Made by a program: the position numbers and the translations under genes. A stretch of DNA of 55,243 nucleotides, counting the filler, from Stramenopiles sp. TOSAG23-6 (taxonomy: Eukaryota): the NCBI GenBank assembly GCA_900128565.1. It is 2 parts of 2 records of this genome, joined end to end, with 100 filler letters (N's around TTAATTAATTAA, not from the genome) between each part and the next. Parts side by side here need not be neighbours in the genome. Positions count along the whole stretch, not along the records: positions 1 to 27,579 come from LT635980.1; 1 more part is not named here. One strand, written 5' to 3'. The notes under the pieces were generated by a model that was given only the letters and a program-made list of their open reading frames with translations, had not been told where the DNA came from and ran no database searches. This document shows, piece by piece, positions 1 to 55,243 of this stretch (position 1 is the first letter of the stretch; every line of letters begins with the position of its first letter).

Positions 1-99
1 TGTTTTATTTTTTTTTGTATAATTTTTTTTTTTTCGTACGAAATTTTGTACCTAACAAAATTTTTTAGTTTTTTTTTCAAATATTTTTCCAAAATACAT
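1..99 (+). other. Non-canonical intron, family member I0 (5' end truncated by window), probable ...AT 3' end
   Basis: Begins tgttttatttt (= [gta]tgttttatttt of other members). Has ttcgtacgaaattttgtacctaac (33-56) and ends aaatatttttccaaaatacat, like the intron at 33075. The frame G TAT CTG GGA AAG follows. Confidence 0.7.
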
Positions 100-826
100 G
101 TATCTGGGAAAGGCACTTTCAAATAAAGAGCAATGGAGAAAAGCTCTGCTATATGCTGAGCTCGCTGCGCGTAATTTATCAAGTGCTGCTGTACAACTAA
201 TAAACCGCGAGGCATTTGTGACAACTGAAAAAAATGAAAACACAAACCTTGTAAGTTTTCTAAATTGAATTTCGAGTTAATTTTTTTCGAACCAAATTTT
301 GTACCTAACAAATTTCGAATTTGACATTTTTTTCACAATACTTGGTTCTGTTTTCCGAAAGTTTTGTGATAATAGCAAGTTTGGTACTAATGATGAATGT
401 TTTAAAGATCTTTACAAAAGTACTTTAAATAATTCGAATTCGTATTTCGCTAAGGGCAAAGACATGTTCAAAGAACCATACTTTGCACAATATATGCGAA
501 GTGCAGTTGAAGTGTCGTATCATGATTATATCTTACCAATGCTGCCTCAATTAATCACAAAATTAGAAGAGATCAAAGCAACGCAAAGTAGCGACAATGA
601 AGCTAGTTCAAAAACGGCCAAAGCAATTAAAACGCTTCAGGGTACCATTGCTTTTGCCGATTATATCAAACCAAGTTGTAGAGGTAGTAGCGCACCACAA
701 ATTTTAACACGCTTTTTGGGATGTTACGGTGCTCTACGATTTGGAATAGCTCGAGATATCCAAGAAGTCATACAATCGGGAGTTTTTCGTGTCACCAGTC
801 CTAGTAGCCCTAGCCCTAGTCCTTAA
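100..826 (+). CDS. 3' part of a paralog of the giant helical-repeat protein (exons 100-250 and 344-826; 5' part outside window)
   Basis: Joined peptide YLGKALSNKEQWRKALLYAELAARNLSSAAVQLINREAFVTTEKNENTNL|GSVFRKFCDN aligns by eye with YMAMPLANEHSWVQCMRYLELAIFHLTNASFELLDRPKLYETMRDRDPGSMTEILHRICFDN near the C-terminus of ORF 1279-14244. HDYILP also recurs. Confidence 0.75.
251..343 (+). other. Non-canonical intron I1, probable GT...TT (93 nt)
   Basis: AAC CTT|gtaagtttt...ttttgtacctaac...cacaatactt|GGT TCT. Branch A at 308 is 35 nt before the junction and CTTG is repeated at both ends. An in-frame AAG at 361 is a possible canonical alternative. Confidence 0.65.
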
Positions 827-1278
827 ATCCCCACGATGTTTTAAGAAAAGGGTATGGAAAAGAGTATATTTTGTCTCATTTCTTGGATGATGATTGTTAT
901 TATAAAAATAGAATATAGATATATATATATGTCTTTTTTTTTACGTATTTTGAAATTTCATGTTTTTTACGCGCGTCCGTTACTTTCCGAGATCGATCTC
1001 TCGGAGATTTTGCGATCTTTGTTCATTTCGTACCATTTTTTTGTACTTAATCAATTGTTCGTTTCAGATTTCGGTTAAGTTTCTGGGTTATCCCCACATA
1101 ACCTTGTTCCATCTAGTAGTATCCAAACGCATCCTTGCTCTGTACAAGCTTTCTATATATTATAAATTCACAATCGTGCACTTTACACAATCACATAAGG
1201 TTTATTCATTACTAAACAAAGAAAAGTTACCGCAATCAACGCAATCAAGCGATTCATTCATTAATAAAACGTAGAAAT

Positions 1279-4200
1279 ATGAGTCCTTCTCCGAGTGCTA
1301 CAAACAAAGTTGAACAAGTAAACCCTCTTACTATTGCTCACACGTCTATTGAAATGAATCCTCTTGTTGTTGCTCAAACATCGGTTAAAACGAATCCAAT
1401 CGAAGTTACACAAAGCAGAAAGTATAACCCTCGACAGGCTATTCATGCGACGAAACGCCAAATTCCTCGAAACTCCCGGAGTACACGTAAAAAGTTGGAC
1501 CCAAACTATTCACAAGAACAAAAACGTAAACTGAAAAACAATACAGAAAGTTCTTGTTCAATAATGATGATTGGTGTAGCAGTTGGATTATTAAGTCTTG
1601 CTATAATCATTGTAGCATTTTTCTTAAATACTATATCAATGGATACACAAATTGAGAGAATGCAGACTGATTTGTCGGGGGCAAAAACAGAATTAAATTT
1701 GACAAAAACTTCAAGAATATCTGGCGGTTTATCACAAAGCACACAATCCAAAATTGCAGATATCATGGAGACTATGCCATCTTTGCAGATGGCAGCGGAG
1801 AAATTAAAAGAATCTCATATTTCCAAAGGAGTATCGACAACCGAGATTAACGAGATTAAAAAGGCGGTGAAAGAAGAATCAAAAACAACGCTTATCATAC
1901 GAATCAAAAGAGAAATTCGAGAAACTGAAGAGGCTATGCAAGAACTTGCTGCGGAAAGCAACGACAATGACGATGTAATCGCAGGCGTAAGAGCGTCTAT
2001 CAATACAGTCAAAGAAAAAGTTACAAAATTTGAGAAATTGGGTAATTTACAAAAAACTGACAAAATGGTTACTACGTTACTCGTTCAACTCCGGGGTATT
2101 ATTGCTCAAATACGTGCTCGCCAATCTTCCACATTTATTGGGAAACTGAATCAAATTGCTGCAAATCTAAAGTCAATGACTACTTTCAGTCGCAAAAACA
2201 ATGATAATGTTGAAAGGCTACAAAGTCAAATCACGAGGCTACGCGAGGCTCTTGGGCATGCAAAAGATGAAGATGAGCAAATAAAAAAGCAGATGGCAGC
2301 AGTGGCATCTACCGCAGATAAAGCAACTGCTGTTGCGAAGACATCAACCGAGATACAAAATTTAAGAAGAACAGCAAATCGGTTAAAAAAGTTTTGTCAT
2401 ATATATATGAAAGCTCTTGAAGGAATATCTGTGTCAAGTCATGATAAAATAACTTCCATAAACTCTTTTGAAAAGGCCGCCACATCTGCAAATTTAGTGA
2501 CCATGTCATCTGATGCCACACAAGCTGAAGAGTATCTTGCTTTTGCAGAATCTACATTCAAAGCAACATTGCCAAAAGCTCATAAAGCACTTGCTACTGA
2601 AGCCATTCGAATAAGCAGCGATATCAGAACACTTAGTAAGGGTTTGAATAATACTAACGTTTCTATGTTGATGGGAAAGGTTGGAGAAGGAACAAACTAT
2701 GCAAAGAAAGCCTTAACAAGTGTCCAGGATCATAACTCGAAAACATTTTTACATCTTATGAAAGATTCTCAGGTTGTTTATACGGAAGCACTTAAGGGAT
2801 TTGCGGTGATACTGAAAGAATTACTTGCTAAGGAAGCTGGAAGAAGTGGATATACGACAGCTATGAATCAAATTCGTATTGCAGAATCAGATATAAATTT
2901 GGCAATAAAAGGAGCTTCAAAAGTTTTGGGATTGGGAAAAATAAATAGTTCCATCAAATTGCTTATTGCCGCAAAAGAAGCTACAGAGTCAAGTGAATCC
3001 TTTGACAAAAGTAAAGGCATATCTGACTCAAAACAAATCGTATCAACATTGCGTGGTTTGAGGTTTATTTTACCTAACAAGGAAAAANTAAAAGTAGAAA
3101 CAAGCTTATCCAAGGCAATGAACAGTATTGAGCGTGCAGAGGTTTCAAAATCGAATAACCTTGCAGTATTCACGAAAACTTTTAATATTGCAATAGGACA
3201 CATAGCGACTGCAATATTAGACGCAATGGTGCCTGGCCTAGAATCAAAGCTTAAGGAACAATCAACTTCAGATGAAAGGGAAAGAGCTTTGGGTGAAGTT
3301 GGAAAAGCAAAGTTAAAAACAGAAAAGGCTAAAGATTCAATAAGATTCACTAAATGGTCCTTGGTCATGACAAATCTAAAGTTTGCAATTTTGTCGCTAA
3401 AAGAAGCATCGGCACCGTTTTCCCCAGATCAAGCAATCAACAAGAATGATATTGTTAAAACATTGCGCAATATGTCATCGACTCTAATTTCCATGAAAAG
3501 ATACTTGGTAGAGCCTGAAAGTCGGCAAAAGTTGGAACTAACTATATCAGAGGCAAAACCTGGACTTCATATTGTATCTGACACGACTAAATTTGTTACA
3601 AATGTTAGCAGTTCAATACATTTGTATGCTTATTCGATTGGTGGTCTACTATACCATGCAGTAACATCAAAGCTTTCGAAACAAAGCAAAACTTCAGTGC
3701 AACAACGCTCTCTTCATGAAGCTCGCAAAGCATTTGCATTATCAATGCAGGCTAAATCATCTGCAAATAAAAAACATTTATCTGAAGCTTTAACAACGTT
3801 AAAAGTTTCTGTTGAGTGTCTACAGGAAGCTGCTGCGGGTCTTTCGAAATTAAAAACAAAATTTGGAAATGATACACGATCAGTGCTTGATACACTGGAT
3901 ACATATTCACAAACATTGCTTGCAATGAAGCATTATTTTCCAGTCTCACAACAAAGGCCACTTGAAAATAAAGTAAGACAAGCTGTCTCGTCACTTGAGG
4001 ATGCCAACAGTAACAGATTGGAAAACACCAAATTTCATCAATTCATAGCATCGTCTATAGAAAAATTTGGTGAATCTGTGAACTTTTTAGGTCAACATCT
4101 CAAACCAATAGTGGGAGATCTGCCAGACGGCGATGGTAAAAGACATGCTATAAAACAAATGGAACTATCTACAGTCAATGGAAATTCTGCAGCAAAACTT

Positions 4201-7200
4201 GCACAAAAGCAAGAATTGAAAAATGCATTCAGCCAGCTAAACATTGGTTTCATATCATTGCAACAAACAGATCGTGATATAACCATTGGGATATTAAGAG
4301 GCATGGCTGAACCACTGCGCACAATGACTTCGCATATTTCTGACGAGCAAAAGAAAAAAAGCGCAATATCACGCATAACAAGCGCAGAATCTTCAGCTAA
4401 TGAAGCAAACAGGAATATATCTAACTCTGATGAGTTTATTGCAAGTGTTACGAAGTCAGTGCAGAGTTATGCATTTGCAATTTACCGAAAATTACTCCCT
4501 GGAATTCGTGAAAGTTTAAATGCTTTACGAGGTGACAAAAAGGTAGAAAGTTTGAAGAAAGCAGATACCGTAGAGACATACGCCGTTGCAGCACAACAAT
4601 TAGTAAATAATGGGAAATTTCAAGATGCGCTATTAAAACTTATACTTGCATTTAAACAATTGCACAAAACCGAATCTGTACTAACAATGGGGGGAGTTGA
4701 ATTTGACAATAAATATGCTGCAAATAAAGTTTTAAGAGAATACGCAACAGAATTGCTTCCAATAAGATTGTATTTAAAGAGCGTTGTGCAGCGTGATTCA
4801 ATGAAATCAAAGTTAGAGAGCGCTGCTAGTTACGCCGAAAAAGCAAAAACTAATATGTCAAATAAAAAGGAGTTCAATGAATATATGATTAAATCAATTG
4901 AAGAATACGCAAGTTCAATCAAAGGTGATTTATCGCATGCGATGAAGTTAGAAGTAAATTCTATGAAAGATGGCAGTGTTAAGGATGCCGCCCTGGCCAG
5001 AGTCGATGATGGTGAGAGAGATGCAGCATTTGTATCGAATCTTATTGATGGAAACTCTTTGCAAAGAGGTTTTACAAAACTTATTAGTGCGGGTGGTGCT
5101 CTGCAAGAAGCTGAACGCGCGATTGTGGTTGTAACACTCAGAGATATGGCTGAACCATTGCGAGATATGAAACCCCACTTGTCAAACGCAGCAAATATTA
5201 ATCGGGCTGAGAAGTTGATAGAAACGGCTGTTGAACTTGTAAGTGATGCGCATGATAATATAACTGATGAGAAGGACTTTATCGAACCCGCTAGCAAAGC
5301 TATAGAAATGTATGCTGATGTAATCTGGGTGGTATTATTATTTGACATAAAACACAAAATATTAAGTCTTCCAGATAATGTAAAGGGGAAAAGTGGCGCT
5401 TTAATTGCGGCAGGTAAGGCCAGAAAAGAAGCAAAATTGGCCCAAAGATATGCGAAACACGAAAAATTGATAAGCTCATTGAATCAATTAAAACTTGCAT
5501 TTACAGAAATAAAAAAAGCAGCTTCAGTTTGCCCAACAAATACTTTCCTGAATGATTTGTTGGACATTACAATTCAGTTAAGATATATGAAATCTCATTT
5601 ATTGACAAAAGAAAGGCAATCTAGTGCCAGTGAATTAATAAAGGAAGCAACGGCTATGGCCCAAGAAGCAGAGGAAAAAATTTCTAGTAAGCATAATTTT
5701 GCACATCTTGCTTCAGCATCAATTAGTAAATATGCAATTGTAATTCACAGTATAATTCTCCCCGACCTTAAAGAGAGACTTAGAAGAGAACTTCCGATAG
5801 GCAACATTCGAGATGTTGCTTTATCTGAAGCAGAAAATGCTAAAGCAGAAAGTGTGAAAGCCGAGAAACTTGGCGTTGAAGGGAATTTCTCTGGAGCTTT
5901 TGATAAATTAAAGACTGCATTCGCAGCATTAAAAGTAACAGAAGCAGCATTCGATGTTTCTGTTCTAATGTCAATGACAGAACCATTGGAAGGAATGTTA
6001 CCGCATTTGACAAATAAAAAAGAGAGAAATGACGCAAGAAATATGATAGTCGAAGCCGTGAAACTTCGAGATGAAACCCAAGCAAATATATCTACTCATG
6101 CAAAGTACTGGAAGCTGTGTCAGTCTGTAATTAAATATGCAAGTTGTATGTATATGAAAATTATACCTTCTATAAAACCAAAGCTTGAATCACAATTAGA
6201 TGGCGAGGACAGAAAAAAAGCGGTTAAAGACATTACAGAAGCTGATAAGCTTGCAAGACGTGCTACGTTTGTGGCAAATGAACGAAAATTGTCGTTAGCA
6301 ATGGAAAATCTTACAAAAGCGTTTACTTTACTCGAAAAAGTAGAAGTTTTTGTTCCTGTAACTGATGAGGAGTTTGTTCAAGTATTGAAAGATATATCAT
6401 CCACATTGAGACATATGAAAGCTTATATACCAGTAGAAAAACTACAACTCAAAGTAGATGCACATGCAGCTCATGCGTACACTTATGCAAATACTGCCGA
6501 GTTTAATATAAAGAAAGATAGAACAAAATTTAACAAATATATGGGGTTGGCTATTGTTGAGCATGTGCACAACATTCAAGGAATGTATAAAAGTATATAC
6601 AAAACGATTGAAGGTCAAGTCAAAAGTTATTCATATAATATCTCTAAAATAGCTATTGAACAGGCATTACAAAAGTGCGAAGCTGCAAAAGCGATTGTTG
6701 AAAAAGAATCTTGGAAGAAAGCCATGCCTTTACTAAGAGTCGGCATCGATTCTCTTAAGAACTCTGTAAATGCTTTGGTCTTAGACAAAAAATATATTAC
6801 CAATACTTTGATTAATATGGCCGAGCCTCTGCGACACATGAAAGTTTACATGACCCTTCAGTTCGCCAATGAAACTGAAGAGGTACTGCTCATTGCGAGT
6901 TCACTAGCAACCGAAGCAAAAAGTTACAAAACAGATAACCCGAGAATCGTAAGCAAGATTAGAAAATCCATTGAAAAATATGCTACGATTATGTTCGATG
7001 TCATTCAACCTGAGATTTTACGGAATTTACATGGCATTGTACGAAGTAGCTCTTCTATAACTGATTCATTTAAAATAATAAGAAAAGTCAAAACGCTCTG
7101 TACGGAGGCCCTAGAGTTTGTAACTGGTAACACTACTTCACATGAATGGATGAGTGCACTACCGAAGATAATAGACGCATCAACATTACTTCGTCGAGCT

Positions 7201-10200
7201 GCAACTGAATTAGTAGAAAGGGAAAAAGCCACACGCATATTAAAACAGTATGCACCGTTTTTACAATCTCTCATACCTTTCGCATCGATTTCTCATCAAG
7301 AAGACGCTTTTAGACTAGTCGGTCGTGGTGAGTTTTCTGCAAATTTTGCTAAAAATTACAGAGAAAATAATGATAAATTTCAGTCGGAAATGAGCAATTC
7401 AATTAAATCATATGGCTTAGCTATACATGACTATATTTTACCTGGTATAAAATCAAAAATAAAAGATCAACGCCAAATGGAAAGCACAAGTAAAACTGGT
7501 GCCCTAAAAAACATCGCCAAAGCAGCAATACTGAGTAGATCTGCAACAATGTTTGCGATGGGGTTTAATTGGTCAGACGGCCAAGTATCCTTAAAAGAAG
7601 CGATTACTTGCGTCACCGATGCAGTAAAATTGTTGCCCATCGACAGGGGTGTTTCTCAGCAAACATTACAGCAGACTGGAGAAACACTAGTATCACTAAA
7701 ACAATTTCTATCTTTAAGATCTCAGGAGGATACACGTAAACAACTTTTATTAAATAATCTACTGAGTGAAGCAGGAGAAAGCACAGATGCAGCAATGAAC
7801 ATTAAAAATGATGCAATCTTTATACCGTCCATGAAATCTGCTATAGTGAAGTATGCTCAGGCTATACGTGATCATTTCCAGCCTGACATACTTAAACAGT
7901 TAATGCAGATGAAACAATCGAGTGAAAACATGTCTCCAAGCATCATTATGAATATCAATGATGGTATTGATGACGCAACTGAGGCATTATTACAACAAGT
8001 CAAAGCAACTGAGGCAATTGCAATGCAAAACAGTGTAACTAGCACATCTAGAACCCGAGGCGTCAAAATCAAAGCCCCGTGGGAGTTGGGTCTATCAGCT
8101 TTAATTAATTCGGCAACCTTACTAGAATCTGCGACTAAGTCTCTAATTGATAAAACTATAGAAGTTGAGAAACTTGTGAACATCAGTGCTTCATTGCGTG
8201 GCATGAAGCAATACACGTCGAAGGCAACATCGGCTAAGGCTGAACTTGAAATAGCCAAAGGAATAACAAAATCAGGCATCGCAAGAAGCGCGATAAATGA
8301 TTTGAATAAATACGTAGAAAATATCACATCAGCGACATTACATTATGCTATTGCTATTATGTTGTTACAACCTGATATCTTAAAAAAACTTCGAAGCCTA
8401 CCTGCAAACAACGAAAAAGTTGTTAGAGAAAAAGATGCTGCTATAGAAAAAGTTAAGATCGCCATGAAAATGGCAACACTAGCTAGAAATTTAAACCAAG
8501 GAGGAAAGTGGTCACAGGTGCTGCCGCGATTAAATAGTGCAAACCATTTGCTTCGCTTAGGTCTAATATTTATACCACAAAGAAAGATTCAGCTTACAAA
8601 GGATCTGGTCGAACCATTACGAGGCCTGAATCATTTCTTATCAGTGGGGTATGCTCGAAATGCTTCAAAATCTTTATGTCTTGCTTTAAACTTTGCAAAT
8701 GCAGCATATTTGGATATAAAACATGGAAAAGTTTTTCAATATAAAGAAAATTTGGTCAAATCAATGAATGGTATTGCCGAAACATTGAAGTCCCTGATAT
8801 TGCCTGGTATAGAAATAAAATTAAGTTCAATGAAAGGTATAAATAAAGCATATGCTATGAGTGCTTTCGAAAGCACAAAGGAAAAATCCCAAAACGTTAT
8901 CGAGATTTTAAACGGTGATAGCGATAATTTAGCAAGCGCATTGGATAAATTATCCATCTGTATCAATGATGTACAACTAGGAGTGTCCTATATCGCACCA
9001 GATAAAACATACACACTGGCTGTGCTGGTACAACTTGGCGACTCCTTAAAAATATTGAGACCACTACTTTCAAAAATAGATAAAACTAAGTTTGATGATG
9101 ACATAGGCAAAGGTGTTCAATCCACAAATATGGCAGCTGCAATCAAAGATAGAAGATCAAAGGAGAATGTGGTAAAATTTGCTAAAAATGTAAAAGATGC
9201 GATTAAGTTCTATGCTTCTGCTTTGATGAATCAGACCTCTGAAACCGTAAAATCTAAATTGAAACTTAAGTCTGGGTGTTCTGGGTGTATATCTGCAGCG
9301 ATTGATGCAGATATAGCTCAAGGTACGATTAAAAATGCTTACTTATTAGCTGATAATAACGATTGGATTGCAGCATTTCGTAAATTAACTACTGGATTTT
9401 TCCGCCTTCAAAGTGCCGCAGTCAAAGCAATGGATATAGAAGCTACAAATGCCAAAGTTGATGATATACTAAAATATGTTATTTCACTACATGAAGTAGG
9501 AATACATTTACCAAAGGATAGAAAAATGAAAGCCAACCAAGCTATCGCGAATGCTCATGACAATGCACTTAGGGCAAAAACATATGTATCATCGGATCGA
9601 AAAGCCTTTTCCGTTTTCATAAATTTATCGCTCAGTGAGTATGGACACACTCTGTCTTCAAAAATGATACCATTTATAAAAACAAAAATAGAAAGTCTAC
9701 CTACCAATGCAATTAAAGCAGAGGCTTTAAAGTTTATTGATAAAGCTCTTTCAGATAGCATTTGGACAATAAAATTCGCCGATTCTGAACGATGGTCTTT
9801 GGCTTCATTAAGATTAAAGGCAGCGATGCATTCTATACACCTAGCAGTTGACAAATTGCCCCTAGATCAAGGCTATGTAGTGACCCGACTGGAGAAAATG
9901 AACACAGCATTTCACAATCTGATTTCACAGTTTTTACACAAAAGTAAGGATAAGAACAAGGCTGTGAAAATTCTTGATGCTGGAAAAAAAGAATTAAATC
10001 AAGCCAAGAATAAACGCACGACTAAAAACACTGCCGCGTTCAAAGCACACATTATTGCATCTTTGGTGAAATATTCCGAACTTATTTTAAATGTGATGGA
10101 ACCAGAACTAGATACATTGGTATATGCAGCGAAGGGCAAGCTATTAGGGCCAGAATTTAAAGCATCTACCACTTATCTAAAAGCAATAAGAACTCATTGT

Positions 10201-13200
10201 ACTTCGAGTCTTACGTATTGTAAAAAAAAAGAAATGTCCAGAGCATTTAGCGAACTATTTGTAGCATTTAACAAGCTAAAATCTTCATTGATTTATGTGG
10301 TTAATAAGTCAGATTTTGTTGTTTCATTGAACAATTTACAGATACCACTAAAGTATATGCGATATTACATCTCCACAGAGCAACGTGAAAAATGTATGAA
10401 GGAGCTGGATGAAGCTGTAATGTATGGAAATTTAGCGCAATCTCGGCCTACAACGTTCCATGAAAATATTGGAATTGCAATGAAAAAGTACACAAGTTCT
10501 ATAACTAAGTATATAGGCCCACGTATTAAAGAACAATTACTTGAGATGGATATTGATAACATTACAAATGCGGCCATTAAGAATGTAGAAGAATCGATGA
10601 AATTAGCTTTAGATACCAATGAGATGTGTAATCGGTCAGCGTTGTTAGAAGCAAAATGGACATTAGTGAAAGCAGTCCATGCTCTACAGCGCGCCGAAAA
10701 GGCATTACCAACGGACATAGATAATGCAACACAGATCATTTCAGACACATCTGAGGTAATGCGATACCTTCAGATGTATCTACCAGAAGATTTTCGCTAT
10801 CAATTAAACAATTTACTTTACCAAAGAGTTGAACCGTTGGAACTCGCACTTCGCAAGCAGGATAATATAGCTGAACGCGGGAATGCTATATTTCGGGTAT
10901 TAAAAATTGATGCACAGATTATGAAACAATTACTAGTCCCTAAAATAAAAGAATTATTGAATACTATAATTCGTGGAGCCAACGCAAACGGCAAAACAAA
11001 ATTCAAAAAAGTACTTGCAAAATTGGGCGATGCAGAACAAGAGGCCAAAAACTGCGACAATGTGAACAATGCTGAACAATGGACGACAAAATATCGTTTT
11101 GCAAAGACATGCATGTACTTAATCATAGAGATAGCGAACCAATTACCACTAGATAAAGGGTATATAGTGGATTTTTTGGAAGAAATGTATGAGCCCTTGA
11201 AAGATATGACTTCAAACGGAATAGTAAAATCTAGACTCAGCGTTGCTAAAAGCAAAGTATTAGAAGCAGCTGCAATGGTGGATAAAAGCAATGCGATTGA
11301 GTTATTTTACAATACTATTAATGAAGTATTAAAGCTGTATTCGGAAAGTATGGCCAACGAGATACCCATAGCTATTAAAACACAACTGAGAAGTAAAAGT
11401 GAGAGTATCGATGTACACACCGCAGTGATTGACATCGACATAGCAAAAGACTTTGCAACTAATGCAAATGCTTTGTCAAAAGGCCAAAGTTGGAAGGCAG
11501 CACTCCCGAACACCTTTATTGCATTCGAATATCTTACTAAGGCATATTCACCGTTATGGGATAAGGCCCCCAAAATACAATTATTGGGAAGTATACACAG
11601 TCCTATATCTTCTATGCTTTTATATTGTGATGAGAACAAACTAGAGGAAAATAAAAGTATTCTTAATATCGCCATTACAACAGCAAAAAATGCAAGCTTG
11701 GCGACCACTTACAAGGATTTTGCGAGGAATATATCTGACTCTATCGGTAACTATGCAGCAGTTATAGATTTATATATATATCCTAGCTGGAAAAACAGCT
11801 TTCAAAACCTCAAAGGTGAAGCCAAAACTGTTGCTATGGAGGGGTTAAAAAGTGCAAGAAGATATGGGAGGACATCTCGCGGACAGGCTGTCGCAAAGAA
11901 GTGGAATCTTGCTATATTATCACTTAAAAAGGCCGAGCAAATGCTAATCAAAGTTGAACCATCATTATCAAAAGATCGAGCGAAGGTATATGCTGCCACA
12001 TTCATGAAATCAATTGACTCACAGCTGAAAGTAAATATCCCAAAATATTCATCAGATCCAGATTATGCACCCACAAAATCAACGTCATTTAAAGAAGCGC
12101 GGGATATTGCCTCAGATGCATTTACCATTAAAAATGGAAGTACTACTAAATTTCGCGATAAACTTTGCGATGCAATGATCAAGTATGTTGATATTTTGAG
12201 TTTTGAATCGAATGAGCTCATCAAGACACTGAAAATGAAATCGGGTAATGGTTTTAAAATAGGTATTGATGATGCAAATTATGCAAAAAAATCTTTTACT
12301 ACAGTTCAAAAGATACTATATACGAGCAGAAGTAGGTGGATAAAAGCATTCAGCGAGTTCGCGGAGGGGTACGACAGCTTACTCAAAGCTCTAGTCCTGT
12401 TGGTAGATAAGGTTGAGGCCTTTAATATATTACGATCGGCTGTATTACCCTTCTTATTTCAAATGGATCCTAAGGATAATCTTTGGTTTAAAAAAGGAAG
12501 TCAACAATATAAGAATTTATCAGTTGGAACAGGTAAGGCAACTGCTTTAATGTGGCATGCATATGATGTGAGATCTGATTCTGGTTTGTTTGCGACAAAT
12601 ATGTCGAAAGCTATTAAGGAAATATCATCTGGGTGGATTTTAAGCGACTTTTTAAAAAACAAATTTTCTGAGAAGAATTGCAAAAAGAAAAATCCGTGCT
12701 TAAAAGCATATGAAAATATTGAAAAGGGCCAACGTGATTTGACACTTGCAAACACACTTGCTCTAAAGGAACGATGGTCTGAGGCTTACACTAAAGTAAA
12801 ATCGGGGTTAGATTTGATTAAACCCACCATAACTAAAGCCGACACTGACAAGTTGTGGGCTCTTGATGACTTCTTTACGAAGAGGCGTATTAACAGATTA
12901 TGGATGGCTCTTCAAACAATAAGAGATACGATGAAATACGACATAGCTTTAGAATACAGAAATAAAGATTGGCAATCTAAAATCCAAGACAAGTTAGAAT
13001 CCGCCAAAAAAATAAATGCCACCGACCGTAAGAATTTTATAAAGTATCTTTGGGGTATGTTTGACTTCATGATCAATAACTTTGAGATGGGTTTATCCGA
13101 TAAAATTCAAGCAACTCCTACAAGCAGTACCGAACTTCGTAAAGCAAGAACATCTCTGGGCGTGTTGCCAGAAAAAGATAATGATTTGACAGAACCTGTA

Positions 13201-14244
13201 ATATGGAATTTTACGAACGCATTCGATGAAGCATTAGAACATATGCACAGTGCATTATTTTTCAGTATAAGTAAGAATGAGGAAGCAATGAAGAAAATTA
13301 TGTTTTTAGAATCTCAATTACGTGTTTTTGATTTCTTTGCATTTTTTCGAAATAAATCTAATGCAGAAAAAGAAGAATTTTTAAAACCAATGCATGAGGC
13401 ATATGTACATTATATAAAAGCTGGGAAGAATATGGATTATCGAGAAGTATTCAACCGGGAAATATCATCTCAATTGCACTTATACTGCACATATATAAAA
13501 AAACTGTACCCAGAATTAAGAAAGTTACTCCAGGAAATGATTTCAGATAAAAAGAAAAGTAAGAGTTCAAGCTGGAGAAATAAGAATAAGGATCTCGCCG
13601 ATTCTCTGCTAAATATACAACTATCTAATATTGATGAATCTGAGCATTACATGTACATGGCAATGCCTCTTGCAAATGAACATTCCTGGGTACAGTGTAT
13701 GAGATATCTTGAACTTGCGATTTTTCACCTGACAAATGCTTCATTTGAACTACTTGACAGACCGAAATTGTATGAAACAATGAGAGATCGAGATCCAGGT
13801 TCAATGACTGAAATCTTACATAGAATATGTTTTGACAATCGTTATGACATAGGAGGATATTGTAGTGAGAGTAATACCAAATTTCATCATGGCCTCAATA
13901 CTTATTATGCCTATTCAAGTGATAGGTACTACATGAATTTAGGTATTTGGAATTATACTCGAATGGCTCTTGAGTCAATCATTAGTAAATTTGACAGTAT
14001 TTTGCATGATAAAAGCGACGGGACAAACCAAAACTTCTTGATTTGGAAGGGTGCTAAATATCAAAGAGATGAGGCTTCTGTTGAAGTAACAATTGCAAAA
14101 TCGTTTGTAACTTTATTACAAAGTCGATACAATTTAGATAAAAAGTACCGAGATGTGTTTGAGACGCTCGGCCTCATATATGGTGGAGTCAGAGCAGTTC
14201 AAAGAGCACAGGCAAATGGTATATTAATAAGCAAAAATGCCTAA
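1279..14244 (+). CDS. Giant 4321-aa predicted type II membrane protein with coiled coil and many degenerate ~110-125-aa alpha-helical repeats
   Basis: Single uninterrupted ORF with one hydrophobic segment (IMMIGVAVGLLSLAIIIVAFFL, ~1561-1626). Recurring motifs MAEPLRxM, SIxxYAxxI...LPxIK and WxxAxxxLxxA. Confidence 0.9.
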   Translation: MSPSPSATNKVEQVNPLTIAHTSIEMNPLVVAQTSVKTNPIEVTQSRKYNPRQAIHATKRQIPRNSRSTRKKLDPNYSQEQKRKLKNNTESSCSIMMIGVAVGLLSLAIIIVAFFLNTISMDTQIERMQTDLSGAKTELNLTKTSRISGGLSQSTQSKIADIMETMPSLQMAAEKLKESHISKGVSTTEINEIKKAVKEESKTTLIIRIKREIRETEEAMQELAAESNDNDDVIAGVRASINTVKEKVTKFEKLGNLQKTDKMVTTLLVQLRGIIAQIRARQSSTFIGKLNQIAANLKSMTTFSRKNNDNVERLQSQITRLREALGHAKDEDEQIKKQMAAVASTADKATAVAKTSTEIQNLRRTANRLKKFCHIYMKALEGISVSSHDKITSINSFEKAATSANLVTMSSDATQAEEYLAFAESTFKATLPKAHKALATEAIRISSDIRTLSKGLNNTNVSMLMGKVGEGTNYAKKALTSVQDHNSKTFLHLMKDSQVVYTEALKGFAVILKELLAKEAGRSGYTTAMNQIRIAESDINLAIKGASKVLGLGKINSSIKLLIAAKEATESSESFDKSKGISDSKQIVSTLRGLRFILPNKEKXKVETSLSKAMNSIERAEVSKSNNLAVFTKTFNIAIGHIATAILDAMVPGLESKLKEQSTSDERERALGEVGKAKLKTEKAKDSIRFTKWSLVMTNLKFAILSLKEASAPFSPDQAINKNDIVKTLRNMSSTLISMKRYLVEPESRQKLELTISEAKPGLHIVSDTTKFVTNVSSSIHLYAYSIGGLLYHAVTSKLSKQSKTSVQQRSLHEARKAFALSMQAKSSANKKHLSEALTTLKVSVECLQEAAAGLSKLKTKFGNDTRSVLDTLDTYSQTLLAMKHYFPVSQQRPLENKVRQAVSSLEDANSNRLENTKFHQFIASSIEKFGESVNFLGQHLKPIVGDLPDGDGKRHAIKQMELSTVNGNSAAKLAQKQELKNAFSQLNIGFISLQQTDRDITIGILRGMAEPLRTMTSHISDEQKKKSAISRITSAESSANEANRNISNSDEFIASVTKSVQSYAFAIYRKLLPGIRESLNALRGDKKVESLKKADTVETYAVAAQQLVNNGKFQDALLKLILAFKQLHKTESVLTMGGVEFDNKYAANKVLREYATELLPIRLYLKSVVQRDSMKSKLESAASYAEKAKTNMSNKKEFNEYMIKSIEEYASSIKGDLSHAMKLEVNSMKDGSVKDAALARVDDGERDAAFVSNLIDGNSLQRGFTKLISAGGALQEAERAIVVVTLRDMAEPLRDMKPHLSNAANINRAEKLIETAVELVSDAHDNITDEKDFIEPASKAIEMYADVIWVVLLFDIKHKILSLPDNVKGKSGALIAAGKARKEAKLAQRYAKHEKLISSLNQLKLAFTEIKKAASVCPTNTFLNDLLDITIQLRYMKSHLLTKERQSSASELIKEATAMAQEAEEKISSKHNFAHLASASISKYAIVIHSIILPDLKERLRRELPIGNIRDVALSEAENAKAESVKAEKLGVEGNFSGAFDKLKTAFAALKVTEAAFDVSVLMSMTEPLEGMLPHLTNKKERNDARNMIVEAVKLRDETQANISTHAKYWKLCQSVIKYASCMYMKIIPSIKPKLESQLDGEDRKKAVKDITEADKLARRATFVANERKLSLAMENLTKAFTLLEKVEVFVPVTDEEFVQVLKDISSTLRHMKAYIPVEKLQLKVDAHAAHAYTYANTAEFNIKKDRTKFNKYMGLAIVEHVHNIQGMYKSIYKTIEGQVKSYSYNISKIAIEQALQKCEAAKAIVEKESWKKAMPLLRVGIDSLKNSVNALVLDKKYITNTLINMAEPLRHMKVYMTLQFANETEEVLLIASSLATEAKSYKTDNPRIVSKIRKSIEKYATIMFDVIQPEILRNLHGIVRSSSSITDSFKIIRKVKTLCTEALEFVTGNTTSHEWMSALPKIIDASTLLRRAATELVEREKATRILKQYAPFLQSLIPFASISHQEDAFRLVGRGEFSANFAKNYRENNDKFQSEMSNSIKSYGLAIHDYILPGIKSKIKDQRQMESTSKTGALKNIAKAAILSRSATMFAMGFNWSDGQVSLKEAITCVTDAVKLLPIDRGVSQQTLQQTGETLVSLKQFLSLRSQEDTRKQLLLNNLLSEAGESTDAAMNIKNDAIFIPSMKSAIVKYAQAIRDHFQPDILKQLMQMKQSSENMSPSIIMNINDGIDDATEALLQQVKATEAIAMQNSVTSTSRTRGVKIKAPWELGLSALINSATLLESATKSLIDKTIEVEKLVNISASLRGMKQYTSKATSAKAELEIAKGITKSGIARSAINDLNKYVENITSATLHYAIAIMLLQPDILKKLRSLPANNEKVVREKDAAIEKVKIAMKMATLARNLNQGGKWSQVLPRLNSANHLLRLGLIFIPQRKIQLTKDLVEPLRGLNHFLSVGYARNASKSLCLALNFANAAYLDIKHGKVFQYKENLVKSMNGIAETLKSLILPGIEIKLSSMKGINKAYAMSAFESTKEKSQNVIEILNGDSDNLASALDKLSICINDVQLGVSYIAPDKTYTLAVLVQLGDSLKILRPLLSKIDKTKFDDDIGKGVQSTNMAAAIKDRRSKENVVKFAKNVKDAIKFYASALMNQTSETVKSKLKLKSGCSGCISAAIDADIAQGTIKNAYLLADNNDWIAAFRKLTTGFFRLQSAAVKAMDIEATNAKVDDILKYVISLHEVGIHLPKDRKMKANQAIANAHDNALRAKTYVSSDRKAFSVFINLSLSEYGHTLSSKMIPFIKTKIESLPTNAIKAEALKFIDKALSDSIWTIKFADSERWSLASLRLKAAMHSIHLAVDKLPLDQGYVVTRLEKMNTAFHNLISQFLHKSKDKNKAVKILDAGKKELNQAKNKRTTKNTAAFKAHIIASLVKYSELILNVMEPELDTLVYAAKGKLLGPEFKASTTYLKAIRTHCTSSLTYCKKKEMSRAFSELFVAFNKLKSSLIYVVNKSDFVVSLNNLQIPLKYMRYYISTEQREKCMKELDEAVMYGNLAQSRPTTFHENIGIAMKKYTSSITKYIGPRIKEQLLEMDIDNITNAAIKNVEESMKLALDTNEMCNRSALLEAKWTLVKAVHALQRAEKALPTDIDNATQIISDTSEVMRYLQMYLPEDFRYQLNNLLYQRVEPLELALRKQDNIAERGNAIFRVLKIDAQIMKQLLVPKIKELLNTIIRGANANGKTKFKKVLAKLGDAEQEAKNCDNVNNAEQWTTKYRFAKTCMYLIIEIANQLPLDKGYIVDFLEEMYEPLKDMTSNGIVKSRLSVAKSKVLEAAAMVDKSNAIELFYNTINEVLKLYSESMANEIPIAIKTQLRSKSESIDVHTAVIDIDIAKDFATNANALSKGQSWKAALPNTFIAFEYLTKAYSPLWDKAPKIQLLGSIHSPISSMLLYCDENKLEENKSILNIAITTAKNASLATTYKDFARNISDSIGNYAAVIDLYIYPSWKNSFQNLKGEAKTVAMEGLKSARRYGRTSRGQAVAKKWNLAILSLKKAEQMLIKVEPSLSKDRAKVYAATFMKSIDSQLKVNIPKYSSDPDYAPTKSTSFKEARDIASDAFTIKNGSTTKFRDKLCDAMIKYVDILSFESNELIKTLKMKSGNGFKIGIDDANYAKKSFTTVQKILYTSRSRWIKAFSEFAEGYDSLLKALVLLVDKVEAFNILRSAVLPFLFQMDPKDNLWFKKGSQQYKNLSVGTGKATALMWHAYDVRSDSGLFATNMSKAIKEISSGWILSDFLKNKFSEKNCKKKNPCLKAYENIEKGQRDLTLANTLALKERWSEAYTKVKSGLDLIKPTITKADTDKLWALDDFFTKRRINRLWMALQTIRDTMKYDIALEYRNKDWQSKIQDKLESAKKINATDRKNFIKYLWGMFDFMINNFEMGLSDKIQATPTSSTELRKARTSLGVLPEKDNDLTEPVIWNFTNAFDEALEHMHSALFFSISKNEEAMKKIMFLESQLRVFDFFAFFRNKSNAEKEEFLKPMHEAYVHYIKAGKNMDYREVFNREISSQLHLYCTYIKKLYPELRKLLQEMISDKKKSKSSSWRNKNKDLADSLLNIQLSNIDESEHYMYMAMPLANEHSWVQCMRYLELAIFHLTNASFELLDRPKLYETMRDRDPGSMTEILHRICFDNRYDIGGYCSESNTKFHHGLNTYYAYSSDRYYMNLGIWNYTRMALESIISKFDSILHDKSDGTNQNFLIWKGAKYQRDEASVEVTIAKSFVTLLQSRYNLDKKYRDVFETLGLIYGGVRAVQRAQANGILISKNA

Positions 14245-14434
14245 ATAGAGACTTGAAGTATAATCTTTTACAAGTTTTTTAAATTTTAATAGTCAATCGC
14301 AATCAAATCGAAATTAATAACGGTCGTGTACTACCTGACGGTGACCCTCCTTAGTGGCCACACGGCAAACTCTGCTAAGCTAGAGAGCAGATTTCATTAC
14401 GTTGCAGACTTTTGGCTTTTTTATGCTCATATAG

Positions 14435-14803
14435 ATGCAGAGTAAAAATGAAATTATTAATCAGATTGAAGTTTGCCATAATGGAGCAAATTTTAACATC
14501 GTGCAAGTTTTGACGGGTGAGGGTGGCGCTTTCATGATAATGAGCTGTACGATGAGAAATATAGTCCTTTCCCAGTTAGACTATCGCAACGTTCACAAAG
14601 ATAAAGTATTAGATTTCTATCACACCGAAACAAGGGAAGATCATCGGGGTAAAGGCCTTGCTGCTTTAGTCGTACACGAAGCTTTCGAATTTGCACGACG
14701 TGAAGGAAAGCAAGTATTACCATCTTGCACGTACATTTCGCACTTTGTAGAGAAGAATGGCAGTAGTTATTCAAAATTTATATACAAAAATAAAACTAGA
14801 TAG
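14435..14803 (+). CDS. Small GNAT acetyltransferase, NATD1/YjdJ-like
   Basis: Motifs HTETREDHRGKGLA and ARREGKQVLPSCTYI. Confidence 0.85.
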   Translation: MQSKNEIINQIEVCHNGANFNIVQVLTGEGGAFMIMSCTMRNIVLSQLDYRNVHKDKVLDFYHTETREDHRGKGLAALVVHEAFEFARREGKQVLPSCTYISHFVEKNGSSYSKFIYKNKTR

Positions 14804-14848
14804 AATGATTATTAGTATTCATTATAAAAGTACAAAATATAATAGTCT

Positions 14849-15778
14849 TTACTTTTTTGATTTGTTTTTACCTTTCTTACCTTTCTTCTTTCTTTTCTTT
14901 GTTGTTGTTGTTTTCTTACTTTTAGTTGTACTAGAGCTATTTCCTTCAACCTCTTCCGCTTCTGCAGGAGTTGCTTCTGGTAAAGCTTTTCCCCACTCTT
15001 CAAGCCCCCCATAACACTGCTGAAATTCTATTTGTGTATAAAGTTGACCATCATTAGGATCATAGCGTTTTTCTATGTCTTGTTTTGTGTCATTCGTGTC
15101 TGCGTCACTATTTAGATTTTCCTCTAAATCCCATATTTCGTTCATTTGCTCAGGGTGTCGTGGGTCACCTTCTTTTCCGCCCTTTCCGTAGTAATAATAC
15201 TTATCTGGCATCCCATACTGTGTAGTGAATGTATCAAATTGTCCTGGGCTGAAATCATGTTGTTGTTTTAACATATATCGCCATTCTTCAAGCTGAATCT
15301 TCCCATCGTGGTTAGTATCATACACTTGCATAAGGAAACTTAATTTTCTAGGAATTTCAACAATTTCCTCATTTTCCATAAATGTTTGCAGTTCCTTCTC
15401 CGTCAAGAAACCTTGATTATTTACATCTAAGGCCTTAAATATATCATCAATCAAGTGTTCTCCTGGGGTAGGGTATTGGACGTCTCTATCGTCATAATCA
15501 GTAGGTTTGGAATAAACTTCTGCCTTACTGACTGAATTGTAGTATACTCTATACCCTTCTTCGTCAAACTTATAACCCCACGACTCCCGTATTTTGAATT
15601 CTAATTCTGGATCTTCTTCAGCGACGTAAAGCGTTTCAATTCCTGCATCTTGTAACTTTTCTTGAGTCGCCTGCTTTTGTTCTAGTTGAACAACTTTGCG
15701 TTTTTCTCTTGCCTCGGCTAAAATCTTCTGAGCTCGAGTTAACGGTTTCTTCTTCTTCTTCTTCTTTTTACGAGCCAT
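14849..15778 (-). CDS. WW-like domain plus EF-hand pair protein with Lys-rich termini
   Basis: WGYKFDEEGYRVYYNSVSKAEVYSKP is WW-like. EF loops DVNNQGFLTEKEL and DTNHDGKIQLEEW. Confidence 0.8.
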   Translation of the reverse strand: MARKKKKKKKKPLTRAQKILAEAREKRKVVQLEQKQATQEKLQDAGIETLYVAEEDPELEFKIRESWGYKFDEEGYRVYYNSVSKAEVYSKPTDYDDRDVQYPTPGEHLIDDIFKALDVNNQGFLTEKELQTFMENEEIVEIPRKLSFLMQVYDTNHDGKIQLEEWRYMLKQQHDFSPGQFDTFTTQYGMPDKYYYYGKGGKEGDPRHPEQMNEIWDLEENLNSDADTNDTKQDIEKRYDPNDGQLYTQIEFQQCYGGLEEWGKALPEATPAEAEEVEGNSSSTTKSKKTTTTKKRKKKGKKGKNKSKK

Positions 15779-16100
15779 TATTGTTTATGAAACTTTGTCT
15801 AACGTATGCTTATATTATTTCTCATTCATAAGAATATATATTGTTTTCTCGATGGTACCGAGGCTTTTAGTTACCGCTAAGTACTTTTACAACAATCCGG
15901 TTAGATACTTGGAACATATGCGGCTACTACTAGCTAGAGTATAGGATATAACTGGTACCGCACGTTACGTTTTTGTTTTTTTACCGTATATATAACGGAA
16001 ATAATATACTATGTATAATAGCTATAAATTTTGTTTTTATATTTTAAATAAAAAATAATATGCTTCTAAAAAATAGATTTTCTCATGAATAGTGTAGACA

Positions 16101-17468
16101 TCAATCAGCACAATTTTTGTTTACAACAAGTCCAGGTGGTTTTGATGTTTGCCTTTTTGCGGGTTGGCTCATATAAATATTGCTACTATTATTATTACTG
16201 TTGACATCTTTCCAACTCGATATTTTTGACAAACTTTCACAATCTAAGACTCTTTGAGGTAGTTTATTCACATCATTTGGTATATTTCCCACAAAACTTT
16301 GTCTATTAAATTTACTAATTATAAATGCAGATCCATTTTTGTCAGGCAAAATTGGTTGTGATGAATTTGACGAATCATCTAACCATTCTTCGAAAGATTT
16401 TGTTTTTGGATTTGTAGAAAATCCAGTTGCTCTAGATAGTCGATAAACTCCAAACAACGTAATACAACAACCTATTGTAAAGAAAAAAAATTGATTAAAA
16501 CTGAAGGATTTCAGTTCATCGTAGCATACGAGACCTCCAAATATTGAAATCAAGATCCAAAATGTTTGAAAAATGGGAACACAGTATAGTGCATCAAATA
16601 TTTGCAGTCCGGAGTTGAGCCAGTACACTTGTGCAAACACAGAAGTAAGCATTAAGAAAACAACAATCCAGAGTTCTACTCTATCCGATATTTGTTGATC
16701 CTCAAATGTCAGAGTTGTTTTAATGGCTTCAGCTGTACACTTACCTAATAAAACAGATTGAGCACCAATTACACCACTAAGTGCTGGGTAGAGAAATCTA
16801 TGTAGTCTATGAACTGCGGAATTAGGTAAATAACAGTATCGTCTTAAATTTGTATTATCATATATCGCATATTTTTCCTCAATCGATGTGATACAAGAAT
16901 ACATACCAAATATTAATAGGATTATGATAAACGCATAATATTGAAAACGTGTGGAAGAATAAATGTCAAATAGCGTATCAAGATTGAATATTAGTGAATC
17001 GTGGTGCGGTCCGAAAGCGACTGACAGAGTGCACCCCCCACAAATCAGAAACATATTACGAACATTAGATCTATCAATGGTTTCATTCAACATTACAGGG
17101 GCAATAACCATATTTGAAACCAAAGTCAGAGACCCCAAAGTAGCTACAAGTGACTGTGCGGTAAACGCAAGAGCAGCGAAATCAGCGAAACTGCCTAAAA
17201 CTATAAATATCATTCCTAGAAGCCATTTAGGCTGTGTTATATAAGATACCCTGTCCCATTTTGGTTTTTCATATTCTCTCTGCAAAGGTTTGTAGTATGT
17301 GTTTTCAAGGTGTGCAAGCTTTTGGAGGTTGAGCCCCAGGTTGGAGACAAAAGAAGCGAGAATAGCAATGAAAGCACCAATTGTCCACTGTAGATCCTTT
17401 ACCCATAAACCTTCCCATTGAATTTGAGGTAGATGCGATGTGATATTCATCGCCATGATTTTATTCAT
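16101..17468 (-). CDS. NIPA-family magnesium transporter
   Basis: SNLGLNLQKLAH, WLLGMIFIVLGSFADFAALAFTAQSLVATLGSL and QVYWLNSGLQIFDALYCVP; multiple TM helices. Confidence 0.92.
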   Translation of the reverse strand: MNKIMAMNITSHLPQIQWEGLWVKDLQWTIGAFIAILASFVSNLGLNLQKLAHLENTYYKPLQREYEKPKWDRVSYITQPKWLLGMIFIVLGSFADFAALAFTAQSLVATLGSLTLVSNMVIAPVMLNETIDRSNVRNMFLICGGCTLSVAFGPHHDSLIFNLDTLFDIYSSTRFQYYAFIIILLIFGMYSCITSIEEKYAIYDNTNLRRYCYLPNSAVHRLHRFLYPALSGVIGAQSVLLGKCTAEAIKTTLTFEDQQISDRVELWIVVFLMLTSVFAQVYWLNSGLQIFDALYCVPIFQTFWILISIFGGLVCYDELKSFSFNQFFFFTIGCCITLFGVYRLSRATGFSTNPKTKSFEEWLDDSSNSSQPILPDKNGSAFIISKFNRQSFVGNIPNDVNKLPQRVLDCESLSKISSWKDVNSNNNSSNIYMSQPAKRQTSKPPGLVVNKNCAD

Positions 17469-17762
17469 GATAGTAGGCTTCTACTAAATATTCAATCAAA
17501 TCTTTCAACAATGCTCTCGTATATTTGGGAAAAATTCAAATTAGACAGACTTTGTATGCGTTTATTTATTAGTAGTCTTGCCCTGGATGCTCGCTCCTCA
17601 AGTCGATTTTGAATTTTCAAAAAATGTAGATTTCGTGATTTTGGCATAAAATTAATTACTTTCAGTTCAAAATCATTTCGATGTAACACACACGAGGTCA
17701 CACACTTTTAAACTCCTTTAGGACTTTTACATTACACGGAAAAGAAAAGTTGGAAATCAAAG

Positions 17763-19484
17763 ATGTTATCTAGCCGTAAGATATGTTCTATGGGAAGAAT
17801 GTATCACCACATGCTTCCCTATGCAGTATATTCCAAGGGTATTCAAAATCCAAGTCACCTCTTGAGATTGTGCTCTTCAGTGTCAAAATCTCAGCAAGTG
17901 CATGAGTCCTCTTTGTGGTTTCCATGGAAAGACACTACATCTTCAGAGGCAAATATACCACCGATCTTTACAAAAATCAATGCGAAGAAAAATACAGCCA
18001 GTTACTGGATTAAAAAGTTGGAAGAATCATATCTTATGTGTCGTGAAAAAGAGACGAAGACAATAGAGCTTGAATTGGAAAAATCTGATGTTGACCGAAA
18101 GGTACGCGAAGAAGTTCACAAAGTTTTAGCTACAAGAAACACAAAAAAGGGAAAGAAAAGGAGGAAAATTAAACAAATTGCTCATCTTGAAGCTTTATTT
18201 CGTAGTTCAAATCCACAGAAAAATTTTGATGGAGAAACTTTATTCGATAATTTCATCCTCGTCAATGGCCCTTCGTTTGAAGTTTTGAATGCTTCTTTGA
18301 AGTATAGATGTAGTACGTCTGAAGAAAAATGGAATTTTCTTGAGAAAATCCGTGCTCGTCATTATGGCAAAGCAGACAATTTTCTCAAATATTTATATTT
18401 GGAATATCTTCAAAACTCAAAACCAGACGAAATCCAAACGAATTCAACTCAAGTAGAAAAAGTCATGGAAAAATTAGACCAAAAAAAGTTTTTGTGGAAT
18501 CATAATTTTTCTAAATTTCATCGTTATTTTGCAAACAAGCAAAATGATGATACAACGAACGATACTAGGAATGGTAATAGTAAGAAGGATAAATTAAAAA
18601 TCCCAAATGATGTTACAGAAATACAAAATATTGAAAAAAATAGTACTCTAGTTGTGAAGCCAATAGATGATATTCATACAACAAAGACTATTAAGTCAGA
18701 AGTATCAAAGAATGCTAATAGGAATAGTAAGAAGGATAAATTAAAAATCCCAAATGATGTTACAGAAATACAAAATATTGAAAAAAATAGTACTCTAGTT
18801 GTGAAGCCAATAGATGATATTCATACAACAAAGACTATTAAGTCAGAAGTATCAAAGAATGCTAATAGGAATAGTAAGAAGGATAAATTAAAAATCCCAA
18901 ATGATGTTACAGAAATACAAAATATTGAAAAAAATAGTACTCTAGTTGTGAAGCCAATAGATGATATTCATACAACAAAGACTATTAAGTCAGAAGTATC
19001 AAAGAATGCTAATAGGAATAGTAAGAAGGATAAATTAAAAATCCCAAATGATGTTACAGAAATACAAAATATTGAAAAAAATAGTACTCTAGTTGTGAAG
19101 CCAATAGATGATCTTCATACAACAAAGACTATTAAGTCAGAAGTATCAAAGAATGCCTTTAAAGAAACAGTTTTGATTAATCAAAAACATTTCGAAAATG
19201 ATATTCTTAAAAGGGTAAAATCTATTGAAAAAAAATTAGAACTTTTATGCGAGAACACGAAATTGAATGACTCTCTACTATCAAACGTAAATTCTGGATT
19301 AAATTGTTCAGAATCTACAAATGATCATGATGCTATGCGAGCTTTAATAATTGAAAATGAAGTTCTTCGAGAGAGGAACTTTAAGATGAGCTTATCTGCT
19401 GAAAAGACAAGTGCTGTCCGAGAAGCTGCTTTTGATTCTTTATTTTTAAAACTTGAAAAAAAGATTAATAGTATGATACATTAA
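17763..19484 (+). CDS. Hypothetical protein, possible mitochondrial transit peptide, 4 x 49-aa tandem repeats, C-terminal coiled coil
   Basis: 573-aa ORF. The N-terminus is Arg/Ser-rich and acid-poor (MLSSRKICSMGRMY...). Confidence 0.7.
   Translation: MLSSRKICSMGRMYHHMLPYAVYSKGIQNPSHLLRLCSSVSKSQQVHESSLWFPWKDTTSSEANIPPIFTKINAKKNTASYWIKKLEESYLMCREKETKTIELELEKSDVDRKVREEVHKVLATRNTKKGKKRRKIKQIAHLEALFRSSNPQKNFDGETLFDNFILVNGPSFEVLNASLKYRCSTSEEKWNFLEKIRARHYGKADNFLKYLYLEYLQNSKPDEIQTNSTQVEKVMEKLDQKKFLWNHNFSKFHRYFANKQNDDTTNDTRNGNSKKDKLKIPNDVTEIQNIEKNSTLVVKPIDDIHTTKTIKSEVSKNANRNSKKDKLKIPNDVTEIQNIEKNSTLVVKPIDDIHTTKTIKSEVSKNANRNSKKDKLKIPNDVTEIQNIEKNSTLVVKPIDDIHTTKTIKSEVSKNANRNSKKDKLKIPNDVTEIQNIEKNSTLVVKPIDDLHTTKTIKSEVSKNAFKETVLINQKHFENDILKRVKSIEKKLELLCENTKLNDSLLSNVNSGLNCSESTNDHDAMRALIIENEVLRERNFKMSLSAEKTSAVREAAFDSLFLKLEKKINSMIH
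18576..19156 (+). repeat. Near-perfect 147-bp coding tandem repeat, ~4 copies
   Basis: Units start at 18576, 18723, 18870 and 19017. The only difference seen is gatatt to gatctt in copy 4. Confidence 0.97.
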
Positions 19485-19600
19485 TTTTCAAACAAAGAAA
19501 AAAAAATTAAAAAAAAATAAATGTTTTCTTTACTCAATAAAATCGTTTGAACAAAAGAAACCTTCAAAGAGAAGAACGGAAATTAACTTCTATAATTGTT

Positions 19601-20727
19601 TTACAGTCTCTTTAGTGACTTTTTTCTTTCCAAAACTTTTCGATCTTTCGATTTGTCACTTTTTTTTTTCTTCTTCTTTTTATCACCTTTCGTTTTTGAT
19701 TTTTTTGGTTCTGTTCTCTCTTCTTGATTTTCCTTACGACTGTTTCGCTTCTTTGCAATAAAATGATTTTCTATTTTAGGACTACCATCAGAATTTTCAC
19801 CAATTGGTGATGCCGTGGAAGTGGATACTGATTTTAGAGAAGGACTTGAAGGAGCTGACCCAGTACTTGACTTAGTGGTTGAAGGTTTAGATTTTGTTAC
19901 TATAGAAGTTGTTGTTGAGGTTGAACTAAGAAATGTCGAACTTTCATTGGAAGAAGAAGAAACAGAGTTATTACTCGTCTTTTTCTGAATGCATGCTGAA
20001 GAATGATCTTTTGTCTTTCGCGAGACAGCGTGAATATCTGTTAGCAGCCTAGCTTTCTTCGCGTAATCTCCATATGACTCCATGAATAATTTTCCTGCTT
20101 CATCATTTAGTGAAGACTCCGGAAAAGGCACAACTAGTAAACACCAGATTACTTTCAAAACATGACACAATCCTAGGTCCGCTTTCCAATCCTTTTTTAA
20201 TGTATTGACGCATATTTCACCTTGTAACGAAACATTAGGGTGGTAAATCTTTGTCAAAAAATGACCTTTTGGCGGAGTTGATGGATAATCTGGTCCAATC
20301 AACAATTTTACAACAAAAGTACCACCTTCAAAGGGAGTTCCACTAGGACCGTTGAGTTCCGCAAATACTTCTGCGATATTATCACCGCTGTCTTTGTACT
20401 CAGGAAGATATTTTACTCCAGGTGGTGGTTCCCTTGCAAGTCTACGCAATTCCTTAGACATAATGCGTAACACACTAGGCGGAAGATTCTCATAAGACTA
20501 CAATGTTGAAATATACAAAAAAATGATTCTTAGTTTAGCTAATTTCCTAGAGAGATACTTTATTGGTTCATATGTGGAGAATCATAACACAATTTCAAGT
20601 AAGAAACACAAAAAGAACGACAGGAGAAAATACGAGAGAGGATGGAAGCCTTCGAAAACAAATAATTATGTAAAATTTTGACTCCAAATTATCAAATGAA
20701 TGTGCACTTCATCGTATAACTTACCAT
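19601..20727 (-). CDS. UBE2S: Ubiquitin-conjugating enzyme E2 S with Ser/Lys-rich tail (exons 20727-20725 and 20497-19601)
   Basis: HPNV...GEICVNTLKKDW and PFPESSLNDEAGKL. Spliced start M|SYENLPPSVLR resembles the UBE2S ENLPP motif. Confidence 0.92.
20498..20724 (-). other. Canonical GT-AG intron (227 nt) in UBE2S
   Basis: ATG|gtaagt...ctaaactaag...cattgtag|TCT restores the frame. Confidence 0.85.
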
Positions 20728-21093
20728 TTTAATATCTGTTGGTTTCCAGCAAAATTTATCGTAAGATTTTAGCTTGAACAATCTATTTCAAATTTTCAAT
20801 TGTCGTCGTTCAGATTAGATTTGAGTATGGAGAGGAGGATCGAATGAAAGAGAGATATCTACATAGATCTCGATTTGAGATTTGATTCTTTCGAAATTCA
20901 AAATTATTTTTAGGTAATAAAATTTGGTACAAAATTATTGAACACATCAAAAAATATTTTGTTGATGGCTATAAGATCGACGCGACTTCCAAATTGCAAT
21001 AATTATCAAAAGGTGTGTGATTTATTTACCAAGTGTTCTTTCGTTTTAAGATTACGCGGGTCTGACCACTTGGTTCTTTCCTTTGAGAATAAC

Positions 21094-24000
21094 ATGGGCG
21101 ATCGTCCGAAATTATCCCAACCAATAAAGGCAAATCACCAGATACAGTTCGGAGCTCTCTCAGACGAAGCTGAGCTTTTCTGTGAATCTACAGGTTATGT
21201 GTCAGGACCTAGTACAGAGCGAAGAAAGTCCCCAAGTTTACGAAAAAGTCCACGGGCTAGTCCTTTGTCAATGAATGGAACCCATACAAGGACACCATCA
21301 CCACATATAGGGAGAAAAAGCCGGACACCCTCCCCAGGAGCTTATGGCTCAAGACGTAAACGTACCGCTCCTATCAGAAGTGCTACCAATTCCACAGGTT
21401 CTGCTTTTGAAAGGAGGCAAAGAACATTAACGAGCCCCTCCCCCCATTCACCTGCTAGATGTGGGACCAATCCTCCTGCATTTGAGAGACGCCAACGAAC
21501 GCTAACAAGTCCATCTTCACATGGAAATTCTCTTGGACAGTGTATGTTGTTCGTATCCCATTGAACCTTTATTTTTTCACATTCTTTTTTTTTTTTTCTC
21601 ACTTTAGATTTTATGAAACATTTTCACTTTATAGCAAGAAAGTCTAGAGCTCGTTCACCTGTCGGACCATTATCACAGTCAAATAGGAGGGACATTCGTG
21701 ATTCAAAATGTCCTCGAGACCCTACATCGTCTACAACTAAAGGAAAGTTGTCATCAAACGGAGCTTCTCATGAGTGGGACAGAAACAATAGCAAATCTTC
21801 GAGGAAAAGAAAGTCATCTTCATCTGACAACAGAAAAGACTTTGCTGCTGCTGTCGCCGCTGCTGCTGATGCTATAGCGCGTCAAGAAGAAGCAGCTCGA
21901 AGAAATTCTAGTTTAACGAAGAAAACGATTCCAGCAATCTCAAATGGAACAAATAAAGTCACAAATATATTGTCTGAAAGTCACACGAGTCCAAATTTAT
22001 CACCCACACCAAAAACTTCAAAAGCATCCTTATCGTGTTCAATCTCTTCTGCGTTTGATAGTTCTGTTCATCAAAATATCAGTGAGGTTGGCGAAGACAC
22101 GAAATCTGATCAAGTTTTGAAGGATAGTGGAAATATTGAATCGGAAGTTTCAAATAGTGGAAATGTAAATAATACTGGAACAAAAAGTAATAAAAATACA
22201 ACAACAACGCAAAGATATGAATCATACGAAGAAAATTATTCAGAACCTGCGACACCTAGAGATTTACAGTTTTTAAATGATAGTTCGTCTCTTTTGGGAA
22301 TGTTTCGCTCCCAAAATCGTAATAGGGTAAATAATCATAATAATACTTCAAGTACATCAGCACCAAATAGATCATTACTTCCATCAAATCTTTCCGAGCA
22401 AAAAAATAATTCAACACAATTGTCTCAAATTTCAATGAAAAGTAAAGCAACACCTCAGGGCTCATCATCTGATGATATAAGTGCAAAATCCTCAAAATCA
22501 TATTTTAAAACATCACCACCTAATTCTTATCTAAAAGCCACAAAATCCTCAAAATTATATTTTAAAACATCATCACCTCCCAATTCTTATCTAAAAGCCA
22601 CAACATCGTCTGGTGTAGTAAGTGTAAACAAAAATGATTCAAAAAATTCAAAAATTCAAAAAGCAATAGTCTCATCAACTGTGAAATGCAGCACCACAAA
22701 TTGCTCTTTAGATGTCTCAATAAATTCAAAATCGGCAAAGCTTCCTAAAGGTTTGAAATCGAACCGTGTTGTTTCTATGGATGGTACGCCCGATATTATC
22801 CAAAATGTCGTCAACAGTAAAATGAATTGTCGGGTAGGACGTCATCTGACACATCATCAAAGCTCTTTGGTAACTTCAAATGGACAGTCGAAAGTTAACC
22901 AAAATACACGTTTATCAGCATCAAGGGGTCGTCCTACATCAGGTGGAGTAGTTCTATCAAAAGTTGTATCAAGAGTTCGTGGTACTGTACCAACAATGAA
23001 AAAGAACTTTGTTAGTGCTATTAGTAGTGCAAGTAGCGCAAGTAGTGCTAGTAGTAGTGCAAGTAGTAGCACAAGCAGTGCAAGTAGTAGCGGCGGGGCT
23101 ACAGTAAATGATAGATCAATTCGCCGGTTCAAAAAACGTTCCTGGGCAGATGTTGCTGCTGGTACCGATAGAACAGACAGAGCTGTTCATACTCTAGTGC
23201 AGAGTACACAAAATTTGTCTATCAATCAATCCAATAATCAAACTGACGCCGCTCCAACTGGTGCGGAAATAAATATTAATAAGCCATGTCGAAACCATGA
23301 AATTGGATCTCGTGGAGGTTTATCTTCAACATTACACAGGAAAGAACCAATGGTTGGTGAAACTGGCGCAACTTCAGAAAATTCTCTCAGTCATGAAAAA
23401 ATTCATACAAAGGATAAATCAACACGAAATCGAAGAAATGGTTCACATACAACATCTCACTCGAACGAATATATCTTGCCACAAGAAGAATTGATAAATA
23501 GAGATGGTCATGTTGAGAAAGAAAATGTTTCGATTGTAACAGAAAAATCGGAATTTCATGCACGTAATAAATCTACACCGCAAAAAAAAAATAATTGTGA
23601 TCAGGAACATGAAATAAAGCCGTGGATAACTTCTAATGGGTCAAATCAATGTCTAAGTAGTGTTTCGAAAATAAAGCAAGGCGAGCTTCGAGATGGTGCA
23701 GTNCCCCCCCCNCCACCTGAAGTCGATACAGCTGCAGGTACAGGTAGTAGCATTAGTAACACGTGCCACAATATGAAGTGTAAGATTCATCATGATAGCA
23801 GTTACACTAAAGATGGTTTAACAAAGTCAAATGAGGTAATTAGTATTGATATGATAGGTAATATTATTTCCCGAGATTCAGAAATGAGTTTTGAAGATAT
23901 TCGTAAATTAGAAAAGATTTTAATGATGAAAAAATCTGAACTTTTAAAAACTACAAAATTAGGTACAAAGTGTGGAAGTGCAACTGATACTTCGGTTGAA

Positions 24001-25536
24001 AACTCTCAGGAGAACGGCTTAATGGTACTCGAAAGTCTAGTTGAACGTCAGCAACAGACTCTTGTTGACCTTGGTTATATAGCTGCCGCACCAGGAGGTC
24101 AATCAAATGGACGTACACACAAAGCTGCTATTCATGGGTACCGTGGTGACGACGATGAAATTGAAAGAATCAACACAGAAAAGCGTATTCATACAAATAA
24201 ATATAAATGGCGTCATGATGTAAATTCCAGTTCCTCATCTGAGGATGAAGATAAGGATGCATTTGATGATGCAACTTTTCACTTTGCGACAAAAAAAACA
24301 CAGCAACAATCTCAGTATTCAAATTATGGTGGAAAGCGATCATCAAGTGAGTGGGGCAGTAGTTGTAGTAGAAGCTCTTGTAGTAGTTCTAGTATTAGTA
24401 GTGCTAGTAGCATGAATGGATCTCTTATTTGCTCCAATAAGCAAAATATGAAAAGTAAATCTGTTCTTTCAAGAGATGATAAAAATACTACATTAAATTT
24501 AAAGAATGGAAATATTAGATTTTCGGATAATATCAAAGAAAAATCATCCAATATAGATGTAGATGCACGAAATGATAAAAATAAGAATCATAATGTGACT
24601 AGTGATGAACATTCAAAATCTAATTGCGCCACTGAAGCCGAACAAGGAATTCATTCACGAAGTAATCACCATAATACAAAGTCCTCAAAGAAATGCACAG
24701 AATCAGATATTTCTTGTGACATTACTAAGGCTTCACAGAGAGAAGTTATAGATCTTAACAGTAAAAAGGAAAAGATTGATGATAATAGCCGTCGAAGAAT
24801 CTCTTCTAGTAATAACAACCAACATAGAAATGGAAATACGAAAATGTTTGATTATCCTATTTCAAATAATCAAAATGTAATGGAAGAATCGAATTCGAAA
24901 CAATCTAGGCAACATCGCCGCGACTTTGGAAAAAGTCCTGGGGGTATAATGTTTCGTCAATCTCCTCATCCTTTAGTTCCACCATTGAATCTAGTCGCCC
25001 TCACTCGCAAAAACATTACTCCAGGAGTACCAGCATATCGTGTAGTTGGTAGTACGAGCAGCAAGAAGGGCACACATTCGCATGGTAATCATCTTAAACA
25101 ACCACCCTTAAGTAGAAGTAGTAGGAAAAATAATGGACATCGTTCGAAGTCTCATCATCATCATCATCATCAGAGTAGCTCAATATTCCGTCAAGGTCCT
25201 CGACAAATTACAAGGGAAATTACAGCAAATAGACATAAATTAGGTCTATATTCACCAAGGGCACAGGTTGCATATTCCCCGAGAGACATGGCATACTCCG
25301 CATCACGACATCGGAAATTGAGTAAATCTCCAGCATTATCGAAATGTGTCGAAACTATTTTAAGTCCAAGATCAGCATTTTCAAAAGCGTCTTCCATATC
25401 TTCAGGAACCAGTAGCGCTTTCAGTACTCCAAGTTCTTCACCATTTCCAACACCGCGCAGCGCTCGTACACCTAAAGGCTCATATCTTTCCTACCGGTCT
25501 CCACGTACTCCAAGGACACCTCGATCATATTATTGA
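21094..25536 (+). CDS. Large Ser/Asn/Lys-rich, probably disordered protein with many SP/TPR motifs (exons 21094-21541 and 21635-25536)
   Basis: ORFs 20938-21564 and 21613-25536 join in frame through a phase-1 GT-AG intron. Contains poly-Ser tracts, His6, and duplicated AFERRQRTLTSPS and KSSKxYFKTSPPNSYLKAT. Confidence 0.75.
21542..21634 (+). other. Canonical GT-AG intron (93 nt)
   Basis: CAG T|gtatgt...polypyrimidine...tttatag|CA AGA; phases match. Confidence 0.8.
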
Positions 25537-25878
25537 ACTTTTAAACATTTATATGAACATTTATATGAATGAATTAAAGCGGTTTTTTCATTTTTTTTAA
25601 AAAATAAAATAATAGTTTTTTGTTGTTGAAAATCCGACCAAATCGAAGTGATTCTAGATTTCTTGTTATTTATAATTTCAATTTTATTACATTATAAAAA
25701 AAATAACGATGAATAATTCTATTTCTACCAAGCATTTATTACATGTTATTACATAAACAAAATATAACAAAAAAAGATCAATTGTTGAACTTTGTAATTT
25801 TCCTTCTGCAAAACCGTACAAAATATTGTAAGCACAAATTCTAGATACATGTATGAATTCTTTTGACTTGACTATCAC

Positions 25879-26670
25879 TTAATCAGCCTTCAGATCAAAG
25901 ACTATTTTTTCGACGCCCTTGCTGGTAATAACGAAAATCTCAACTTTGTCACCGGTGAAAATGTCGCGTTCACCAGCAGTAATAAAAACATCTTTTACTA
26001 ATTCCACCGCTTGTTCTTTTGTGTATTCACAGGGAGCGTCTGCCCGATTTTTATTACCAACAACATTATCAAGTATTGGAATAATAAGCTTTTGACCAGC
26101 ACCTTGTGATGCATACTTGACTCGTTCAAAAGAACCAATAGCGTCGTATGTGTAGACTGCACCCTTACCATCACTGTCGATGCCTCCGACAACGTTAAAC
26201 GCATAGTAAGGAAAGAAACGCCTTCCATACAAGTTTGTAGAAAGAAGCTGAGCAATTGAAGGCGTGCTCATTTCTCTACCGTGATTATCTATGTATTGTC
26301 TTAAGCGGATATCAAGTAATTTTTGAAGAGAGACCACGTCTGTGCGACAACCTCCGGACGCCATGACGCATTTGCTCGTAAGCTGATGTGCTACAGAACC
26401 ATTTCGGGTGATGATATTATAACCAGAGCTCAATCGAGTATCTGCACCAACAACACAGAAATCTGCACCAGCAATCGCAAGGCACGTACCACCATTGAAA
26501 TCATACGGAGACGCACGGCACTCAATTGGCACTTCACTAGAACAACCACTAATGGCTCGTTCAACACCTCCATCATACCTTTCACCACGGCGCAATTCAT
26601 CGTCACCTCCTACATGCATTGCATCCAAATTAACTGTTCCGGCAGTAGTCCACATTCCAACAGAAGCCAT
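25879..26670 (-). CDS. PSMB1: 20S proteasome subunit beta type-1 (beta6)
   Basis: SPYDFNGGTCLAIAGADF, LYGRRFFPYY and AGERDIFTGD. Confidence 0.95.
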   Translation of the reverse strand: MASVGMWTTAGTVNLDAMHVGGDDELRRGERYDGGVERAISGCSSEVPIECRASPYDFNGGTCLAIAGADFCVVGADTRLSSGYNIITRNGSVAHQLTSKCVMASGGCRTDVVSLQKLLDIRLRQYIDNHGREMSTPSIAQLLSTNLYGRRFFPYYAFNVVGGIDSDGKGAVYTYDAIGSFERVKYASQGAGQKLIIPILDNVVGNKNRADAPCEYTKEQAVELVKDVFITAGERDIFTGDKVEIFVITSKGVEKIVFDLKAD

Positions 26671-27170
26671 TTTAAAGTTTACCCTATAAAATGAATAAAC
26701 GTTGTAGAAGTTAGAACCTTTCGACAGAGAGAAAACAAGGTTCGTTGCGGTTTGCGGCTTCGAGAGTCTTCGACTGCTTTTTTCGCGATGGATGATGTTT
26801 TGCTTTTGAAGGAATTATTTTTCGACAAACCTGTTTTTAGGCAGCTAGATTGAGTAACACGAAATCTGGACTTATGAACGAATGTTCGTGATGATTGATC
26901 GGCCGGTCATATTAAATGAATGGCAGATTGTTCACTCTCTTCGATACCGTTTGTGGTTATATAGTTAAGATAAGAGTAATAAGGTTATAAGTGTTTGGTT
27001 GTTGGCTTAGGGGTATTTAGAATATAATTCTAAATACATTATACAATCAAATAAAGTAGAATAGTTAATTGGTAAACTGTTTGATTCAGGGTTAAAGTTA
27101 TATTGATCAAATAGTTATATTACAAACATATCGTTGTGCACGAAATCCGTCACTGCAAATCAAGCTGGTT

Positions 27171-27579
27171 ATGAGCCCATACGGCGAAGGTAATTCGACG
27201 TATAACAATATGGATGTAAATAAAATGGTAAATGCTAAAGACGTGGATGCTTCGTATGCATTCGTGGCTTTGCAACTGCAAGCGAAGGCGGCTGACAAGT
27301 CGTCGAAAAAGAAATCGATTGCGGAAGAGAAAAAGACAGAAGCTGCGATGGCTGACGAGAAATGTGAAGTAACCCAATTCAAAGGCAACTCACTAGAGAC
27401 CGTGAAGAGGGAAATGAAGAGGTCGTACAAGAAGATTTATCTATCTCAGGTAAACAAAGAGCTAAGGAAAAACACACCTCAGTTACCTACAGCGGATGAA
27501 GTAATAGCGTGGGTTACAGAATCGGCTCCTTACGTAAGGCAAGGAAAAGTAGGTGTTCCAAAGGTAAATGTAGATAAGG
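27171..27579 (+). CDS. Hypothetical protein, truncated by contig end
   Basis: Open frame with protein-like composition running into the N spacer. No family recognised and the start is uncertain. Confidence 0.45.
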
Positions 27580-27679
27580 NNNNNNNNNNNNNNNNNNNNN
27601 NNNNNNNNNNNNNNNNNNNNNNNTTAATTAATTAANNNNNNNNNNNNNNNNNNNNNNNNNNNNNNNNNNNNNNNNNNNN
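27580..27679. other. Artificial contig-joining spacer
   Basis: 44 N + TTAATTAATTAA (stops in all six frames) + 44 N = exactly 100 nt. Confidence 0.97.
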
Positions 27680-28444
27680 ACTTTTCTCAGTTGCTGGTTT
27701 ACTATCAAATGGACTACTACCAAAAGCACTTTTCTCAGTCACTGCGCCAAATGAGGATGTAGTACTACTATTTGCAAAACTACCAAATCCACTGACGGCA
27801 GCAGGTTTAGAGGCTATTGTTGCCTTACTACTTACAGCATTTGCGACATCTTCTAGAGCCTTTGAAGCTTCAGTATTGTCTTTATATTTCTTCTGTAACC
27901 TCGCCACAAGTCCAGCTTCTTGACCTTTGTATTTGACTAAAATGCCAGGCACTTTAGCTACTTTATCAGGAGCTGTTATACGATAAAAAGCTTCTAAAGC
28001 AGATTGAACGGAATTAGCGTTACTATCTGTAGCATTGGATGTCTTTGGGGCAGATGAACTTGAAAATGCGGATGTTCCAAAGGCTGAAGCAGCACCACCT
28101 GCTTTTACACCAAATGCACTCGTATTAGCTCCAGTACTGCCAAATGCAGAAGAACTACCCCCAAATGCTGAAGAACTACCCCCAAATGCTGAAGCAGCAC
28201 CACTTGATTTAACTCCAAATGCACCAGAACTCGTTCCGGAACCACCAAATACATTACCACTGCCAAATGTCGAAGCACCACCTTGTTTTACTCCAAAGGC
28301 ACTAGAACTAGCTCCAGTACTACCAAATGGGCTACTTCCAAATCCACTTTTCCCAGGAGTAGTCACTGCATCAAATGGAGAAGCAGTACTGCTGCTTGCA
28401 AAACTACCAAACCCACTAATAACTGGCTTGTTAGGGTCACTCAT
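27680..28444 (-). CDS. FG-repeat nucleoporin-like protein, N-terminal part (truncated by contig end)
   Basis: Dense SAFG/SPFG/SGFG repeats with an embedded helical module LEAFYRITAPDKVAKVPGILVKYKGQEAGLVARLQKKY. Confidence 0.75.
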
Positions 28445-28583
28445 CTTTATACGCACACGTGAACCCTCACTCCACCCTAATTATCCTCGAAAAATAATTG
28501 AATGCACGAGGTGGTAGTTTACAGTTCTTTAGGCTACACGCGTGTGACATCAATCTCAATGACTCAATCGCGCTCGATTTTTC

Positions 28584-28598
28584 AAACCCTAACCCTAA
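28584..28598 (+). repeat. Interstitial telomere-like / telo-box motif AAACCCTAACCCTAA
   Basis: Upstream of the FG-repeat gene. The same motif occurs at 35788-35802 and, inverted, at ~42980-42994. Confidence 0.6.
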
Positions 28599-28953
28599 CA
28601 CATTCGCATGCCGAGTTTCATCAGACGAGTTTCCGGGTACCTGCGATTACATTGCATTGTGTGCATTCAAGGGAATATTTTAGTCTATCAAATTTTAAAA
28701 TTAAATTAATAAACTCAATAAAATCATAATTGAAAATATAAGAAATAAACGACTTCCCATATATCGTAGATACACTTAATCAAAATTTGCATAATCAGGT
28801 AATGCATTCCAGATCTCATTTTTTTTTTAATTTTTTTATTTTATTATAATACACAGTTTATCGTATATATATAATTTTAATTTTTAAACCCAACCATTCC
28901 ACTCAACCATTCCTACAGGTTATACACAAATATATATATAATATATATATTTG

Positions 28954-29011
28954 TACTATTCCTGTTTGTGTTTTTATATAAATACTATTCCTGTTTGTGT
29001 TTTTATATAAA
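28954..29011. repeat. 29-bp perfect tandem duplication
   Basis: tactattcctgtttgtgtttttatataaa x2. Confidence 0.9.
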
Positions 29012-29021
29012 CACTTGTAAC

Positions 29022-29048
29022 TGGTGTGTTACTTAGTGTAACACACCA
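29022..29048 (-). terminator. Perfect 11-bp stem / 5-nt loop hairpin 8 nt past the stop of the Skp1-LRR gene (putative 3'-end signal)
   Basis: tggtgtgttac-ttagt-gtaacacacca. The hairpin is seen directly; the function is inferred. Confidence 0.4.
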
Positions 29049-29056
29049 TCAGCATT

Positions 29057-31282
29057 TTATGCTTGAAGAGCTTTTCGACCTTGCATTTCTCGAAAAATTC
29101 TTTGAAACGTTACAGCAGCACAACGTCTGTTGATTTCCTCAATTTTTCTTCGAACTGTTTTTCGAAAATTCGCATTTCCCAAATCTGTTTCCAATCTCCA
29201 AAGGTTATGTAAACCTTGCAAGCTCACTTTTTGAAGTTGATTATGATTAAGCCACAAATATTCAACTTTAGGTAAATCTTGCAAGGTCACTTTTTGAAGT
29301 TGATTATTTCTAAGATTCAAAACTTGAAGTTTAGGTAAATGTTCCAAGGTCACTTTTTGAAGTTGATTATCACTAAGCCACAATCTTTCAAGTTTAGGTA
29401 AATCTTGCAAGGTCACTTTTTGAAGTTGATTATTTCGAAGAGTCAAAACTTGAAGTTTAGGTAAATGTTCCAAGGTCACTTCTTGAAGTTGATTAGATTG
29501 AAGATATAAATTCTGAAGGTTAGGTAAATCTTGCAAGGTCACTTTTTGAAGTTTACTACGACCAAGCTGCAAATTCCAAAGTTTAGGTAAATTATGCAAG
29601 GTCACTTTTTGAAGATAATTATCTTCAAGATGCAAATCCGTAAGTCGTTCGAGGGTATCTTCTGGAATATACCTAATTGTTTGCAAATTGCAATTTTTCA
29701 ACGATAGCTGTGTTACGTTCGGCAATCTCTCAAGATATCCTAACATCTCTGCTCTCTTCCCACTTAAATCATTCCCAGAGAGATCTAGTTTGTTGCACTT
29801 AAAGCGCCACCTGTTCTTGTTTTTTTCTTCACATTTACGTATTCTTCGAAAGGTTGCGTCATCTTCATACTTTACAGCGATATATGCTAAGTGCAATATG
29901 CTGCCAGGAATATAATCGAAACCGCTGGTAATTCTTATGATTTCTTGAGAACTCTTGTCTTGCAAGAAATTCAGGAGTTGCTCTTCCAAAAGATTCGCAA
30001 GCTCACGGTGACCCATCAAATCTGCAGCCTGATGGAGTTGTTGAATATCCGAATCATCATTCAATCGCGAAATCGTTTGACTCCAGTTACCAGATTGTTC
30101 TTTTTCTTGTACCGCATTAAAGAAATTTTGAATTTGTTCACTTGATAAAAAGTTGAGCACCAATGGTACATACATCCTTACCTTACCTATGAAATCTGCT
30201 AGGGAGGCATTTAGTGGTTGAGATGGGTCCCCAAGTTCAGGTTCAGGACTAGCTTGGTGGTAAAGACCATCCCTACCTCTTAAAACCGAACCGAGTTCAG
30301 AACTGGCACCAATGACTTGTGAAATTCTAAAATCATCGTTGAGTCTGCGAACTACAAGTCGAATGGTATCTGCAGATTTCGCATTTCCCTTATCTGTCGT
30401 CAATATTTGAAGTTTAGGTAAATATCGCAAGGTCACTTTTTGAAGTTGATTATTTCGAAGATCCAAAGTTATAAGTTCAGGCAAATGTTGCAAGCTCATG
30501 TTTTGAAGTTGATTATCATTAAGCCGCAAAAATTGAAGTTTAGGTAAACCTTCCAAGGTCACATCTTGTTGAAGTCGATTATTCTGAAGATTCAAAACTT
30601 CAAGTTGTTTCAGAGTATCATCTGGAATATTCTCAATTGTTTCCAAGTTGCAATTCTTCAATGTTAGGTATGTAACGTTTGGCATAAATTCAAGGAATTG
30701 TAACATCTTTGCTTTTTCCCCACTTAAATCATGTCCTTCAAGATCTAGTGTGACACAACTTGCGTCGTTTTTACATCGATGCATTTTTTGGAAGGTGTCA
30801 CTCGTCTCTCCAGTTCCGTAATCCATTGGAAACGTGAATCTACCGACTCTAACAGGTTCGAAATCGTTGATGAGCTTTAATATGTCTTTAGAACTTTTAC
30901 CAGCCAGGATTTTCTCTTCCAAAAGCTGCGTAAGATCAGGGACCCCCATATAATTTGCAGCTTCATGGAGAACAAAAAGTTCACCAATATCTTCCGAAAA
31001 ATCATGCTTGTAACCACCATTTTTTGCGCGGTTTTCTAGAATGTCAATCATATTTTTAAGTTCTTCACCCGATAAATTGGGGAATGGAATTGGATATTCT
31101 ATCGGATCATCCATATCTGCAGCCATTCCTTTTACCGTGTAAGAAAGATTCGCAGCGTCGGCACTTATTCGAAACTTAGCTTCATCGTTACTTTCTAGGA
31201 TCAAAGAATCGGCAATTTGATCCATACCAAGATTTTTTTGCACGGATACAGCTGCAATAACGATACGACAAATATTCTTCAT
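29057..31282 (-). CDS. Tandemly duplicated [Skp1/BTB-POZ-like + LRR] protein
   Basis: Skp1-like LILESNDEAKFRIS...IPFPNLSGEEL...LHEAANYMGVPDL...GKSSKDI, with a second copy LHQAADLMGHREL...DKSSQEII. Each is followed by 21-aa LRRs (LPKLQVLNLRNNQLQKVTLQD). Confidence 0.85.
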   Translation of the reverse strand: MKNICRIVIAAVSVQKNLGMDQIADSLILESNDEAKFRISADAANLSYTVKGMAADMDDPIEYPIPFPNLSGEELKNMIDILENRAKNGGYKHDFSEDIGELFVLHEAANYMGVPDLTQLLEEKILAGKSSKDILKLINDFEPVRVGRFTFPMDYGTGETSDTFQKMHRCKNDASCVTLDLEGHDLSGEKAKMLQFLEFMPNVTYLTLKNCNLETIENIPDDTLKQLEVLNLQNNRLQQDVTLEGLPKLQFLRLNDNQLQNMSLQHLPELITLDLRNNQLQKVTLRYLPKLQILTTDKGNAKSADTIRLVVRRLNDDFRISQVIGASSELGSVLRGRDGLYHQASPEPELGDPSQPLNASLADFIGKVRMYVPLVLNFLSSEQIQNFFNAVQEKEQSGNWSQTISRLNDDSDIQQLHQAADLMGHRELANLLEEQLLNFLQDKSSQEIIRITSGFDYIPGSILHLAYIAVKYEDDATFRRIRKCEEKNKNRWRFKCNKLDLSGNDLSGKRAEMLGYLERLPNVTQLSLKNCNLQTIRYIPEDTLERLTDLHLEDNYLQKVTLHNLPKLWNLQLGRSKLQKVTLQDLPNLQNLYLQSNQLQEVTLEHLPKLQVLTLRNNQLQKVTLQDLPKLERLWLSDNQLQKVTLEHLPKLQVLNLRNNQLQKVTLQDLPKVEYLWLNHNQLQKVSLQGLHNLWRLETDLGNANFRKTVRRKIEEINRRCAAVTFQRIFREMQGRKALQA
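29217..29620 (-). repeat. 63-bp LRR-coding tandem repeats (second block at ~30408-30605)
   Basis: Recurring caaggtcactttttgaagttgattat...aagtttaggtaaat with 63-nt period. Confidence 0.9.
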
Positions 31283-31450
31283 TATTTTAGCACTTTTATA
31301 AGTTTTGAAAAGAATAGTTATTATTTGGATACGTTCTTTTTAGTTTTTCAAGGGAATATTTTAATTTTAGTTTATCTATCTTATACTTATTTTTGTCTCG
31401 ATTTTTTTGTCGTCTGACTCTCACCCCCACCCAACAGCAGGTCTGTTTTG

Positions 31451-32375
31451 ATGTCGGGTGGGTGGGATAGAAAGGGGATATAGATATTGTGTTTTCACGC
31501 AATCTAATTCCCTTTGTTGCCATAAAATAGTAGTTTCTAGTTCAAGGGTTCTGGCCGACACAACGAGACCGTTAGTCGATCTTTAAAAAATTGACCCGTG
31601 TCTGTGTCATCTGGAGGAAAAGGATTTCGTGCAAAATCATTCGCGAGTTCAGAGAGATTTGAGCAAACATCGCATTTCGCATAATAATTCTCTAAATCTA
31701 CTAAACTAAGTGTTTAGTGAAGTGAATATTGCAGACACACATCGTCGCAGGCGAAGCCGTAGTAGAAGTTTCGAGCGTCGTAATAGCCGTCGTGGTCGGA
31801 GTCGCAGCAGAAGTCGTGATCGAAACCGTCGTCGTGATCATGAAGGCTCGTCTAAAAAGTCGCGTGAAGATGCTTGGGCAAGAGCCCGTGGCGAAACCGT
31901 ATACAAAGAGGGCCAGTTTCGCCGCGATACATTTAAAGATGATGTTCATGCTGGGAAGTCAAAAGATGCGGGTATCACTCGTACTTCTTATGATAATTCT
32001 GCGACAGTGTATGTAACTGGTTTACCGAAGAACGTCACGGTTGAAAAACTTGAAGCAACTTTCGGTATGATAGGCACAATTGCAAGGAAGAAAGGTAAAG
32101 GTAAAAAACGCTTCGAAACGACACCAAAAATTGTAATCTATAAGAACCCTGACGGAAGTATTAGAGGCGATGCTGCTATCGGCTATGAAGATCCAAATGC
32201 TGCTCTACATGCTCCCGAGTTCTTTAATGGACACGACTGGGAAGGTACTGGAACAAAATTAACATGTGAAATTGGAAAAAAGAAGGTATATACTGATAAT
32301 AATAATAACAATAATCGTGGTAATAGTTACAATAATCGTGGTAATAGTAGCTCGGGTTACCGAGGTAATAGATGA
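31451..32375 (+). CDS. RS-rich RRM protein, FET (TAF15/FUS/EWS)-like RRM; proposed exons 31451-31457 and 31735-32375
   Basis: TVYVTGLP...FGMIGTI...IVIYK...RGDAAIGYEDPNAA...FFNG. There is no in-frame ATG in the main exon; ATG TCG G|gtgggt...ctaaactaag...attgcag|AC gives MSDTHRRR. The first exon is tentative. Confidence 0.8.
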
Positions 32376-32468
32376 TCGAGGAAGACGTTAAATTTCAAAT
32401 TCATATTATTCATATACAGTACTATTATAAATATTTGAGTTTATTACAAAACTTCACGATAAAGTTAG

Positions 32469-35400
32469 TCATTTTACCTCGTCCGTTTTGATCTTCTCAT
32501 CTGCCAATTTTAAAAGGGCTGCGTTAAGCACGTCACACCATTTGGTGACAGTTCCAGGAACATTTTCCTTCCACTTTGTCAATGCGCCATTTTTATACGT
32601 TATTTCTAAGACCCTCTCTTTATCTTTTTTCTTTATCTGAAGCATGTGCAAGACAGCATATCTACCACGTACTTTTACACGATTATCATCTATCTCTTTA
32701 TAGTACACATACGATCCATCAAACTGGAACGCGCATTTCCTCCAAAACATACCGCGCTTTCGTTTAAATACAGATACTAGAATACAATCTGCATCCTTTG
32801 GTGGGTTCAACATCGCAGCATAATCGTCACTCTTTCTTCCATTCATTGTATATAAATTAGGTGGCGCAGGAGCAGCAACACCTGGTTCAGATGACACTGT
32901 ATCACTCGTATCACTAGTATACTTCGATGTCCCATTTTTTGCTGAAGGACCTAATTTTATATTTGTACGTAATGCATCACACCAGGATTCTGCTTCTTGA
33001 TTGCTTGTGGCATGTAAAACTTTTGTTTCCTTTCCTTTAGAGTTGGACCAAGTGATATAGATTTTATAACCACCATGAATTTTGGAAAAATATTTCAAAA
33101 AAAAAGTCGTTAGGTACAAAATTTACTATAAAAAAATAAATTCGAATTTGAAAAAAAATAAAACATACATGGACTTCTACATTATTAATAGTATGCACAA
33201 CGTATCGGCCTTTTGGAGGTGAATATGGATCTAACGCACAAACTTCATTTTTGTAATAATCAAGAAAACTATTTTTAATTCCCATGACAAAGTAATACTT
33301 TGTCCACTTTCGACGATGTCTTTTTTTTAAATATCCTTTCTTTGGTACTGTACCTTCTGGGATCGCATTCATAGCATTCATTGCAGAGCAAGATTTTTTA
33401 CGAACTAATGAATCTGTTGCCGTTAATTCTGTATTTCCAATCCACTTCATTGGAACTTCGGTAGTATTATTTGAAGTTTCTTGTTCGTAATTAAAATATG
33501 GTATCCATTCAAGCTTTAGTCGAATTGTTCCTTTTGTTTTCTTCTTATACCCACGTGACAATTGGCGCCAAAAATCGTGAGTATCATGGGGAGGAATATT
33601 GTTCAAAGGGATTTCACATGAACCTAGGAAATCATATCTACTATCAGCATTTGTGAGAACTTCATCATAATCAAATACATCAACTTTGAGAGTTGCATTT
33701 GCCAAATCTCTAATAAGAAATTCAGTATCTTCATTCCATTCAGGTTTTAGACTATCCCAAATGACACGTGTAGTATATGTAGCTTTTGAATCATTCCCAG
33801 TAATCGACATTACAACAAAAGCATCTGATTTAGAAATTGTGTCAGCATTATGCAAATCATTCGCTTGTACAATAGTAACTTTCAGTAAACCATCAACATC
33901 GGATGTGATTTCATCGTCATGTTTTGCATTTACAGGAGCAGAGCCACTAAAATCAATATCATATGTATTCGGCCAAACAATCATACCAACAAGAGTTTCA
34001 TGTAATATGCTTTGAATATATTCTTTGACAAGAGGTAATTCAGTAAAACAACTCGTTCTTGCAGTTAAAAAGGAAATATCAAAATCAATTTCCGGAGCGG
34101 CCATAAACCCTAAAGCAACTGCACCAAAACCAGGCATTACAGTATCACGTTTACCAAACTTAATTCGTAATATTCCTTTCATACTTATACCAGAAACGCC
34201 AAACTTCAGAGTTACCAGATCTCCAGGAGTATCAAGAGCAAAAGTAATTTCCATGCCATCGTGTGAAATCCAATCAAAATCTACATCAAGGATTGGATCT
34301 GGATGCTCGTGAGCTTCACATTGATTCTGTGAAAAACTTTTCAATCCGCCAAAATAAAATGGAACTCGACCAAAATCACACATTTCAAGTCGCAATGTTC
34401 CTAGAAAACTCGGAAGACTTTTGTTAATATTTGCAGATTCAATTCCACTTCGCACGGAATCGTTGAGACCATACCGTATAAATGGCCATAATTGACGTAC
34501 GACATTATTCAGCCAATCACAATGCTCCCAATCCGCATATTTTACGTACATTGGTAAGTGTTGCCAAAATTGTTCAACCTCCTCTCTGTTTTTTAAAGTT
34601 TGACTCAGATCAAAAATACTATCCGCCAACAACAATGGTTTCTGTTCACTGTTATGTATAAAGTGACCATCTCGAATACACCAATCATTCGTGAGTCCTA
34701 AATACAACAACAAAAAGGAAAAAAGAAGAGGCCACGCAAGGGACATATTCATGTATCCAAAGACTGAGGAGCATACATAAAATAGAACAGAATATCCAAA
34801 TTTAGGCTGATACGTCCTCACACTCGACGCTTCTCGAATGTGTGTACATTTCAACACTATTACAGGGAGACAACTTAGCAAAGTCAGGCATACATAACAT
34901 ACATTAGGAGGCAATGAAAATCCAGGCATGAAGCTATATTCATTCAGAAAGTTATATTTGGATGAATTAAATGAGCATTTGAGGACTTTACCTAAAAAAT
35001 AGAAAGGCAATGTGCTAAATGAAAAACTATGGTCAAGTATCACAGGCTTCAATTTCTCAATAACAGTAGCATGATCAAAGCTCTTGTTACTTTTTAGCTC
35101 ATTATTCAGTAACTTGTGTTGAATACTGCTTGGAGCCGATTGTACCTCTATTTTGTACGAAATATTCCTTTGTTTACTCATACCTAATATAGAAGTTTGT
35201 CTTGTATTATCAAATGATAATTCTATTACACCATCACAAGAATGATAATTTAGCCAAGTTCCATGACATTGTTTCAAAGAATCAGAGGTGACAATGTATT
35301 GTGAAAAAAAAAATACTTAAAAAAATCGTTAGGTATGAAATTTCGTATGAAAAAAAAAAAATTAAATTAGAAATTCATATAAAACGTACATATATAACGG

Positions 35401-36581
35401 CTTCACTGTAATATATTTAGACTGAGAAGTATTAGGTCTAAATGTAATTTTAAAATATATACTTTTCCCATTCAGTTCGAAAAAAGAATAATTCATACGT
35501 TTCCCAGTTGGAATTTTCACTTCAGTGGTTGAAGTTTCACCTGCATTGATAATCAAATTATGGTCTTCTTTGACTTCTGAATATGCAAAATGCTCGGCAT
35601 TTGGATCGTCTAGGATACTATCAATTTTCCATCCGCCTACCCAGCCACGATTATTTACATTCACAGGATGAACAGATTGTAATAATGAAGCTAAAACTCG
35701 TCTGGAATGATATAGTATGAAAAATATTTCAAATTTGATATTTGTTAACATTGAATTATCTATGAAAAAAAAAATTTGAAAAAATGTAAACCCTAACCCT
35801 AATGAAAACATACATGAAGTGAGTAGGCAAAAACAAATTCTTTTGTAGAATAATTATGCCAACATATTACAACATTACCATCAGCTTTAACTTGTAACCA
35901 ATCAAAATGTGGAGGTTGCTCAGCGGATAAAGTACACTTTGGTTTTATTTTGGTTTCTTTTGAATGCTGTGAAAACACGACGCCATTCATTTTGTTTTTA
36001 TCTTCACTTACCGATTTGAACTTAACTGAAAGGTGACAATAATATTGTTTAGCAAACGTTCGGAAATAAATCACATCACCCTTTTTAACGATTATTGTCT
36101 CTCTGTGACGAGTATGCTTCACAAGCTTACAATCTGGGTTTTTTTTAATGCGTGTTCCTATAGTTTTGGAGTCGGATGCTACTTTATCATTAAATATATC
36201 ACAGTGGTCAGTCAACTCAATTTCTTCTTTCAGCTCTGCATTTTCTAATACCGCAGTTTCTACTGGGAAAACACACTGTGTACAAAGCTTGATGATATCT
36301 TCCCACCTTTGATATTGTTCTTCATTCTTACAACCAAGTCTGAAGTTTTTTTTGTTGTCAAGCGTTTTTGCAACTATTTCAATTATACTTTTATCAGAGG
36401 ATATTGCCTTATCTAGTACTCGGACAGAAGAGAGATCAAATGCCTTTATAATTTCAAATTTTTCTTCATCTTTGAATAAACTTAAGTGGAAGCCGTATAC
36501 AGCACAATACACCTTTTTCCAAGCACCAACACCTGCACTGTCATCGTAATACTTCAACCAGCCAGAATGATGTTTTTCCAT
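32469..36581 (-). CDS. 1271-aa PH - GOLD-like - GOLD-like - TM - SMP - C2 - PH - PH protein, extended-synaptotagmin-like (exons 36581-35814, 35706-35390, 35293-33169, 33074-32469)
   Basis: Four ORF fragments join into one frame (768+317+2125+606 = 3816 nt) with GT...AT introns. SMP motif DWEHCDWLNNVVRQLWP, C2 motif GLLKVTIVQANDLHNAD...SDAFV, GOLD-like GVIELSFDNT, and PH domains ending in W-containing helices. Confidence 0.85.
33075..33168 (-). other. Non-canonical intron I2, GT...AT (94 nt)
   Basis: GTC CAT|gtatgtttt...ttttgtacctaac...ccaaaattcat|GGT GGT TAT. It splits a PH domain, the branch A (33110) is 35 nt from the junction, and no AG lies between them. Confidence 0.85.
35294..35389 (-). 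other. Non-canonical intron I3, GT...AT (96 nt)
   Basis: TAT AT|gtacgtttt...tttcatacctaac...cacaatacat|T GTC ACC. Branch A (35329) is 35 nt from the junction. The internal AAG would add 22 nt and frameshift. Confidence 0.82.
35707..35813 (-). other. Non-canonical intron I4, GT...AT (107 nt, or 104 nt if it ends at 35710)
   Basis: CTT CAT|gtatgtttt...tgttaac...ctatatcat|TCC AGA. The next three AGs downstream are all out of phase. Contains TTAGGGTTAGGG. Confidence 0.78.
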
Positions 36582-36892
36582 TTTGGTCAGCGGTATCTAT
36601 TATAACAATAAAAACTTGTTCGTTTTACCTTATATACCTTATATACAATTCTTGAGAAATACGACAAAATTAAGTTGTATCCAATAAAGTATACTTGATT
36701 GCTTTTAGTGAATAATAATCAATTGATAGATGTTATCCAATTCAAAGTGAATTCGTCGTCTTCCTTCCTTCCTTCGTGTGTTGTTGTTGAGCTATCGAAT
36801 CTTTTTTGAAACGCATAACAAAAAAGATATTTTTCGTGTTTTCTGCAGAAATTTCTTTCACCGGAGAGAAAACAAAAAAAAAAAAAATTCTT

Positions 36893-36913
36893 TTAGGTAC
36901 GAAATTTGGTACG
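36893..36913 (-). promoter_or_regulatory. Intergenic copy of the intron-family core motif (cgtaccaaatttcgtacctaa)
   Basis: Lies between the divergent PH/SMP and HMG genes. Similar copies at 20909-20934 (-) and 1026-1050 (+). Function unknown. Confidence 0.45.
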
Positions 36914-37093
36914 GATTTGATCCAATTTGGGAATTTAGCAGCACAGAGACCGAAGGAGATTCCGTCGGTTACTTTCAAGTGTATCTTTTTTTGAAAATAG
37001 AGAGATTCCGCTTGCTCTCGCACAACGCGTTAACGTAAATTTTGAAAAAGACAAAACAAAAAGGTTTTTTAATCTCCACTCAATTGAATTAAG

Positions 37094-37855
37094 ATGGCAC
37101 GAGTAAAAGCAGTCGCACGCAAAGCAAAACGCAAGTCTGTCGCACGTAAGAAGACGAGAAAAGGAGGAGCTAAGAAACGCAAGGCAGCTCCAAAACGCAA
37201 GGCAGCAAAGAAGCGCAAAGCAACCAAGAAGCGCAAAGCAACCAAGAAGCGCAAAGCAACCAAGAAGCGCAAGGCAACCAAGAAGCGCAAAGCAACCAAG
37301 AAGCGCAAGGCAACCAAAAAACGCAAAGCTGCAACAAAGCGCAAGGCTGCTCCAAAGAAAAAAGCCGGCAAAAAAAAGAAGCGTAAACATGCTCCTGGAC
37401 CTAAGCGCGCATTGTCTTCATACATGTACTACGTTAAGAAAGCTCGTGCAGGTGTGACAAAAGCTCACCCAAAATGGAAAGTCACACAAGTTGTCAAACA
37501 ACTCGGAGCTCAGTGGCGTGGTTTGTCAGCTTCTGCAAAAGCACCTTTTGAAAAATTGGCTGCTGCAGACAAAAAGCGTTATGAAAAAGCGAAGAAATCC
37601 TACAAGCCTCCTGCAGGAGCTCCTGCGAAAAAACCAAAACGTGCTTTATCTGCGTACATGTGCTTCGTCATTTCTCACCGTCCTCAATACGTCAAACGTC
37701 ATCCAAACATGAAAGCAACGAAAGTTATTTCTAACCTCGGAGCAATGTGGCGTTCCATGAGCGATAGCGACAAGAAAAGTCACCATGCAACTGCTAACAA
37801 GGACAAAGCTCGCCATGCAAAGCAAATGGCTGCTCACAAAAAGAAGCACGGATAA
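37094..37855 (+). CDS. Histone H1-like basic repeat region fused to two HMG boxes
   Basis: (KKRKAT)n N-terminus. HMG boxes PKRALSSYMYY...LGAQWRGLS...KRYEK and PKRALSAYMCF...LGAMWRSMS. Confidence 0.92.
   Translation: MARVKAVARKAKRKSVARKKTRKGGAKKRKAAPKRKAAKKRKATKKRKATKKRKATKKRKATKKRKATKKRKATKKRKAATKRKAAPKKKAGKKKKRKHAPGPKRALSSYMYYVKKARAGVTKAHPKWKVTQVVKQLGAQWRGLSASAKAPFEKLAAADKKRYEKAKKSYKPPAGAPAKKPKRALSAYMCFVISHRPQYVKRHPNMKATKVISNLGAMWRSMSDSDKKSHHATANKDKARHAKQMAAHKKKHG
37208..37315 (+). repeat. 18-bp coding tandem repeat x6 (KKRKAT)
   Basis: aagaagcgcaa(a/g)gcaacc units. Confidence 0.93.
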
Positions 37856-38147
37856 ACCAAAGGGGAAACCTCGGTGAAACCGCTTGTACAGGCGATAGTA
37901 TAATTTGATCGTTATATGATTTCGCGCATTATCTTATAATTTATATATAAAATTCGTTTTGTATGTAAAATTTTGTATATATATATTACATTCCCTTTAA
38001 ATACTTTTTTTATTTTTATAACTTAACGTTGACTATATCTAGGCATAATGCTGTAAATGTTTTAGTTTTACCTGTTATATTCAGGTCATGAAGTTTGTAT
38101 TTCCGCACCATGTCGACGTAAAATTGTTTCGCGAAAATTTATATTTA

Positions 38148-38612
38148 TCAGAACATTCCGGGATTTCTTTTACACTCATCCTGCGATTTATTCATCAATT
38201 GAAGGACACTATTCGCCTCTTCGGCTGTAATCATTGTTTTTGATGACTGAGGATGACGGAACGCCGTTTCTACACCTTTCCAACGAGGCACTACGTGAAA
38301 ATGACAATGAAATACGACTTGTCCACTATCTGCACCACAATTTGAAATGATATTAACCGCATCCGCACCAGAGGCAGCCTTGACGAGACGAACTAGCTTA
38401 GGTAGTTGTGCCAAGAAACGAGCCGCACTCTTTTCATGCATTTCTGACACGTCGACAACCTTTTCTTTTGGTATTAGCAAAGCATGACCCTTCGCAGAAG
38501 GAAAAGCGTCAAGAAAAGCGAGACATTCGTTGTTTTCAAAAATTTTATGGCAAGGAATTTCACCACGAAGGATCTTGGCAAATACATTGTCCTCGTTATA
38601 GGGCGACGTCAT
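38148..38612 (-). CDS. HIT-family (HINT-like) nucleotide hydrolase
   Basis: NVFAKILRGEIP, GHALLIPK and GQVVFHCHFHVVPR. Confidence 0.95.
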   Translation of the reverse strand: MTSPYNEDNVFAKILRGEIPCHKIFENNECLAFLDAFPSAKGHALLIPKEKVVDVSEMHEKSAARFLAQLPKLVRLVKAASGADAVNIISNCGADSGQVVFHCHFHVVPRWKGVETAFRHPQSSKTMITAEEANSVLQLMNKSQDECKRNPGMF

Positions 38613-38867
38613 ATTACTACACTATAAATGTACTGTACTGCCGGATTGTGAGAAAATTATGTGTTGTATTTGTATTGTATGACACAATGTATGTGAATAC
38701 TATGAAAAGAGAAGCATGTTTGCGCGAAAAAAGCTTTTCAAGTCAGTGCGACCAAAAAAACGTCAAAATTGAGTCATTCATTGATAGTACACCGAACATA
38801 CTTTTGTAGACAGATTTGCTTTCGTGCATTAAGTTGAGATTGCGTAGTAATACATTGTTCTGTTACC

Positions 38868-41261
38868 ATGGATTCTAATATCCGTGGAATGAAGGGTGCT
38901 CGTAACAAAAAGGCGACTCGAGGCTTGGGAAAAGCACTCGCCCGGGATTGGAAAAATCCGCATTCTCGTCGCCGCAAGGGAAACAAACACAAAGGCAGAC
39001 ACATTACTGATTTAGATGCTGATAATGGACTTACATCTATTTTGGAGACTACCTCTCTAGACGATTTTTTACATAGTGCTGTATTAGCTGGTCGGAAGTT
39101 CAAAGCGGAGAAGCAAAACTATCAGATTTTGGACGAAGACGGTCTTGCCGAAGGTGAAGAACTTGAGGCTGCCGGTACCATCCAGCCACTCTTTAAAACG
39201 TCTTTAAAGATTCCTCGCCGTCCAAAGTGGGACGAAACCACAACAAAAGATGAACTTGATGAAATGGAGAGAAATAGTTTCCTTCAATGGCGTCGAGATG
39301 TGGCTCGTTCAGAAGAGAACGAATCTAAAGAAGACGGTCGTGCAGTGACTCCATTTGAGAAGAATCTCGATGTCTGGAGACAGCTGTGGCGTGTGCTTGA
39401 GCGAAGTGACATTGTTATTCAAATTGTAGATTGTCGTAATCCTATGTTGTATTATTGTCCTGATCTCGTAGAATATGCTAATGATATTGATGCTAGAAAA
39501 AAGTCTGTTCTTGTTCTCAACAAAGCAGATTACCTACCTAAAGACCTTCGCATGCGTTGGGCGCGTAAGTTACACTCACTTGGTCTTGTCTTTATGTTCT
39601 TTTCCGCAAAGAACGAACAACAAACATTGGACCAAGAAGCAGAGAAGAAAAAACACGCAGCAAATAACGTAGAGAAAAGAGATATTGAAGCTTTGACCGC
39701 ACTAGCTGTCGCGCAAGCTCAAGGACTTTCTACTGTCACAAATAACGAAAAGAAAGAAAAGAAAGAAAACGTTGCACCTGAAGTTCCAGAATTAAATAGT
39801 TCTATTGATACTGATCTAAGTACATCTTCAATTGAAGAAACTGAAGAAGAAAAAATTTCGAAAATGTGTCGAATATTGAGTCGTAATGAACTTATGACAA
39901 AGATACAATTGATGAGTATAAATCGTCTTCAAGTAGCTGCTAATGTAATAGCTGCGGAACGAAATGATCCTACATTATCGAATATAGAAGTTGCGCGGAA
40001 AGATGCAATAGAAAACCTGCCTGAATTACCTGTGCGATACATGAATGACGGACGTGTTGATAAAAAGCGTATGGCATTGGAACGTGCAGAATATGAAAAA
40101 CAACGTCGTTTACATGCTATGACAAGAGATACTGTGATTGGTATGGTAGGATTTCCTAATGTTGGTAAAAGTTCTCTTATTAATGTTCTTATGGCTGTTA
40201 CTGCCCATTCACATGGTCAACGCGTTGCTGTAGGATCTCAACCTGGTAAAACGAAACATTTTCAGACATTACAATTGACTACAGGAGTGACACTATGTGA
40301 TTGTCCTGGACTCGTTTTCCCGTCTTTTGTCAATTCCAAGGCAGAAATGGTGATTAATGGAATTCTCCCCATCGATAAAATGCGTGATTATTTACCACCT
40401 ACAACACTTCTCACTAGACGTATTAATCGTGTTCAGCTTGAGAAAGTATATGGTAATATTTTTCATGTTCTTCATGATCCAAACAAAGAATGGGTAACTG
40501 CTCGCGAGTTATTAGGTGCGTATGCTCTTGCTAGAGGGTACATGACTGGTCATGGTGCACCGGACAATGCCAGAGCAGCACGTTATATTTTGAAAGATTA
40601 CGTAACTGGTGTTTTATTGTATTGTTTTCCTCCTGATGATAAAATCGCCCGTGATAGAGTAACCCAACAGATAAAAGAACGAACACGTCTTGAATCCACA
40701 TTACAAACAGAACTAAAGAATGAAAGAATGGCACGGAATGGGACTTCTGAGGTTTGTTTTGGATGGAATGGTGAAGGTTCTTTGAGACAACCTGAGGAAA
40801 CGAATTCTTTAGAAACCGAGACTGCAGAAGCAACAGCTGCTGCATTAGAAACACTCGATGATGCTGAAATTTTTGATCCTAGTATGTTAATGGAAGGGTT
40901 AGCACTCAATGGTGGTGGTAAGGGCGAATCTGCAGTTCCTTTAGATGTCACAATGAATGTAGCAAAAAGAAGAGGTAAAGGTAAAAATCGAATGGGTCAT
41001 GGACGAAGAAAAGGTCGTAAAGCTCGTCGATTTGCTACTGAAAATCCATATGAAGTAGGTTCACGTATGGATGATCTTCTATTGGAAAAGGAGGATTTAG
41101 CTTTGAATGCAAGAGAGTTGAAATATTCTGGTTTTCCTGGAAGTAAAAGTACAAAAACACAGAACAAAACTACTCGCAAGCAGCAAAGGCGAATGAAAAA
41201 AGCAAATAATCGTAAAAGCAATGCTGGCATAGGTGTTACTACAAAAAATCCATTTAATTAG
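38868..41261 (+). CDS. LSG1: Large subunit GTPase 1 (60S export, circularly permuted GTPase)
   Basis: TPFEKNLDVWRQLWRVLERSD, NKAD, GFPNVGKSS, PGKTKHFQT and DCPGLVFP. Confidence 0.95.
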   Translation: MDSNIRGMKGARNKKATRGLGKALARDWKNPHSRRRKGNKHKGRHITDLDADNGLTSILETTSLDDFLHSAVLAGRKFKAEKQNYQILDEDGLAEGEELEAAGTIQPLFKTSLKIPRRPKWDETTTKDELDEMERNSFLQWRRDVARSEENESKEDGRAVTPFEKNLDVWRQLWRVLERSDIVIQIVDCRNPMLYYCPDLVEYANDIDARKKSVLVLNKADYLPKDLRMRWARKLHSLGLVFMFFSAKNEQQTLDQEAEKKKHAANNVEKRDIEALTALAVAQAQGLSTVTNNEKKEKKENVAPEVPELNSSIDTDLSTSSIEETEEEKISKMCRILSRNELMTKIQLMSINRLQVAANVIAAERNDPTLSNIEVARKDAIENLPELPVRYMNDGRVDKKRMALERAEYEKQRRLHAMTRDTVIGMVGFPNVGKSSLINVLMAVTAHSHGQRVAVGSQPGKTKHFQTLQLTTGVTLCDCPGLVFPSFVNSKAEMVINGILPIDKMRDYLPPTTLLTRRINRVQLEKVYGNIFHVLHDPNKEWVTARELLGAYALARGYMTGHGAPDNARAARYILKDYVTGVLLYCFPPDDKIARDRVTQQIKERTRLESTLQTELKNERMARNGTSEVCFGWNGEGSLRQPEETNSLETETAEATAAALETLDDAEIFDPSMLMEGLALNGGGKGESAVPLDVTMNVAKRRGKGKNRMGHGRRKGRKARRFATENPYEVGSRMDDLLLEKEDLALNARELKYSGFPGSKSTKTQNKTTRKQQRRMKKANNRKSNAGIGVTTKNPFN

Positions 41262-41896
41262 TGAAATTTTATAATATCAAAAATAAACTCTGAATAAAAA
41301 TTCACTTTTCTCAATTACTACTTGGTTTTACCTTGCTGCTGATACTGAATTATTCTCATCATTTTCTTTGTTTGTGTATTTATGATTAGCTTCTTTAAGA
41401 AGGCTTGGATAGTTTCTGTTTTTTTTTAACAAGATTTTGTGTTTGGGCTTAATTGGTACGGAAAGATACTGTCGAAAGATATGCAACACTTAAAACTTAC
41501 CAAGGCATGGTTACAACTTTAGCAGACAGAAAACATAAAATGAAGAGCTTTTAAAGATTGTAGGTGTAGTAGAATGGTTAATCAGCGTAGCAACATTGAC
41601 AGACTTTTCCATTATATAATTTATCCCTCGTTTTTCTTACTAATTTTGCTTTGTTCACTACCCAATTCATTGGTAATGACTTTAGCTTACATAATTTACC
41701 ACTATGGTGGGGCCAATTTGTCATTTTGTTTCCAAGTACTGCAGCCTTTCTGTATGGGCAAACAAGGGGAAATAGATTTTGATATAACCATATAGAAAAA
41801 AAGATAGAGCACATCTGCTGATGAAATTCCTAATTTTAAGCTGTTCTTGACCACATTGAAATTGACTTCTACATCCACCAGAAGCAATTTCCTTGT

Positions 41897-42270
41897 AATC
41901 TTTGCAATTTGTTCTTCAGTGAATGCAATTTCTTTTTCAGTGAATTGTTTTTCTACCAAATAAGCAATAAATGATTGCAAATTGGTATAGCCTTTATGAC
42001 CATTACATATAGTTACATTACAAGAATTTTGTCAAAGAATCTTTGCAATTTGTTCTTTGGTGAATTTTTTTTCTATCAAATGATCAATAAATGATTTCAA
42101 ATTGGTATAGCCATCTCCACCTTTGTGTATAGTTACATTACAAGAATTTTGTCCAAGAATCTTTGCAATTTGTTCTTTGGTGAATTTTTTTTCTATCAAA
42201 TGATCAATAAATGATTTCAAATTGGTATAGCCATCTCCACCTTCATGTATAGTTTCATGACAAGAATTAG
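41897..42270 (-). repeat. 120-bp (40-aa) tandem repeat, ~3 copies
   Basis: 42061-42120 is identical to 42181-42240. Encodes GGDGYTNLKSFIDHLIEKKFTKEQIAKILGQNSCNVTIHK; one copy has an in-frame TGA at 42032. Confidence 0.92.
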
Positions 42271-42839
42271 GTTTGATTACATTTGATGTCTCAATTTCCT
42301 TACCATCAGTGAAAACTAACTTTCTTGATAAGTTTGACATCCCTATTATACATGATTTTTTTGGAAGTTTATCTTGATGTATCATTCAAATCATTATGTT
42401 TGGCAACAAATTGGAGACCTCTTTATTTTTGTTCAAGGGCAATTTTACACTGACATTAATGTTTTTGTCATGTAAGTCCAGAGAAACAAACACTTTTCTT
42501 TTCTTGCCAATGGTTTGCTCCCCATTCCTAGGCCACTAGTTGGTGCCTCTTGAAAAGGATTCACAATATCAGGATTTAAGTGCAGGTCACATCTATCCTT
42601 ATGTGTAGCTTTAGTCAGATTTGTCAATTGCATACAAGCAATCAGCACCTGCCATGCCAATTCATCCAAACTAAGAGGCTTGGAATCTAATGAACACCAC
42701 TGTTGACTAAATCTTCTGCTGAGTGTTTTTGGTGTAATTTTTTTCTGTGTCACACTTTGTCCTTTATTTTTGGAGGACTTTGATTGCAAGTTCTTTAGAT
42801 GTAGATGTATTATCAAAGGCATTCAATGTAGCTGCTGCA

Positions 42840-43315
42840 GCTGCAGCTGGTAGGCTTAGATAATTCATTTGACCAATAGGTTAACTTCTTACCCTGAAAG
42901 CCAAAAAAACAATACAACAACTTCATTGAATATTTGACCTGCTGTCAAATCTTCAATTGTTTTGATTTTTTTTTGTTTTTTAGGGTTAGGGTTATATATT
43001 ATTTAAATTTTCAGCATCTGCAGCAGGTAACATTAGATAATTCATTGCAAATATCTAGAAAACTAAATTTATTCAATGTTAACTTCTTACCATACTTTTC
43101 ATTATTTTCAGCAATTCTGTTTAGATGTTGCTTTTTGTATAAGCATAAATTTGATTCTGCTGCAGCTGGTAATGTTAAATAATTCATTGTTAACTTCTTT
43201 CTGTGAAAGCCAAAAAACAATGCAACAACTTCATCAAATATTTGACCCACTGTCAAATCTTCCATTGTTTCGATTTTTTTTCCATTTTTTAGGGTTAGTG
43301 TTTGGGTTATATATA
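42840..43315. repeat. ~160-bp dispersed direct repeat (42840-42999 and 43159-43315; partial copy ~43013-43092) ending in TTAGGG-like units
   Basis: gctgcagctggta...gaaagccaaaaaacaat...ctgtcaaatcttc...ttttagggttag is shared. Confidence 0.85.
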
Positions 43316-44468
43316 TGCCAGGTGTATATAGTAGCTACTCATAGCTATAATTATAATGTTGTGTGTAATATTTTGGCAAAGCTTTCAGGTTATCCCAACA
43401 AGTTAATCATATTGCATACTATAGAATGTAAAACTTGAAGACAGTTTGAAGTCTTTTAATTCTTTTGCATCCTGTGCTTTTGCAGCAGGAGTCAATATAT
43501 CAAGTTGTGGTGGCACTCCACCTTCAATTACAATTCCAAAGTTAAAAAATCCTTGTTCAGTTAATGGCAATGTTGGTTTCAGTGCTGTCCACTGTGCATA
43601 CATATTTCTCCATTTAAGACAAGTCCAATTCTCCCATTTTTTAATGTACTTCTGGAAATAATCTGGTGTGTCTCCAAATTTATCCATTTTAACATTTGTT
43701 TTGATTTCTGAAATTAAGGATGAAGTGTTTAATGGCTGCAGTAGTATACTTGGCATATGTCTCATTGGGAAGTGCTTTTACTAACTTCACTAGGTTACCA
43801 AATTCATTCATCTGCTGTTTGTCAACTGCTATTGAAACAAACTGAGTTATTGTTTGTTAGTCAACTGCTATGAGCAGCAGAATCAACAGGCATACCTTCA
43901 ATTGAATATGCCCTTCTCCATTGATCTCCAGAACCAAACTTAATAGGAAACTCATCCATTGCAGATTTTTTTTCTAGAGAGTGTTTGATGTATTCCTCTT
44001 TTAAGGATATCCGCATATCATGTATTTGTGGCTGATTTTGATCTGCTCTTGAAACACACTTAGTTATTGTTGGTTATCATTACACAGCTGCCATAAATGT
44101 CACTGAAATGTCACTGAAATGTCACATTTCAATTCAATTTGCAACAACACCAAACTATACAGGAGTATCCATAGTGGTTACTACCTACCATTGTGGTAAG
44201 CATGATGCCATTGTGGCATCAGTGTATATATCATGAATGATGAAAGTTGTATTGTGTACTTTTTTTTCTGCAGAGAGTATTGCTAGAGTGAGAGACTCTA
44301 AGTAGAGTAAGCTGATGTAAACACATTTATTTGCTACTATTGACTTTTTTTTTGAGAACATCAAGAACAGGTTTGTACAAAAAAAATTTAATGAAACCGT
44401 TTCGTTACTTATTATTTTTGTAGTCTAGTACGAAACAAAAGTGTCAAAATCTTTATTCTTTTAATAAA

Positions 44469-47400
44469 ATGACAGAGCCACCTCCACAAGAAAACAATCT
44501 AGATGTACCACCAGGAGACAATCCCGAAGTGGATGCTCCTTCTGAAGCTATTGGGGAGAATAATGTCTCTCAACAAGAAAATGGACAGGAATTAAACGTT
44601 ACAACTGAAAATGTGGAGGAGGAGGAAGAGGATAAGGTTGAAGTAGTTTCACAAGACAACGAAACAAACCAAAAGGATGAAACACTAAAAGTCGTCACCG
44701 AGCCTGTTGTGAAGCCCCGACGTAAGTTTTCAGTAAGATCGCCACGTAAGAAAGATGAAGACATAGATAAAACAAATCGTCGTAAATTTGTTGTTGTTCG
44801 AAGTGCACGTAAAGGTGAACAAGTCAATACAAATCAAACCTCACCTTCTAAAGGCATTCGAAGAAACAAAAACAGCGGTGAAGTAGTTTCACATACTATC
44901 TTAGGCAAACCCAAACATTTTGAAAACTCTATCCGGTTGCAAAATGGTGATGAAGATACAACTTCAGTAGATATATTAGTGAGTTCGATTAGAAATCGAG
45001 CAGTCGGAGTAAACTTGATGAAAAACCGACTAACTAAAGCTCGCAGTGCACTAAAAGAAGATGATCCTCTTGTTCTTCTCAAACGTGAGCACAAATCACG
45101 GTCCCGTAGACTTTCTAGTTTGAAGAAAATTGCAGATGAGTCCAATGAAAAAGAGCAAAAAAATCATCAGCGAAAGTTAGCAAATATGTTGCCTCATCAT
45201 CGTCTAGCGCACGATCGAGAATCTCGTACTCTCCAAATGTGGAAAGAGCGTCAAAAAGACTGGACAAAGTGGAAAGGCGATACTGCAAAACGAGTAGGAA
45301 AAGACGTTGCAGATCTGGTAGTTTCACGCGCAGAAGATTATCGTGAAATGCTTGAAGAATACGCTCTCGTTCATAAATCAATGCCAACTGCTGAAAAACA
45401 GGGTTCAGATTTTTGGATGATGAGTTTACGAGGTGATGGTACACGCTATGTACCAGTAGGAAATATTTTCTCTGGTTTATTTTGTCCAATAAAAGATGAC
45501 AATGCGAATGTACCAATTATTATTCGACGTCCAGGGATGAAGCAGTCTTCGGCATCTTGGCGTGACTCTCATCAGCTTCAGCGTCGAAAACGACAGGTAG
45601 CTAAAAAAATGCAAACATTGAGACCTCATGCTGTTGAACAGAGCCACGCGGATGGTCTTATTGTATCAGGTTGTAATCTCTTTGATTGGGCATTAAACTC
45701 TACATCTACATTCTATGAAAATGCTGCTGTAGAACAGGCTTCGACAAGGGAAAGTTCTTTATATGTAGATCTTGATGGTGATGGAATCGATGATGTTACT
45801 GGCGAAACAATCCCTTCTGATTATTTAGAAGGACCACAATTGTGTCTTCGTATCATCGGTGAAAATGGAAAAGTGTGTAGTCAACATAGCACAAGCGATC
45901 CTAAATCATTACTAAATATCATTCTAGAAACAACTATTAATGAGTCAGTAGTGTCCAACATACAAGTAGAAAATACTGGAAGCTGTGCTCTATACTATGA
46001 ATGGGGGAAAGATTACGAAAATAATGCTGAAAGCAATTTAATTCCAAATGAGCAAGAGCATGTATTTTCGTGTGCTATGCGTAAGGGTGTTATTTTACCA
46101 GGTCAAACACAAGATACGGCGATTGTTTTTGCAACAACAAAAGCGGGAATATTTAGGGATTCATGGAAATTCATTACAAATCCCAATGCAAACAGTCTTA
46201 GTAAGGTAAAATTCTCTTTCACAGGTATTGCAAAGGATATTGATAAATCAGAAATACATAAACGTCTTGGAGAAGTTGTGAATAAACGCATATCTCAATC
46301 AAGCTCAAATCAAATGGATGATTCTCTTCTAAGTCGTGTTCAAACTCCTAAATCATTAGACATTGTGGGTAGTGAAAAGAGTATTTTGCATCGAGATATC
46401 TTTGAAGCTCACAATCCTGGTCTGCATTATCTTCCTCGTTACTATGCTAAATTTGAGGCATATGCCTTGAAATTGTTTTCAATTTTGAGAGTGCAGCGTA
46501 AACATGCTGAATGGGATGGATCTGTTGATACCCTGCGTGACTTACTGAATACTCTTGAGAAAAATAAAAAGATTGATGCAGCATATATTGAGATGATGCG
46601 AAGTGATGTCGAAACATTGGTACTTTGCGCATCAAAAAGACCTGCTGATTTACCTTCATTTTATCCTATGAAGCAGAAAATAGCTGAGATTGATGATACA
46701 GATGTTGCTGAAGATGGTGTAGAAGACGAAGAAGAAGACGAAGATGATGTAGAAGACGAAGCCGAAGCCGAAGATGACGCAGAAGGCAAAGCTGATGATG
46801 CTGTAGAAGGCGAAGCTGATGATGTAGAAGTTAAAGATGAAGATAATGTAGAAAGTGGAGAAAATGAAGAAAAGGAGGCAGAATGTGAAGTTGATGGTGA
46901 AGACGCTGTAGCATCTGAAAATGATAAAAATGATGAAAATCAGAATACGGATACAATTGCTCCTAATATCACGGACGAGATACAACAAAAACAGTTTAGC
47001 CCAGAAGTAACAATTGTGTCCCATGGCTCTATACTCAAGAAGAGGACGATAAATCAGCTTACTCCTGATGAAGTTAATGGGAAGAATGTATTAATTCGAA
47101 CTGACCTTAATGTAAAGTTTGAAGATGATGACGGCATCGCCCCGGAAGCACAAGGGAAAATTAGCAGAGCATGTAGAAGTGTAAAGACCGCATTGTCTCT
47201 AGGAGCAGCAAGAGTTTTACTTCTTACACATTTAGATCATTTGGGAAAAGCTGTTTCAGCCGCTTGTTTGAAAGATCCACTCGAAGATGAACTTGAGGAT
47301 GACGTTACCTTTATTAGCAATTCTGAAGATATTGTGTCATCTCTTGTAGATGATGACGAAGGAGNGATATATCTCCTAGAAAATATACAATTTCGTCCCG

Positions 47401-48860
47401 AAGATTGGAGATTATCACCAGAAGCAGTTCATGGAAGACCTGGACAAGACGAAAATCTTGCGCTACAAGATGTTGCTGGTACATATTCTGCAGTTGACTC
47501 TAGTGAAGAAGATGGAAACTGGTCTGTATTTTCTTACGGGCTGGCAATATCCCCCTCAGGTGAAAAAACAAAAGTTCGTAGAGCTAGTCGTGATCAACTT
47601 GTTCTTGACGGTGGTGGGGGCGTATTAAAACTTACATTGGGAAGACGAAATGTAGTCACGTCATTCAGGTGGTCCTCGAACGATGTTGTATATGAACACA
47701 CATCTAAAACTCCGGCTGCTATAAAATTGAAACATCCTTCATATATAGTAGAACCTGAGGAAGGCGAACCAATTTTATTAGATGAAGACTCTTTACCTCC
47801 AATACCAACACTGAAAGAAGCTAAGTTATTGGAGGAAGAATTATCCTCTATTTGTGATGTCTTTATCAACGATGCTTTATCTATCTGCGGTGGGACATCT
47901 ATCTCGTCTGTGATTCAACCTCAATCAAAAGGTCCTTGTGTGGCTGGTCATAGTATGGTACTTGAATTGAAACATGTTGCTGCACTTTTGGAGAAACCAC
48001 GCGCACCACTGGTAGTTGTAGCTGGTGGTGAAGCCACACAGCAACGCGTACATATGGTTCGTGGATTACTTGCATCGGCATCGCATGTACTTTTTGGTGG
48101 ACAATTTGGTCTTGCGCTTCTCTTAGCCCAAAACTCGAGTAATGATGGATGTATAGGTGCAACAAAAGTAGATCATTCGAAGTCACATATTGCAATGAAG
48201 CATCTTTTGCTTGATGCTCGGCGACGTGGTGTAAGATTGTTGCTTCCTACCGATTTTGTTACTGGAGATGTTGAGACTAAATCATCTAAGGAAGCTATTG
48301 TATATGAAGGCGACACCGATGAAGTTTCATTCAGTGATATCGATGAAAATAGCTTTATATTAGATATTGGTCCCAACACAACAGAATTATATACATCTAT
48401 TATTCAATCAGCAGAATGTGTAGTTATTGTTGGAGGTTTAGGTGAATTACAGTATGATGATGCTGGCCGATGTGGAACAACTGCAATACTTGACGCAGTA
48501 TCTACTCTTACAGCTGCTGGGAAACCAACACTTGTAGCTGGGTGGGATATGGTAAATTTTGTGATAGATACAGGTTTGGAGGAGTCTTTGTCCTGTGTTA
48601 GTGATGCAGGATCTGCTATGATTAAACTGCTATCTGGACAATCTTTACCAGGTTTGACAGCAATACCAGAAATTTTAGAAGGCGAAGAATCAAATGCATT
48701 TGATTTCGCGACATCTGCACAGGATGGAATTGACGTGGGTGATGAAATTGGAGTAGAAACACAGGAAGAAGAAAATAATGTTAATGAAGGAGAAGATAAT
48801 GATAATGGGAAAGAAAATAATGTGAATGAAGAAGAAGAAAATGTTGATGTGAAAGAATAA
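44469..48860 (+). CDS. MYCBP-associated-protein-like (flagellar) region fused to a degenerate phosphoglycerate kinase domain
   Basis: VENTGSCALYYEW...GVILPGQ...AGIFRDSWKFITNP is MYCBPAP-like. PGK-fold motifs GKNVLIRTDLNV, LLENIQF, DVFINDA, LLLPTDFV and ILDIGPNT follow an acidic linker. Confidence 0.8.
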   Translation: MTEPPPQENNLDVPPGDNPEVDAPSEAIGENNVSQQENGQELNVTTENVEEEEEDKVEVVSQDNETNQKDETLKVVTEPVVKPRRKFSVRSPRKKDEDIDKTNRRKFVVVRSARKGEQVNTNQTSPSKGIRRNKNSGEVVSHTILGKPKHFENSIRLQNGDEDTTSVDILVSSIRNRAVGVNLMKNRLTKARSALKEDDPLVLLKREHKSRSRRLSSLKKIADESNEKEQKNHQRKLANMLPHHRLAHDRESRTLQMWKERQKDWTKWKGDTAKRVGKDVADLVVSRAEDYREMLEEYALVHKSMPTAEKQGSDFWMMSLRGDGTRYVPVGNIFSGLFCPIKDDNANVPIIIRRPGMKQSSASWRDSHQLQRRKRQVAKKMQTLRPHAVEQSHADGLIVSGCNLFDWALNSTSTFYENAAVEQASTRESSLYVDLDGDGIDDVTGETIPSDYLEGPQLCLRIIGENGKVCSQHSTSDPKSLLNIILETTINESVVSNIQVENTGSCALYYEWGKDYENNAESNLIPNEQEHVFSCAMRKGVILPGQTQDTAIVFATTKAGIFRDSWKFITNPNANSLSKVKFSFTGIAKDIDKSEIHKRLGEVVNKRISQSSSNQMDDSLLSRVQTPKSLDIVGSEKSILHRDIFEAHNPGLHYLPRYYAKFEAYALKLFSILRVQRKHAEWDGSVDTLRDLLNTLEKNKKIDAAYIEMMRSDVETLVLCASKRPADLPSFYPMKQKIAEIDDTDVAEDGVEDEEEDEDDVEDEAEAEDDAEGKADDAVEGEADDVEVKDEDNVESGENEEKEAECEVDGEDAVASENDKNDENQNTDTIAPNITDEIQQKQFSPEVTIVSHGSILKKRTINQLTPDEVNGKNVLIRTDLNVKFEDDDGIAPEAQGKISRACRSVKTALSLGAARVLLLTHLDHLGKAVSAACLKDPLEDELEDDVTFISNSEDIVSSLVDDDEGXIYLLENIQFRPEDWRLSPEAVHGRPGQDENLALQDVAGTYSAVDSSEEDGNWSVFSYGLAISPSGEKTKVRRASRDQLVLDGGGGVLKLTLGRRNVVTSFRWSSNDVVYEHTSKTPAAIKLKHPSYIVEPEEGEPILLDEDSLPPIPTLKEAKLLEEELSSICDVFINDALSICGGTSISSVIQPQSKGPCVAGHSMVLELKHVAALLEKPRAPLVVVAGGEATQQRVHMVRGLLASASHVLFGGQFGLALLLAQNSSNDGCIGATKVDHSKSHIAMKHLLLDARRRGVRLLLPTDFVTGDVETKSSKEAIVYEGDTDEVSFSDIDENSFILDIGPNTTELYTSIIQSAECVVIVGGLGELQYDDAGRCGTTAILDAVSTLTAAGKPTLVAGWDMVNFVIDTGLEESLSCVSDAGSAMIKLLSGQSLPGLTAIPEILEGEESNAFDFATSAQDGIDVGDEIGVETQEEENNVNEGEDNDNGKENNVNEEEENVDVKE

Positions 48861-48958
48861 TAAACACGCATCATTATTATGTATATATTAGTAAATATAA
48901 CTTATTAAGTTTGTTTGTTTAGTTACAAAGAGTTTTATTGATGATATCGCATCACATT

Positions 48959-51118
48959 TTAAACCACTGCAGGACTCAATAAGACAAATGGCAGTGGTGA
49001 TTCTTTATTGAATTTAAAGCCCAAATCAGACATCCATCGAGGTGTATTTCCATCGCAACCAATTTCAAGAATTGAAAGTAAGGGACTTGATAATATTTGC
49101 GGTCGCGATTTTGAGGATTCATGGAAGTCATTAACATCAGTATTGCTAGTATCAATACACATCTTATTGGGTTTACCATTTTCATTTACCCGATGTTTTG
49201 CTTTTGCAATGATGTCGTCTTTTAGCATAAAACGTTCTTCTACAGAAAATTCACCTCTTTTAAAACTTTTAGAAACGTGTATTAGCTGTTTTGCAAGAGG
49301 AGTAAGCTGAGAAAAGTTTCGTGATAAAGGACTCATCATTTTGCGTTTCGATGCTGCACGTCTTGGAGAGACACTGATCCCTTCACCAATTATACATAAT
49401 GTATCACTCGTATTTTGTTGTCTCCCAGAAATTTCGTCTGATAATTGTTGAACAAGTCCCACTTTAGCATTTTGCCTCTCTATATCACTCATCCAATGTC
49501 CTCCAGAATATCTACGCGATACTTCTATTAGTCGAGATGCAGTTGGACTCAAAAATTCGGCGTTGAAATGATTTTTGACATCATTAATTTGTCCTTTATG
49601 ATGTGTACTATTATGTGTACTGACTCTAAGTGAAGCGTAAGGATTTACATCTATTATTTGAAGATCATCAAAGTTATTAAAGCCAACAGCATTATGAAAA
49701 GGATTAACAAAACTGTGCTTTGACTTACCTTTCTTTGAAGTTATTCTGGATTGTAGTTTTCGATTCGCTTTCAATATTTTCTTTTTGGCCCTTAATTCAG
49801 CTTTTTTCTTTTTTTTTAATTTAGCTAATTCTATTTTTTTTCGCTTCAAATCTTCTTTGGCTTGTAACTGTAGCGCAATAGCCTTTTGAACAGCTGTATC
49901 TTTATCGTCTTTTGTCATTTGAAACATTGCAAACATTTGCTGTCTTTTTACTTCACTTTCAATAAATGAATTTGTAATTTGTAATACATCTGTATCATTA
50001 TGAATATTTTCAATAGTCATTTCATTTTTTTCATGAGGCAAGTCTCTTTTCCAAGCACTGGTATCATTCCTCAAAATAGTGTGGTCTCGATTCGTTGCCA
50101 TCTCTCCATTGATATCAAATACACAATCAATCTTTTGCTCTAATATACCTGATTTATATGATTTATTTCCATTTGTAGATATATGGGCAGTATCATGTCT
50201 TGCTGCATTGCCACGGCGACCTTGTCCAAATGGAAGAGCAGCATGTACTGCTGCCGAGTTAAGGGTTCTACTTGATACTGCCGCAGCCATCCGAGGAGTG
50301 ATTGATGCCTTTGAGTTACAATGGTGTGGCAGTCTTGAATTGTAAGATCTCGGCGGAACTCTAGGAAGTTCTTCTCCGTTGCCACCGAGAGAGCCATATA
50401 TAGCTCGAAGAAGATTATTTTCACGCGGTGAAATTGATAACGGTACTGGAGTGCCTGGTGCTTCAGGTTGTGTATCTTTGTTTGAACAAACTTTCGTTGA
50501 AACATATAATTCCTGTAAACGTCCTGCTACATTATTATCATTTGATTCTTCCTCATGAGCTGTAGCCTTTTCATCGCGAAGCATTTTAGACCACTGACGG
50601 TGCATTAAAGAATTCCATTGGTTTTTAACTGTATTTTCAGACCTCCCTGGAATTTGCTTTGCTATTTTTGCCCAGCTATTACCAAATTCGTGCTGTGCTG
50701 ACACAAGAATTTGCAACTCCTTTGCTGACCACGGGCCTTTCTTTAGGGTAGGGTCTAAATGATTTAACCATCGCTCCCGGCATTGTTTTCCTTTTCGCCC
50801 AGGCACGTATTCAGCTATATTTGACCATTTTTTACTTCCGAAACGCCCAACAAGTAAAATGAGCAAAGCATCTTCATCTTCACTCCAAGGACCTTTTACT
50901 GGTTGATTCATTAATGCAGAATTCCATCTATACCTACAGTCCTTTGCAGTGCGTTTATATTCAGTCATTTCATTTGCGATTTTCGACCAATTAATAGCCC
51001 CCGTCTCGATTGTACATACTGGATTATTAGAACGTGCATATTGAATAATTTCACCACGTAACACTTCATCTTCTTCCTCCGTAAAGTCGCGATATCCTCT
51101 TGGTAAAGCATCTTTCAT
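48959..51118 (-). CDS. Myb transcription factor with three Myb repeats
   Basis: NWSKIA...KDCRYRW; KGPWSEDED...KQCRERWLNHLDP; KGPWSAKE...GRSENTVKNQWN. Confidence 0.93.
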   Translation of the reverse strand: MKDALPRGYRDFTEEEDEVLRGEIIQYARSNNPVCTIETGAINWSKIANEMTEYKRTAKDCRYRWNSALMNQPVKGPWSEDEDALLILLVGRFGSKKWSNIAEYVPGRKGKQCRERWLNHLDPTLKKGPWSAKELQILVSAQHEFGNSWAKIAKQIPGRSENTVKNQWNSLMHRQWSKMLRDEKATAHEEESNDNNVAGRLQELYVSTKVCSNKDTQPEAPGTPVPLSISPRENNLLRAIYGSLGGNGEELPRVPPRSYNSRLPHHCNSKASITPRMAAAVSSRTLNSAAVHAALPFGQGRRGNAARHDTAHISTNGNKSYKSGILEQKIDCVFDINGEMATNRDHTILRNDTSAWKRDLPHEKNEMTIENIHNDTDVLQITNSFIESEVKRQQMFAMFQMTKDDKDTAVQKAIALQLQAKEDLKRKKIELAKLKKKKKAELRAKKKILKANRKLQSRITSKKGKSKHSFVNPFHNAVGFNNFDDLQIIDVNPYASLRVSTHNSTHHKGQINDVKNHFNAEFLSPTASRLIEVSRRYSGGHWMSDIERQNAKVGLVQQLSDEISGRQQNTSDTLCIIGEGISVSPRRAASKRKMMSPLSRNFSQLTPLAKQLIHVSKSFKRGEFSVEERFMLKDDIIAKAKHRVNENGKPNKMCIDTSNTDVNDFHESSKSRPQILSSPLLSILEIGCDGNTPRWMSDLGFKFNKESPLPFVLLSPAVV

Positions 51119-51360
51119 GGTAACTTTATTTGAAAAACGTATGATATTACTACGAAGATTCTTCTAAGATCTTGCGTCATCTTGCGTTTGACCAGCGGTT
51201 ACTACATTTTTGAAAAACACAAACCTGCTCGACGATGACGGAGTAAAATTATTATTTTTCATTGCGATTGCATTCGTATTCTATTATGAATATCTTGTAG
51301 TAGTTCAAGACAAGTTCTAAAAATATAGCTAATTTAGAGTGATATATTTAATATTTTAGC

Positions 51361-52536
51361 ATGAAAATTAAATTGCTATTTGCATGTCTCTCTATTTTAT
51401 GTCAACGTATAATATCAAAGTCAAACTCAACAATTTTGGACGCTTCTATAGATAAAGTGAAGGGGGAAAATACTTTTTTTAATAAGTGGAACAACCTTGA
51501 AGAATTACAAACCTTTTATGATTCTTTGGCACGTCGTTCTCCGGATATTCTCAAGAAGCAAGAAATTGGTAAAACAGTAAACGGGAATAAAATATTTGGA
51601 TATCGATTAAACTACGATAAAGACGATAATGTAGTACCAAAACCCAAAATTTATATTCAAGGTCTTGCACACGCGCGAGAGTGGATTACTGGTAGTGCTG
51701 TTGCATATATTATAGCAAGTTTTGTGGAAGCGGCAAAGGTTGTTAAGGAAAACGCAAAAATTGAAATGGGAAATTCAACCACTATACCAACTGAGGAAGT
51801 GAGTGATCACATGAGAAGAATTATTGAACTAATTCCCAAAATTGAGATAGTAGCTGTTCCTATAGTAAACCCTGATGGCTATTCATTCTCATGGACTCCG
51901 AAGCACAGAAGATGGAGAAAAAATAGAAATGGTTCTGGAGTTGACCTAAACCGCAATTATGATGTTCATTATAATCAAGAAACTAATAAAGAAATGCTTC
52001 AAAGACTGAAAGATAAAAACTCAGATAATTTCTCTGGTAATTCCGCCTTTTCTGAAGCAGAGACAAAAGCTATTCGCGATTTTATCACAAGTATAGCTCA
52101 AAATACAAAAGAAGAAAAAAATTCGTTTATTTTAGGCATAGATTTTCATAGCTATGGTTCCAAAGTACTTCGCCCTTATGGTTTTCAGAGTGCAGATAAA
52201 GGCACTCCATCTGATGAAAAAAAGTTAAAAATCCTTGGGGATAAAGCTGCTGAGGCCATGACAAAAATTCATGATCATAAATATGAGTCAGAACATGCTG
52301 CAGAAAATATTAGATTTGAAGGCACTGGTGGTGCTGATGATTGGTTGATTGAAAAAGCAGGTATGGATTCTTTTACGATTGAACTTCGGGGCACTTCTTT
52401 TGAACTTCCGACCGAAAGCATAAAGCTTGCAGTTGATGAAGCTCTTGAAGGATTACTTACAATGGCAAAACTAGCGCTTAGTATACAATCAGTTGGTATG
52501 AACAGAAATATGTACCATACATCTAGTGATAAATGA
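51361..52536 (+). CDS. Secreted M14 zinc carboxypeptidase
   Basis: Signal peptide; HAREW, NPDGY, RWRKNR, GVDLNRNY, DFHSYG and FTIELR. Confidence 0.95.
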   Translation: MKIKLLFACLSILCQRIISKSNSTILDASIDKVKGENTFFNKWNNLEELQTFYDSLARRSPDILKKQEIGKTVNGNKIFGYRLNYDKDDNVVPKPKIYIQGLAHAREWITGSAVAYIIASFVEAAKVVKENAKIEMGNSTTIPTEEVSDHMRRIIELIPKIEIVAVPIVNPDGYSFSWTPKHRRWRKNRNGSGVDLNRNYDVHYNQETNKEMLQRLKDKNSDNFSGNSAFSEAETKAIRDFITSIAQNTKEEKNSFILGIDFHSYGSKVLRPYGFQSADKGTPSDEKKLKILGDKAAEAMTKIHDHKYESEHAAENIRFEGTGGADDWLIEKAGMDSFTIELRGTSFELPTESIKLAVDEALEGLLTMAKLALSIQSVGMNRNMYHTSSDK

Positions 52537-52693
52537 TGGAAATATTTCATTTCAGGGATAGCAATTAGCACGTAAATAAACTAAATTATAAATAGGGAAA
52601 AATAATTTGTTTAAAACTTGAATTTATTTGTTTCCCTTGAGTAATAACAGCCTAGCAATGTACAACGCTTCAACGGCTTCATTAATCACTTTA

Positions 52694-53383
52694 TCAATCA
52701 CTCTGCGGAAACGCTTCAACGGCTTGATTAATCACTTCATTCCTCACTTTGTGGAAATCAAGTCTACTAGCCTCACGTTTCAAATAATCGTAACTTTCGC
52801 GGGAAAGCTTACTAGCCTCTTTTAAAATATTGATATACTTAAAAGTGAGATGCTCTATATCCCCAATGTGATCCTCATATAAAAATTGCGAAAACGGGTC
52901 AGAACCAAACAATTTTGAAATTTCCGGTCGCCTTGTACGAAAAAAATGAAATCGTACTTTTATAAATTCAAAACGTTCACGAAGATCCTGCATTTTTCCC
53001 TGTAAATTCTTCACTTGCCTATCTAATAAAGGTTCTACTTTCAGAGTGGGAGACTCATCCTTCAGACTGCTAGACTCATCCGTTGTAGAATATAGTTCAC
53101 GAAGTTCTCTGTCTTCTATGGTTCCTTCGGAAGACTCATAAGATAAAGGTTGTGTGGGAAGTTTGTAACGAGCGTTTTGGATACGTTCTCGAGTTTCTTG
53201 CGGTGTTTCAAAAGGACCTGTGCTAGTATATTGAAGTTCACTTCTCCCACTAGTAGTCGGATGATGATGTTGTTCGTCTAGAGGTTTTGGAGCTTTTTGT
53301 AGTCGTGGGATAGCTCCAGTAGAAATTTGAGCTATCAGAAAGAAAGCTAAAGCAATATAGCTGTAATGTGAGAATCTCTTCAT
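52694..53383 (-). CDS. Hypothetical secreted protein
   Basis: Signal-like N-terminus MKRFSHYSYIALAFFLIAQISTG; helical C-terminal half; no family recognised. Confidence 0.65.
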   Translation of the reverse strand: MKRFSHYSYIALAFFLIAQISTGAIPRLQKAPKPLDEQHHHPTTSGRSELQYTSTGPFETPQETRERIQNARYKLPTQPLSYESSEGTIEDRELRELYSTTDESSSLKDESPTLKVEPLLDRQVKNLQGKMQDLRERFEFIKVRFHFFRTRRPEISKLFGSDPFSQFLYEDHIGDIEHLTFKYINILKEASKLSRESYDYLKREASRLDFHKVRNEVINQAVEAFPQSD

Positions 53384-53752
53384 TTCTGTAAGAAGTTGCA
53401 AGTCTCAACAAGCTTCAAATAATTCACCAAGAAGTACCGTACTCTTCTTTTTAAAGTTTGTTTTTTGAGTTCCTTGCACTGACTTTCAATGACTTTCAAC
53501 TGTCCTGTTTGTTGGATTTTTCGTGTTTGTTTGAAATCGATGGATTGACACGGTCATATCACGCGATGACACACGATGACACATAAGAAAGTCTTCTTCT
53601 TCTCCACAAGTTGCGACTCATTGTCGCATTTTTGATTGGTTTATACGACCACTGTGTTGAGTGGATCGTATATTTCTATTTACGTGGATACATTGCCTGG
53701 TATAGTTATAATACTGTACGCGTAGTATTTGGATTGTAGGTGTAGTACAATC

Positions 53753-55151
53753 ATGTTTGAGAAGAGTCTACATGACCTCGTCAAGGGTATACGTTCCCAC
53801 AAACGCGACGTAAGTGGTTATATCGACAAGTGTTTGTCGGAAATTAAAGTTGAGTTGCGTACAACAAATCCAAAGCTCAAAGTTCAGGCTATTCAAAAGT
53901 TGGTATATTTACAAGTTCTCGGGTATAGTGCGAATTGGGCTTCTTTTCATGTAGTTGAGGTTATGGCCCAGCCCTTATTTAAGCATAAGCGTATGGGATA
54001 TCTCGCAGCGGAGCAATGTTTCACCCCTCAAACAGATGTAATTCTACTGTGTACAAACTTACTTAAGAATCAGTTACATGCTTCAAATCAATATGAAATA
54101 GGATTGGCAATAAGTTGCCTGTCAAATATTGTCACTAAAGATTTGGCGAGAGATCTTCTAGGAGATATAGTTGCCATGTTAAGTAGTACTAGACCATATA
54201 TACGAAAGAAGGCCGTGCTAGTATTATATAAACTGTATCTTGCATACCCACAAGCCCTACGTCTATCATTCGAAAATTTAAAACAGAAACTTGAGGACGT
54301 CGATCCTTCAGTTGTTTCCTCTGCCGTTAATGTAATTTGCGAGTTATCGCGTAAAAACCCTAAAAATTATTTATCTTTGGCGCCACAGTTTTTCAAGTTA
54401 CTATTAACATCTACAAATAATTGGATGCTTATTAAAGTTGTGAAACTACTTGGTGAGTTGGTGTCAGAAGAGCCTCGATTAGCTCGGAAAATTTTACAGC
54501 CACTAGCACGTTTGATCAGAGCCACACCGGCAAAGTCTTTAATGTACGTTCTTATCGTGAAATTTCCACCTAAATTTTATTTTTCATAGAAAATTTTGTA
54601 CCTAACAAATTTCGAACGTAAAATATTTTGTAAAAATCATGTACGAATGTGTTCAAACTGTGACAACTTCCCTTAAATATACAGTACGTCAAGATGGAAA
54701 ACAAGCAAAAAATGTTGCTGAAATTGCTTCTCTTTGTATGGAAAAGTTGAAGGATTTCATTGAAGATCCTGATCAAAACTTGAAATATTTAGGTTTGATT
54801 GGTTTAGCCAATTTGATGCGCTCCCATCCAAAATTAGTATCAAAGCATAAAAGTCTTGTCCTTGAATGTCTTGATGATGGTGACGTCACTATTCGTCTTA
54901 GAGCTTTAGAATTAGTGACTGGTATTGTAACAAAACGAAGTCTTCAAAATATTGTTGACAAATTAATGCAACATTTGAGCTGTGCTGAAGGTCAATATCG
55001 TGATGAATTGATTAGTAAGATTGTGTTTATTTGTAGTCGAAATAAGTATTCATTTGTTTTAGATTTTGCGTGGTATATTACGATTCTTATAGATTTGGCG
55101 TATACAAAAGGAATGAAGCAAGGTGATCTTATCGCGGAACAATTAATTGAT
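53753..55151 (+). CDS. AP3D1: AP-3 complex subunit delta, 5' part (exons 53753-54543 and 54641-55151; continues beyond window)
   Basis: MFEKSLHDLVKGIR, NNWMLIKVVKL, EPRLARK, AKSLM|YECVQTV, DQNLKYLGL and DFAWYI. Confidence 0.95.
54544..54640 (+). other. Non-canonical intron I5, GT...AT (97 nt)
   Basis: TCT TTA AT|gtacgtt...aattttgtacctaac...taaaaatcat|G TAC GAA TGT restores the conserved SLxYEC motif. Branch A (54605) is 35 nt from the junction; the first downstream AG is at 54684. Confidence 0.9.
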
Positions 55152-55243
55152 GTATGTTTTATTTTTTTGAAAATTTGAATTTTGTTTTCGTACGAAATTT
55201 TGTACCTAACAATTTTTTTTAGATTTTTTTTTGAAATATTTTT
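55152..55243 (+). other. Non-canonical intron I6 (3' end truncated by window)
   Basis: ATT GAT|gtatgttttatt...ttcgtacgaaattttgtacctaac...gaaatattttt. Using the AG at 55222 would give ATT TTT TTT TGA, a stop. Confidence 0.8.

Follow-up and report, generated by a model that had tools for sequence, protein, structure and literature searches.

A putative introner-like intron family with non-AG 3′ junctions in an uncultured protist

Introduction

How is the end of an intron chosen when its 5′ splice site and branch site follow the textbook and its last bases are not AG? Structural work on the spliceosome treats contact with the AG as central to exon ligation, and it is this view that is challenged by the short introns described here. 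In several of them the branch adenosine of a CTAAC motif lies exactly 35 nt from the last intron base, and the initial annotation of this DNA suggested that distance or RNA structure might have replaced recognition of the AG. Non-AG ends of this kind would mean that the major-type spliceosome can complete exon ligation without contact with an AG, despite a perfect 5′ site and branch site, and, if a ruler really were at work, a mobile intron could be excised precisely from any insertion site. The origin of the introns also matters, introners being the main known route of burst-like intron gain. Surveys that admit only GT/GC-AG annotations would overlook such a family, and gene prediction in uncultured protists of this type will break or misread genes at these introns.

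Results

Intron copies and their signals

The window, the whole stretch of 55 kb that was analysed, is eukaryotic and gene-dense with a GC content of 36% and uninterrupted open reading frames of up to 4342 codons. Its genes include those for AP-3 delta, an SMP/C2/PH lipid-transfer-type protein, LSG1, an HMG-box protein, a MYCBPAP-PGK fusion and an M14 peptidase. LSG1 has its nearest Atlas clusters in Oomycota and the M14 peptidase in Arthropoda/Oomycota, and the same DNA is present in a small single-organism data set, in seawater metagenomes and in poly(A) metatranscriptomes. The genetic code is standard; reassignment of TGA, which was raised by two in-frame TGAs, was ruled out by long reading frames free of TGA and by several genes that end in TGA. 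An Rfam search of the window gave no match. At 21542–21607 there is a candidate for an ordinary GT-AG intron.

Seven intron copies, here numbered I0 to I6, are spread over three genes. I0 (positions 1–99, plus strand) is the 3′ part of a copy with its 5′ side cut off by the contig start; CCTAAC is at 51–56 with the branch A at 55, an AG follows at 67–68, and the presumed end, ...AAAATACAT at 99, is placed from a 21-nt block in common with I2, 44 nt past the branch A, the upstream exon lying outside the window. I1 (251–343, plus strand, 93 nt) begins with GTAAGT, has CCTAAC with the A at 308, and ends with CACAATAC followed by TT; the exon before it ends in CTT and the frame is restored by its removal. 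I2 (33075–33168, minus strand, 94 nt) runs from GTATGT through CCTAAC (A at 33110) to CCAAAATTC plus AT, and I3 (35294–35389, minus strand, 96 nt) from GTACGT through CCTAAC (A at 35329) and an AG at 35317–35316 to CACAATAC plus AT. The most diverged copy, I4 (35707–35813, minus strand), begins with GTATGT, carries the insert TTAGGGTTAGGG and has GTTAAC at the branch (A at 35745); it may end at 35707 (CAT, 38 nt from the branch) or at 35710 (TAT, 35 nt), both on the minus strand and both in frame. I5 (54544–54640, plus strand, 97 nt) lies in the AP-3 delta gene and has GTACGT, CCTAAC (A at 54605) and AAAAATC plus AT. I6 (55152–55243, plus strand) is a copy truncated by the contig end, of which the 5′ part remains, with GTATGT, CCTAAC (A at 55209) and an AG at 55221–55222.

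All donors are of the form GTA[A/T/C]GT, that is GTAAGT, GTATGT or GTACGT, with GT in each of the six copies whose 5′ end is present; six of the seven copies have CCTAAC at the branch, and I4 has GTTAAC. With the branch A assigned from the motif, the distance from donor to branch is 57, 58, 60 and 61 nt in I1, I2, I3 and I5, 57 nt in I6 and 68 nt in I4. I1, I2, I3 and I5 all have 35 nt between the branch A and the final base of the intron, and I4 has either 35 or 38 nt. I0 and I6 have the same 3′ end block with 9–10 extra bases after the branch, which would give about 44–46 nt. When all seven places were re-read and the distances recomputed, the coordinates, donors, branch motifs and distances of the initial annotation were borne out. 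Its tight donor-to-branch spacing came out at the same values, as did its two in-frame distances for I4, and the copies at the contig ends do look longer (~44 nt), as it had noted: I0 has the family end block, common to I2, at +44, and I6 belongs with this long type. In all five complete introns (I1–I5) the flanking reading frames agree with these junctions, and in all five the last two intron bases are the same as the last two bases of the upstream exon, AT in four cases and TT with TT in I1.

The copies are related, aligning over their whole length with a mean column identity of 63%. All seven lie inside coding reading frames in the sense orientation. Both contig ends fall inside a copy; assemblies tend to stop at high-copy repeats. 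Contig depth on the intron parts sums to 5518 (RNA, run X5) and 15543 (DNA, run X3) compared with about 6–8 (DNA) on the flanking genes, these values being summed contig depths and not copy numbers. At 35294, the last base of I3, similarity to the window breaks off in 27 contigs from DNA run X3 whose flanks differ from one another (agreement 0.39); no intron-less DNA form is among the forms listed in that run. The motif GTACCTAACAA, allowing up to one mismatch, has 6 matches in the window where 0.72 are expected, a number reached in none of 100 shuffles; one of the six, at 3070 in the 4342-codon reading frame, is not an intron, and I3 and I4 fall outside the pattern. A metagenome scan with a 16-base core gave at least 119 matches in at least 118 loci, and among the matches listed none has the family flanks and 4 have GTANGT within 60 nt upstream, none of them at the family spacing. 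Searches for further copies, judged by eye, gave 3 chance matches in genome contigs and 1 match in viral contigs. From these comparisons, drawn from seven copies of which five are complete, the introns are copies of a single repeat family, one that appears to be high-copy and introner-like.

The 3′ junctions

The most direct evidence for a non-AG end comes from I3. Seawater contigs from RNA runs X5, X6 and X8 and from DNA run X3 were compared with the window, and one metatranscriptome contig from X5 joins 35293 to 35390, omitting exactly the 96 nt of the intron; the joint has a depth of 7.1, 50 letters on its shorter side and 2 ambiguous letters, and is marked 'between: not known'. No contig with this joint was present in RNA runs X6 or X8 or in DNA run X3, so that the proof at the level of RNA is of one junction, in a single contig from a single run. 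No RNA contig crosses I4, and the AP-3 delta gene around I5 has almost no RNA cover in the bins from 51252 to 53919 (0.11 or less), which is uninformative on splicing.

Protein comparisons bear on the same junction and on two others. The gene containing I2, I3 and I4 has only two relatives in the protein collections, P0001 (1514 aa, 42% identity) and P0002 (29% identity over 24% of the query). P0001 aligns without gaps across I2 and I3. Over I3 there are 12 residues, ungapped, between ...KP and a conserved C; over I2 both proteins have 20 residues from a conserved GRY to a W. If I2 is instead ended at the nearest in-frame AG, 15 residues are removed and the global homolog score falls from 2024 to 1982. 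When the product of the AP-3 delta gene is compared with the solved chain 9c58_D, the last complete residue before I5 falls on residue 275 and the first complete one after it on residue 277, with the split codon at 276; the Pfam Adaptin_N profile is unbroken across the junction. In I2, I4 and I5 the nearest AG (35703–35702 for I4, 54683–54684 for I5) does not keep the frame, nor does the AG inside I3. The non-AG 3′ junctions of I2, I3 and I5 are thus independently supported.

The case for I1 is weaker. Its reading frame, together with its likeness to the family, including a 3′ block, CACAATAC, identical to that of the RNA-confirmed I3, tentatively suggests the non-AG end at 343. It is possible instead that I1 ends at the in-frame AG at 360–361, giving an intron of 111 nt, because its gene has no detectable homolog: none of 23 candidates for the gene of I0 and I1 passed, and there were no matches among 1.84 billion representatives.

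Nearer AGs are passed over, as had been proposed from the sequence. Genuine AGs are present in I0 (67–68), I3 (35317–35316) and I6 (55221–55222), in each case with the G 13 nt past the branch A. That of I3 is bypassed in the X5 RNA contig. At I6, one X8 RNA contig matches the exon up to 55155 and continues with 110 letters that are not from the window and are open in frame; the I6 donor is therefore used, with an acceptor beyond 55243, and here too the AG would be bypassed. Other AT dinucleotides, at different distances, go unused, as does a CAT in I1 that ends 19 nt past the branch. Since such AT and CAT sites are ignored and the two terminal bases differ from one insertion site to another, the terminal dinucleotide is not the signal. 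Neither it nor AG can mark the 3′ end, and the data support a choice of 3′ site that is independent of AG.

The alternative to AG recognition that was originally envisaged was a choice of the 3′ site by distance or by structure. The non-AG junctions on which it depended are found in the I3 RNA joint, in the homolog of the I2 and I3 gene and in the alignment of I5 to 9c58_D. Predicted RNA folds are no better than those of shuffled sequences (z-scores 0.73, 0.50, −1.62, −0.22 and −1.89) and have no end pairing in common, so structure as the selector of the 3′ site is unsupported and was rejected.

Spacing between the branch site and the junction

The significance of the 35 nt depends on whether the four introns that have it count as separate cases. 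The intervening sequences had been described as different. They are indeed not identical, but the difference was overstated: the four 35-nt tails of I1, I2, I3 and I5 align ungapped and in register with 20–24 identities out of 35 over the six pairs, whereas 2000 shuffles averaged 12.4 (sd 2.5) and never exceeded 22. Equal length is what is expected of homologous tails in register that have descended without insertions or deletions, so that the four distances, belonging to related copies, are not independent and amount to roughly one observation inherited four times. Over the upstream segment of about 58 nt the same four copies have undergone at least three length changes; at this rate approximately 1.8 changes would be expected in 35 nt, and the finding of none has, as a rough estimate, a P of about 0.17, which is not significant.

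A strict ruler, with the spliceosome cutting a fixed 35 nt after the branch A in any sequence and with no role for AG, would account for the distance in all four well-defined copies and possibly in I4, for the bypass of the AG at +13 and for the neglect of AT at other distances and of the CAT at +19 in I1; it would also suit terminal bases that vary between AT and TT and so cannot be a signal. The I4 tail leans mildly the same way, the ungapped register and a 10-point homolog score (2034 for 35710 as opposed to 2024 for 35707, a weak difference) preferring the 35-nt TAT end to the 38-nt CAT. The longer copies are harder to reconcile with it. I0 has the last 21 nt of I2, but 9 nt farther from the branch, with the family end block at +44, and a cut at +35 in I6 would place a T (55243) second to last, breaking the rule, followed by all five complete introns, that the end repeats the exon (AT). 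One-base length variants, moreover, are common among the seawater copies. An extra A after 35318 makes up 17.2 of a depth of 114.8 (3 contigs, X3), and a base is missing at 55224 in 10335 of 30326 (19 contigs, X3), about a third of the DNA depth, and in the RNA in 3644 of 19217 (14 contigs, X5), about a fifth. Under a strict ruler such variants in coding copies would lead to frameshifts, although they may stem from unspliced copies or from other organisms.

Taken with the shared ancestry of the tails, these indirect observations somewhat disfavour a strict 35-nt ruler, and we regard it as unlikely. Equally doubtful is a further form of the idea for these introns, that the major spliceosome here dispenses with AG recognition and, starting at the branch adenosine, counts off a fixed 35 nt, like the rulers of group II or U12-type introns but acting on otherwise yeast-like GT...CTAAC introns. 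The sequences suggest rather that the 35-nt spacing is an architecture shared across the short subfamily of this family.

The intron borders

Direct repeats are found across the two borders of all five complete introns, with a total length of 2–7 nt. The identity of the last two intron bases with the end of the upstream exon looks like a target-site duplication, judging from these few sites. Because the repeat is specific to its locus in one intron only, I1 with its TT and TT, a duplication is inseparable from a preference for sites ending in AT, which would look alike. Terminal inverted repeats were not found in the copies, with 3–7 matching bases of 14, a level reached by 210–1812 of 2000 shuffles.

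This last result would fit a family that spreads through RNA, by reverse splicing and then reverse transcription; the AT found at each end would in that case be a preferred insertion context. The sense orientation of all seven copies within genes would be explained in the same way, as would repeats of 2–7 nt, which are unlike the fixed stagger of a transposase. Reverse splicing would not, however, copy the last bases of the exon into the intron, as the TT/TT of I1 would require; selection alone also predicts that only sense copies survive, and the comparison is judged on just five complete copies. Spread through RNA seems to us improbable, and we take a transposon-like origin to be likelier. 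Moving both junctions of each intron 2 nt upstream, to give the same mRNA and AT-AC-like introns that start with AT (TT in I1) and end in C, is very unlikely indeed: the RNA joint is ambiguous by 2 letters, and A would be first in four of five introns and C last in all five, but the invariant GTA[A/T/C]GT would then occupy +3 to +8, matching no known 5′ site consensus, I1 would begin with TT, and the 3′ ends would be non-uniform, AC in two and TC in two, leaving I4 aside.

Discussion

The reading that we consider probable is that the seven introns are copies of an introner-type mobile intron that is spliced at a non-AG end, the cut being set by where the element stops rather than by counting exactly. 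A short (about 93–107 nt), high-copy family would have inserted into the genes of an AT-rich, gene-dense marine protist, the first bases of each copy (GTA[A/T/C]GT) forming an optimal 5′ splice site and an optimal branch site, CCTAAC, following 57–61 nt downstream. The intron would end two bases past a conserved terminal block (...AAT[A/T]C), and these two bases, AT or in I1 TT, would repeat the end of the upstream exon in the manner of a target-site duplication. Removal of the element with one repeat would restore the original reading frame exactly. The second splicing step therefore takes place at a non-AG site and ignores an AG situated 13 nt past the branch. The short subfamily would owe its constant architecture of 35 nt to descent free of insertions and deletions, and the cut would presumably be set by the end of the element, through the terminal block and a permissive distance from the branch. 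With the full genome and existing seawater transcriptomes, the definition of a 3′ splice site without AG becomes testable on hundreds of natural variants.

Introners that bring along a 5′ site and take over their 3′ site from the duplication have been described, for example in Chrysochromulina (Gozashti et al. 2022, bioRxiv 10.1101/2022.06.06.494994). They too are short, repeated introns at unrelated sites in genes whose excision restores the mRNA, with the 5′ site at the first base of the element, the duplicated target as the 3′ end and no inverted repeats. The present introns likewise occur as many similar copies at unrelated loci and lack terminal inverted repeats, and their splicing is seen in RNA for I3, against the homolog for I2 and I3, against AP-3 delta residues for I5, and from the frame only for I1 and I4. 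Two differences stand out: the Chrysochromulina-type introners co-opt a normal AG, whereas the repeat here is AT or TT with no AG, and the element here, unlike those, includes a branch site of its own, a strong CCTAAC.

Transposon-derived introns with non-canonical ends are known from Fritillaria borealis, Amoebophrya, Polarella and euglenids (PMC11282704). They resemble the present family, as interpreted here, in their origin from mobile elements, in the direct repeats at their borders and in being accepted by a spliceosome despite ends that are not GT-AG. Most of them also lack GT (AG-AC or AG-AT in Fritillaria) or pair their ends (euglenids), whereas here the 5′ site and branch are those of the textbook, the 3′ end alone deviates and no pairing of the ends is predicted; GT is present in all six copies with a 5′ end. 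Among the papers listed by a literature search there was no GT...CTAAC introner family with AT or TT ends. In the present family, GT and CTAAC signals of textbook form go together with an end in AT or TT at least 35 nt from the branch.

A constrained distance from branch to AG has been reported in intron-poor eukaryotes, among them Yarrowia, Trichomonas, Giardia and some yeasts (Irimia and Roy 2008, PMC2483917). The likeness is in an intron-poor genome, a near-invariant CTAAC-type branch motif (here CCTAAC in six of seven copies) and a tight spacing from branch to end. In the organisms treated there the spacing is 2–10 nt and the intron ends in AG, in contrast to 35 nt or more and no terminal AG in the present family, where the AG at +13 is bypassed in I3; and the uniformity here would come from copying of one element.

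The comparison with U12-type introns concerns the mechanism. The consensus of these introns is [A/G]TATCCTT at the 5′ site, with the branch 10–15 nt from the 3′ end. Reportedly, in work by Dietrich et al. in 2001, the 3′ site of such introns is set by its distance from the branch and the terminal dinucleotides are loose, so that the idea of a distance-defined, AG-independent 3′ site is common to both. The present introns differ in their 5′ consensus and in having 35 nt rather than about 10–15 nt after the branch: their 5′ sites are GTAAGTTT, GTATGTTT, GTACGTTT and GTACGTTC, and the branch lies 35 nt from the end.

Copies of the repeated intron at the contig ends and in I4

The repeated introner-like introns, which carry a GTA[A/T/C]GT donor and a CCTAAC branch motif (GTTAAC in I4) and end in AT or TT without AG, are interrupted by both contig ends, at 1–99 (partial copy I0, plus strand) and 55152–55243 (partial copy I6, plus strand), and the assembly probably broke at both ends at this high-copy intron. 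Immediately 5′ of the branch motif, both partial copies contain a perfect 12-nt palindrome, TTTCGTACGAAA, at 32–43 in I0 and 55186–55197 in I6, which is degenerate in the remaining copies of the family. The most diverged copy, I4 (35707–35813, minus strand), has a telomere-like repeat inserted near its 5′ end at 35789–35800, reading CCCTAACCCTAA on the plus strand and TTAGGGTTAGGG in the sense of the intron, and its donor-to-branch distance is longer (68 nt) because of this insertion.

A candidate AG-ended intron

A candidate ordinary intron from outside the family is seen on the plus strand at 21542–21607, or extending to 21634, with a GTATGT donor, a long T tract and an AG end (TTTAG or TATAG). 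Either end, giving 66 or 93 nt, would keep the reading frame, and the TGA at 21562 that divides the same-frame ORFs 20914–21561 and 21565–25533 falls inside it. If this intron is real, the non-AG family coexists with AG-ended introns.

Coding regions and other features

Coverage by metatranscriptome contigs is far higher over the HMG-box gene (37028–37931) than over any other gene, in three runs, and these contigs stop at approximately 37928–37931 with adapter letters. The GTATGT...CTTAAC...AG arrangement at 37961, farther along than this point, is probably not an intron. In a single plus-strand ORF of 1478 codons (44424–48857), a MYCBP-associated-protein domain is fused with a phosphoglycerate kinase domain, which suggests a glycolytic fusion protein of the flagellum and an organism that bears flagella.

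Within a series of minus-strand ORFs there is also a tandem repeat of approximately 120 nt (41940–42140), in which an in-frame TGA at 42032–42034 separates two same-frame ORFs. Two 44-base runs of N (27580–27623 and 27636–27679), where opposite-strand ORFs meet, were read as masked or unresolved sequence; these positions fall in the filler joining the two records.

Follow-up and report, generated by a model that had tools for sequence, protein, structure and literature searches.

The window, by which we mean the whole 55-kb stretch of DNA analyzed here, has a G+C content of 30 to 40% and carries long open reading frames (ORFs) packed on both strands. Pfam domains detected in these ORFs include NIPA, LRR/Skp1, SMP+C2+PH, GTPase, MYCBPAP+PGK, Myb, and M14 peptidase, together with adaptin, EF-hand, UBC, proteasome subunit, HMG, and HIT domains; no tRNA genes, Rfam families, or snRNA genes were found in the window. 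The genetic code is standard, and TAA serves as a stop. The stretch from 32400 to 36700 shares sampled words with seawater metagenomes and polyA metatranscriptomes: 98% of its words occur in the source DNA and 77% in an independent seawater metagenome, while 13 entries recorded as RNA match it with word shares of at most 0.35. These shares indicate only that parts of the stretch are present in the runs. The eukaryotic domains, the dense ORFs, and the occurrence in seawater therefore identify the source as the compact, intron-poor genome of a marine protist. The best named relatives of one window protein are in early-diverging fungi (∼34% identity), and the protein matches of the window include flagellar and opisthokont-like ones.

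Against this background of dense coding sequence, seven short inserts of similar sequence interrupt three genes. They are listed here with the signals of the copy at 251 to 343 (I1) and are otherwise named by the position of their 5′ ends, except for the copy at the window start (I0).

1 to 99, plus strand: family intron I0, 5′ end cut by the window start, nhmmer E value 4.5e-12, 43-nt tail
251 to 343, plus strand: family intron I1, 93 nt, GTAAGT...CTT, exon end CTT, phase 0, nhmmer E value 3.4e-16
294 to 309, plus strand: conserved box of I1, AAATTTTGTACCTAAC, last A at 308, 35 nt before 343
359 to 361, plus strand: alternative conventional acceptor AAG for I1, in frame, first AG past the box
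33075 to 33168, minus strand: 94-nt family intron, GTATGT...CAT, exon end CAT, phase 0
35294 to 35389, minus strand: 96-nt family intron, GTACGT...CAT, exon end TAT, phase 2
35710 to 35813, minus strand: 104-nt divergent family intron, GTATGT...TAT, exon end CAT, box ATGTTAAC
54544 to 54640, plus strand: AP-3 delta copy of the family, 97 nt, GTACGT...CAT, phase 2, exon end AAT
55152 to 55243, plus strand: second AP-3 delta copy of the family, truncated at its 3′ end where the window stops, preceded by exon end GAT, E value 6e-12

An nhmmer search with a profile built from the copies recovered six strong members in the window (E values of 3e-16 to 6e-12), and a seventh, more divergent member begins at 35813 on the minus strand, so that I1 is one of seven homologous short introns. 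Pairwise identity among the copies is 74 to 94% over aligned columns (z scores of 1.2 to 11.7 against shuffles); the closest pair noted, I0 and the 55152 copy, is 94% alike, and the similarity spans the whole ∼95 nt, well beyond the signals themselves. The hosts are three unrelated genes: an orphan gene with I0 and I1, an SMP/C2/PH gene with three copies, and an AP-3 delta gene with two. Multiple similar introns thus stand at nonhomologous positions, as in introner families. The orphan protein that hosts I1 has no homolog by word search or in the ESM Atlas and no Pfam domain. The 33168 intron splits a PH domain of its gene. A GOLD-type domain across the 35389 intron, proposed from a sequence motif, was discarded, as Pfam detects it in neither half. 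All seven copies lie in the sense orientation of their host gene (one-sided P = 0.008).

The copies share a common architecture. Their six visible 5′ ends read GTATGT (three copies), GTACGT (two), and GTAAGT (one), all of them major-type 5′ splice sites, with an extended family sequence of GTAYGTTTT. Every copy contains the conserved box AAATTT(T/C)(G/A)TACCTAAC. In I1 the exon ends ...AAACCTT, the insert runs GTAAGT...TACCTAAC (to position 309)...CACAATACTT, and the next exon opens with GGTTCT. The five complete copies are 93 to 104 nt long and have a tail of exactly 34 nt, counted from the C of the box (5/5), the variation in length falling in the 59- to 70-nt 5′ part; a 9-nt insert disrupts the 34-nt spacing in I0 and in the 55152 copy. 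The 35813 intron also holds (TTAGGG)2. Although the intron copies have diverged by 6 to 26%, the adjoining exons are open for up to 716 codons, and the exons flanking the copies align to homologs without frameshifts. Folding of the five complete copies gave minimum free energies with z scores of −1.4 to +1.1 against shuffles (35813 taken in a 107-nt version), and no stable structure that would pair the intron ends was predicted above shuffles in these five. Removal guided by structure was rejected on this basis, and a hairpin around the box (GTACnAAATTTnGTAC) was seen only in I0 and the 55152 copy and is not conserved. Together, the shared sequence and organization support the interpretation of the copies as introns of a single family.

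The family is unusual in its 3′ end. The family end is in frame in all five complete copies, including I1 at 343, and in every register permitted by the repeats at the junctions the AG expected of a spliceosomal intron is absent. Conventional acceptors further downstream do not offer a general solution: the first AG past the box is usable in only one (I1) of the six copies with a visible box and tail, as it is out of frame in four and in the 55152 copy would bring translation to a stop three codons on. In the 35389 intron (an out-of-frame AAG) and in the 55152 copy, the unusable AG is only 12 nt past the box. In I0, an AG is found at 67 to 68, and the putative intron end is CAT, with ATG then at 98 to 100.

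Homologs allowed four of the junctions to be placed. In AP-3 delta, comparison with the solved chain 9c58_D matches the final residue of exon 1, before the 54544 intron, with residue 275 and the initial residue of exon 2 with residue 277, leaving a single codon at the junction; none of the four AGs found in the 140 nt past the box is in frame, and there is no in-frame acceptor ending in AG up to an intron length of 217 nt. The exon before the 55152 copy in the same gene aligns through its last residue. The SMP/C2/PH gene has an ortholog in P0121 (EukProt g300.t1, 1,514 amino acids; E value 3e-205, 49% identity in a full-library HMMER search), and at each of its three junctions we scored 14 in-frame acceptor alternatives against this protein. 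For the 33168 intron, a length of 94 nt gave the sole gapless alignment (score, 177; a length of 91 nt also reached 177 but with a gap); for the 35389 intron, the top score was obtained at 96 nt (199, compared to 194 at 93 or 99 nt); and for the 35813 intron, it was obtained at 104 nt (103, compared to 93 at 107 nt). The last exon of this gene had no homologs by word search. By homology, then, four junctions are fixed at codon resolution, one in AP-3 delta and three in the SMP/C2/PH gene, and at each of them the removal is codon exact. On the same comparisons, removal of the family introns without an AG is well supported. The 35813 intron most likely ends 3 nt earlier than in the sequence-only reading of this DNA, in TAT instead of CAT.

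For I1, the sequence-only reading had named an in-frame AAG at 361 as a conventional alternative, and we confirmed that it is in frame and is the first AG past the box. The tail of I1 nonetheless aligns with that of the 35389 intron to its final base, both tails being 34 nt long. We place the cut at 343 because of this tail homology, the 34-nt rule, and the reading frame, and we consider this acceptor probable.

Frame and homology alone are no proof of splicing, as the removal of a transposon together with one copy of its target duplication always restores the frame. Splicing at the RNA level is nevertheless by far the likeliest reading of these inserts, because intact exons lie beside diverged copies, all seven copies are in the sense orientation, the 5′ site and box look canonical, and words of one host gene occur in polyA RNA. 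The open exons beside diverged introns and the word shares in polyA RNA together argue that the genes are live and that the inserts are removed.

We next consider the sequence at the junctions, where the end of the intron resembles the end of the preceding exon. The exon-end/intron-end pairs are CTT/CTT (I1), CAT/CAT (33168), TAT/CAT (35389), AAT/CAT (54544), and CAT/TAT (35813). Four of these pairs agree with those given earlier from the sequence alone, as does the GAT that precedes the 55152 copy; the exception is 35813, listed before as CAT/CAT, where homology favors TAT at 104 nt (score, 103) over CAT at 107 nt (93). The dinucleotide that closes the intron matches the one that closes the preceding exon in each of the five complete copies (AT in four, TT in I1), whereas a left-hand repeat of at least 2 nt occurs in 7.7% of random position pairs 90 to 110 nt apart in the window. 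Counted in full, the junction repeats are CTTG in I1, CATG at 33168, AT at 35389, AT at 35813 (104 nt; TCAT in the 107-nt version), and ATGTACG at 54544. They vary from 2 to 7 nt, with no one fixed length, compared to a mean total of 0.77 nt at random; the chance of a total repeat of at least 4 nt at a junction is 0.025, and that of at least 7 nt is 0.001. The junction repeat itself is real.

What the repeat means is a separate matter. The earlier reading proposed a 2-bp WT target-site duplication and asked whether exon and intron ends covary. A 2-nt repeat is indeed present in all five complete copies, and the only exon ending in TT (I1) is paired, as had been described, with TT at the family intron end, where the repeat is direct (TT...TT) and not inverted. 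AT, however, is palindromic, so the AT copies are uninformative on duplication and I1 is the single discriminating case, with a permutation P value of 0.2 (n = 5). At position −3 there is no covariation (exon C, C, T, C, A; intron C, C, C, T, C). Past the acceptor, GT occurs within the first 3 nt of the downstream exon in 5 of 6 copies, compared to 9.6% expected (P of ∼4e-5, for a pattern noticed post hoc and with the I0 acceptor assumed), and this enrichment gives the 3′ junction the look of a copied 5′ junction (AT, GT). A plain 2-bp duplication explains neither the 2- to 7-nt range of the repeats nor the downstream GT. The terminal-repeat observation is thus real but statistically thin at its key point. 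The inverted ends GTA...AATAC described before are present in I0, I1, and the 35389 intron, but they amount to 3 nt (GTA/TAC) and are absent from the other three of the six copies with a visible 3′ end, which end in TTC, ATC, and TAT. The earlier view of an introner- or MITE-like family that tolerates the lack of an AG is supported in part, by the similarity of the introns and the missing AG but not by terminal inverted repeats.

One further feature of the window bears on whether these ends reflect a general property of splicing in this genome:

21542 to 21607, plus strand: candidate conventional GT...AG intron, 66 nt, with a pyrimidine tract, no box, and exon end AGT

By frame arithmetic, its removal would join the ORF at 20938 to 21541 in frame with that at 21608 to 25536; no homolog or domain supporting it was found. 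Because this candidate has an exon end of GT and a normal AG, the AT...AT pattern looks specific to the family rather than genome-wide. A split RRM domain at 31710 to 32375 was also considered as the site of another intron and rejected, as the domain runs on in the same frame with an insertion.

Several known classes of intron share individual features with this family. U12-type introns combine extended conservation of the 5′ and branch motifs with a 3′ site set by its distance from the branch and with tolerance of non-AG ends; their 5′ site is RTATCCTT, their branch site is TCCTTAAC, and the distance from branch to end is roughly 10 to 15 nt (elsewhere given as ∼10 to 26 nt). The window family resembles them in its long conserved motifs, distance-set 3′ end, and non-AG end, but its 5′ site is GTAYGTTTT, its box contains ACCTAAC / GTACCTAAC, and its distance from putative branch to end is 35 nt, which together set it apart from the U12 type. 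The introns of Trichomonas and Giardia, with fused branch and 3′ motifs, and the TACTAAC introns of yeast are few and uniform, have a constrained branch-acceptor distance, and end in AG. The family is likewise a small set with uniform signals and a constrained distance; in contrast, it lacks the AG, and its copies are similar through the whole ∼95 nt, by up to 94%.

A second set of comparisons concerns introns derived from mobile elements. Transposon-derived introns with noncanonical ends and repeats at their junctions are described for Fritillaria, Amoebophrya, Polarella, and euglenids (PMC11282704, PMC7789003), and introners are described with a short direct repeat across the junctions, where splicing removes the element and one copy of the repeat (PMC11282704). 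Introner elements, which are found in Micromonas, Aureococcus, and many aquatic eukaryotes and are nonautonomous DNA transposons, resemble the window family in their similar short introns at unrelated positions, their sense orientation, and a short direct junction repeat. In classical introners, the terminal inverted repeats are clear, the length of the duplication is fixed, and a canonical AG is supplied or co-opted, whereas the family has no AG, inverted ends of at most 3 nt, and repeats of 2 to 7 nt; mobility of the family is putative. In Fritillaria borealis (AG-AC and AG-AT), Amoebophrya, and Polarella, the same sources describe non-GT-AG borders with junction repeats of 3 to 5 nt in introns that are thought to be MITE-like insertions tolerated by an adapted spliceosome (PMC11282704, PMC7789003). 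Those introns have noncanonical 5′ ends, inverted-repeat hairpins of 8 to 20 nt, and no fixed internal box, and the window family differs on each point: it departs from the norm only at its 3′ end, the distance from its box is fixed, and its folding equals that of shuffles. The nonconventional introns of euglenids and hemistasiid diplonemids are described in PMC11282704 and PMC12621601 as lacking an AG and having borders blurred by junction repeats, and the family shares both the absence of AG and the ambiguous borders that such repeats produce. Those introns depend on base pairing to bring their ends together and have no GT, while the family has GTAYGT and no significant predicted structure, so that end pairing of the euglenid or Amoebophrya type is not supported here. 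U12 introns are also mentioned in PMC11282704.

We also looked in the window for signs of mobility beyond the introns. An autonomous transposase with matching ends had been put forward as something to look for; among 19 larger ORFs scanned whole (the 4,321-amino-acid ORF and several shorter ones being outside this set), none had a Pfam match to a transposase or integrase. No full-length intergenic copy of the family is present in the window, where only box-like fragments occur, in three upstream regions:

36856 to 36914, minus strand: box-like copy CCGTACCAAATTTCGTACCTAAAAG, nhmmer E value 1.1e-4, ahead of the start of the SMP/PH gene (36581) and lacking an upstream donor
20907 to 20934, minus strand: weak box-like copy TGTACCAAATTTTATTACCTAAAAA, E value 0.45, intergenic, between the divergently oriented genes at 20473 (minus strand) and 20938 (plus strand)
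1020 to 1067, plus strand: box-like stretch TTCGTACCATTTTTTTGTACTTAAT, ending in TTTCAG, upstream of the 4,321-amino-acid ORF (1279), with no nhmmer detection at an E value of ≤10

Beyond the window, a metagenome scan with a 16-nt box pattern returned at least 118 loci; none of the matches listed was family-like beyond the seeded box, and 2 of the 118 listed matched the profile over ∼30 model positions each, with E values of 1e-4 or weaker. An 18-nt box pattern matched 40 prokaryote-genome loci and 1 viral-contig locus, which we attribute to chance (17 to 22 bits, box only). No further family members were found in these public metagenome, prokaryote-genome, and viral scans. Literature searches on the box motif, on GT-AT introns of protists, and on introns of MAST-4 and single-cell genomes found no description of the family in the open-access library searched, although the supplements of introner papers may list such introns.

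The main rival to a duplication at the junctions is that two independent splice-signal preferences, for AT at the exon end and for YAT at the intron end, act on AG-less introns of common origin with no duplication at all, so that the TT/TT pair of I1 would be fortuitous or would combine two variants, each tolerated in its own right. The pattern in ordinary introns is CAG, GT...CAG, G, and in such canonical introns the exon end resembles the intron end without any duplication. The other observations that suit this alternative are that AT stands at both places in four of the five complete copies, leaving the TT/TT pair a permutation probability of 1/5, that position −3 does not covary, and that the downstream GT (5/6) resembles a recognition signal more than a footprint. 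Two preferences would, however, require two departures, from G at exon position −1 and from G at intron position −1, in a genome whose splicing machinery seems unchanged, given the GT exon end and normal AG of the candidate conventional intron, and chance would have to account for junction repeats as long as 7 nt (54544) and 4 nt (I1 and 33168). We regard this alternative as possible but doubtful. Target-site duplication is in our view the best single explanation, if one that we hold with a little less than even confidence; it is favored in part because a single mechanism accounts for both T's at position −1.

Two other possibilities bear on the evidence from I1 and on the level at which removal takes place. 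If I1 were spliced conventionally at the AAG at 359 to 361, the CTT at 341 to 343 would be a decayed and unused family end, and the sole informative case of covariation would be lost. This AAG lies 52 nt from the box, in frame, and after a T-rich stretch, I1 alone has T at position −2 of its family end, and the six residues concerned are unconstrained by any homolog. None of the other five copies whose tail is visible could use its first AG, though, and the family end keeps the frame in 5/5 copies and is placed by homology in four of them; an in-frame AG in one copy of six is at chance level (1/3 each), and the I1 tail, at 34 nt, matches that of the 35389 intron to the last base, all of which makes conventional splicing of I1 unlikely. 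That the inserts are cut from DNA, as ciliate internal eliminated sequences (IESs) are, or are recent transposon insertions left in place in dying genes, is highly improbable. Exact restoration of the frame would be expected of any insertion with a duplication, and the clustering of seven copies in 3 of ∼25 genes might befall genes that are not under selection. An IES-like excision, raised earlier as an alternative, nonetheless found nothing in its favor: ciliate IESs are bounded by TA, whereas the ends here are AT/TT next to G...C, and the 5′ end and box match spliceosomal signals. The uniform sense orientation (7/7; P = 0.008), the open exons (up to 716 codons) without frameshifts against homologs beside copies diverged by 6 to 26%, the standard code with TAA stops, and the sharing of 98% and 77% of the sampled words of the stretch that bears three of the inserts by the source DNA and an independent seawater metagenome, respectively, also speak against this alternative.

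The interpretation that we tentatively favor, at somewhat under an even chance, is that of an introner-like duplicated intron family that is spliced without an AG and whose WT repeat is a footprint of insertion. The insert at 251 to 343 would be one copy of a dispersed, duplicated set of short introns of spliceosomal type (93 to 104 nt), comparable to introners. Each copy brings a 5′ splice site of normal form (GTAYGT or GTAAGT) together with a box of extended, branch-like sequence (AAATTTYRTACCTAAC), and none brings an AG; the 3′ cut would fall 34 nt past the box and 35 nt past its last A, behind Y-W-T. Insertion of the element would have duplicated 2 nt of a WT target, or left an equivalent microhomology footprint, and the last two intron bases would repeat the exon end because of that event; loss of the element with one copy of the repeat would then restore the reading frame. 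We infer that the spliceosome removes the copies from RNA, that the box, by its likeness to TACTAAC, is the branch site, and that the repeat is the insertion footprint. A more speculative extension, to which we give a rather low probability, is that the spliceosome places the second-step cut by a ruler, 35 nt past the branch adenosine and irrespective of AG, so that the duplication becomes the 3′ end. With such a ruler, the AGs 12 nt past the box at 35389 and 55152 would be skipped, and a mobile intron would need to carry only a 5′ site and a branch box.

To our knowledge, no feature of spliceosomal introns is more constant than the 3′ AG, and the exceptions known to us involve either the minor spliceosome or the loss of both ends. 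The family described here is unusual in that the 5′ site and branch box look like those of a textbook intron, only the AG is missing, and the cut falls at a fixed distance; as an AG-less, duplicated intron family with a fixed 34-nt tail, it is well supported by homology. If confirmed, it would provide a compact natural system for studying how the second catalytic step locates its site without an AG and how intron-generating elements spread when the target offers none. Should the ruler hold true, insertion almost anywhere could turn a transposon into an exact intron, with no AG co-opted.

The seven introns of the AG-less family cluster in three genes. None of them lies in the single, uninterrupted ORF of 4,321 codons at 1279-14244(+), although this ORF alone accounts for more than 25% of the coding sequence. 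Two 44-base N runs (27580-27623 and 27636-27679) and four isolated Ns mark the window as a scaffold; the gene model at about 27100-28460(-) is tentative.

In three family copies (at 55211-55222, 35327-35316(-), and 57-68) an AG lies 11 to 12 nt past the box, the conserved central motif and putative branch site. Use of this AG in the intron at 55152 would lead to a stop after three codons, and in the intron at 35389 it is out of frame, and it cannot be the functional acceptor in either copy. In the intron at 55152 and in I0, the 5'-truncated copy at the start of the window, this AG falls within a common 9-nt insert, which in I0 extends the tail (box to 3' end) to 43 nt.

Past the 3' junction, GT occurs inside the first three exon bases in 5 of 6 family copies (9.6% expected per site), at these positions:

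344-346, (+), after I1 (251-343)
33074-33072, (-), after the intron at 33168
35293-35291, (-), after the intron at 35389
54641-54643, (+), after the intron at 54544
100-102, (+), after I0, with the exon taken to start at 100

The exon after the 54544 intron opens with GTACG, the same as the intron start, and that after I0 with GTAT.

The GTACCAAATTTnnTACCTAAAA-like box, a near-palindrome (GTACnAAATTTnGTAC), also recurs 230 to 460 nt upstream of three gene starts:

36856-36914, (-), box-like copy
20907-20934, (-), box-like copy
1020-1067, (+), box-like copy

All three are sense to the gene and lack a donor site upstream. They could be remnants of the intron element in intergenic DNA, or the box could be a regulatory motif common to these sites and the introns.

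The interstitial telomere-like motif (TTAGGG)2 has four matches in the window, versus 0.1 expected, and may be a telobox-like promoter motif:

28587-28598, (-), ~130 nt upstream of an ORF start at 28456(-)
35791-35802, (-), within the 35813 intron, accounting for its longer 5' part
42980-42991, (+)
43289-43300, (+)

Two similar ~300-nt units (about 42880-43300), each starting with telomere-like AACCCTAA, adjoin a tandem repeat at 42008-42268 (120-nt unit, 2.2 copies, 96% matches); neither is related to the intron family.

One candidate conventional intron was recovered:

21542-21607, (+), GT...AG, with a long pyrimidine tract, joining two S/R-rich ORFs in frame

No homolog or domain confirming it was found; this candidate suggests that AG and AG-less introns coexist.

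What the first reader, a model, noticed from the sequence alone, without database searches (positions are those of the whole stretch)
54544..54640. A family of AG-less introns (GT...AT): clearest case in the conserved AP-3 delta gene
Seen: AP3D1 is interrupted by a 97-nt AT-rich insert with an in-frame stop, a GTACGT donor and a TACCTAAC branch-like motif. The conserved AP-3 delta motif (SLLYEC type) is restored only as TTA AT|G TAC GAA TGT. ATGTACG is repeated at both ends so the junction can slide, but no register gives an AG acceptor, and the first AG after the branch (54684) would delete YECVQTV. Six related inserts occur in the window (1-99, 251-343, 33075-33168, 35294-35389, 35707-35813, 55152-end), on both contigs and both strands. 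Established: spliceosomal introns almost always end in AG, or AC for some U12 introns; mass non-canonical introns are known from few lineages, such as euglenids and the tunicate Fritillaria. Inference: this organism removes an abundant intron class with an AG-independent 3' splice site. This is the best candidate for an undescribed system here.
Basis: partly seen in the sequence, partly recalled or inferred. Interest (0 to 1): 0.96.

Follow-up and report, generated by a model that had tools for sequence, protein, structure and literature searches.

The report
Intron family that lacks AG ends
A marine protist's genes are interrupted by many copies of one short, related intron that starts like a normal intron but ends in AT instead of the near-universal AG, and RNA data show that at least one copy is cut out exactly there.

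Summary
AP-3 delta is split by a 97-nt insert (54544-54640). Human AP-3 delta and two closer relatives run across the junction without a gap. The junction slides over ATGTACG, and none of the 8 registers ends in AG.

The insert is one of seven copies of one family (nhmmer E<=4e-14). All seven lie in the sense direction inside genes. Each has a GTAYGT donor, a T-rich body and an extended TACCTAAC box. The 3' end lies 34-43 nt further on and reads CAT (5 of 6) or CTT (1 of 6).

Removing three copies restores a 1276-aa frame, which aligns gap-free to a homolog at all three junctions. For copy 35294-35389, contigs of two polyA RNA runs join 35293 to 35390. The DNA run laid beside them does not.

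No conserved RNA fold was found. The last two intron bases equal the last two exon bases in 5 of 5 complete copies.

Best reading: an introner-like, U2-type intron family whose 3' site is not AG. It resembles the transposon-derived non-canonical introns of Fritillaria and Amoebophrya but differs in its signals. The AP-3 delta junction itself rests on homology only, not on RNA.

The parts
54544..54640 (+). Family copy in AP-3 delta, 97 nt. Donor GTACGT at 54544-54549, in-frame TAG at 54587-54589, box TACCTAAC at 54599-54606, 3' end CAT at 54638-54640.
   Evidence: The junction is fixed by gap-free homology. There is no RNA evidence for this copy.
54542..54548 (+). Left copy of the 7-nt direct repeat ATGTACG. 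The right copy is at 54639-54645.
   Evidence: Slide of 2 to the left and 5 to the right.
53753..54543 (+). AP-3 delta exon upstream of the insert (Adaptin_N domain).
   Evidence: 9c58_D, E 6.6e-98. (PF01602, E 2.2e-67).
54641..55151 (+). AP-3 delta exon downstream of the insert. It is followed by the next family copy.
   Evidence: E 6.8e-49; the spliced frame is open, 434 aa with 0 stops.
35294..35389 (-). Family copy of 96 nt in the PH/SMP/C2 gene, GTACGT...CAT. This is the copy shown to be removed in RNA.
   Evidence: joint 35293->35390 in X8 (depth 7.1, side 80) and X9 (depth 2.2, side 84), 0 in DNA run X3; no gap at the junction against P0121.
33075..33168 (-). Family copy of 94 nt in the same gene, GTATGT...CAT.
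35707..35813 (-). Family copy of 107 nt in the same gene, GTATGT...CAT. Its box is TGTTAAC. It holds (TTAGGG)2. A CCAG 5 nt past its end is out of frame.
251..343 (+). Family copy of 93 nt, GTAAGT...CTT, where the exon ends in TT. The junction rests on reading frame only. An in-frame AG at +18 is not excluded.
   Evidence: No homologs were found.
1..99 (+). Family copy cut at its 5' end by the contig start. Its 3' end is CAT at 97-99.
55152..55243 (+). Family copy cut at its 3' end by the contig end. Donor GTATGT, following the exon end AT.
36881..36913 (-). Partial copy of the family core, upstream of the start codon of the PH/SMP/C2 gene.
   Evidence: (E 0.0015).
21542..21634 (+). Candidate intron outside the family, GTATGT...TATAG, 93 nt. 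In-frame alternatives end at 21607 (66 nt, also AG) or 21643 (102 nt). Unverified.
   Evidence: The family profile does not hit it.

Best explanation
The inserts are copies of one introner-like intron family of 93-107 nt in an uncultured marine stramenopile.

Each copy carries its own major-spliceosome-type signals. These are a GTAYGT donor, T-rich tracts and an extended branch-type box (AAATTTYRTACCTAAC). They sit in the sense direction inside coding exons.

The intron is removed from the pre-mRNA from the G of the donor up to a position 34-37 nt past the box (43 nt in one cut copy). The sequence there is C-A/T-T, not YAG. The last two intron bases repeat the two exon bases that precede the donor: AT in four complete copies and TT in one.

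I read this as a 2-nt target duplication made on insertion, as described for Fritillaria introns. The spliceosome must then cut behind whatever those two bases are. It would be guided by position relative to the branch box and T tract rather than by AG.

Shown: the family relationship, the exact junctions (homology for 4 copies, RNA for 1), and the absence of AG in any register.

Inferred: that the major spliceosome does the cutting, that the box is the branch site, that the repeat is a target duplication, and that distance sets the 3' cut.
For: Family. 7 of 7 inserts match one profile at E 1e-21 to 4e-14, with mean column identity 63%. All 7 are in the sense direction of their host ORFs.

Signals. 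6 of 6 known 5' ends read GTAAGT, GTATGT or GTACGT. 6 of 7 copies hold TACCTAAC and 1 holds TGTTAAC. Of 6 known 3' ends, 5 read CAT, 1 reads CTT, and 0 end in AG.

Junctions. AP-3 delta is gap-free against 9c58_D and against P0002 and P0084. Removing 35813-35707, 35389-35294 and 33168-33075 gives one 1276-aa ORF. That ORF has no gap at any of the 3 junctions against P0121, which is 42% identical.

RNA. The joint 35293->35390 appears in 2 of 3 RNA runs laid and in 0 of 1 DNA run. An AAG 12 nt past the box of that copy is skipped.

Direct repeats. Their lengths are 4, 4, 2, 4 and 7 nt (sum 21), against a null mean of 0.77. P(sum>=21) is about 1e-5. The exon's last 2 nt equal the intron's last 2 nt in 5 of 5 complete copies, against 0.078 per site at random. 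This includes the one TT/TT case.

Distance. The 3' end lies 34 nt past the box in 4 of 5 complete copies and 37 nt in 1.

Multi-copy. Dozens of contigs in an independent DNA run and in RNA runs match only the core 54572-54613 and diverge on both sides. 38 DNA contigs stop matching exactly at 35294, the last intron base (table 7).
Against: Only one copy has RNA support. That support is two assembled contigs from one study. The tool marks the joint 'between: not known', and contigs cannot show strand.

The TT/TT case (251-343) carries the duplication argument, but its junction rests on reading frame alone. An in-frame AG at +18 exists there, and no homolog was found.

No terminal inverted repeat beyond 3-6 nt is visible, and the repeat length is not constant. 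A classical DNA transposon is therefore not shown.

The constant 34 nt may only mean that the copies are young, not that a ruler exists.

Branch use, snRNAs and splicing factors could not be examined. No genome is held and the window holds no Rfam family.

RNA of an intron-less strain would give the same joint.
Confidence: 0.7

Rival explanations
1. AT-AC-type or minor-spliceosome reading. The true cut lies 2 nt to the left, so the introns begin AT (TT once) and end AC or TC. Or they are U12-type introns, which tolerate unusual 3' dinucleotides.
For: The 2-nt slide allows this register in every complete copy. In it the last base is C in 6 of 6 copies and the first is A in 5 of 6. The box resembles the U12 branch consensus TCCTTAAC, which I recall from memory. 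From memory also, U12-type splicing places its 3' cut by distance and accepts ends such as GT-AT. One search lists GT-AT only as a term in a splice-site survey.
Against: The donor in that register would read ATGTAYGT. That is neither the U12 box (RTATCCTT, recalled) nor the U2-type AT-AC donor. The GTAYGT block is the best-conserved 5' feature. The box lies 34-43 nt from the 3' end, not the roughly 10-20 nt of U12 introns. The ends are AC in only 3 of 6 copies and TC in the other 3.
Confidence: 0.1
2. Not spliceosomal. The elements are excised by another route. One route would be DNA elimination between short direct repeats, as with ciliate eliminated sequences. Another would be an RNA endonuclease and ligase guided by structure, as with euglenid nonconventional introns.
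For: Direct repeats of 2-7 nt flank every complete copy, and the 3' ends are non-canonical. RNA contigs alone cannot tell RNA splicing from transcription of already-excised DNA.
Against: The joined form is absent from the DNA run laid (0 contigs). No consensus structure was found: 0 pairs, and z-scores of 0.73, 0.50, -1.62, -0.22 and -1.89. The conserved blocks are exactly a donor hexamer and a CTAAC-type box. All 7 copies are in the sense direction, which DNA excision would not need.
Confidence: 0.06
3. Artefact. The explanation would be assembly or amplification errors, decaying pseudogenes, or a systematic base error hiding real CAG acceptors.
For: The window is a draft of two contigs whose outer ends break inside family copies. 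Table 3 shows only 40 of 95 differences, so a base difference at an acceptor cannot be strictly excluded.
Against: The same 3' end recurs in 6 copies on both strands. Long frames are restored exactly. The genes are conserved and carry no other defects. Independent seawater DNA runs hold 54-85% of the words of this stretch. The RNA joint matches the predicted ends to the base.
Confidence: 0.03

Closest known systems
Transposon-derived non-canonical introns of the tunicate Fritillaria borealis (Henriet et al. 2019, seen only as described in the review PMC11282704)
   Same: Many recently gained introns with non-AG 3' ends. The 3' end is formed by a copy of the exon bases that precede the intron. 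Removal is attributed to the major spliceosome.
   Different: There the commonest ends are AG-AC and AG-AT, so the 5' end is non-canonical too, and inverted terminal repeats are reported. Here the donor is a textbook GTAYGT, there is a strong branch-type box, the ends are uniformly G...T, and no clear inverted repeat is seen. The host is a stramenopile, not an animal.
Non-canonical introns and introner elements of the dinoflagellate Amoebophrya (PMC7789003, passages seen)
   Same: A marine protist. Repeated intron families. Direct repeats of 3-5 nt overlap the exon/intron borders. Non-GT-AG ends are confirmed by RNA.
   Different: Amoebophrya shows no dominant terminal dinucleotides. Its elements have 8-20-nt inverted repeats that form a hairpin joining the intron ends. 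Here the termini are uniform and no such structure exists.
Introners and introner-like elements with canonical GT-AG ends (Micromonas, Aureococcus, fungi; PMC12130899 and PMC11282704, passages seen)
   Same: Near-identical short introns at unrelated positions in unrelated genes. They carry their own splice signals, are sense-oriented, and are found mostly in aquatic microbes. One splice site may come from the target duplication.
   Different: Those families splice at AG. The survey in PMC12130899 lists only AG and AC as accepted 3' ends when it curates families.
U12-type (minor) introns with unusual 3' dinucleotides (recalled; not read here)
   Same: The 3' cut tolerates non-AG ends and is set largely by distance from a strongly conserved branch box.
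   Different: The donor box and the branch-to-3' distance do not fit (see the membership test).

Membership tests
U2-type GT-AG spliceosomal intron | GT at the 5' end within an extended donor consensus | tested here: met
   6 of 6 known 5' ends read GTAAGT, GTATGT or GTACGT.
U2-type GT-AG spliceosomal intron | Branch-site box (CTAAC type) and pyrimidine-rich tract upstream of the 3' end | tested here: met
   TACCTAAC in 6 of 7 copies and TGTTAAC in 1, followed by T runs. This is presence of a motif only; use as the branch point was not testable.
U2-type GT-AG spliceosomal intron | AG as the last two intron bases | tested here: not met
   0 of 6 known 3' ends. No register gives AG for 54544-54640 (8 registers) or for 35294-35389 (3 registers, fixed by RNA).
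U2-type GT-AG spliceosomal intron | Removed from RNA, present in DNA | tested here: met
   One copy only: joint 35293->35390 in RNA runs X8 and X9, none in DNA run X3.
U12-type (minor) intron | 5' box RTATCCTT (recalled consensus) | tested here: not met
   The copies read GTAYGTTTT, or ATGTAYGT in the other register.
U12-type (minor) intron | Branch box about 10-20 nt from the 3' end (recalled) | tested here: not met
   34 nt in 4 copies and 37 nt in 1; 43 nt in copy 1-99.
U12-type (minor) intron | Minor snRNAs present in the genome | not testable with these tools
   No genome is held. There are no Rfam matches in the window.
Introner / introner-like element | Many similar copies forming introns at unrelated sites in unrelated genes | tested here: met
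   7 copies in at least 3 genes on 2 contigs. Dozens of contigs in other runs carry only the core (table 7).
Introner / introner-like element | Target-site duplication | tested here: inconclusive
   Direct repeats of 2-7 nt, with the shared part being the 2 nt before the donor (5 of 5). The length is not constant and no empty site is available.
Introner / introner-like element | Terminal inverted repeats (DNA-transposon type) | tested here: inconclusive
   Only ATG...CAT, and up to ATGTAT...ATACAT in some copies, by eye. No formal test was run.
Euglenid nonconventional intron / Amoebophrya introner element | RNA helix bringing the two intron ends together | tested here: not met
   The consensus fold has 0 pairs. 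Single folds are not better than shuffles, z from 0.73 to -1.89.
Germline-limited eliminated DNA (ciliate type) | Joined form present as DNA | tested here: inconclusive
   No joined contig in the one DNA run laid. Contigs drop rare forms.

The most novel reading that the evidence does not exclude
In this stramenopile lineage the 3' splice-site rule of the major spliceosome itself may have changed or relaxed. On this reading most introns of the genome belong to this family. They end in U rather than in AG. The second catalytic step picks its site about 35 nt past the branch point, without the usual pairing between the last intron G and the first intron G. That would make the organism a natural experiment on how the spliceosome selects the 3' site.
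Probability: 0.35. Interest if true: 0.9.

Novelty: new variant of a known kind. Interest (0 to 1): 0.78.

Why it matters
The terminal AG is among the most constant signals in eukaryotic gene expression. Here the donor and the branch box look fully conventional and only the 3' end departs from the rule. That isolates 3'-site choice from everything else.

If the reading holds, three things follow.

1. It offers a clean system for asking what the second step of splicing really needs.
2. It extends transposon-like intron gain with non-canonical ends to heterotrophic marine stramenopiles.
3. Gene models for these abundant ocean grazers that were built with GT-AG-only predictors are probably wrong wherever this family sits. 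In this window that is 7 of the 8 intron candidates.

Tried and rejected
RNA for the AP-3 delta copy. One search lists no joint across 54544-54640. The flanking exon bin 53828-54494 has next to no RNA cover (depth 1.01, 0 and 0), and 3 joints were not shown. This says nothing either way. The same holds for 35707-35813.

More family copies. All 118 are chance matches in unrelated sequence. A viral-contig scan gave 1 chance match.

Whole genome. None is held, so snRNAs and splicing factors could not be searched. Rfam found nothing in the window.

Earlier findings.

Homologs for the gene holding 251-343. None in two searches.

Canonical rescue. My listing of frame-preserving GT/GC/AT...AG/AC pairs was too permissive to discriminate. 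It served only to show an in-frame AG at +18 for 251-343 and none usable with the strong donor for the others.

End-pairing structure. Rejected.

Low-side joints. The 21-nt-side joints between 35313-36913 and 54572-54583 are repeat cross-matches, as the tool warns. I did not use them.

Run shares and habitat.

Literature. Six searches found no report of AG-less introns in marine stramenopiles. The genome papers I opened (PMC5778133, PMC8237690, PMC5269757; term passages only) say nothing on splice sites. Their supplements were closed and may hold splice-site tables.

Full report
WHAT IS THERE

The window is two contigs joined by an N/TTAATTAATTAA spacer at 27581-27679. It is 35% G+C and gene-dense, with very long uninterrupted ORFs of up to 4342 aa. 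AP-3 delta finds its best relatives among oomycetes and other stramenopiles, at 63-72% identity. Seawater metagenomes and metatranscriptomes hold the sequence. I therefore treat the source as an uncultured marine stramenopile, and go no further than that.

THE AP-3 DELTA INSERT

Two ORFs, 53726-54589 and 54606-55178, lie in different frames. The first runs into a TAG at 54587-54589.
- The upstream exon aligns over all 265 residues with residues 13-277 of human AP-3 delta (9c58_D, E 6.6e-98). It ends AKSLMY against AMSLLY.
- The downstream ORF aligns from residue 274 of the same chain (E 6.8e-49), MYECVQTV against LLYECVNTV.
- Two relatives at 72% and 70% identity read AKSLLYECLKT without a gap.

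Exactly 97 nt must be removed. Because ATGTACG stands at both ends (54542-54548 and 54639-54645), eight registers give the same mRNA. Their ends are AT..TC, TG..CA, GT..AT, TA..TG, AC..GT, CG..TA, GT..AC and TT..CG, so none is AG. The next AG lies 44 nt further on, inside sequence that aligns to the conserved protein.

A FAMILY, NOT A SINGLE ODDITY

A profile built from that alignment recovers just these seven at E 1e-21 to 4e-14. It also finds one 33-nt fragment of the core upstream of a start codon (36913-36881, E 0.0015).

The common plan is as follows:
- The exon ends in AT.
- The donor is GTAYGT, followed by TTTATTT.
- Then comes a variable AT-rich stretch and a T run.
- Then TCRTA-GAAATTTTGTACCTAAC.
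- Then a T-rich stretch with GAAATATTTTT.
- The intron ends C-A-rich...(A/T)C(A/T)T.

TACCTAAC occurs 9 times against 0.78 expected. Six occurrences lie in the family and three in ordinary coding sequence. All seven copies are in the sense direction of the ORFs they interrupt. Both outer contig ends break inside a copy, as expected of a repeat that stops assemblers.

A scan for donor-like hexamers followed by T-rich sequence finds the six family copies that have a 5' end plus two other sites. One is a possible non-family intron at 21542. The other, 37961, lies behind a gene. The family is thus 7 of the 8 intron candidates in 55 kb.

ARE THE JUNCTIONS RIGHT?

Removing 35813-35707, 35389-35294 and 33168-33075 from the minus strand joins four ORFs into one 1276-aa frame that ends at a stop. 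That protein has PH, SMP and C2 domains. Against its one detectable long homolog (P0121, 42% identity) it has no gap at any of the three junctions. The match is close around two of them (33 and 40 identities in 90 columns) and weaker around the third (24 in 90).

For 35707-35813 a good-looking CCAG lies 5 nt past the predicted end, but using it breaks the frame.

For 251-343 only the reading frame supports the junction. An in-frame AG 18 nt further on cannot be excluded. Two searches found no homolog.

RNA EVIDENCE

I laid three metatranscriptome runs and one independent DNA metagenome run on 35152-55151. Contigs of two polyA RNA runs join 35293 to 35390 and skip 96 nt: X8 at depth 7.1 with 80 nt on the shorter side, X9 at depth 2.2 with 84 nt. 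The ends are AT..AC on the + strand, which is GT..AT on the gene strand. The slide is 2 nt. The DNA run has no such contig. This is the junction predicted from sequence, and none of its three registers (GT..AT, TG..CA, AT..AC) ends in AG. An AAG 12 nt past the box of this copy is passed over.

Caveats:
- These are assembled contigs of one study.
- The tool marks 'between: not known'.
- RNA from a strain lacking the intron would look the same.

The AP-3 delta copy and 35707-35813 had no usable RNA cover.

The same call shows many contigs in all four runs that match only the core 54572-54613 and diverge on both sides. In X3 there are 10, 18, 12, 21 and 12 contigs at five break points. In addition, 38 DNA contigs stop matching exactly at 35294, the last intron base. 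The family is therefore multi-copy in independent samples, and its similarity ends where the intron ends. The summed depth over that bin (3602 in X3 against 5-8 in neighbouring bins) is not a copy number.

WHAT MARKS THE 3' END?

Of six known 3' ends, five read CAT and one CTT. C at -3 and T at -1 never vary. The end lies 34 nt past the box in four complete copies, 37 nt in one, and 43 nt in the copy cut by the contig start. Earlier CAT triplets in two copies (18 and 27 nt past the box) are not the predicted ends.

The junctions carry direct repeats of 4, 4, 2, 4 and 7 nt. Random site pairs give a mean of 0.77, and a sum of 21 or more about once in 100,000 draws. The shared part is always the two bases before the donor: AT/AT four times and TT/TT once. 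AT is self-complementary, so it cannot tell identity from pairing. The TT case fits identity, meaning a duplication, and not pairing. It is a single case, however, and its junction is unverified.

No consensus RNA structure exists (0 pairs). Single folds are no better than shuffles. End-joining helices of the euglenid or Amoebophrya kind are therefore excluded.

MECHANISM

I commit to the following reading. This is an introner-like family that brings its own major-type donor and branch box. It is removed by the spliceosome, and its 3' terminus is the duplicated target dinucleotide rather than AG. The cut is placed by position past the branch box and T tract.

The U12 or AT-AC reading is weaker. 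The donor in that register fits neither known box, and the branch-to-end distance is too long.

DNA elimination and artefact are unlikely. The reasons are the donor and branch signals, the uniform sense orientation, the restored frames, the independent DNA runs and the RNA/DNA contrast.

Whether ordinary GT-AG introns coexist is open. The one non-family candidate (21542) has in-frame ends at 66, 93 and 102 nt. Two of those are AG, and none is verified.

COMPARISON AND NOVELTY

Introners are well known, but curated families end in AG or AC (PMC12130899, methods passage). Two systems come closest:
- Fritillaria: AG-AC and AG-AT ends, a 3' site formed from the exon copy, and inverted repeats (review PMC11282704).
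- Amoebophrya: no dominant ends, 3-5-nt direct repeats, and hairpin-forming inverted repeats (PMC7789003).

The present family differs from both. It keeps a textbook donor and branch box, has uniform G...T termini and lacks a fold. Six literature searches found no such report for stramenopiles. Supplements were closed. I class it as a new variant of a known kind.

Noticed in passing
window 21542-21643 (+): Possible intron outside the family, between two same-frame ORFs of an S/R/P-rich protein. It has a GTATGT donor. In-frame ends lie at 21607 (TTTAG), 21634 (TATAG) and 21643 (AAAGT, which mirrors the exon end CAGT). It would show whether AG introns coexist with the family.
   Followed up: partly
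window 36881-36913 (-): A 33-nt fragment of the family core (..AAATTTCGTACCTAAAAG..) lies about 300 nt upstream of the start codon of the PH/SMP/C2 gene. No donor is visible. It may be a decayed copy or a leader intron.
   Followed up: partly
window 35788-35802, 42975-42992, 43285-43300: Two-unit telomere-type repeats (CCCTAA)2 lie inside the intron 35707-35813. They also lie inside repeated AT-rich units of the poorly coding stretch 41900-43400 on the minus strand.
   Followed up: no
window 44424-48860 (+): One 1478-aa ORF joins a MYCBP-associated-protein domain (E 9e-45) to a phosphoglycerate kinase domain (E 8e-54). This looks like a flagellum-linked glycolytic fusion.
   Followed up: no
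window 1216-14244 (+): An uninterrupted 4342-aa ORF with no Pfam family. The 1323-aa ORF at 21565-25536 likewise has none.
   Followed up: no
window 37028-37931: The two-HMG-box protein gene (37088-37855) is the best-covered single-copy locus in the polyA RNA runs. Contigs of depth 78-146 end at 37928-37931 with adapter sequence, which suggests a transcript end there.
   Followed up: no
window 35294 (table 7): 38 DNA contigs of run X3 break at the intron's last base. The consensus of what precedes (agreement only 0.38) looks like a family 3' end in the opposite orientation. That hints at tail-to-tail copies or an assembly-graph palindrome.
   Followed up: no
window 97-106 and 54638-54648: In two copies the exon after the intron itself begins like a donor (GTATC, GTACG). 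In the first of these, ATACATGTAT at the 3' junction is a perfect palindrome.
   Followed up: no
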